A DNA stretch of 35,998 nt from Bacillota bacterium (GTDB taxonomy: Bacteria > Bacillota > UBA994): the NCBI GenBank assembly GCA_018725535.1, contig QLUS01000003.1:1-35998 (forward strand). Direction: 5' to 3'. This document shows, piece by piece, positions 1 through 35,998 of the stretch. Numbering within the stretch: the stretch's first letter is position 1; every line of letters starts with the position of its first letter. The notes beneath the pieces are model-generated. The model was not told the DNA's origin, did no database searches, and saw only the letters and a list, made by a program, of their open reading frames with translations. A program made the translations under genes and the position numbers.

Positions 1-714
1 GCCGTAGCAGCTTTCTCTGCGGGAAGTTCGTTCACGGTACTATTCGGAGGCACTGCAGTAGATGCTGCTGCGGGGGGAATTGGGGGCCTGCTAGTCTTTT
101 TCCTCATACGTAAGCTCAGCCGCCTTGGCATTAATCGTTTTGCCATCGACTACTGCGGGGGTGCGTTAGGCGCGTTTAATGCAGTTGTCATGTCTATAGT
201 TTTCCCTACAAGCTTACAGCCCACTGTGCTTGGTGCCATCCTAATCTTGATGCCGGGCGTGCTGCTCACGAACGCTGTGGGCTACGCTTGGCGGTATCCT
301 ATGAACACGCTACTGCTCTTAACCGCTTGTTTTGTTGGCACCCTAAGTTTTGCTCTGATCTTTAGAGCGCCCCCAATATCTCTCCTTTGGTGCGGGTTGA
401 TTGGCGCGCTTGGCTATGGCGTCTTTCTGATATTGCAGAACGCTGGCACGGGTTCACCCGCTGCGGTGTTTTTGGCTGCGTCCGTTGTCGGGCTAGCTAG
501 CGAACTGTTGGCGCGTGCCTCTAAAATTCCGGCGACGGTATACATTATCGCGGGCATCATCCCCCTAGTGCCCGGCGCTGCCGCCTATTTCAGCATGCTC
601 TATTTCGCCCAAGGCAATTACCGCGAAGCCTTGGTAGCCCTGTCTAGTGTTGCGCATATGGCGATTGCCATTTCGGCGGGCCTCGCTGTCGGCACAGTAC
701 TGCGCAGGAAATAG
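1..714 (+). CDS. Threonine/serine exporter ThrE-family membrane protein, 5'-truncated by the window; ThrE part fused in frame to a ThrE_2/YjjB-like half that begins at ATG 301
   Basis: Frame 1 is open from base 1 to the stop at 714. It carries the ThrE-like motifs 'SFTVLFGG', 'ILMPGVLLTNAV' and, in the second half, 'ASELLAR..KIPATVYIIAGIIPLVPG'. It appears to carry an internal deletion near 275-280 (see findings). Confidence 0.75.
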   Translation, partial: AVAAFSAGSSFTVLFGGTAVDAAAGGIGGLLVFFLIRKLSRLGINRFAIDYCGGALGAFNAVVMSIVFPTSLQPTVLGAILILMPGVLLTNAVGYAWRYPMNTLLLLTACFVGTLSFALIFRAPPISLLWCGLIGALGYGVFLILQNAGTGSPAAVFLAASVVGLASELLARASKIPATVYIIAGIIPLVPGAAAYFSMLYFAQGNYREALVALSSVAHMAIAISAGLAVGTVLRRK

Positions 715-739
715 GCTGAGTTCTTGCTCGACCCGGAGC

Positions 740-768
740 GCATAGCCTCTATTCCCTTGGCATAGGCT
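740..768 (+). promoter_or_regulatory. Putative sigma-E (mother-cell sporulation) promoter upstream of the pdaB-like gene
   Basis: gcATA (740-744), 16 bp spacer, CATAGGCT (761-768). This fits the sigma-E consensus ATA-16/18-CATAnnnT, and pdaB is sigma-E dependent in Bacillus subtilis. Confidence 0.5.
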
Positions 769-792
769 TAGGTGAAGCTCGGAGGGATGCAC

Positions 793-1589
793 ATGTGGAT
801 GGTGCTACGGATAAGACCGCGCGAACGGTGGCTGGCGCTGGCAGTAGGCCTAGGGTTACTATGGCAGCTGACAAACTTGTCCTACCCCGGCTGGCTGATC
901 AGGAACTTGGCGGCTGTGGCTACGACTGCCCGCCTAGTTCCTATTTACAGCGTAGAAAGGACAGAGAAAGGACTTTCTCTGTCCTTTGATGCTGCCTGGG
1001 GTGCCGACTACACCGACGACCTCCTAGCCATATTGCACCGCCATCAAGACGCGCTACGTTTTTTCTTGTGGGCTTTTGGGTAGAAAAGTATCCCGAGGTG
1101 GCGCAGCGCATCGCCAGAGCGGGGCACGAAATTGGAAATCACTCTTCTACCCACCCCAACCTCGTCCCGCTTACGATGGAGCAGATAGCGCTTGAGGTAT
1201 CCCGCACGCACGACATCATCAAGGAGACAGCGGGGCGGACGCCGCGCCTCTTTCGTCCCCCGTTTGGTGCCTACAGTAACCGTGTAATTGAAACGCTAAC
1301 TGCCTTGGGTTACCACACCATCCAATGGAGTATCGACTCCCTAGATTGGCGTAAGGAGGCCACCCCGCAGTCGATTTTCACGCGCGTCACGACGCGGGCT
1401 CATCCCGGTGCCATCGTCTTGTTTCACAACAACGCCGCCTATACACCAGAGGCTCTAGAGCCCATCCTCACGCACCTGCGCGAACAGGGTTACAGCTTTG
1501 TGCCTATCGGCGAGTTGCTCTTGGCAGATAACTGGTATGTCGCCCCCACGACCGGTCAGCAACGCCGCAAGGCCCAAGGCAGCCGCTAG
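793..1589 (+). pseudogene. pdaB: Polysaccharide deacetylase (PdaB-like sporulation protein), frameshifted near 1048
   Basis: RBS GGAGG at 781-785 and ATG at 793. N-terminal TM segment plus 'VPIYSVER..KGLSLSFDAAWG' lie in one frame. 'RATFFLVGFWVEKYPE...HEIGNHSSTHP...FRPPFG...QWSIDSLDW...IVLFHN' lie in another. One base is missing at CAA-GA-CGC (1045-1052). Confidence 0.8.
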
Positions 1590-2743
1590 ACTACTGAAGG
1601 CTCGTCAAAGAGCTCGCCCCGCGCAAAGCGCCCTAAATCCATTTTTTCTATGGGCAGCGAGGCCGGGAGGCCTAGAACGCTCTCGGCCAGCAACACGCCG
1701 GTCATGGGTGCTAACATAAACCCGTGACCGCTGAAACCTACCGCTAAAAATAACCCAGGCACCTCGGGAACCGCACCTAAAATTGGAGTGCGGTCCGGTG
1801 TCATGTTGTACAAGCCTGCCCATTGGCGCACGACGCGGATGCCTTTAAGTGGAGGCAAAAGCCACGTGATTTTCTGCGCCATCTCTTCCGCAAACTGCCA
1901 CGTAGAGCGACTGCTGTACCCCGGCTTTTCCGCCGCGTCCCCAAGCCCCATAATGAAACTCCCGTGCGGCGTCTGTTGGCAGTAAATATGGTGGTGAAAA
2001 GACATGACCATGGGCCCTTGCATTGGTGCCACGGGTTCGGTCACAAGAATCTGGTGACGCTCCGAGTACGTAGGTATGTCTACTCCCGCCATAGCGGCAA
2101 TGTCCTTAGACCATCCGCCTGCCGCATTAACTACGACCGGCGTAGCAATATAGCCCCCCGTGGTCTTAACCCCGACGATGCGCCCTTCGCCTGCACCGCC
2201 GCGTCGAATGCCTAATACCTCGGTGTTCGTGTATATTTTAACGCCGAGACGGCGTGCCGCCTGAGCGTAGGCGTCAGTGACATGAAAGGGATTACAGTGC
2301 CCGTCGGTTTGATTAAAGGTGGCTCCGAGGAGGCCCTCGGTGTTAAGATGCGGCACTATCTCCCGCGCCTCTGCCGGGGTGCAGAGCTTTACCCCTAAGC
2401 CAAAGCTGCGTTGTAGATTTACGTTCTTCTGGAATTGCTCCCACCCGGCGGGCGTGTAAGCTAGGAGCAAGTACCCGCCTTGTTTAAACTCAATATCTCC
2501 GTCATAGTCGAGGTCTTCGTTCATGGTTTCAAACCTTTTGACGCTGGCGATGGACATACGCAGGTTCATTTCCGTGCCCCACTGCTGCCGTACTCCTGCC
2601 CCGCAGCGCCCGGTAGCCCCGCTGGCTAGGTAATCCCGCTCTAACACCACTACGTCCGTGCACCCGCGTTTGGCTAGCTCGTAGGCGATGGCCACCCCGT
2701 TTACGCCTCCGCCGATAACTACTACCTCGGCGCTACTGTGCAT
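1586..2743 (-). CDS. FAD-dependent oxidoreductase, DAO family (proline dehydrogenase / sarcosine oxidase beta-subunit-like)
   Basis: GGGVNG Rossmann motif, 'GATGRCGAG', 'YNMTPDRTPILG', 'GFSGHGFMLAP'. The start is probably ATG 2743, downstream of GAGGAGG. Confidence 0.9.
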   Translation of the reverse strand: MHSSAEVVVIGGGVNGVAIAYELAKRGCTDVVVLERDYLASGATGRCGAGVRQQWGTEMNLRMSIASVKRFETMNEDLDYDGDIEFKQGGYLLLAYTPAGWEQFQKNVNLQRSFGLGVKLCTPAEAREIVPHLNTEGLLGATFNQTDGHCNPFHVTDAYAQAARRLGVKIYTNTEVLGIRRGGAGEGRIVGVKTTGGYIATPVVVNAAGGWSKDIAAMAGVDIPTYSERHQILVTEPVAPMQGPMVMSFHHHIYCQQTPHGSFIMGLGDAAEKPGYSSRSTWQFAEEMAQKITWLLPPLKGIRVVRQWAGLYNMTPDRTPILGAVPEVPGLFLAVGFSGHGFMLAPMTGVLLAESVLGLPASLPIEKMDLGRFARGELFDEPSVV

Positions 2744-3032
2744 CCTTGCTGGCCTCCTCACTGCTGCCCGCCGCAATGCTCCCTAAGGTAATGGGTCGCG
2801 TGGGAGGACGATAGGTGCCGGGGAGTTGGTGTTTAAGCGGCGTTCCGGCTGCCTGCAGCTCCCGCTGCACTAGGGCCCGACACGTCTTCCCCTGACATGG
2901 TCCCATGCCTAAGCGCCCTATCCGCCTGAGTTCGTCAAGTGTGCGGTAGCCTTTGCTGATGAGTCTCTTTACGTCAGCTAAGGTCAGGTCCTCGCACCGA
3001 CAAACGATGATGTCCTTATCTTGTTCACTCAC
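2733..3032 (-). CDS. BFD-like (2Fe-2S)-binding protein (SoxA/HcnB C-terminal-like domain)
   Basis: 'IVCRCEDLT...GMGPCQGKTC...RPP' motif. GTG start at 3032 after AGGAGG. Confidence 0.85.
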   Translation of the reverse strand: MSEQDKDIIVCRCEDLTLADVKRLISKGYRTLDELRRIGRLGMGPCQGKTCRALVQRELQAAGTPLKHQLPGTYRPPTRPITLGSIAAGSSEEASKDAQ

Positions 3033-3543
3033 CTTCTGCACCTCCTAGGATGAAGAACCGAACTTCTCGCGCGAGCTCCTTTAGGACTGCTAGGTGCACC
3101 ACTGCAGTGCGGTCAAAGCTCGGCGGATTCTGCACCCGCACTACGCGTCCCACACCTACCTCTTGCCCGGCCCGGTTAAGCACCTTAACCTCATCCCCTG
3201 CTCTCGGCAGCGGCACAAATTCATAGGGTAATTTCAGGAGTGCCTCAGTGGGGCTGTAGTTCTCGTCAATGACAAATATGGCTAGTCCCGGACAGTTCGC
3301 TACACATATAGCGCAGCCGTTGCATTTTTCCCAGTCGATGATCGGTAAGTCATTGATGTCGTGAAACGCTTTGATCGCCTTCCTTGGGCAACAGGTGGCG
3401 CAAGGATTACAGGGAATGCGTTGGAAGCACTCCAAGACCGCTACCGCCCCGCTGGCCAAGCGTTCCTTGCCCGGGTAGACGGAGTCGACATCGCGGTTGT
3501 CTGGTACACCTGTGCGCTTAAGCTCTTTCTCCACTGTGCTCAC
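3025..3543 (-). CDS. 4Fe-4S dicluster ferredoxin subunit (proline dehydrogenase gamma-like)
   Basis: CFQRIPCNPCATCCP and CNGCAICVANCPG motifs, followed by a 'LPYEFVPLP..GDEV..LNRAG' domain. Confidence 0.85.
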   Translation of the reverse strand: MSTVEKELKRTGVPDNRDVDSVYPGKERLASGAVAVLECFQRIPCNPCATCCPRKAIKAFHDINDLPIIDWEKCNGCAICVANCPGLAIFVIDENYSPTEALLKLPYEFVPLPRAGDEVKVLNRAGQEVGVGRVVRVQNPPSFDRTAVVHLAVLKELAREVRFFILGGAEGE

Positions 3544-4625
3544 CTCGCCTCACCCTGTACTGCTGCTAGCCCAAGACGAGTCTTCTCTCCTTCGGGGCCA
3601 CTGCGGAGTTCCACAAGCTGCTCTCTCGCCGCGCGGATGCGCTCGCTTACATCGCTTGGGGCAAGTCCAATGTCCAACGTGGCTACGTAGCCCGCCAGCA
3701 ACCCCTCCACCATGGCACTGCTCGCCTCTTCAATCCCCGCTACATCGCCGGCGATAAAAATATACGGCTGACTGGTGCGCAAGCTCTCATCCCGCCAAGC
3801 AACATGGCCGCCTAGTTCCGGTATATACAGCATGCGGCAATCCGCTTGCCACAGCAGGTCAGACAAAGGGGACAGCCCTACTGCCAGACATATGACGTCA
3901 ACGGGGATTTTCTGTTCCGTACCCTTAATTGGCTGCCACGCTTGATCGAGTTGGCAGATCACTGCTCCCTCTACGCTATCTTGGCCGTAAGCCTCGAGAA
4001 TCGTGTGTGATGTAAGTATGGGCACTCCTGCCCGGCGCACTTTCGCGGCATGCACGAGATACCCGCCAATGCGAGGCGCGCCCTCCACAATCGCCGCAAC
4101 GCTTACCCCCGCCTGCAAGAGCTGATATGAAACAATCAGGCCAATATTCCCAGCTCCCACCATCAATACGCGCTGTCCCGGCTTAATGCCAAATACGTTC
4201 ATCAGAGTTTGCACGGCACCGGCACCATATACGCCCGGCAGGTCGTTTCCCTTAAAGGCTAGCATTTTTTCGCTCGCGCCTGTAGCCACGACAAAACGCT
4301 CGGCCTTAACCTTGCGATACTCACCTAGGCACTCTACGGTGAGCACGCCGTCATCGTAGAGGCCTAAGGCGGTGGTCTCCAGCCAGACCTCAATTGACGG
4401 GGTGCCTTGCACGGCTGTGGTCAGGGAGACCGCTATGTCTATCCCGCGTGTACCCGCTTGCTGCCTTTCCGAGCCAAAGAACATATGGGTTTGCTTAACT
4501 AGCTGTCCACCCAGGTGGTCGGCATTATCCAGCAAGAGCACAGACGCACCTCCGCTCGACGCGGCTAGCGCGGCGTTAAGGCCTGCGGGGCCGCCGCCAA
4601 TCACACAGATGTCAACCGTCTTCAC
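3540..4625 (-). CDS. FAD/NAD(P)-dependent oxidoreductase (proline dehydrogenase / sarcosine oxidase alpha-subunit-like)
   Basis: GGGPAG, 'LGGQLVKQTHMFFG', 'ATGA', 'VGAGNIGL', 'AGDVAGIEEA'. Confidence 0.9.
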   Translation of the reverse strand: MKTVDICVIGGGPAGLNAALAASSGGASVLLLDNADHLGGQLVKQTHMFFGSERQQAGTRGIDIAVSLTTAVQGTPSIEVWLETTALGLYDDGVLTVECLGEYRKVKAERFVVATGASEKMLAFKGNDLPGVYGAGAVQTLMNVFGIKPGQRVLMVGAGNIGLIVSYQLLQAGVSVAAIVEGAPRIGGYLVHAAKVRRAGVPILTSHTILEAYGQDSVEGAVICQLDQAWQPIKGTEQKIPVDVICLAVGLSPLSDLLWQADCRMLYIPELGGHVAWRDESLRTSQPYIFIAGDVAGIEEASSAMVEGLLAGYVATLDIGLAPSDVSERIRAAREQLVELRSGPEGEKTRLGLAAVQGEAR

Positions 4626-4927
4626 GCGAGAACCCCCCTCCCGTGCTGCTGTTTAACCACCATGCCCGCCTTGAGCTTCGTGACGCAGACACGCACGTTA
4701 GGAACGCCGTCAACTACCATCAGACAAGAGCTACACGTGCCGATGGCACAAAAAAAGCCGCGCGGACGGTGCAACACAGCGCTCTTACTCAGCACCTTCA
4801 CTCCGGCCGCGTGTAACGCCGCCGCGATTGTCTCTCCCTCGTACCCCGCGAGCTCCTGCTCCTCGTAGGTGAACTTAATTTCCTTTCCCCGCCTAAAGCT
4901 AAGAATGGGATGCTCCGATATCCGCAA
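4622..4927 (-). CDS. 2Fe-2S iron-sulfur protein (Fer2_4; HcnA / SoxA N-terminal-like)
   Basis: 'GETIAAALHAAG...RPRGFFCAIGTCSSCLMVVDGVPNVRVC'. TTG start after a G-rich RBS. Confidence 0.88.
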   Translation of the reverse strand: MRISEHPILSFRRGKEIKFTYEEQELAGYEGETIAAALHAAGVKVLSKSAVLHRPRGFFCAIGTCSSCLMVVDGVPNVRVCVTKLKAGMVVKQQHGRGVLA

Positions 4928-4948
4928 TCAAATACCCCCCTATATTAA

Positions 4949-4980
4949 TGGAACGATGGGGACGGTTCTTTTTTGTTCCA
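4949..4980. repeat. REP-like extragenic hairpin with GGGACGG core
   Basis: TGGAAC-gatggggacggttctttttt-GTTCCA. A similar element lies at 25879-25907. Confidence 0.5.
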
Positions 4981-5035
4981 CGGATTGGCGTGATGCTGAA
5001 GAGATTGGCAGGAAGGGAAGGAGTGCAAAACAAAA

Positions 5036-5197
5036 TTACACGTCCCCCGTGCCGGGGCTGGCAAACCGCGACAACTTCCGCTTCAGGCCAAACACATGAC
5101 AGAGCGGGCACTGTATCTCACTGCCATCAGTTCCTAGACGACAGAGCTTGGTCACGTTCATACTGCACTTTGGACACTCAAATTCGTAAACGGGCAT
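5036..5197 (-). CDS. FmdB-family zinc-ribbon protein
   Basis: MPVYEFECPKC...CPLC...LKRKLSRFA. The true start is likely ATG 5197, after GAGG. Confidence 0.85.
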   Translation of the reverse strand: MPVYEFECPKCSMNVTKLCRLGTDGSEIQCPLCHVFGLKRKLSRFASPGTGDV

Positions 5198-5231
5198 ATG
5201 TTCGGCCTCTTTAGCCACTCTACGCGCGCTC

Positions 5232-5909
5232 TTACCCAACACCTATGGTAATCAAAACTGCAAGCAGAATCGCAGGCAACAGATTGCCTACGCGGATTTT
5301 CTTGATCTCCAATACGTTAAGACCAATCGCTACGATAAGGATACCACCCGTGGCCGTCATCTCGGTCACAGCCGCAGGTGTAAGCCACTGCGAAATCCAA
5401 GCCGCCAGTAGCGTAATCGCGCCTTGGTAAAAAAACACCGACAGACTCGAAAGCGCTACGCCTAAACCAAGCGTAGAAGCAAACACCACTGCCGACACGC
5501 CATCCAACATGGCCTTGGCGTAGAGGGTGGCGTGGTTGCCGGTTATGCCGCTCTCTAAGCTCCCCATAATGGCCATCGCCCCTACACAATAGATCAAGCT
5601 GGTAGTGACAAAGCCCTGCGCGAGTTTACCTTTGCCGCGCACGTAGCGTTTCTCTACCAGTGCTGCCCCTCTGTAGAGGCGCCCCTCTATGTCCATCCAC
5701 TCCCCTGCTAGGCCACCTAGCACAAGGCTGGCGATAACTATGAGAGGATTAGCGGTTTTTAGAGCCATCGTCAACCCAATTACAGCTACAGAAAGTCCTA
5801 GCCCGTGCATAACCGTGTCGCGGCTTTTTTCTTTAACGACACCGCCCAGCAGCGCCCCTAGTATCCCTCCTGCCAGAATCGCCAGAGCGTTAACAACAGT
5901 GCCCAGCAC
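5232..5909 (-). CDS. DUF554 (YdfK/YqgA-like) membrane protein
   Basis: 'MLGTVVNALAI', 'GFVTTSLIYCVGAMAIMGSLESG', 'KAMLDG', 'IRVGNLLPA'. Confidence 0.88.
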   Translation of the reverse strand: MLGTVVNALAILAGGILGALLGGVVKEKSRDTVMHGLGLSVAVIGLTMALKTANPLIVIASLVLGGLAGEWMDIEGRLYRGAALVEKRYVRGKGKLAQGFVTTSLIYCVGAMAIMGSLESGITGNHATLYAKAMLDGVSAVVFASTLGLGVALSSLSVFFYQGAITLLAAWISQWLTPAAVTEMTATGGILIVAIGLNVLEIKKIRVGNLLPAILLAVLITIGVG

Positions 5910-7063
5910 TAAACTCTCTCCTCCGCGATGCGCTCTATGGCCTCGGCCACTTCATCGATTTCTTTTATAGTAGAAAAGGGGCCGGGACTGAGGCGCACTA
6001 TGCCTTGGCCTAAAGTGCCAAGCGTCTCGTGCGCAAGCGGCGCGCAGTGCAGCCCCGCCCGCACGGCAATGCCGAAGGAGGCGTCCAAGATATGGGCTAC
6101 CTCCGTTGACCCCATGCTCCCTATGTTAAAGGCGACTATTGACGCACCTTGGCCATTCCCATACAGCGTCACGCCCGGGATGGAAGCGATACGCGAGCGC
6201 AACTGCGCAGCTAAACTTACCTCGTGCGCTCTAATAGTGTCGACGCCGTGTGCGGCGAGATAGCTGAGTGCGCGCGAAAGTCCCACTATGCCCACCGCGT
6301 TAAGCGTGCCGCTCTCTAGCCGATCCGGCAAGATCGCAGGCATCTCGGATAGTTCCGAAAAGCTTCCCGTACCCCCATATATGATCGGGACAATCTCTAC
6401 GCCCGCCCGCACATACAGAAATCCAGTGCCCGTAGGTCCAAGCAATGACTTATGCCCCGGCGCGGCTAGCAAATCTATCCCCAATGACTCAACCGCGATA
6501 GGCAGTGCCCCCGCAGTCTGCGCGGCGTCAACGAGGAGCAGCACATTAGCTTCCCGCGTAATCGCCGCAACATCGGCTATTGGCATCAGGGTTCCGCAAA
6601 CATTAGAAGCGTGCGTGAGCACCACGAGCTTGGTGTTGCTTTTTATGGCTTGCTGCACCGCCGTTGCCTCAAGCTTGCCGTCCCCCGTACATGGGAGAAC
6701 GGTTAGTTCTACCCCACGGCGAGACAGCTCGCGCAGCGGACGGATAACGGCGTTATGCTCCATGGAAGTCGTGATGCAGTGATCCCCCGGCACAAGTAGC
6801 CCAAAAATGGCCATGTTCAGGGCATGGGTAGCGTTGGCCGTGAAAACTACCCGCGCTGCGTCCGACGCCCCGATCAGCTCAGCTAACTGGCTACGGCACG
6901 CAAACACCGCACGACTCGCCTGCAGGGATAGCGCGTGTCCGCTGCGCCCGGGACTACCGGAACCATGCGCAAGCAACGCAGCCATCGCCTCCGCGACCCC
7001 GGGAGCCTTTGGCCAACTGGTAGCAGCGTTGTCCATATAGATTGTATCACGCAAATTCGCCAC
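5909..7063 (-). CDS. Cysteine desulfurase-family PLP enzyme (aminotransferase class V)
   Basis: 'YMDNAATSWPK', 'SMEHNAV', 'DAAQTAG', 'APGHKSLLGPTG', 'RAGLHCAPLAH'. This gene commonly lies downstream of parB in Clostridia. Confidence 0.92.
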   Translation of the reverse strand: MANLRDTIYMDNAATSWPKAPGVAEAMAALLAHGSGSPGRSGHALSLQASRAVFACRSQLAELIGASDAARVVFTANATHALNMAIFGLLVPGDHCITTSMEHNAVIRPLRELSRRGVELTVLPCTGDGKLEATAVQQAIKSNTKLVVLTHASNVCGTLMPIADVAAITREANVLLLVDAAQTAGALPIAVESLGIDLLAAPGHKSLLGPTGTGFLYVRAGVEIVPIIYGGTGSFSELSEMPAILPDRLESGTLNAVGIVGLSRALSYLAAHGVDTIRAHEVSLAAQLRSRIASIPGVTLYGNGQGASIVAFNIGSMGSTEVAHILDASFGIAVRAGLHCAPLAHETLGTLGQGIVRLSPGPFSTIKEIDEVAEAIERIAEERV

Positions 7064-7922
7064 CTGCTCTGATAAACCACTCTCTGAGTCGTTCCAGCTC
7101 CTCGGCGTTGTGAAAAGTAATGGTGATGGTGCCCCGGGCGGGCGTGCCCTTAAGCTCTACACGCGTCTGCAGCAAATCGCGCAGACTGCGCTCCATCTCC
7201 CTCATCTCTGCCGGGGGAAGCTTCTCCTTGATTGGTTGCACAATTGTTTCACGTGAAACATTCTCCGCGACCTTCGCCGCTAAGCGCTCCGCTTCACGCA
7301 CCGTTAGACCCTTCGCCGCCATTTCTTGCGCCAGCACATCCCGCTTAGCCGCCGGCGCTGCTAAGACCGCCCGTGCGTGTCCGGCGCTAAGTGTTCCACG
7401 TGAAACAAGTAGAGCTACGGCCGGAGAAAGCGTAAGCAGCCTTAGGGCATTGGCCACGTACGGCCTGCTCTTCCCAACCCTTTCAGCTATACTCTCCTGC
7501 GTAATCCCAAGCTGCTGCTGCAGTTGCGCAAAAGCGGCTGCCTCTTCCATAGGGTTGAGGTCTTCGCGCTGCAGATTCTCAATCAGCGCAACCTCCATGG
7601 ATTCTCTGTCAGACCACTCTTTAACTAGAGCCGGAACCTCAGTTAAACCGGCAAGTTTGGCTGCGCGCAAGCGTCGCTCCCCCACCACCAATTCATACCG
7701 CCCACTGCGTGACCGAACTGTCACGGGTTGAATTAGGCCGTGCTGTTTAATGGAGGCCGCGAGCTCCGCCAGTTCTTCCTCCGCAAATACGCGTCGTGGT
7801 TGATAGGGATTAGGCATAATCAGGTCAACGGCAATATGCTGGAGCTCGTCCGTCCCCATCGCCGACATGTCGGTTATGAGCGCCTGCAGCCCCTTGCCCA
7901 GCCGCGGCTTACCCACGCGCAA
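7047..7922 (-). CDS. parB: Chromosome partitioning protein ParB/Spo0J
   Basis: 'LGKGLQALI', 'PNPYQPRR', 'GERRLRAA', 'ENLQREDLNPMEEA'. Directly downstream of parA. Confidence 0.96.
   Translation of the reverse strand: MRVGKPRLGKGLQALITDMSAMGTDELQHIAVDLIMPNPYQPRRVFAEEELAELAASIKQHGLIQPVTVRSRSGRYELVVGERRLRAAKLAGLTEVPALVKEWSDRESMEVALIENLQREDLNPMEEAAAFAQLQQQLGITQESIAERVGKSRPYVANALRLLTLSPAVALLVSRGTLSAGHARAVLAAPAAKRDVLAQEMAAKGLTVREAERLAAKVAENVSRETIVQPIKEKLPPAEMREMERSLRDLLQTRVELKGTPARGTITITFHNAEELERLREWFIRAGGEFA
7245..7260. promoter_or_regulatory. parS site (perfect palindrome)
   Basis: TGTTTCACGTGAAACA matches the parS consensus TGTTNCACGTGAAACA. Confidence 0.93.
7392..7407. promoter_or_regulatory. 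parS site
   Basis: TGTTCCACGTGAAACA matches the parS consensus. Confidence 0.92.
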
Positions 7923-8673
7923 TCACCTCTCGAGCAAGTTCCATGTAAACTTCGGTGCCTTTAGATTTGGGGTCATACGCCAGGATGGACTGGCCGTAAC
8001 TCGGAGCCTCGCTAAGGCGCACATTGCGCGGAATAACGGTAGCATACACCTTGTCCTTAAAGTACGCCCTCACCTCGTCGACGACTTGTGAGGCCAGATT
8101 AGTGCGCGGGTCAAACATGGTAAGCAAAGCGCCTGAAACCACTAAGCCAGGGTTTAGGTGCCGCTGTACCAAGGACACGGTGTTCATCAGCTGGCTCAAA
8201 CCCTCTAAAGCATAATACTCACACTGCACGGGGATCAACACGCCGTGCGCCGCAGTCAAAGCGTTTAACGTCAACAGCCCGAGCGAAGGCGGGCAGTCAA
8301 TCAGTATGTAGTCGTAGTTCTGCCGCACATGCTGCACTGCCTCACGCAACTTTACCTCTCGCTGCATGGCCAACACTAACTCTATCTCCGCACCCGCGAG
8401 TTGAATCGTGGCTGGCACCAGTTCTAGCCTAGGCGTATTGGTCGGCAGAATCACGGCCTCAATGGGAACACCATCGATCAACACGTTGTAGATGCACTTT
8501 TTGAGGCGGTAGCGGTTAACTCCTAGCCCGGAAGTAGTGTTGCCTTGGGGGTCAATGTCCACCACCAACACGCGCTTTGACAGCTCCGCCAATGCAGCCC
8601 CTAAGTTAACCGCCGTAGTGGTCTTGCCGACGCCCCCTTTTTGATTGACGATTGCCATTACCTTCGCTGTCAT
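7909..8673 (-). CDS. parA: Chromosome partitioning ATPase ParA/Soj
   Basis: Deviant Walker A 'NQKGGVGKTTT', 'DIDPQGN', 'DCPPSLGLLT', 'IPRNVRLSEAPSYG'. Confidence 0.97.
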   Translation of the reverse strand: MTAKVMAIVNQKGGVGKTTTAVNLGAALAELSKRVLVVDIDPQGNTTSGLGVNRYRLKKCIYNVLIDGVPIEAVILPTNTPRLELVPATIQLAGAEIELVLAMQREVKLREAVQHVRQNYDYILIDCPPSLGLLTLNALTAAHGVLIPVQCEYYALEGLSQLMNTVSLVQRHLNPGLVVSGALLTMFDPRTNLASQVVDEVRAYFKDKVYATVIPRNVRLSEAPSYGQSILAYDPKSKGTEVYMELAREVIARG

Positions 8674-8715
8674 GTCACCAAAACTCCCCTCGGCAGTTGC
8701 ATTTCGCGTCGCCCG

Positions 8716-9534
8716 TTACTTTGGAATTCGCACCACAAATTCGTAGTGGGTTTCCCCGTCCCTCTCCTCTACTTGTGCCGCCACGCCGTTCTTCTTCATG
8801 AGGTCGATTGCCTGACGCACAGAATTAACGAAAATCCTCACATCCCTCACGAAAAACCGCCTAATCGGCTTAACCGCCGCCATAGCCACAGCCTCCTCTT
8901 CACTTTCGCCAGCGAGAAAGCGCTCCACCGCCTCCTCTGTCTGTTTAACCGTCATCTCCTCACTCACTGCCAACGCCGCAAGCGTGGTCTGCACTTGATG
9001 GCTGTCAAGCTTAAGTAGCGCACGCGCGTGGCGCTCCGAAAGTGCCCCCGTTGCCAGCAAGTCCTTAACCCCGTCCGCGAGCTTAAGCAAGCGGCGCTTG
9101 TTGGCTACGGTAGACTGACTCATCCCCAGTCGCTTAGCTAGCTCCTCTTGGGTAAGGTTAAAGTCGTTAAGCAACTGGTCATAGGCCAAAGCTTCCTCTA
9201 ACACGTTTAGGTCCTCGCGCTGCAAGTTCTCAATCAGGGTAGCCTGAGCAACCTCTTGATCAGTGTACTGTTTCACCACTACGGGGACGGTCGCTAGCCC
9301 AGCGGCTTTCGCCGCACGCACTCTGCGTTCGCCAGCCACCAGTTCGTACACGGATCCTAACTTGCGCACAATCAGGGGTTGAATAATTCCCACTTGTTTA
9401 ATGGATGCGGCAAGCTCATTAATGTTCTCCTCAGGAAAGGTCTTGCGCGGTTGGTAGGGGTTAGGCCGAACCTCGTTGACGTTTATCTGCAGCACTTGCT
9501 CGGTATTACCGCCACTAAACCACTTCATCCCCAT
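8716..9534 (-). CDS. noc: Nucleoid occlusion protein Noc (ParB paralogue)
   Basis: ParB fold with an amphipathic N-terminus (MKWFSG), 'STVANKRRLLKL', 'ERHARALL', 'RDVRIFVNSVRQ...VRIPK'. Located between rsmG and parA. Confidence 0.9.
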   Translation of the reverse strand: MGMKWFSGGNTEQVLQINVNEVRPNPYQPRKTFPEENINELAASIKQVGIIQPLIVRKLGSVYELVAGERRVRAAKAAGLATVPVVVKQYTDQEVAQATLIENLQREDLNVLEEALAYDQLLNDFNLTQEELAKRLGMSQSTVANKRRLLKLADGVKDLLATGALSERHARALLKLDSHQVQTTLAALAVSEEMTVKQTEEAVERFLAGESEEEAVAMAAVKPIRRFFVRDVRIFVNSVRQAIDLMKKNGVAAQVEERDGETHYEFVVRIPK

Positions 9535-9574
9535 CGCTCCTCTAGTCCGAAGGACTCGTACCTGCTCCTACCCT

Positions 9575-9602
9575 GTTCTACGCCGCCCGCCTTCTCTCCT
9601 GC
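9575..9602 (-). promoter_or_regulatory. Possible sigma-H-type promoter upstream of noc
   Basis: The minus strand reads GCAGGAGAG-12 bp-GTAGAAC, resembling the sigma-H consensus RNAGGAWWW-11/12-RNNGAAT. Confidence 0.3.
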
Positions 9603-9616
9603 CTAATCCGCAAGCT

Positions 9617-10324
9617 CTACAACGGTTGCTTACTCGGCAATCCCGCGCGGCGAGGATATGTGGGCGGCGTCGGACGGAACTTCTTCACCGCGACTAACAC
9701 TCGCTGCTCACCGCCTCCCGGCAGTGTCCACGCGGAAGTCGTCAATTCTCCGCCCCCGAGCACCTTGACGGCTCTCTCTGCCGCCTCTACTTCCCTAAAA
9801 GCCGCCGTTCCCTTCATGGCTAGCATAATGCCTCCTCGCTCTACAAGCGGCAAGCAGTACTCCGCCAGTACATTTAGGCTACCCACGGCCCGTGTAACGG
9901 CATATGCATATCGTTCGCGGTGTTCCGGCATCCGGCCCAAGTCCTCTGCCCGCGCTTGCACTACCCTGACGCCGCCAAGGCCAAGTCTGACCACTACCTC
10001 CTCCAGAAAACGCACGCGCTTACCCAAGCTGTCAACTAGTGTCACGTAGAGACTAGGACAAGCGATAGCAAGTGGAATCCCAGGGAATCCAGCCCCGCTG
10101 CCGACGTCAACAACTTTACCTTGCGACTTAATCACTAACAGTGCTGACAAACTGTCCAAGAAATGCTTGCGCCACACTTCACCCGGGGTGTTAATTTTTG
10201 TAAGATTAAACTTAGCGTTGTACTCAAGTAAAAATTCAAGATAAAAGGAAAAGTGTCCAAGCGCATGCGGCGGCAACGGCACCCCTAGCGCCTCACACTC
10301 CTTAACAAACTCCGCTTTATCCAT
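9617..10324 (-). CDS. rsmG: 16S rRNA m7G527 methyltransferase
   Basis: 'KHFLDSL', 'DVGSGAGFPGIPL', 'RAEDLG', 'YPRRAGLPSKQPL'. Confidence 0.96.
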   Translation of the reverse strand: MDKAEFVKECEALGVPLPPHALGHFSFYLEFLLEYNAKFNLTKINTPGEVWRKHFLDSLSALLVIKSQGKVVDVGSGAGFPGIPLAIACPSLYVTLVDSLGKRVRFLEEVVVRLGLGGVRVVQARAEDLGRMPEHRERYAYAVTRAVGSLNVLAEYCLPLVERGGIMLAMKGTAAFREVEAAERAVKVLGGGELTTSAWTLPGGGEQRVLVAVKKFRPTPPTYPRRAGLPSKQPL

Positions 10325-10328
10325 GCGA

Positions 10329-12206
10329 CTATCGCCTCTCTAGGTGTACCATCAACATGGCGATGTCAGCTGGTGATACCCCACTGATGCGCGAAGCCTG
10401 ACCATAGGAGCGAGGCTGCACGCGCTCAAGTTTCTCGCGCGCCTCCAGCGAAAGCCCGCGCATCTCACTGTAGCGCACGCCGTTCGGGATAGCCTTAAGC
10501 TCAAGGCGCTGAAAAAGCTCCACCGCCTCACATTGCCTAGCGATATACCCCGCATATTTCACTTCAATAGATACACGCTGTGCCAAGTGCAAAGCGACCT
10601 CACTAAGCTCAGGCACTATGACGCTTAGCCTCTCCCAAGTAATTTCCGGACGCCGCAGCAATGCGGCAGCCGCCGTATTGTGTTCAATCGGGGAGCTAAA
10701 GACGGAGGCGAGATGTCGATTTACGGCTTCCTCCGGGGACACCTTCCGCCGCTCGAGATACTCCACCCACTGTCTAATCCCCGCCTCGTCCTCCCGCAAC
10801 CGCACTAATTCCCGCTCGGGAACCACTCCTACCTCCACCCCCTTAGGCAAGAGACGCGACTCAGCGTTGTCAAACCGCAGAAGCAGCCGATGCTCCGCCC
10901 GTGACGTCATTAGACGATAGGGTTCGCTCGTTCCCTTAGTCACCAAGTCATCAACTAAAACGCCAAGGTAGGCCTCGGATCTAAGCAAAACAAACGGCGG
11001 CAGCCCCCGCACCTTCGCCCCCGCGTTAATGCCGGCCCACAACCCCTGCCCCGCAGCTTCCTCATAGCCTGAGGAGCCGTTAATCTGCCCCGCGAAAAAC
11101 AATCCCGCATAGAGCTTGCTCTCGAGCGCGAGCGTAAGTTGTGTGGGATCCACGAAATCGTACTCTATCGCGTACCCCGCGCGCATCATCTCGGCTTGCT
11201 CGAGCCCGATTACGGAGCGCAGCATCATAACCTGCACGTCCTCCGGCAAGCTCGTAGAAAAGCCCTGCACGTAGACCTCCTCCGTGCTATAGCCTTCCGG
11301 CTCAAGGAAGATCTGATGTCGCTCTTTGTCCGCAAAGCGCACCACCTTATCCTCAATTGAAGGACAGTAGCGCGGGCCGCGCCCCGCGATAAGCCCAGCA
11401 TACAGCGGTGAGCGATGCAGGTTACTGCGGATAATCTCATGCGTCGCGGCGGTAGTGTAAGTTAACCAGCAGGACATTTGCTCTGGCGCAAAACGTGAAC
11501 TACGGCGCGAAAAGCGCGTGTAGCTGGCATCGCCCCGCTGCTCTTCCATTCGGTCGAAGTGGATGCTCCGCCGATGGATGCGCGGCGGTGTGCCCGTCTT
11601 GAGTCGCCCTAGCCTAAATCCTAACGCACGCAGATTCGCCGCTAGCCCGTGCGATGGCATGAGTCCGTTTGGTCCGCTGGCAATAATGGATGCACCGACA
11701 ATTACCGTGCTTTCCATGTAAGTCCCCGTCGTAACTACGACAGCCTCTGCCCGATAGATTGTGCCGGTATGCGTCCGCACGCCGCGAGCCACGCCCGATT
11801 CCACCAAAATTTCCACAACCGATGCCTGGATGATGCGCAGGTTAGGTGTCCTCTCGAGCAGTTCCCGTACCACTTGCTGATAGAGCCGCTTGTCGGTTTG
11901 TGCACGCAGCGCTTGCACTGCCGGTCCCTTACCGGTATTAAGCGTCCGCATCTGTACAAAGGACATGTCCGCTGCGTACCCCATCAGTCCCCCCAGTGCG
12001 TCAATCTCAGCCACCACATGACCCTTAGCCGGACCGCCCACGGACGGATTGCAGGGCATTAAAGCGATTGCCTCCATGCTCTGGGTAAGCAAAGCGACAC
12101 TTAGGCCCATCCGCGCGACGGCATGCGCTGCCTCGCACCCGGCATGTCCTGCCCCCACCACAATGCAGTCAAACTCCCCGCCGCAGTACACTTGGTCTAC
12201 ACTCAC
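10329..12206 (-). CDS. mnmG: tRNA uridine-5-carboxymethylaminomethyl modification enzyme
   Basis: 'GAGHAGCEAA', 'MPCNPSVGGPAKG', 'KTGTPPR', 'GPRYCPSIEDK', 'SRISGVSPADI'. Confidence 0.98.
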   Translation of the reverse strand: MSVDQVYCGGEFDCIVVGAGHAGCEAAHAVARMGLSVALLTQSMEAIALMPCNPSVGGPAKGHVVAEIDALGGLMGYAADMSFVQMRTLNTGKGPAVQALRAQTDKRLYQQVVRELLERTPNLRIIQASVVEILVESGVARGVRTHTGTIYRAEAVVVTTGTYMESTVIVGASIIASGPNGLMPSHGLAANLRALGFRLGRLKTGTPPRIHRRSIHFDRMEEQRGDASYTRFSRRSSRFAPEQMSCWLTYTTAATHEIIRSNLHRSPLYAGLIAGRGPRYCPSIEDKVVRFADKERHQIFLEPEGYSTEEVYVQGFSTSLPEDVQVMMLRSVIGLEQAEMMRAGYAIEYDFVDPTQLTLALESKLYAGLFFAGQINGSSGYEEAAGQGLWAGINAGAKVRGLPPFVLLRSEAYLGVLVDDLVTKGTSEPYRLMTSRAEHRLLLRFDNAESRLLPKGVEVGVVPERELVRLREDEAGIRQWVEYLERRKVSPEEAVNRHLASVFSSPIEHNTAAAALLRRPEITWERLSVIVPELSEVALHLAQRVSIEVKYAGYIARQCEAVELFQRLELKAIPNGVRYSEMRGLSLEAREKLERVQPRSYGQASRISGVSPADIAMLMVHLERR

Positions 12207-13555
12207 TTTCCTATGCAGAATTCGGCAAATATGGCATCGACGACGTCAAGGGAAACCGTCTCGCCCGTAATCTCTCCCAAGCGCTCATAAGCTAGCCGCA
12301 CGTCGGTGGCCACTAATTCCAGCTCCCACCCAGCCATAACCGTGGCAAGCGCGGCAATCACGAGGGTCTGCGTTTCGATGAGGATGCGGGAGTGGCGTAA
12401 GTTTGTCACCAACAGCGACCCCTCCCCACCCACCGCCCGGGAGGCGATCTCTGCGATTTGCCTTATTAGCTCCGCTAGGCCGCGCTTGGTCCTAGCGCTG
12501 ACAAGTAATCGCTCCACCCCTGCGGGCAGATGCATCTCAGCATCTAGGTCAGCCTTAGTAAGCAAAACTATCCGCTCACGCTCGCGTGTTAAGTCTAGTA
12601 ATTCGTAGTCCTGCTCCTGCAGTGGCTCGGAGCTGTCTAGAAGCACCAACACGATATCAGCGGTGGCCAACGCCTGCAAAGTGCGTTCCATACCTAGCTT
12701 CTCCACTAGGTCTTCGCTCTCCCTAAGTCCCGCCGTATCCACTAGCGTCACCAGCACCCCGTTTAGATTGACCATCACTTCCACCGTGTCACGCGTAGTG
12801 CCGGGCTGTGCGGTAACAATGGCGCGCTCTTGCCCGGCAAGGCTATTGAGCAGGCTAGACTTCCCCACATTTGGCCGTCCCGCCAATACAACACGCAGCC
12901 CCTCCCGCGCAACACGGCCCGCATGCACTGTCGCGACAAGTCCGCGCAACATATCTCCTACCTGCGTGAGTTTCCCCGCCACTGCCTCGCGCGTAACGGA
13001 GGGGATATCATTTTCAGGGAAATCAAGCTGTGCCTCCAAGCGAGCTAAGACCAAAAGCAAATGCGAGCGCATGTCTTTGATCTCGTCGCTAAGCATGCCG
13101 CGCAGCTGCCTGCCAGCGTTCTTCAGTCCCACATCGCTCTCCGCCCGAATGATGTCAATAACCGCCTCAGCTTGCGCCAGTGACAGCCTGCCGTTAAGGA
13201 AAGCTCGCTGCGTGAATTCGCCCGGGCCAGCCATACGCGCGCCTTTAGCCAGCAATACTTCCAGCACGCGTCCGGCCACGAATGACCCCCCGTGAATAGA
13301 AAGTTCTATCACGTCTTCGCCTGTAAAGGAACGAGGACCACGAAAGTAGGTGAACAAGCACTCGTCCAGCGGCTCTCCCGCTTGGTCGACCACTTCTCCA
13401 AGGTAGACGCGCCAAGGCTTCACCCGGAAAGGCTGGCGCGAGCGCCGAAACACCTGTTTGGCAACCCCCAGCGCACCCTGCCCGCTTAGACGGACAATGG
13501 CAATCCCTCCCTCGCCGCGCGGGGTAGAGATGGACGCAATGACATCACGCCTCAC
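12203..13555 (-). CDS. mnmE: tRNA modification GTPase
   Basis: 'GRPNVGKSSLLN', 'PGTTRD', 'DTAGLR', C-terminal 'FCIGK'. Confidence 0.98.
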   Translation of the reverse strand: MRRDVIASISTPRGEGGIAIVRLSGQGALGVAKQVFRRSRQPFRVKPWRVYLGEVVDQAGEPLDECLFTYFRGPRSFTGEDVIELSIHGGSFVAGRVLEVLLAKGARMAGPGEFTQRAFLNGRLSLAQAEAVIDIIRAESDVGLKNAGRQLRGMLSDEIKDMRSHLLLVLARLEAQLDFPENDIPSVTREAVAGKLTQVGDMLRGLVATVHAGRVAREGLRVVLAGRPNVGKSSLLNSLAGQERAIVTAQPGTTRDTVEVMVNLNGVLVTLVDTAGLRESEDLVEKLGMERTLQALATADIVLVLLDSSEPLQEQDYELLDLTRERERIVLLTKADLDAEMHLPAGVERLLVSARTKRGLAELIRQIAEIASRAVGGEGSLLVTNLRHSRILIETQTLVIAALATVMAGWELELVATDVRLAYERLGEITGETVSLDVVDAIFAEFCIGK

Positions 13556-13577
13556 CTATGTCCCTCCTAAGCATAAA

Positions 13578-13606
13578 GGGGCTGACTCACCCCGTGAATC
13601 CGCCCC
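13578..13606 (-). terminator. Putative intrinsic terminator / hairpin between jag and mnmE
   Basis: The minus strand reads GGGGCGGATTCAC-ggg-GTGAGTCAGCCCC followed by TTTAT. Confidence 0.45.
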
Positions 13607-13636
13607 CCACAACTCCTGCTCTCTTCGCCCGCCCCA

Positions 13637-14275
13637 CTAATGCTCTTGCCTTAAGGCAATAATCACCTTGCGAAAGGGTTCATCTCCCTCGCTGTGGGTT
13701 ACAATGTCCTTATCGTCCTGGAGCGCCATGTGGATTACCCTGCGTTCGTATGCCCCCATGGGTTCCATAATCACCCTACGTCCACTAAACTTAGCCTTGG
13801 CTGCTAGTTTCAGCGCTAACTCCACCAGCGACTCTTGGCGCTTAGCCCGATAGCTGTTGACGTCGAGCAACACGCGCCTATTCCCACCTGCACGGGAGTA
13901 CACGACAGCGGCTAGTACCTGCAAGGCCTCGATTGTCTGTCCGCGCTTGCCAATCAAGCGGCTTGCGTTAGCACCCGTAAGTTCAAGTTTAAAATTTTCG
14001 TCTTCGGTTTGACCCGGAGCGCAAGTGACGCCTAGGGCGCCCATTCGCGTTGCAAGCTCAGTAAGAAAGGCTACGGCCTTCTCCTCAGGCGAAACGCGCC
14101 GCGTGACCTTGACACGCGCCATCCTGCCGCCTAAAATCCCAAATAGCCCTTTTGTCGGTTCCTCTAGCACACAAACATCGACTTGATATCGCGCCACACC
14201 TAACTCGGCTAACCCTAAACCGACAGCTTCCTCAACTGTCTTTGCGGTCTTTTCTACGCTCTGCCGCAGTTCCAT
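13637..14275 (-). CDS. jag: RNA-binding protein Jag/EloR/KhpB (Jag_N, KH, R3H)
   Basis: 'AKTVEEAV...KGLFGILG', 'LIGKRGQTIEALQ', 'ERRVIHMAL...SEGDEPFRKVII'. Confidence 0.95.
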   Translation of the reverse strand: MELRQSVEKTAKTVEEAVGLGLAELGVARYQVDVCVLEEPTKGLFGILGGRMARVKVTRRVSPEEKAVAFLTELATRMGALGVTCAPGQTEDENFKLELTGANASRLIGKRGQTIEALQVLAAVVYSRAGGNRRVLLDVNSYRAKRQESLVELALKLAAKAKFSGRRVIMEPMGAYERRVIHMALQDDKDIVTHSEGDEPFRKVIIALRQEH

Positions 14276-14948
14276 CAGTGCCTGCCTCCCCTGTCATCCG
14301 TACCTGGAAATACCGACCGAACAGCTCCTGTTGCACAATGGAAAACACGTTGCGCGATACCCAGTAAAGCGCGAGTGCGGTCGGGAAACTGATGGTAATG
14401 TACCCCATAAACAGCGGCATTACATACAGCATGGTGCGTGAAGTCTGGTCATTAGCCTGCACCGTCTGCTTCGACTGCCAAAAGGTCGTGACCACAGAAA
14501 GCACAGGTAAAATCCAATACACCAAACTGAGGCCAAAAATAGATTGCTCGGCGTTAGGAAGAGTAAGATTCAGACCAATCCACATGGGATTGGCGGCAAA
14601 AAGCCCCGGTCTCTGCAACATGTTAAACATCGCGATGAGAATAGGGAACTGGATAAGGAGCGGCAGACACCCCATCGCCGGGTTGATGTTATACTTCTTC
14701 CAGAGCTCCATCGTAGCCTGATTAAGTTTGGCTTTGTCCTCTTTTTTGCTGTACTTCTTCCTCAGAGCTGCCGTTTCAGGTGCCGCTAGCTGCATGCCAC
14801 GTGTGAATGACATTTGCTTTAGGTTAAGCGGCAGTGTAATAATCATCACCGCTAAAGACAGCAAAATCACGGCAGAACCGTAATTACCAGTATAGGTGAA
14901 AAAGAACTCGAGTATGCCCCCGAGGAGCGAGTTAAGGAATTCAATCAC
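14232..14948 (-). CDS. yidC: Membrane protein insertase YidC/Oxa1/SpoIIIJ
   Basis: 'NYGSAVILL', 'INPAMGCLPLLIQFPIL', 'ALALYWVSRNVFSIVQQ'. Confidence 0.95.
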   Translation of the reverse strand: MIEFLNSLLGGILEFFFTYTGNYGSAVILLSLAVMIITLPLNLKQMSFTRGMQLAAPETAALRKKYSKKEDKAKLNQATMELWKKYNINPAMGCLPLLIQFPILIAMFNMLQRPGLFAANPMWIGLNLTLPNAEQSIFGLSLVYWILPVLSVVTTFWQSKQTVQANDQTSRTMLYVMPLFMGYITISFPTALALYWVSRNVFSIVQQELFGRYFQVRMTGEAGTDGTAAERRKDRKDS

Positions 14949-15175
14949 TACCCATCATCCCCCTTGTCAATTAACGGGTCATAGCCTCCCCTGCTAAAAG
15001 GGTGGCAGCGCATCAGTCGTCTCAGGGCGAGCACTCCCCCGCGTGACAGCCCGTATTTCTTGATTGCCTCCGCTGCGTACTCACTGCAGGTGGGCCGAAA
15101 TTTACAGGTGGGTCCTCTAAGTGGAGATAGATAGCGCTGATACACCGCTATTAACAATAACGCTGCCTGCTTCAT
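14948..15175 (-). CDS. yidD: Membrane protein insertion efficiency factor
   Basis: 'YQRYLSP...CKFRPTCSEYA..AI.KYG...RCHPFSRGGYDP'. Confidence 0.95.
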   Translation of the reverse strand: MKQAALLLIAVYQRYLSPLRGPTCKFRPTCSEYAAEAIKKYGLSRGGVLALRRLMRCHPFSRGGYDPLIDKGDDG

Positions 15176-15509
15176 GGCCCACCCAAACTTTCAGACGCTT
15201 AGCTACAGAAATAAACTCCCGCTCCATCTCCAACAACGAGGCTTTCACTGCGCCGCTTCGGGCAATTAAAACATAGAAATGTCCATGCGCTAGCTGCCTA
15301 AGGTGTTTACGCACTACTTCCTTGAGCCGCCTTTTCGCGCGATTGCGCACTACGGCAGTGCCGAGCTTCCTGCCAGCCGAGAAACCTATGCGCAGTTCCC
15401 CCTCGCTTGGCAAAACATACAGCACTAGGACACGCCCGGCGGCAGATCGACCCGTCCCATACACGCGGGAAAACTCAGTCCGCTTGCGTAGCCGATAACG
15501 CTTCTGCAT
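15117..15509 (-). CDS. rnpA: Ribonuclease P protein component
   Basis: 'RLRKRTEF', 'RIGFSAGRKLGTAVVRNRAKRRLKE'. Its 3' end overlaps yidD by 59 nt. Confidence 0.95.
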   Translation of the reverse strand: MQKRYRLRKRTEFSRVYGTGRSAAGRVLVLYVLPSEGELRIGFSAGRKLGTAVVRNRAKRRLKEVVRKHLRQLAHGHFYVLIARSGAVKASLLEMEREFISVAKRLKVWVGHEAGSVIVNSGVSALSIST

Positions 15510-15515
15510 GCTCGT

Positions 15516-15650
15516 TTAGGCCGAGAGAGCCTTTCTGCCCTTTAGACGTCGGCGTTTGAGCACTTTGCGTCCATTAGCGGTGCTCATCCGCTCGCGGAAA
15601 CCATGCACTTTCTTACGTTGGCGATTGTTAGGTTGAAATGTGCGCTTCAT
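15516..15650 (-). CDS. rpmH: 50S ribosomal protein L34 (absent from the ORF track)
   Basis: Manual translation: [54 protein letters not shown] upstream. Confidence 0.97.
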
Positions 15651-15750
15651 ATATTCACTCTCCCTTCAGAGCCTGAAGTCTATTCAAGTACCTCATCAAT
15701 TGTACCAAAGGGTTACAGACTGGTCAACGCACAAGGCGTGTTGTTCCTCA

Positions 15751-16034
15751 TGTCGAAACGTGTCGATTATGCACACCTGTTGATAACCCTGTGGATAAGC
15801 TGTGGGTTTTGTGGTATAACTGCAAAAGGAGTCGCATCACAGGAGCAGGTCTGTAGGGCCGTGTCAAAAACGCATATATTTTCGCCCCACACATTTGTTC
15901 TCCACAGCTGTGGATTAGTCTGTGGATATCTTATGTGTCGAATCGTCACCTTTGCTGTCGTTTCAGCTATTCCCCATATGGTTTTTTCCCTTTTCACCGT
16001 CTATCCACATCTGATGTGGATGAATTGTGGGCAA
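15751..16034. promoter_or_regulatory. oriC part 1: DnaA-box cluster between rpmH and dnaA, with Spo0A-type boxes
   Basis: DnaA boxes: TTATGCACA 15767, TGTTGATAA 15778, perfect TGTGGATAA 15790, TTCTCCACA 15898, TGTGGATTA 15909, TGTGGATAT 15921, CTATCCACA 16001, TGTGGATGA 16015. TGTCGAA occurs at 15751 and 15936. Confidence 0.9.
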
Positions 16035-16125
16035 GTTTCTCCTCGTTTCTTCTCGCATCGCGGTAGGATTCGACTCCCCCCGCGTCGAAAGGAACAATTC
16101 GACCTTTTGCATTGGAGGAATGGTA

Positions 16126-17454
16126 ATGTCTACATCCTCGCCTGCGCTTTGGCAAGCAGCCCTAGAACTTTTGCAGACCAATCTAAGCAAGCATCAGTTC
16201 GACACTTGGCTGTTGCCCTGCAAAGCCGTTTCACTCCAAGGCCAAACTATGTATATTTTGGCTGCCACGGAATTTAACCGCAACTGGCTGGAAAACCACT
16301 ATGCCGGCGCAGTACAAAAGGCTCTGTCCACCGTTGCGGGAAAAGAACTTAACATAAAGTTTGTCTCCCACAAGGATGATCTCCCGCTTGTTCCTCCCGT
16401 GGTCGAGCGCACTCAGGATGACGCAGCTCTAGGACTTAACCCTCGCTATGTCTTTGACAGTTTTGTCATCGGCGAGAGCAACCGCTTCGCCCACGCCGCC
16501 TCCTTGGCTGTGGCCGAGGCTCCGGGGAGAGCTTACAACCCGCTGTTTATCTATGGGGGAGTGGGTCTTGGCAAGACTCACCTGATGCATGCCATCGGTC
16601 ATTTTGCCCTATCCCGCTTTCCACTAAAACGAGTGCTGTACCTCTCTTGCGAAAAGTTCACTAACGACTTTATCTCCTCAATTCAGCAGCGGAAGACAAC
16701 TGAGTTTCGTGCGCGGTACCGTTCTATTGACCTCTTGCTCATAGATGACATTCAGTTTCTCACGGGCAAAGAACAGACTCAAGAAGAGTTCTTTCACACT
16801 TTTAACGCCCTGCATGGATCAAACAAACAAATCATCATCTCTAGCGACCGTCCCCCAAAAGAAATTGCCACACTAGAAGATAGGCTGCGCTCACGCTTTG
16901 AATGGGGACTTATTACAGACATCCAACCACCAGATCTCGAAACGCGCGTGGCCATTCTCTGTCAAAAAGCGGAACAGGATAACTTTCGCGTTCCTTTAGA
17001 GCTAATGGCCTACATTGCCGCCCGGATTCACAGTAACATCCGCGAATTAGAGGGCGCACTGATTCGCATTATGGCCTACGTGGCTTTTAGTAAGCGTCAG
17101 GTAACACGAGAGCTTATCGACGAGGTTCTAAAAGGCCTTTTCCCCCAGGAAAGACAGCGGTCCATTACCATAGAGGACATAAAGAAAACAGTAGCTCTCC
17201 ATTTTGGACTGAAAGTAGATGACCTTACCGCCCAGAAGCGCACCCGTTTAGTCACTCATCCTCGCCAAGTGGCTATGTACCTCTGCCGCAAGTTAACCGC
17301 CGCCTCTCTCCCCCGCGTCGGTGAAGAATTTGGCGGCAGAGATCACACCACGGTTATCCATGCCTGTGAAAAAATCGAACAAGACCTTGCGAAGGACAAT
17401 GGTTTCCAAAAGGTATTAAAAGAGATTGAGCAAAAGTTATTCACACTTAGTTAA
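16126..17454 (+). CDS. dnaA: Chromosomal replication initiator DnaA
   Basis: 'YNPLFIYGGVGLGKTHL', 'LLIDDIQF', 'FGGRDHTTVIHA'. Start taken as ATG 16126 because GGAGG lies at 16114-16118. Confidence 0.98.
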   Translation: MSTSSPALWQAALELLQTNLSKHQFDTWLLPCKAVSLQGQTMYILAATEFNRNWLENHYAGAVQKALSTVAGKELNIKFVSHKDDLPLVPPVVERTQDDAALGLNPRYVFDSFVIGESNRFAHAASLAVAEAPGRAYNPLFIYGGVGLGKTHLMHAIGHFALSRFPLKRVLYLSCEKFTNDFISSIQQRKTTEFRARYRSIDLLLIDDIQFLTGKEQTQEEFFHTFNALHGSNKQIIISSDRPPKEIATLEDRLRSRFEWGLITDIQPPDLETRVAILCQKAEQDNFRVPLELMAYIAARIHSNIRELEGALIRIMAYVAFSKRQVTRELIDEVLKGLFPQERQRSITIEDIKKTVALHFGLKVDDLTAQKRTRLVTHPRQVAMYLCRKLTAASLPRVGEEFGGRDHTTVIHACEKIEQDLAKDNGFQKVLKEIEQKLFTLS

Positions 17455-17670
17455 CAGAGTTCTCCACAATTACTGTGGATAATTCGTACTTATTCTCGTT
17501 CTGTGTATATTTTTCTCCTTACCTCACCTTTTACCCACAGGTTATTTTCCCCCCACAAATCGGCGGTTTCTCGGCTTTAGGCTTTCTCCACATATGCACA
17601 CCCTCTACGGAAACTACTATGACTTTTACTAACTTAATATTTATATGCCTTCTCAACTTTACTTAAAACC
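17438..17670. promoter_or_regulatory. oriC part 2: DnaA boxes, DnaA-trios and AT-rich unwinding element between dnaA and dnaN
   Basis: TTATTCACA 17438, TTCTCCACA 17460, TGTGGATAA 17474, TTACCCACA 17531, tandem TTCTCCACA/ATATGCACA 17584-17600. These are followed by CTACTATGACTTTTACTA (17614-17631) and the AT-rich ACTTAATATTTATAT. Confidence 0.9.
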
Positions 17671-17724
17671 ACTCTGACGGCATATCCGGGATTATGCAGA
17701 GTGGCATTGAACGGAGGAAGAACG

Positions 17725-18834
17725 ATGAGAGCCACCGCCAATCGGGATGACCTTATCTTTGCCGCCGGGGCGGCAGGTCGCACGTTAACGTCCAAGACCA
17801 GCTCCACTCCTCAAGGACTGCGCCTCACTGCCGAGGATGGATCACTCTGCTTGACCTCCATCGACAACGAAATGGCTATTACCTGTCGTATTCCGGCGCA
17901 AGTGATTGAACCCGGGGCGCTTGTCTTGCCTAGTAAGTTACTCGCGGAGGCCGTGCGTCGCTTTCCCGGCCTTGACGTAGACCTTGAGATACTCGAGGGC
18001 AGATACACGTTAACACTGCGCAGCGGCTTTTCGGAACTAGATCTCCTAGGCATGCCGGCGACAAACTTCTCTGAACTGCCGGAAATAGATAGCTTATCCA
18101 CCATATCTATTCCTGAACAAGCTTTGCGTTCCATGTTGCGCCAGACAAGCTTCGCTCTCTCCTCTGATGATATGCGCCCCATCCTAACAGGTATGTTATG
18201 GAGCTATTCACCCGGTAAGCTGCGCTTGGTCGCTGCCGACGGCTTTAAGGTGGCGTCACGCACAGAGAATGTAGATGCCGCGGGGGCACAGCCATTTCGC
18301 GTCGTAGTACCCGGCCGTACCGTTCACGAAATTGAGCGCTTGCTAGGCGACAACGATAATATGGTCGAGATAGCGATAGGGCGCAACCACATCCTTTTCC
18401 AAGTGCAGGATACAGTGATTATCTCAAGGTTACTTGAGGGCAATTACATCGATGTCGATCGCTTTCTCCCCACAACTTTTGTCACTTACCTCACGGTTAA
18501 ACCCAAGGCTCTCATTGACGCATTAGAGCGCAGTGCCGTAGTTGCAAAGGACGGTCTCATTGCTACGGTACGTTTGCATTTGCGCGATGGCAGACTCGTT
18601 GTGCGTGCGCAGTCAGCGGAGTATGGTAAGCACTTTGAAGAATGGCCGGTCGAGATGCGCGGCGAGGAAATGGATATACTGTTTAACATAAGAGTGTTAG
18701 GAGAGATTGTGAAATCCATAGATGAGGGAGACATCGAGCTGTCTTTTACCGGCCAACACGGGCCGTGTATCGGGCGAAGCACAACGCACCCAGACAATTA
18801 CTGGAGTCTGGTGATGCCAGTTAGGCTGTCCTAG
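17725..18834 (+). CDS. dnaN: DNA polymerase III beta sliding clamp
   Basis: 'RPILTG', 'VAADGFK', 'SRLLEGNY', 'LVMPVRL'. GGAGG precedes ATG 17725, and synteny fits. Confidence 0.95.
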   Translation: MRATANRDDLIFAAGAAGRTLTSKTSSTPQGLRLTAEDGSLCLTSIDNEMAITCRIPAQVIEPGALVLPSKLLAEAVRRFPGLDVDLEILEGRYTLTLRSGFSELDLLGMPATNFSELPEIDSLSTISIPEQALRSMLRQTSFALSSDDMRPILTGMLWSYSPGKLRLVAADGFKVASRTENVDAAGAQPFRVVVPGRTVHEIERLLGDNDNMVEIAIGRNHILFQVQDTVIISRLLEGNYIDVDRFLPTTFVTYLTVKPKALIDALERSAVVAKDGLIATVRLHLRDGRLVVRAQSAEYGKHFEEWPVEMRGEEMDILFNIRVLGEIVKSIDEGDIELSFTGQHGPCIGRSTTHPDNYWSLVMPVRLS

Positions 18835-19040
18835 TGAATCTCCCTCAGCCACCCTATATTACATTAGGGCAGTTTCTTAAGCAGCAGTCGCTTATCTCCA
18901 CGGGCGGAGAAGCCAAAGCCTTTCTACTGCAAAACTGCGTGCAAGTAAACGGGAAGGAAGAAAACCGACGCGGGAGGAAACTCTGGCTAAATGACAGCGT
19001 GACTATCAACAATACAGTCTATGGCGTCAATGATATATGA
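18834..19040 (+). CDS. yaaA: S4-domain RNA-binding protein YaaA
   Basis: 'YITLGQFLK...STGGEAKAFL...VNGKEENRRGRKL'. Lies between dnaN and recF. Confidence 0.92.
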   Translation: MNLPQPPYITLGQFLKQQSLISTGGEAKAFLLQNCVQVNGKEENRRGRKLWLNDSVTINNTVYGVNDI

Positions 19041-20143
19041 GAGTCGAGGAGCTTAGCCTTACCTCTTTCCGTAATTACTCACGGGAAAAGGTATCCTTTT
19101 CGCCTGGCCTTAACTACATTGTGGGCAAAAACGGCGAAGGAAAGACAAACTTGCTCGAAGCGCTCTTTATCCTCGCTACCACCAAATCCCATCGACAAGC
19201 TCTCGACAAGGACATGGTGAAAATAGGGGAAGGGCAGTTCCGCGTCTCGGCGCGCATTATCGCTTTAGGCGTAGACCGCAATCTAGATTTAGGGTACGAT
19301 GTGACTCTAAGAAAGAAAGTTGCGAATGTGTCTGGTTTCCCCGTTACTAAACTACAAGACTTTATCGGAATCTTTAATGTCGTAATGTTTTCTCCCGAGG
19401 ACCTAGCGCTAGTTAAGGGCACGCCTAGCGATCGGCGTAGATTCCTAGATATTTTACTATGCCAAGTAGACAAAGTTTATTTCCGCCTGCTGCAGCAGTA
19501 TACTCATGTGTCAAGGCAACGCAACGAGGCCCTTAAACTAATCGCACGGGGCGCGATGAAGCTGTTTGACTTAAAGCCTTGGGATCAGCAGTTTGCCGCC
19601 TTAGCACAGAGAATCACTCTCCGCCGTTTTCAGGCGACAGAAAGGCTCGCCGCAAGCTTTCTTAGTCTGACCGACGCGATTAACCGCGGTAAAGAAACTC
19701 TGAGTATCTCCTACTCAAGCTCCCTTCTGGCAGCTACAGCGAGCTTGGATGTTGACGGCGTCGCAAGAGAACTTGAGCGACATCAGAGAGAGGACTTAAA
19801 GCGCGGGACCAGTAGCATAGGACCGCATCGGGATGACCTTAAATTCCTCATCAACGGACTTCCGGCTGCGGCGTATGCGTCACAAGGGCAACAACGCACC
19901 GCCGTACTGGGGCTGAAGTTGGCTGAGCTAAAGTACATGCAAGAAGTGACCGGCGATTATCCAGTACTGCTCTTAGATGACGTGTTGTCAGAGTTAGACA
20001 GCAGCCGACGGCAAATGATCGTCCAAGTGCTGATGAGCGATGTTCAGGCCGTCATCACAGGCACAGACGAAGATGACCTTTCGCTGCAAGGCGTAAAGCC
20101 CGCTCTAGTACTGCGCGTTGAGCGCGGAAAGGTGGTATCCTGA
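19037..20143 (+). CDS. recF: DNA replication/repair protein RecF
   Basis: 'FRNY', 'GKNGEGKTNLLEA', 'GPHRDDL', 'SQGQQRT', 'LLLDDVLSELD'. Confidence 0.97.
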   Translation: MRVEELSLTSFRNYSREKVSFSPGLNYIVGKNGEGKTNLLEALFILATTKSHRQALDKDMVKIGEGQFRVSARIIALGVDRNLDLGYDVTLRKKVANVSGFPVTKLQDFIGIFNVVMFSPEDLALVKGTPSDRRRFLDILLCQVDKVYFRLLQQYTHVSRQRNEALKLIARGAMKLFDLKPWDQQFAALAQRITLRRFQATERLAASFLSLTDAINRGKETLSISYSSSLLAATASLDVDGVARELERHQREDLKRGTSSIGPHRDDLKFLINGLPAAAYASQGQQRTAVLGLKLAELKYMQEVTGDYPVLLLDDVLSELDSSRRQMIVQVLMSDVQAVITGTDEDDLSLQGVKPALVLRVERGKVVS

Positions 20144-20436
20144 TGTACCTATATATTGGGGGCAACGTGGTCCTGCCTTGCAGGCGTGTCATTGCCGTTT
20201 TTGATGCGCTTTCCACTGAGCAACAAGTGACACGGGAGTTCTTGCGCACCTACCGAGAGGAAGGATTTACCGTTTCGACCACGGAGGGTGGACCGGTTAA
20301 ATCGCTAGTGTTGACGCAAGAGAAGCTATATCTCTCTTCCATCGCCTGTGCCACTCTGCGCCGACGCTGGGGCTCTTTTCTGGCGGATGAACGTGAGAGA
20401 GTTTGCGTGATAGGCGAATTTGCGAGAACATTGTAA
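20143..20436 (+). CDS. remB: Extracellular matrix regulator RemB (DUF370 family)
   Basis: 'MYLYIGGNVV...VIAVFD...KSLVLT..KLYLSSI...TLRRR'. Lies between recF and gyrB. Confidence 0.85.
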   Translation: MYLYIGGNVVLPCRRVIAVFDALSTEQQVTREFLRTYREEGFTVSTTEGGPVKSLVLTQEKLYLSSIACATLRRRWGSFLADERERVCVIGEFARTL

Positions 20437-20456
20437 AGTCATGGAGCGGACGGTGA

Positions 20457-22367
<1,911 letters not shown>

Positions 22368-22385
22368 GCAAGGAGGCAGCTCCAC

Positions 22386-24824
22386 TTGGATATGAGACAC
22401 GGCAAAATAGAAGTCATCAACATTGAGGACGAAGTCAAGCGGTCGTACATTAACTACGCGATGAGTGTTATCGTTTCCCGCGCGTTGCCTGACGTGCGCG
22501 ACGGGCTGAAGCCTGCGCATCGCCGCATTCTTTATGCGATGCTAGAGATGGGGTTTACCCCTGATAAACCCTACAAGAAGAGTGCTCGCATTGTTGGCGA
22601 AGTGCTAGGCAAGTACCACCCGCATGGCGATGGTGTTATATACGACACAATGGTACGCCTAGTACAATATTTTTCCTCGCGTTATCCACTCATTGACGGA
22701 CATGGGAACTTCGGCTCTATGGACGGAGACAGTGCTGCGGCTATGCGGTACACTGAGGCTCGCTTAGCCCCTTTGGCCATGGAGCTTTTAGCTGACCTAG
22801 AAAAGAAGACGGTCGATGTCGGCCCTAACTTTGACGATACGCTCGAGCAACCGCTTGTACTGCCGGGGAGGTTCCCCAATCTTTTGGCCAATGGCACAGC
22901 AGGTATAGCGGTTGGTATGGCTTCGAATATTCCTCCCCACAACCTAGGCGAGCTGATTGATGCGGCACATGCGTTGATCGAAAACCCTAGTATTACCGTG
23001 CGGGAACTTATGGACCATGTGAAGGGGCCTGATTTCCCCACGGGCGGACTCATCTTAGGGCGCGAGGGATTTACAGAAGCCTATGAGACTGGGCGAGGCA
23101 CCATGCGCATTCGCGCTAAGACGCGCATCGAAAAAATGAGCAACGGCAAACACCGTATCATAGTAAGCGAAGTGCCCTACCAAGTAAACAAAGCCAAAAT
23201 GATCGAGCGCATCGCCGAACTAGTGCGGGATAAGCAAGTCGAAGGAATCACCGACCTCCGGGATGAAAGCGACCGCGATGGCATCCGTGTAGTTATCGAG
23301 CTTAAGCGTGAAAGCAATCCGCAGGTGATCCTTAACCTTCTCTACAAACATAGCCAAATGGAACAGTCGTTTAGCATGAATATGCTAGCTCTCGTTGCTG
23401 GGCAGCCGCGCACGCTAAACCTTAAACAGATGCTTGAGTACTACCTTGAGCACCAGCAAGATGTCTTTACGCGTCGCACCAAATTTGAGCTCTCTAAAGC
23501 CGAGGAGCGCGCGCATATTCTCGAGGGACTGCGCATTGCGCTAGACAATATCGACGCGATTATCGCCTTAATCCGTGCTTCGCGCACAGATGACGAAGCC
23601 AAACAAGACCTAATGCAGCGCTTCTCTTTTAGCGAAAAACAGGCTCAAGCCATCCTAGATATGCGACTGCGGCGCCTCACCGGCCTTGAGCGCGACAAAG
23701 TAGAAGACGAGTATAGAGAGGTTATTAAGACCATTGCGAGATTGAACGCTATCTTGAGTAACAACAAACTGCTTCTAGCTTTGATCAAAAAAGAAATTGG
23801 CGAGATCAAGGCGCAGCACGCCGATGCGCGGCGCACTGAGGTTGTAGCGAGTCGCGAGGAGTTTGTGGCCGAAGACCTTATCGCCGAAGAGGACGTAATT
23901 ATAACCCTTACTCACCAAGGGTCGATCAAGCGCTTGCCGCTGGACACCTATCGCAACCAGCGCCGTGGTGGACGTGGGGTTACCGGCATGGGCACGCGCG
24001 AAGAAGACTTTGTGGAGAGTCTGTTTATCACCACTACCCACCACTCCCTCTTCTTCTTTACGGACAAAGGGCGCGTCTATCGCCGCAAAGTGCACGAAAT
24101 TCCCGAGGCTAGCCGACAGGCTAAAGGGTTAGCAGTAATAAACCTGATCTCGCTCGAAGCAGATGAAAAGGTCAACGCCGTAATTCCCATCCGGAACGAT
24201 GTCGACGAAAATGCGTATCTATTTATGGCGACAAAGAGCGGTATGGTCAAAAAGACAAGCCTCACGGAATACGCTAATATACGCACGAATGGCCTCATTG
24301 GCATTTCCCTGCGCGAGGGGGATGCGCTGATTGGAGTACGTCTAACCGACGGAAACTCCGACGTAGTGCTTGGCACGCGGCTAGGCTTGTCCATTCGCTT
24401 TAACGAACAGGACGTTCGCCCAATGGGGCGTGCCACGCAAGGAGTAAAGGGCATAGACCTCGGCGATGGCGACACTTGTATTGCTATGGACATCGTCCGT
24501 GCCGGCGTCACTCTCCTCGCGATAACGGAGCATGGCTACGGCAAACGTACGGATATCAGCGAGTACCGCCAGCAGTCTAGAGGCGGGAAGGGAATCCAAA
24601 GTATTAAAGCTAGTGAGCGTAATGGACGTGTCGTTTGCTTGCGTGCGGTAAGTACAGAGGACGAACTTATGGTGATTAGCGAACAAGGTATTATCATCCG
24701 CATCGACATGAAGAGCATACCGGTGCTCGGACGTACAACCCAAGGAGTAAAGATCATCCGCCTCGACGAGGGCGACCAAGTAGTAGCTATCGCCCGCGTC
24801 GCGCCCAAGGAAACCACTGATTAG
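22386..24824 (+). CDS. gyrA: DNA gyrase subunit A
   Basis: '[12 protein letters not shown]', 'AAMRYTE', GyrA-box 'QRRGGRG', C-terminal pinwheel repeats. Confidence 0.98.
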
Positions 24825-24833
24825 GAGGCCTCT

Positions 24834-25100
24834 GTGAAACCAACCCTGAGATTCTTTATGCTGCCGATGTGTCCGCACTGCAAGAACGCCGTGCGCTGGA
24901 TGGACGAGCTGCGCGCCGAAAACCCCGCGTACGCGAGCATACCGGTTGTCACCATCAACGAACGCGAACAACCGGACCTAGCCAACCAATATGAGTATGA
25001 TTTAGTCCCGACCTACTATCTCGACAAGGTCAAACTCCATGAGGGCGTGGCCAGCAAAGAAAAGATACGGGCAGCGCTTGACCGCTACCTCGCCACCTAG
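24834..25100 (+). CDS. Glutaredoxin/thioredoxin-like protein
   Basis: CPHC motif, cis-Pro 'LVPT', AGGAGG RBS before the GTG start. Confidence 0.85.
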   Translation: MKPTLRFFMLPMCPHCKNAVRWMDELRAENPAYASIPVVTINEREQPDLANQYEYDLVPTYYLDKVKLHEGVASKEKIRAALDRYLAT

Positions 25101-25151
25101 ATTATTCCCCTCTGTAAGCGGCACTTCCACAAACTTCAGGTCACAGACAAA

Positions 25152-25192
25152 TCCCGACACCATTCGACAGCAAGTGTCGAAAATTATCGAAA
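25152..25192. promoter_or_regulatory. Cluster of Spo0A (0A)-box-like motifs upstream of the hypothetical secreted gene
   Basis: TTCGACA (25163-25169) and TGTCGAA (25175-25181) form an inverted pair, flanked by degenerate CCCGACA and TATCGAA. An extended -10 TGcTATAAC lies near 25230-25238. Confidence 0.5.
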
Positions 25193-25266
25193 GATTGTGC
25201 CTGTTTTTTCCCTTTCCACCAGTTACGCTTGCTATAACAGTCTGTTTAGACACGCACCGCGTTAAG

Positions 25267-25848
25267 ATGCGAAGCGCGTTTTAGCTGCTACTGATGCTCC
25301 TAGTAGTCAGCGCGGTTGTGACCCATGCCGTGGCGGCTAATCCCGGCTCAAGTGGACAAGCCCCCAGTCAAAGCAAGGCATCGCCCCAAGTGAGTAGCGA
25401 GGAGTTAGCGCGTTATGAAAAACAGGGCCATACCCCCTCAGATGTCTACACCGCTTTGAGCCTTCTGGAACAAACTGGTATCCCCATCGCCAAGTGGCTG
25501 GCTACCAGAAAGGCGGGTAAGACTTGGCCCGAGGCCATCGAGCAGTTAGCTAAGGGAGTTAAATTGGAGCGCAAGCCACTAGACCCAGAGAAATCGCGCA
25601 CGCTCACACAGCAGGAAATCCTTCAACTAATGCGTGAAGGCTACGCAGGCGAGGACATCAGAGAGGCCAGCAGCATCCTGTTTAACTACGGCGGAGACGT
25701 CAGACACTTACTGCGACTGAAGCAGAGCGGTCGCGCTTGGACAGACATTGGCCTAGGATTAAAGCCCTTGGGGAACGCGGGAGAACCGCGCAAACCGGGC
25801 GGAGCCTTGCAGATATTAAGGCCAGCCAAAACAGAGTCGTCGCAGTGA
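25267..25848 (+). pseudogene. Hypothetical exported protein with ~50-aa internal repeats, probably decayed
   Basis: ATG 25267 MRSAF-TAG(25282-84)-LLLMLLVVSAVVTHAVAA reads as one signal peptide broken by a stop. Two repeats are visible ('..G(H/Y)...D(V/I)..A..L....G.....L..(R/K)..G(K/R).W'). The C-terminus appears to shift frame near 25755. Confidence 0.5.
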
Positions 25849-25878
25849 GATTTGGGGACAGAGAGACCACACCTTCCG

Positions 25879-25907
25879 GAAGCAATAGGGACGGAGCCTT
25901 TTGCTTC
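25879..25907. repeat. REP-like extragenic hairpin with GGGACGG core
   Basis: GAAGCAA-tagggacggagcctt-TTGCTTC has perfect 7-bp arms and the same architecture as 4949-4980. Confidence 0.5.
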
Positions 25908-25913
25908 ACAAGT

Positions 25914-26038
25914 CGCTCTCCGCTTTCCGCCTTCCGCTTGTCAGAAGTCGCACTTCGCACTTTTATAGAAGCGGAAAGCTGCAAGCTGCAAGCGGAAAGC
26001 GGAAAGCCACTCCGTAGTTCACGATTCACGATTCCCTC
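25914..26038. repeat. Array of imperfect heptamer tandem repeats forming an inverted repeat
   Basis: CGCTCTC-CGCTTTC-CGCCTTC-CGCTTGT; TCGCACT x2; AAGCGGA-AAGCTGC-AAGCTGC-AAGCGGA-AAGCGGA-AAGCCAC; TTCACGA x2. Positions 25922-25940 pair with 25989-26007 at 18 of 19 bases. Confidence 0.8.
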
Positions 26039-26055
26039 GCGAAAGGCGGAATACT

Positions 26056-27348
26056 ATGGAACCGCAAAACAAAAATTCACGTCCCCAGCGTTTGAAGATT
26101 GGGGGATGCGATGCAGTTGAGCTCGCGGAAACGCATGGCACACCCCTGATTTGCTATGATGAGGATGTTATCCGGGACAATTGCAGGCGTTATATCGCGA
26201 GCTTTGCGCGCAACGACAATCGGGTGGCGTATGCCGGCAAGGCCTTTCTTTGTTTGGCCATGTGCCAAATCGTAGCGGAAGAAGGCCTGTACCTCGACGT
26301 CGTGTCGGGCGGCGAGCTCTACACCGCCCTGCAGGCGGGCTTCCCGGCAGAAAAGATCTACTTTCACGGCAACAACAAGTCCCTCGACGAATTAACCATG
26401 GCGGTTACGGCAAAAGTGGGCTGCATAGTCGTGGACAATGCCCATGAATACCAGAATCTAAAGGAAGTAGTGAAGGCTAAGGGCAGTGTGCGACCCGTGA
26501 GCATTCTCCTGCGTGTAGCGGCGGGTGTCGATGCCGCGACGCACCCTTATGTCATGACAGGGCACTTCGACTCTAAGTTTGGGTTAAGCTTAGGCAGCCA
26601 AGAGCTTAATAACTTGGTGGCTGATGCCCTAAACGAGCCTAGTCTTACGCTTATGGGCTTTCACAGTCACATTGGTTCACAGATTGCGGATTTAAGCTCC
26701 TTTGCGCAGGCAGTAGACGCGCTGTTTGCGGGCGTACGTCACTACTTAGCGCTCTACAAGTGGCTGCCGCTTGAACTAAACATGGGCGGAGGCCTTGCCG
26801 TGCCGTACACAGACCAGGACGAGCACGTTTCGCCAGAAGAACTGTGTGCCTTGCTACTTAATACGGCGCAAAGACACATGGATGACTTAAACTTCACCCC
26901 TCGCCTTACCGTTGAGCCCGGGCGTTCTATAGTTGGGCCCGCAGGCACTACACTTTACCGTGTGGGAGCCATCAAGCGTACACCCAATGGGCGTTGCTTC
27001 GTGAATGTGGACGGCGGTATGGCCGACAACCCCCGCGTAGCCCTGTATCAGGCGAAGTACACCTGCTCTGTGGCAGACCGCTTGGATCAGCCTAGGAGCT
27101 TTGTCTACACAGTGGCTGGCAAGACCTGTGAGAGCGGGGATATTCTGATCTGGGACTACCCTCTCCCCGAAATGCGAAGTGGCGATATCTTAGCCGTAAA
27201 CACGACGGGGGCTTACACCTACAGCATGGCCAGCAATTACAACCGTTTGCCCCGCCCGGCCGTAGTGCTCGCTAAGGAAGGCGAAGCAAAGCTGATTATT
27301 GCCCGCGAAACATACAGCGATCTAACGCGCCTAGACCGCCCCAAATAA
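26056..27348 (+). CDS. lysA: Diaminopimelate decarboxylase
   Basis: 'YAGKAF' (PLP lysine), 'DVVSGGEL', 'HGNNKS', 'SKFG', 'HSHIGSQI', 'EPGRSIVG', 'CESGD', 'GAYTYSMASNYNR'. Confidence 0.95.
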   Translation: MEPQNKNSRPQRLKIGGCDAVELAETHGTPLICYDEDVIRDNCRRYIASFARNDNRVAYAGKAFLCLAMCQIVAEEGLYLDVVSGGELYTALQAGFPAEKIYFHGNNKSLDELTMAVTAKVGCIVVDNAHEYQNLKEVVKAKGSVRPVSILLRVAAGVDAATHPYVMTGHFDSKFGLSLGSQELNNLVADALNEPSLTLMGFHSHIGSQIADLSSFAQAVDALFAGVRHYLALYKWLPLELNMGGGLAVPYTDQDEHVSPEELCALLLNTAQRHMDDLNFTPRLTVEPGRSIVGPAGTTLYRVGAIKRTPNGRCFVNVDGGMADNPRVALYQAKYTCSVADRLDQPRSFVYTVAGKTCESGDILIWDYPLPEMRSGDILAVNTTGAYTYSMASNYNRLPRPAVVLAKEGEAKLIIARETYSDLTRLDRPK

Positions 27349-27416
27349 ACCCGCGGCAAGTCTTGGCATTATGCACAAACTGTGTGACAATTGTTTGGTA
27401 AGAGAGGAGTGGGAAC

Positions 27417-29804
27417 TTGATCGAGAAGCTTTCTTTACAAGAGCTCAAAGCTACGCCAATCGAACACATTTTTGCCTTTGAGACTACAGCCGAAGTGCCG
27501 CCGCTTGAGGGCATTATCGGGCAAGACAGGGCGGCGAACGCCCTAGCCTTTGGCCTACGCATGACAGACGAAGGGTACAATATCTATCTGATGGGTATCA
27601 CGGGTACAGGGCGGAACAGCTACACTAAGGCAATCGTCGCTGAACGCGCCAAAGAGCAGTTGACCCCAAGCGACTGGTGTTACGTCTACGATTTCGAACA
27701 TCCGGACAGCCCGATGGCCATAGCCTTTGCTCCGGGGTCAGGCGCGCTGTTCAAAGAGGGCGTAGAGACCTTTATTGCCCGTATTAGAGAGGATGTCCCC
27801 AAAGCCTTTGAAAGCGATGAGTTCCGAAATATGCGCAATGAAGCGGTCCAGCAGTTTCAGAGCCAGTCCATGGCCGTCCTAGAAAAGCTCAGTGCGCTCG
27901 CTAAGTCGCAGGAACTGCTTTTTAAGCCTACCGGCAAGGGCTACGTAACCATCCCTACCCTTGATGGTCAGCCTCTAAACGAGCAACGTCTGCAGGAGCT
28001 CGACGCGGCGACGCTAGAGCGCATCAACCAGCGTATACAGAGCTACCAAAAAGACGCGGAGCCCCTGTTTGAGGTACTCGGAACGCTAGAGCGCGAGGTG
28101 CAGGAAAAGCTGCAGGCACTAGAACGCAAGGCAGGCGCCTCGATTGTTTCCCCTCTACTTGAGGCTATTCGTAAAAAGTTCGAAGCAAACGAAGCCGCTC
28201 AGAAGTATCTGACACAGCTTGAGCAGGATATTTACAAGCACTTACGCCATTTTTATCCAGACGACGGGCAGAAAGACGAAGACAAAGCTGTTGCTGCCAT
28301 GCGCGCGCAGAGCAAAGAAGGCTGGGAGATAAAGTACAAAGTAAACCTGTTCGTCGACAACGGGCACATACAAGGCGCTCCCGTAGTCTTTGAAACGAAC
28401 TCCAGCTACTACAATCTTTTTGGCATGATTGAGTTTCAGCCCAGCATGGGCACGCTCATCACTAATTTAACCAAAGTGAAGGCAGGCTCGCTGCATCGCG
28501 CCAACGGCGGCTATCTTATCCTGCAGGCAGAAGACCTCTTTAGCAATGCGCACTCCTGGAAGGCTCTAAAGCGCGCAGTCAAAAACAGGCAGGCAAGAGT
28601 CGAAAACATACCTGACGGCAGCAGCGGCGTTATCACAGGACTAAAGCCACAGGCGATACCGCTTGACGTTAAAGTGATTCTAATCGGGAGCTACGAAATC
28701 TACATGCTCCTTTACCGACATGACGAAGACTTCCGCAAGCTGTTTAAGATCAAGGTAGATTTCGAAACAGAGATGGCGCGGCAAGACGAAAACATCATGA
28801 AGATGGCAGCATTTATCAGCCGACATTGCCGCGACAGAGGGCTTAGGAATTTTCACCGCGGCGCGGTAGCGGCGGTTATCGACTACAGCTCACGCCTTGC
28901 CGACAACCAAAACAAGCTCAGCACGCGCTTTAACGATATCGTGGAGCTCCTAGCGGAGGCAAATTCCTGGGCCGCGTTGGAGAAAGCGACACTTGTGGAA
29001 GAGCGGCATATCACTAAAGCACTGTACGAAAAGCGCTATCGCGCCGATAAATACGAGCAAAAGATTCACGAGCTCTTTGCCGACGGTACATATCTGATGG
29101 ATGTACAGGGCCTGGCGGTTGGACAGATCAACGGCCTCGCTGTCCTAAACATGGGCGACTATTCCTTCGGCAAGCCCGCCCGCATTACCGTGAACACCTT
29201 TACCGGCAAGAAGGGCGTTATCAACATAGAGAAGGAAGCGCAGTTAAGCGGGCGGATACACAACAAGGGCGTGCTGATCATTGGCGGATACTTAGGGGCT
29301 AAGTTCGCGCAGAAGTTTCCCCTCACCCTTACCGCAACTCTGTGTTTTGAGCAATCCTATGACGGGGTGGATGGAGATAGCGCCTCTAGCGCCGAGCTTT
29401 ATGCTTTGCTGTCAAGCCTCGCCGAAGTCCCGATTAAGCAAGGATTTGCCGTAACGGGCTCTGTTAACCAGAAAGGCGAGATTCAGCCGATTGGCGGCGT
29501 CAACGAGAAAATCGAGGGATTCTACCGCTTGTGCTTAAAGCAAGGGCTGACGGGCGAACAAGGGGTACTTATTCCCGTCCAGAACAAGCGACAGCTCATG
29601 TTGCACAGCGAAGTGCTGGAGGCGGTCAAAGCGGGGCGTTTTCACATCTACGCTGTGCGGACCATCGAAGAAGGGATAGAGGTGTTGACCGGCCTGCCTG
29701 CGGGCGAGAGAGACAGCGCAGGCGAATACACGGCAGGCTCTGTCTTTAGGCTGGTAGAGCATAAACTCGCGCAATTTTATCAACAGGCCTTAAATGAAGA
29801 ATAA
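27417..29804 (+). CDS. Lon-like protease (LonC/YcbZ-type; AAA-like domain plus S16 protease domain)
   Basis: 'IIGQDRA', 'DWCYVYDF', 'GSLHRANGGYLIL', 'EQSYDGVDGDSASSAEL', 'GGVNEKIEGF' (Ser-Lys dyad). Confidence 0.9.
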   Translation: MIEKLSLQELKATPIEHIFAFETTAEVPPLEGIIGQDRAANALAFGLRMTDEGYNIYLMGITGTGRNSYTKAIVAERAKEQLTPSDWCYVYDFEHPDSPMAIAFAPGSGALFKEGVETFIARIREDVPKAFESDEFRNMRNEAVQQFQSQSMAVLEKLSALAKSQELLFKPTGKGYVTIPTLDGQPLNEQRLQELDAATLERINQRIQSYQKDAEPLFEVLGTLEREVQEKLQALERKAGASIVSPLLEAIRKKFEANEAAQKYLTQLEQDIYKHLRHFYPDDGQKDEDKAVAAMRAQSKEGWEIKYKVNLFVDNGHIQGAPVVFETNSSYYNLFGMIEFQPSMGTLITNLTKVKAGSLHRANGGYLILQAEDLFSNAHSWKALKRAVKNRQARVENIPDGSSGVITGLKPQAIPLDVKVILIGSYEIYMLLYRHDEDFRKLFKIKVDFETEMARQDENIMKMAAFISRHCRDRGLRNFHRGAVAAVIDYSSRLADNQNKLSTRFNDIVELLAEANSWAALEKATLVEERHITKALYEKRYRADKYEQKIHELFADGTYLMDVQGLAVGQINGLAVLNMGDYSFGKPARITVNTFTGKKGVINIEKEAQLSGRIHNKGVLIIGGYLGAKFAQKFPLTLTATLCFEQSYDGVDGDSASSAELYALLSSLAEVPIKQGFAVTGSVNQKGEIQPIGGVNEKIEGFYRLCLKQGLTGEQGVLIPVQNKRQLMLHSEVLEAVKAGRFHIYAVRTIEEGIEVLTGLPAGERDSAGEYTAGSVFRLVEHKLAQFYQQALNEE

Positions 29805-29820
29805 GTGTGCCGCGCCCTCT

Positions 29821-31788
29821 TTATTCGCGTGTGCGGGGTGTTTTGGTCCACGCGATAGGATGCCTTCCCATCGCTTTTAGCACCATGGCGCTGGTATAAG
29901 GCACCGGAAAGAAGAAGGCGGCAAACGGCAGGAAGCACAGCTCCATGGCTACACCTACATTGCCATACCGCGTCAAGGGGCGGCCGGTGCGGTCAATGTG
30001 GGTGTAGTACCGATAGAAGGCATAAAAAGTAAAGCTAACGTACACCAGACGCAAGACATTAAGGAGCATGCGGTACACACTCGGCAGCACACTAGAGTCA
30101 GCGTTGCCGGTCAAGTACAGCACCAGCATAGTTGGCGGCAACAGCGTCACCGCTTGGTAGAATGTCCATTCCACAGGGCCTTTCAGCGCCAGCTGGCGTA
30201 GCAACCTCGTTTTGCGGGCTTTGCACCCCTCGGCCAAGCGAACCTTATCTAAGACCTGTAGGTGACCGGTGCCCCAGCGCAGTCGCTGTCTAAAGAAAGA
30301 CTTGAAGTGTGGCGGCGTTTGCTCGCTACTGGCGTAAGGCAGGTAGTCCGGCCAAGCGCCTGTGGTGAGGTAGGCACGAGTGCCCAGTTTTAGGTCTTCG
30401 GTGAGGATTTGATGGTCGTAACCCTTAAGCTCGACGAGGAGGTCGTAGTCCACATACAAATTGGTACCCCCCGCGAAGGGCAGTCGGCGAAAGACTACGG
30501 GCAAATACCAGTCATGGGCTATAGCCTGATACAGAGAGGCGATCTTGCTAAATGGCCCTATCGCATAGAAATTGCGCACTTGGAAAACAGGGCCCTGCCA
30601 AATGGCAGTACCGCTATCAGTAAGCTTTTTGTGCGCCACGTACAGTAAAACATCGCGTCTGGGACGGCTTTCGGCACCGTAGAAGCCGCAGACGGTAGTT
30701 TTTGGGGATACACTCCGCGCGAGGGCGTAGTTTAGCGCACGACCCTTCGTCGAAGGGACAGCAGCCCCTGTCAGCTCCCCGGGATACTGCCCATCGTAGT
30801 CAAATGGAACGGAAGTGTGCTTGAGCACGGGGGAACACGAGCCGATTTCTTGCTGCACACGGACCAGCACGTCTTGCGTGGTGGGAAAACAATATGCGTA
30901 AAGCTCTAGAGCTACTTCCTCTCCCTCTCCCCGGCTTAACATCTCCCGCAGGCGAGTCACCAAATCCGCAGCATAAGGGTGGTAAAGCTCGACAGCAAGT
31001 CCTGTGTCACGCGATGGTTGGCTTTGGTAGTGAAACTAATTACGGAACGCAGCAAGCGTTCATCTCGTTCACCGCACATTCTCGCAAAGGCCGCGACCAC
31101 CGGTAGCGTCAAGCAAAGATATAGGGTACAGACGAGCAATCTCCTTGTCATCGCATTCCGGGAAGGCCCGCCGGAGCAAGCAAAAAACTCTACCGATGCT
31201 TAGGCGACCGCGCGCAGCGATCAAATCCCCTGCCAACGTAGCGATGATGTCCCAGCAGTGCCATGTGTCGCCTCGTGTTAGCACCAGTGGGGTGAGCCAA
31301 GCGTGATCGCGCAGATCGCGCGTGCGGTACTCCCGCAGGGCCATTTCGCTTAGCACTCCGAGCGTAAGTACGCGGACATCAGTACGTCTAGCTTCCTCCG
31401 GAAGCTTGCCGCCCATAAAGGCCAACGTTTCCCGTACGACGATAGGGCGCAGGCGCGCACCTTCTAGGGCTTCTTTCTCGTCCGTCACCACTATGATTTC
31501 GTAGGCGGTTTTGGGATAATTGAGCGCAAACATGTGTCTAACGGTCTTCTCAATGACTTGCGCTTCGTTGCGGGCAGGGACTAAGATAGAGAAGAAAGGT
31601 ACTTCCTTTCCGTTCTTTGCTGCGAGAGCCAGGATGCCAGCCTCGTTCAGAGCAGGTCTTACGCGCCAATAGCGGCCCTCGCTGTATCGTTTCCACAAGA
31701 AAAAGCGGCAAAACATGAGAAAGAGTACGACATACATGGCTACAGCAACTAAGTAGATGGTTTGCGGTGTGGTCAAAATCGTCTTCAC
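29821..31788 (-). pseudogene. GT2-family membrane glycosyltransferase with two frameshifts (about 31122 and 30970)
   Basis: The N-terminal part has a TM segment, 'SILVPARNEAQVI' and 'VVTDEKE'. A middle segment in a second frame reads 'YLCLTLPVVAAFARM...'. The C-terminal part has 'STKGRALNY', 'GTNL', 'TEDL', 'RQRLRW' and 'WTKTPRT'. The D of the expected 'YDAE' motif is G. Confidence 0.8.
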
Positions 31789-31870
31789 CTCGGCGCACTA
31801 TTCTCCGTCAATAGTGTGTACCGCCACAAAGACGCTATCCGACGTCGCTAATGGAAAGGAATGGGTATAA

Positions 31871-32833
31871 ATGGCTGCGCCATCCCCGGTCATTCGCCGC
31901 TCCGATGTGCTAACCGCCCGCAAGGTGTTAGGCTCACGCGTGACTCGTACCCCGCTTATCTTGGCCGAAGCTGCCAGCGACATGCTAGAAGCGCGCATTT
32001 ACCTTAAGCTTGAATGCCATCAACGAACAGGAGCGTTCAAATACAGAGGCGCGTTGTATGCGGCCACCATGCTGCTTAAAGGTAAAGGCGGCGGGTTGAT
32101 CACCGCCTCAAGTGGCAACCATGCCCTTGGAGTGTGTATGGCCGCCGCTGAACTTGGTGTTAGGGCCACCGTCGTCATGCCAACAACCGCGCCTTTGGTA
32201 AAGATAGAACGCGCTAGGGCCTTAGGTGGAGAAGTCATCCTCCACGGCAAAGTGTACGACGAGGCTCGCGCACATGCGGAGGAACTGATCCGCTCACGGC
32301 AGGCGGTTTTCCTCCCTAGCTTCGACCATCCGCTGATCATGGCGGCTCAAGGCACGGTAGTGCTTGAGATAGAAGAAGAGCTACCCACCCTTGATACGCT
32401 TGTAGTCCCGATAGGGGGCGGCGGCCTGTTAGCCGGAGCGCTGGCAGCGAGGTCGGACCTAGCCGTATGGGGTGTACAAGCGATGGGGGCAGACTCCTTC
32501 GCGCGCTCTTTAGCTGCCGGGTGTCGTGTGGCTATCCCTCGCACCTCCACCTTTGCCGACGGCATCGCTCTGCTCGCCCCAGGAGAGCTGCCACTAACCC
32601 AAGCCCTTACCACTCCTCCAGAGATGGCAGTAGTCACCGATGATGAAATTCTAGCCGCCATGCGCCACTTGCTACTCTACGAACGGGTAGTCGCAGAGCC
32701 AGCAAGCGCGGCAGCCTTGGCGGCTCTGCTCACTGGCAAGATCCCCATTCGCGGGCGGACGGTGGCCGTGGTAATAACAGGCGGAAACGTGATGCCAGAG
32801 ATTATCTCCGCGGCACTGCGCGGCAGCTTATAA
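31871..32833 (+). CDS. Threonine/serine ammonia-lyase (PLP-dependent, catalytic domain only)
   Basis: 'LKLECHQRTGAFKYRGA', 'ASSGNHA', 'VPIGGGGL', 'EPASAAALAA', 'ITGGN'. Confidence 0.9.
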   Translation: MAAPSPVIRRSDVLTARKVLGSRVTRTPLILAEAASDMLEARIYLKLECHQRTGAFKYRGALYAATMLLKGKGGGLITASSGNHALGVCMAAAELGVRATVVMPTTAPLVKIERARALGGEVILHGKVYDEARAHAEELIRSRQAVFLPSFDHPLIMAAQGTVVLEIEEELPTLDTLVVPIGGGGLLAGALAARSDLAVWGVQAMGADSFARSLAAGCRVAIPRTSTFADGIALLAPGELPLTQALTTPPEMAVVTDDEILAAMRHLLLYERVVAEPASAAALAALLTGKIPIRGRTVAVVITGGNVMPEIISAALRGSL

Positions 32834-32850
32834 TACAAGGGGGATACGAT

Positions 32851-33354
32851 TTGAACTATCTTACGGCTACGGAGTTCTCCGTAATTATGGTTTTGCTCCT
32901 AGCGATTTTTGCCATCGGGCTGTCGACGCACGCAATCCGCGAGTTTCGGGCAGCGCGGCGCATGTACCGCACGTTTATGACGGGCACGACTGGGGGGAAC
33001 CTTGAAACGTTGCTTATGACCTTAGGGGAGCGCACGGCGCGCCTAGAGGGAGACGGCCTGTCGCAGGCGAGGCTGCTGCGCGAGATTGAGCAAAGGCTGC
33101 CTCTGGCTGTACAGCAAGTGGGGCTAGTGCGATTTAACGCCTATAGCGATACGGGAGGCGAGCTGAGCTTTGCCCTCGCCTTGCTGGATGCTTCCGGCAG
33201 CGGCGTAGTAATCAGTTCCCTCTACGGCAGAGCGGAGGCACGCGTTTACGCCAAGCCCATTAACGAAGGGCAGTCGACCTTCCCATTGAGCAGCGAGGAG
33301 ATTGCCGCAGTTGCACAAGCTAAGGCAAAAGCTAAGTCGTCGAAAAAAATGTAA
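32851..33354 (+). CDS. DUF4446 family membrane-anchored protein
   Basis: N-terminal TM segment, 'VGLVRFNAYSDTGGELSFALALLD...GVVISSLYGR...YAKPI..G.S...LS.EE'. Confidence 0.85.
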   Translation: MNYLTATEFSVIMVLLLAIFAIGLSTHAIREFRAARRMYRTFMTGTTGGNLETLLMTLGERTARLEGDGLSQARLLREIEQRLPLAVQQVGLVRFNAYSDTGGELSFALALLDASGSGVVISSLYGRAEARVYAKPINEGQSTFPLSSEEIAAVAQAKAKAKSSKKM

Positions 33355-33377
33355 TCAAACTGTGATTTTCGGGAGGA

Positions 33378-33397
33378 TTCGCGATACGAGTGGCGAA
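33378..33397 (+). promoter_or_regulatory. Putative sigma-H promoter upstream of the M23-bactofilin operon
   Basis: GGAGGATTC-spacer-GGCGAAT resembles the sigma-H consensus AGGA...GAAT. The RBS GAGAGGAG lies downstream near 33416-33423. Confidence 0.35.
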
Positions 33398-33431
33398 TCA
33401 TACTTCCTACGATAAGAGAGGAGTGGTGGTA

Positions 33432-34397
33432 TTGCACCCAAAACCAAGGGGTCCAAGTTCTGGGCTAGGGCAAGAATTCACCATTATGATTATCCCCCAC
33501 GGCCACGAGGAGACGTATGCGTTTCGATTGTCACAGCGGTGGGTGCAATGGGCGGGCATCGCCCTCATTGTGCTTTTGATTAGCTCCATTAGTCTGGTGT
33601 ACTCGTTGCGCCAGACCAAACTGCAATTAGCCACTTACCATGGCCTTTTAGCGGAAAACCGCCAGCAACAGGAGCATATTTTATTTCTCGCGCGGCAGAC
33701 TACAGAGCTCCAGGGGCAACTAGCCGAGATTCAAGCGCTCGACAATTCCATTCGCACCATGATGAGGCTTACCCCTGCCTCTGTCACAGCGGCGGTAACG
33801 CGCCTGACAGAAGACCAAAGCACCGCGCGTGAGGCGCGACTTAGCCTCCTTAGCCGCGGCACCAGTCTAGCCGCCACGATTTTGCGCACGCAGCAGAGCA
33901 TCGAGGAAATTAAAGAAGCTATTCCCGAGACCGAAGGTAGCCTGCAAGACCTTGAGCGCAAGGTGGAGCTGCAGCGCCGACGCGAAGCAGCCACTCCATC
34001 GCTTTGGCCAACCAGCGGCGACGTAACCTCAGGCTTTGGGCGCAGGCGCTCGCCATTTGGCGGTTCCTGGGAACATCATGAAGGCGTAGATATAGCAGCC
34101 CCGCGCGGCGCCTCAGTTTTTGCCGCCGCCAACGGGATTGTGCGTGTCGCCGGTTGGAACGGCGGCTACGGCAATGTCGTATTTATTGACCACGGGTTTG
34201 GCATGAGTACGGTTTACGCCCATTTGCACCGCATTAGTGTGCGTGTCGGGCAGCAGGTAACCAAAGGGCAGCAAGTAGGTTTGGTGGGCAGCACAGGCCG
34301 CTCTACCGGTCCACATCTCCACTATGAAGTCCGTGTGAATGGTCAGGCCATTAACCCCCTGCGGTTTTTACCCCCTACTACTACAGAGGGCAGGTGA
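33432..34397 (+). CDS. M23-family peptidoglycan endopeptidase (TM segment, coiled coil, M23 domain)
   Basis: 'FTIMIIPH' N-terminal motif, TM segment, coiled coil, 'HEGVDIAA', 'GYGN', 'YAHL', 'GRSTGPHLHYEV'. Start placed at TTG 33432 from RBS spacing. Confidence 0.9.
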   Translation: MHPKPRGPSSGLGQEFTIMIIPHGHEETYAFRLSQRWVQWAGIALIVLLISSISLVYSLRQTKLQLATYHGLLAENRQQQEHILFLARQTTELQGQLAEIQALDNSIRTMMRLTPASVTAAVTRLTEDQSTAREARLSLLSRGTSLAATILRTQQSIEEIKEAIPETEGSLQDLERKVELQRRREAATPSLWPTSGDVTSGFGRRRSPFGGSWEHHEGVDIAAPRGASVFAAANGIVRVAGWNGGYGNVVFIDHGFGMSTVYAHLHRISVRVGQQVTKGQQVGLVGSTGRSTGPHLHYEVRVNGQAINPLRFLPPTTTEGR

Positions 34398-34807
34398 ATG
34401 TTCTGTTCGGACAAAGTAAGGCGCGTGCAGATGTCAAAGATGAGCGGGCCAATGACAAAATAGACACCATTGTCGGCGCAGGCGCGGTTTTTACGGGCGA
34501 TCTCGATATTAAGGGCACTCTGCGGGTAGATGGCAAATATGAAGGTAAGATTACGAGTTCCGGCGATGTGGTGATCGGCGAAAGCGGGCAGCTTGTGGCT
34601 ACTGTGCAGGCGCGTAACCTGCAGGTGGCTGGCACTGTCAAGGGCGGGATTAAGACATTCGGTGTACTCGAAATCTCGTCCACGGGCAAAGTGTACGGCG
34701 ACATAGAAGTAGGTAAGGTCATCATCGCAGACGGTGCCATCTTTCAAGGGCAATGCCGAATGAACAGCGCCGAAGGGCAATCCGTACCCCCCGCGAAAAA
34801 AGAGTAG
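34394..34807 (+). CDS. Bactofilin (polymer-forming cytoskeletal protein)
   Basis: 'DTIVGAGAVFTGDL...LRVDGKYEGKI...VIGESG...GKVYGDI...IIADGAIFQGQCRM'. GTGA overlap with the M23 gene. Confidence 0.92.
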   Translation: MNVLFGQSKARADVKDERANDKIDTIVGAGAVFTGDLDIKGTLRVDGKYEGKITSSGDVVIGESGQLVATVQARNLQVAGTVKGGIKTFGVLEISSTGKVYGDIEVGKVIIADGAIFQGQCRMNSAEGQSVPPAKKE

Positions 34808-34813
34808 CAGAGA

Positions 34814-34837
34814 GCCCAAAGCCAGTGCGCTTTGGGC
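34814..34837 (+). terminator. Hairpin after the bactofilin gene (terminator or mRNA-stabilising stem)
   Basis: GCCCAAAGC-cagtgc-GCTTTGGGC is a perfect 9-bp stem, but the U-tract is weak. Confidence 0.4.
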
Positions 34838-34860
34838 CCTGATGTTTTGGAGGACATTGC

Positions 34861-35772
34861 GTGCAAGAAATAGCATTAATTGTAAATCTAACCGCTGGCT
34901 ACGGCAAGTGCCGATTAAAGTATCCTGAAGTGACAGCCTACTTAGAGCAACATGATGTCAAGGTAAAGAGCTTTTTTACGGAGAAGCGAGGACACGGCGA
35001 GGAACTAGCACGTCAAGCAGTCCGAGAGGGGTTTGACGTAGTTGTATCCATGGGAGGCGACGGCACACTCAACGAGGTCGTAAACGGCGTGGCAGGGTCA
35101 TCGGCGACACTTGGGTTTATCCCTGCGGGTGCCGGCAATGACTTTGGCCGGACTTTCGGACTTAAGAATGGCGAGGTCACCAAGGCGTGTCATGTGCTTT
35201 TGGACGGGCATGCGCGCGCTGTAGATTTGTGTCGGATCGACGCCCGGTATTTTATAAACGTCGCCGGGGCTGGCTTTGACGCTGAGGTCGGACATATGGC
35301 CAATGTTTGGGGTAAGCGCTATTTCTCGGGAGCTACCGCCTATATCGCCTCAATTTTACGCCAATTAGTCGCGTTTTCGCCGCGCGAGATGATAATCGAG
35401 CTGGATGAGCAGCGTATCTCTACTAAGGTTTGGATGGTGGCGGTAGCTAACGCGCGCTACTTCGGGGGCGGATTTATGATTGCCCCCACCGCAGAAATAG
35501 ATGACGGCTTACTTGACGTCTATATTATTCAAGAGACTTCGAAGGCGGGGCTCCTCATGGTGCTGCCGCGGGTGATGACGGGCGGCCATGTTTCTCATCC
35601 GGCAGTTCTGTTCTATCGGGCCAAACGTGTGAAACTAAGTTCCCCGTACGTGCTTGCGGCGCAAGCCGACGGCGAGCTAGTAGACCACCTGCCGCAGGAG
35701 TTCGCGATAACGGGCGAAAAGATCAACATGATCCTGCCTAGATTAGCTGGGCCGTCTGGACTCCCACGCTGA
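34861..35772 (+). CDS. Diacylglycerol kinase-family lipid kinase (YegS/BmrU-like)
   Basis: 'IVNLTAG', 'GGDGTLNEVVNG', 'IPAGAGNDF', 'GFDAEV', 'YFGGG', 'DDGLLD', 'ADGE'. Confidence 0.92.
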   Translation: MQEIALIVNLTAGYGKCRLKYPEVTAYLEQHDVKVKSFFTEKRGHGEELARQAVREGFDVVVSMGGDGTLNEVVNGVAGSSATLGFIPAGAGNDFGRTFGLKNGEVTKACHVLLDGHARAVDLCRIDARYFINVAGAGFDAEVGHMANVWGKRYFSGATAYIASILRQLVAFSPREMIIELDEQRISTKVWMVAVANARYFGGGFMIAPTAEIDDGLLDVYIIQETSKAGLLMVLPRVMTGGHVSHPAVLFYRAKRVKLSSPYVLAAQADGELVDHLPQEFAITGEKINMILPRLAGPSGLPR

Positions 35773-35998
35773 GGCAAACGTCAGAATGCCATCGGCTATA
35801 GTTTGGGCGAGTCGATATACGAGGTAGAGGCGGGTGTTTTGCAGCACAAAAGAGTTGTGGTGCTTGGCGCTGCGCGGGGCGGTAACTTCGTGTAGGTTAG
35901 TGGCGTGCACCGGCTGCTCAGGTGTGCCGTAAACACACAAGCCGGGCGGCTTTTTGTCCTTAAGCAATGTTCCAATGATGGGACCGAGGGCGTCACCC
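35743..35998 (-). pseudogene. yyaC: Spore protease YyaC (DUF1256) 3' part, with a large in-frame internal deletion; 5' end outside the window
   Basis: Translation from 35997: GDALGPIIGTLLKDKKPPGLCVYGTPEQPVHATNLHEVTAPRSAKHHNS|FVLQNTRLYLVYRLAQTIADGI. Both flanks are YyaC-like, but the central 'IAVDACLG...PGAGV...VGD...GIVNV' block is absent. Confidence 0.75.

Follow-up and report, generated by a model that had tools for sequence, protein, structure and literature searches.

The genome analysed here probably belongs to an uncultured Bacillota lineage of endospore-forming ancestry that stopped sporulating very recently and whose sporulation regulon, judged from its sequence, is now at the pseudogene stage. 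The window, a stretch of 35,998 nucleotides, is the entire 36-kb contig C133 of G000, a short-read metagenome-assembled genome (MAG) of 1.75 Mb in 209 contigs. G000 carries lesions that are enriched in sporulation genes, and the sporulation genes are intact in two congeners; the loss of sporulation proposed in the original prediction is supported.

Lesions in the window

Five accessory genes of the window had been reported as lesioned. Each lesion was read from the single assembly of G000 and compared with the same-genus genomes G002, G003 and G004. Four of the five (in thrE, a pdaB-like gene, a GT2 glycosyltransferase gene and yyaC) are real relative to the three congeners, and the fifth, a stop codon in an orphan ORF, was not confirmed as a lesion. 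The proposed link to sporulation stands for pdaB and yyaC and not for the other three genes.

At the start of the window, a forward-strand ORF that runs off the contig (1–714) matches ThrE positions 113–205 of 241 and then directly ThrE_2 positions 3–127 of 129 (Pfam). ThrE and ThrE_2 are two separate genes in G002, G003 and G004 and are fused in G000 by the predicted deletion, which DNA alignment with these genomes defined as 107 nt missing at about 273–279; the G002 counterpart of the deleted stretch has a CGCTGTG direct repeat on both flanks. The PdaB-like polysaccharide deacetylase pseudogene that follows (772–1589, forward strand) is divided between the frames 772–1083 and 1068–1589 by the expected loss of 1 base, between 1048 and 1049 (CAAG-ACG versus CAAGT(A/G)CG), and is an open frame of 272–287 aa in the congeners. 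The best NCBIfam family for its G004 orthologue is TIGR02764 (PdaB), above YlxY and PdaA; the score of 213.9 bits lies below the cut-off of 237.4, and the gene is therefore called PdaB-like rather than PdaB.

The GT2 glycosyltransferase pseudogene (29821–31788, reverse strand) bears all three of the changes that had been described: 2 nt are lost at about 31121/31122 and 1 nt at about 30973/30974, and codon 30676–30678 has an Asp-to-Gly substitution that turns GFYDAES into GFYGAES. The congeneric GT2 genes are open over 647–662 aa. Processive family-2 glycosyltransferases presumably combine catalytic Asp motifs with Q-x-x-R-W; the window copy retains TED and QRLRW, and with the Asp of GFYDAES replaced its processive-type motif set is incomplete. 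A G002-like relative found in public sequencing runs has, within this gene, the extra A at window position 30972, and G001 is without both GT2 and the adjacent PALP gene.

The yyaC remnant at the other end of the window (35743–35998, reverse strand) continues with its 5′ part on contig C201, which shares a 77-nt overlap with the window end inside yyaC. Alignment confirmed a large internal deletion, of 165 nt and in frame, at about 35842–35851 between CAGCACAAA repeats. The remnant matches DUF1256 (PF06866) only over positions 40–91 of 164, and its G004 orthologue matches over positions 2–163 (5.6e-59). The window yyaC is a deleted member of the DUF1256 family; YyaC is the 'spore protease' of the original prediction. 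All five indel lesions of the window are deletions (107, 1, 2, 1 and 165 nt). The thrE and yyaC deletions are flanked by short direct repeats also seen in the sister's intact allele, which argues that these larger deletions are real slippage events.

In the orphan ORF (25267–25848, forward strand), an ATG at 25267 is followed by a TAG at 25282–25284 and then by a second ATG at 25294 that opens a 184-aa ORF. The stop between the two start codons is as described; a broken signal peptide was not substantiated for this ORF without homologues. Its only match among 182 candidates was itself, no Pfam family was found for it, and by DNA it is absent from G001–G004. The segment 25101–25878 is missing in G002, and contigs of the G002-like relative skip it in all four public runs. 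An inverted pair of TGTCGAA heptamers, which resemble 0A boxes, does lie upstream (25163–25181), but the heptamer is not commoner in the window than expected by chance (6 versus 3.65 expected; at least 6 in 16 of 100 shuffles).

The reported integrity of the core genes was borne out. From 1586 to 24824 the genes are unbroken and match their Pfam families over the full length; among them are oxidoreductase genes, DUF554, a cysteine desulfurase-like gene, parB/parA/noc-like genes, gidB, mnmG, mnmE, jag, yidC, yidD, rnpA, dnaA, dnaN, an S4-like gene, recF, a RemA-like gene, gyrB and gyrA. Pairwise dN/dS against G002 is 0.05–0.08 for gyrA, gyrB and the DAO oxidoreductase.

Sporulation genes outside the window

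Intact sporulation genes elsewhere would have spoken against the original prediction; in the rest of the genome, however, such genes carry damage at a higher rate than others do. Among 15 sporulation families chosen beforehand, four are broken in G000 (Spo0A, SpoIVA, SpoIIE and SpoVT), four were not found in the G000 search (SigG, a SpoIID orthologue, SpoIIIAA and SpoIIIAE), three lie at contig ends and four are intact (SpoVAD, DpaA, one SASP and SpoIIID); SpoIIIAH and YpeB are also open. The Spo0A_C match of spo0A, on contig C132, falls in a 209-aa open frame compared with 264 aa in relatives, and three-frame translation placed the frameshift after residue ~54, directly before LDIIMPHLDG. SpoIVA is spread across three frames, and SpoIIE and SpoVT are frameshifted. 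Outside the 15 families, a census of orthologues recorded 11 named sporulation genes as broken or partial. Breaks were seen in SigE, SpoIIGA, SpoIVB, SpoIIP, SpoVAC, SpoVAE, SpoVB, YqfD, Ger(x)C and SleB. Apart from the open SpoIIIAH of G000, spoIIIA genes and sigK were found neither in G000 nor in its sister G002. An orthologue in G000 is missing for 274 G004 genes; 173 of them fall at contig breaks, so many absences cannot be called deletions.

The census compared G000 with 46% of G004, assigned sporulation status by NCBIfam name and took as reference our own ORF calls for G004, a set in which some hypothetical entries may not be real genes. About 8% of orthologues were broken (64 of 720, three of these being false calls). 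Sporulation genes made up 13 of 61 broken genes versus 2 in a random draw of 145 intact genes (odds ratio 19, Fisher p = 3e-6; p = 0.006 if 8 borderline families among the intact genes are counted as sporulation). In the pre-selected families, 4 of the 8 that could be assessed were broken, against a background of 48 of 699 (p = 0.0015).

Decay beyond sporulation

The damage extends beyond sporulation, although sporulation genes are strongly enriched among the broken ones. Broken genes with other functions include mutS, smc (four frameshifts), PFOR, rnfG, PBP1A, pstS, udk, feoB, fliF and fliD, and decay also reaches flagellar genes, transporters and NHEJ genes; sampled cell-wall and division genes are intact. 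Cleanly deleted between syntenic neighbours are 44 G004 genes of many functions. MutS, on contig C199, has two frameshifts and reads as three segments distributed over two frames; the wrong frame contains many stops. It is broken in G000 alone among the five genomes and open in G001–G004, and MutL is open in all five. With inactivation of MutS or MutL as one mark of a mismatch-repair-deficient (mutator) lineage, G000 is a candidate for such a lineage through MutS.

Non-specific genome erosion, caused by the dead mutS, a small effective population or both, would hit sporulation genes simply as numerous and currently dispensable targets. The overall fraction of broken orthologues, the presence of mutS, smc and metabolic genes among them, the clean deletions of many functions and the unraised dN/dS of the window pseudogenes all fit such erosion. 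We nevertheless consider it unlikely, because of the roughly 19-fold enrichment of sporulation genes among the broken ones and because two congeners with an undamaged mutS also have a damaged or missing sporulation set.

Sporulation genes in related genomes

All 15 families are present and open in G003, and 14 of the 15 in G004. In G002, whose mutS is intact, five are damaged (Spo0A, SpoIVA, SigG, SpoIID and DpaA) and four were not found; its lesions differ from those of G000 and affect the same pathway. None of the 15 was found in G001, whose mutS is open. Sporulation loss in the genus is therefore independent of the mutS lesion. In its sequence, G000 has features of an asporogenous descendant of endospore formers, with relatives that hold a complete open set, an inactivated Spo0A, and most core sporulation genes missing or broken. 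In a sister genus, G009 is without Spo0A and SpoIVA and its close sister G008 has both. Genomes with a damaged or missing set (G000, G001, G002 and G009) measure 1.4–1.9 Mb and those with an intact set mostly 2.2–2.5 Mb, G003 at 1.7 Mb being an exception.

Authenticity of the lesions

Sequencing error, low coverage or mixed-strain collapse could create apparent lesions in an assembly or bin while the cells carry intact genes. Such an artefact is excluded only indirectly, and we regard it as highly improbable. Each lesion rests on a single assembly, the genome is in 209 contigs, and a contig break 147 nt past the yyaC deletion could mark a variant bubble. Errors, however, are blind to gene function, yet the lesions gather in particular genes and in one pathway; direct repeats bound the larger deletions, GT2 was hit three separate times, and the independent assemblies of G002 and G001 have the same pathway damaged or gone. 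Lesions in G000 are clustered and not random, with 19 genes bearing at least two against 5.1 expected and a maximum of 15 in 5000 simulations. Terminal 77-mers are shared by 49 of 418 contig ends, compared with 1–5 at other k, which identifies the assembly as a short-read k=77 graph; in such assemblies 1-base indel errors outside homopolymers are uncommon, and this too argues against an artefact.

The same shared 77-mers are typical of strain bubbles, and one of these contig breaks lies inside yyaC, as would be expected if the lesions were real but carried by only part of a population that as a species still sporulates. Polymorphism of this kind is quite improbable, given that one consensus assembly combines breaks in many sporulation genes that are unlinked and lie on different contigs, and that a search of the 1.75 Mb of G000 found no second, intact version of spo0A, spoIVA or sigE. 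In the four public runs examined, only the G002-like relative, ~94% identical, was present; the habitat label of these runs is groundwater.

Relaxed selection had been proposed from the pattern of lesions, and pairwise dN/dS against G002 gave no sign that any relaxation was long: the broken pdaB (0.10) and GT2 (0.12) do not exceed their intact neighbours (0.04–0.20). These values fit very recent inactivation; an artefact would also leave broken genes with the dN/dS of working ones.

Discussion

Very recent loss of sporulation thus remains our preferred reading of G000. The lesions would have inactivated the master regulator Spo0A, the mother-cell sigma factor SigE and its processing protease SpoIIGA, along with many morphogenetic, cortex and germination genes, through small deletions, stop codons and repeat-mediated deletions, and would have left a few genes untouched. 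The pdaB and yyaC lesions of the window may be regarded as part of this decay of the regulon. We infer that selection on sporulation was relaxed and that the loss sits inside a wider genome reduction that would be removing motility, transport and DNA-maintenance genes; inactivation of mutS probably speeded it up.

A more far-reaching account may be offered tentatively, at somewhat less than even odds. The genus, uncultured and from groundwater, would represent a natural time series of endospore loss, with two species having the full set, two sisters independently broken and one purged, and G009 would repeat the loss independently in a sister genus. The recent death of mutS would drive the decay in G000, where smc is broken too, and the loss would accordingly be mutational: neutral and mutator-accelerated rather than adaptive deletion.

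G000 adds a new example of sporulation loss, a process already known. Browne et al. 2021 (PMC8340488) describe 'Former-Spore-Formers' among gut Firmicutes, with independent losses within spore-forming families, genome reduction and spo0A as a marker. Like these, the damaged or missing sporulation set here goes with genomes of 1.4–1.9 Mb; unlike them, the runs holding the relative of G000 are labelled groundwater and not gut, most of the genes survive in G000 as fresh pseudogenes and have not yet been deleted, and G003 departs from the size trend by keeping its set intact in only 1.7 Mb. Multiple independent losses have also been described in Bacilli and Mycoplasmatales, as reductive evolution from sporulating ancestors (PMC10868615); in those lineages the genes were lost long ago and peptidoglycan was lost too, whereas the sampled cell-wall and division genes of G000 are intact. 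Early reductive evolution has been associated with pseudogene-rich genomes and a deletional bias (Genome Biol Evol 2018, PMC6054270), which the window indels, deletions without exception, and the broken fraction of about 8% in G000 resemble.

Sporulation loss is common in Bacillota and is usually seen only after the genes have gone, so that the sequence of events is debated, as are the parts played by neutral decay and selection (PNAS 2026, PMC12890906). That account, which contrasts neutral decay with adaptive deletion and cites Maughan et al. 2007, reportedly on experimental B. subtilis populations, predicts pseudogenisation, frameshifts and partial pathway degradation under relaxed selection, and treats the balance between neutral and selective loss as unresolved. 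G000 shows such frameshifts together with small deletions. It differs from that setting in being a natural, uncultured lineage, in which a dead mutS, a differently lesioned sister and a purged third species make up three stages.

Because the genes of G000 can still be read as pseudogenes, a list of the first hits, among them spo0A, sigE/spoIIGA and spoIVA, can be drawn up, and the lesions of G000 and G002 can be compared between sisters and related to the mismatch-repair defect. Many of the damaged genes still give matches, so that scoring by presence and absence would class G000 as a possible spore former. Frame-aware checks are needed when sporulation genes are scored in MAGs.

Deletions in four accessory genes of the window

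The original prediction counted five damaged accessory genes in the window and read them as a lineage possibly losing sporulation. Comparison with four genomes of the same genus (G001–G004), of which G002 is the sister of the window's own genome G000, bore out four of the lesions (thrE, pdaB-like, GT2 and yyaC), leaving the fifth, a signal-peptide stop, as a reading of an orphan ORF that cannot be verified. At the thrE junction (~273–279), 107 nt are missing from the window and a truncated ThrE is joined in frame to ThrE_2. These are separate genes with overlapping stop and start in G002, G003 and G004, and the 107-nt stretch sits between two CGCTGTG copies in G002. The pdaB-like gene has lost a single base between 1048 and 1049, where there is no homopolymer; the frame is open in three congeners (272–287 aa), and the G004 orthologue scores best in NCBIfam with PdaB (TIGR02764), slightly below the cut-off. 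In the GT2 gene (29821–31788, minus strand), a 2-nt loss (~31121/31122) is followed 148 nt further on by a 1-nt loss (~30973/30974), and the Asp of the GFYDAES motif is replaced by Gly; the genes of the congeners are open (647–662 aa). yyaC (35743–35998, minus strand) has lost 165 nt in frame at ~35842–35851, between two CAGCACAAA repeats, which takes out roughly a third of the DUF1256 domain. Each of the five indel lesions in the window is a deletion. The G002 alleles of pdaB, GT2 and yyaC are intact; all three genes are missing from G001, where the genes flanking yyaC and those flanking GT2 are adjacent.

The TAG at 25282 lies between two in-frame ATGs of the orphan ORF (25267–25848, plus strand). 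This ORF has no Pfam family, matched only itself in a homologue search within its own length class, and is missing from all four congeners and from a relative's contigs in four of four public sequencing runs. The 0A-box-like heptamer TGTCGAA is not more frequent in the window than expected by chance; three of its six copies fall at 15751–16204, between rnpA and dnaA and in the first part of the dnaA ORF. On the 3′ side of the orphan ORF is a short repetitive intergenic stretch (25878–26050; cgctttccgccttccgctt...gcggaaagc), which matches dozens of sites in all of G001–G004 at 85–100% identity and gives contigs of very high depth in public runs.

The window spans all 35,998 bases of contig C133 in the metagenome-assembled genome G000. 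Its genes are those of a Bacillota replication-origin region, with rnpA-yidD-yidC-jag-mnmE-mnmG-gidB and par genes on the minus strand and dnaA-dnaN-S4-recF-RemA-like-gyrB-gyrA on the plus strand. After gyrA lies a small thioredoxin/glutaredoxin-like ORF (24834–25100; 88 aa, CPHC motif) that neither Pfam nor NCBIfam assigned to a family at the thresholds used and that is kept in G002 (84% DNA identity, dN/dS 0.07). The gyrA of G001 (C36:15460–18235) matches in two pieces, residues 2–493 and 518–812, about 416 nt apart; an insertion, perhaps an intein or another element, thus lies inside this essential gene. The Lon-like protease and the M23 peptidase of the window were considered as still-intact sporulation genes and rejected, NCBIfam having no sporulation equivalog for either.

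Sporulation genes are intact, decaying or gone within the genus

The survey beyond the window that the original prediction had proposed found sporulation genes damaged there as well, and more often than other genes. Fifteen sporulation families, fixed before any result, were searched in G000–G004, and Spo0A and SpoIVA additionally across the ten genomes of the family. Four of them are broken in G000: Spo0A has a frameshift past about residue 54, directly before LDIIMPHLDG, SpoIVA lies in pieces in three frames, and SpoIIE and SpoVT are both frameshifted. SigG, a SpoIID orthologue, SpoIIIAA and SpoIIIAE were not found; GPR, SpoIIM and SpoIIR lie at contig ends and are open over the visible part; SpoVAD, DpaA, SpoIIID and one SASP are intact. 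A TAG considered as an interruption of DpaA is its natural stop codon. In the sister genome G002, Spo0A has an internal deletion, SpoIVA is present only as a fragment, SigG is truncated, SpoIID carries a stop and DpaA is fragmented; SpoIIIAA, SpoIIIAE, SpoVAD and SpoIIR were not found, and SpoIIE, GPR, SASP, SpoIIID and SpoVT are open. The same genes have thus been hit by different lesions in G000 and G002. All 15 families were found in G003, 14 in G004 and none in G001 (90% complete); among the five genomes, SigK-like matches occur in G003 and G004 only. The spoIIIA operon and sigK, found in neither G000 nor G002, are candidates for the first hit.

G000 and G002 are sisters with support of 100/100 in the gyrA and lon trees, and G001 grouped weakly with the sporulation-intact G003 (66/95 and 70/73, respectively). 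In the sister genus, G009 (1.7 Mb) is without Spo0A and SpoIVA and holds pdaB as fragments only, whereas all three are present in the very closely related G008 (2.4 Mb), a pattern suggesting that sporulation was lost a second time, independently, within the family.

Sporulation genes are preferentially broken

For a census of decay, 994 ORF-genes were called with a codon-usage score on 1.058 Mb (46%) of G004 and compared with G000 by tblastn. Matches were chained, and stops near either gene end were ignored because G004 ORFs begin at the first possible start codon, which over-calls breaks. The genes fell into 602 intact, 64 broken, 35 at a contig end, 19 partial, 180 absent and 94 with a paralogue only. 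NCBIfam annotation covered the first-pass 60 broken and 23 partial genes. It named 13 broken sporulation genes (Spo0A, SigE, SpoIIGA, SpoIVA, SpoIIP, SpoIVB, SpoVAC, SpoVAE, SpoVB, YqfD, Ger(x)C, SleB and PdaB) and two partial ones (SpoIIIAG and YlmC/YmxH). Also broken are MutS, PFOR, FliF, FliD, a chemoreceptor, Ca-ATPase, asparaginase, RnfG, an Mrp/Nuo-like subunit, PBP1A, PstS, Udk, FeoB, ornithine aminotransferase and about 18 proteins without a family. Judged by where the family match begins, apparent breaks in WecB, LysR and a LiaX-like protein were false, arising from N-terminal ORF extension, and were dropped; a tandem chromate transporter is a possible fourth.

A Pfam scan of 145 genes drawn at random from the 602 intact ones showed two to be sporulation-specific (SpoIIIAH and YpeB), compared with 13 of 61 broken genes (odds ratio 19, p = 3e-6). 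The contrast held (p = 0.006) when eight borderline families of the intact sample (FtsK/SpoIIIE, RemA-like, two M50 peptidases, S41, LysM, Jag and DUF1779) were counted as sporulation. Of the eight pre-chosen families that could be assessed, four were broken, compared with 48 of 699 genes in the non-sporulation background (p = 0.0015). Breakage therefore falls preferentially on sporulation genes, though other genes are affected too.

In G000, 44 of the G004 genes have been lost cleanly from between syntenic neighbours, including SpoVS, GerA, a spore permease, a YheC/D ATP-grasp protein and a second deacetylase, as well as an oligopeptide transporter operon, a PTS transporter and others. Also among them are Ku and both parts of LigD (ligase and primase-polymerase; G004 C10:86280–88889), so that the non-homologous end-joining system has been removed from G000.

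Decay extends to mutS, smc and other genes

The proposal that the lineage is losing sporulation is supported, with the correction that this decay is set within a wider recent genome erosion that includes mutS and smc. In G000, mutS (C199:3133–5679) carries two frameshifts about 1070 nt apart, which place its middle third in another frame; mutS is open in G001–G004 and the adjoining mutL in all five genomes. smc (C24:19388–22888) is split by four frameshifts, its pieces sharing 91–95% identity with G004 in the head domains and 60–68% in the coiled coil; G002, G003 and G004 have an open smc, and none was found in G001. On contig C177, fliF is frameshifted at about residue 170 (open in G001, G003 and G004), and fliD has a stop. 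One chemoreceptor (MCP) on C24 has half missing, and flhA is intact in G000. The single-chain pyruvate:ferredoxin oxidoreductase (C199:18465–21179) has an in-frame TAG near residue 717, with its match ending at 908 of 1204; multi-subunit 2-oxoacid oxidoreductase genes elsewhere in G000 are intact.

Are the lesions real?

An assembly artefact would be an alternative reading of the lesions. G000 comprises 1,747,989 bases in 209 contigs (N50 12 kb, 55% G+C, stated completeness 95%). Terminal 77-mers are common to contig ends in 49 of 418 cases, versus 1–5 at k = 31, 55, 99 or 127, which marks the assembly as a short-read de Bruijn graph. The first 77 bases of contig C201 are identical to the last 77 of the window. 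This short-read origin argues for real lesions, as do their clustering in genes and concentration in one pathway: 19 genes carry at least two lesions against 5.1 expected at a uniform rate, and none of 5000 simulations exceeded 15. The same is indicated by the direct repeats flanking both larger deletions, which are found in the intact allele of the sister, by the three separate lesions of GT2, and by separately assembled genomes in which the pathway is damaged (G002) or gone (G001 and G009). Six public runs from two studies each contained at most 0.17 of the words; four of them hold a relative about 94% identical with the indel signature of G002, not the strain of G000.

Pairwise dN/dS against G002 counts against real lesions. 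No rise of the kind expected under relaxed selection was seen in pdaB (0.10) or GT2 (0.12), whose values lie inside the range of intact neighbours (0.04–0.20). Taken together, the indirect evidence points to lesions that are real rather than artefactual; if so, the inactivations would be very recent relative to the G000/G002 split (dS ~0.2–0.3).

A route to sporulation loss

The mutS lesion cannot have set off the loss of sporulation, because G002 and G001 lost sporulation functions with mutS open. We infer that, once selection on sporulation ended, a large gene set would have become a large mutational target. The mismatch-repair defect in G000 probably raised the input of small indels, giving a burst of young pseudogenes, which a deletional bias would then clear, as it would already have done in G001.

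Repeated loss of sporulation alongside genome reduction is well documented in gut Firmicutes (PMC8340488) and in Bacilli (PMC10868615). Decay by frameshifts is given as the expected neutral route under relaxed selection in PMC12890906, which states the relative weight of neutral decay and adaptive deletion as unresolved. A narrow literature search found nothing on sporulation loss in the lineage of G000, and we do not claim that it is absent from print. G000 adds a new case to a known process and is valuable for the stage of loss that it captures and for standing beside species in which the genes are intact, decaying or purged.
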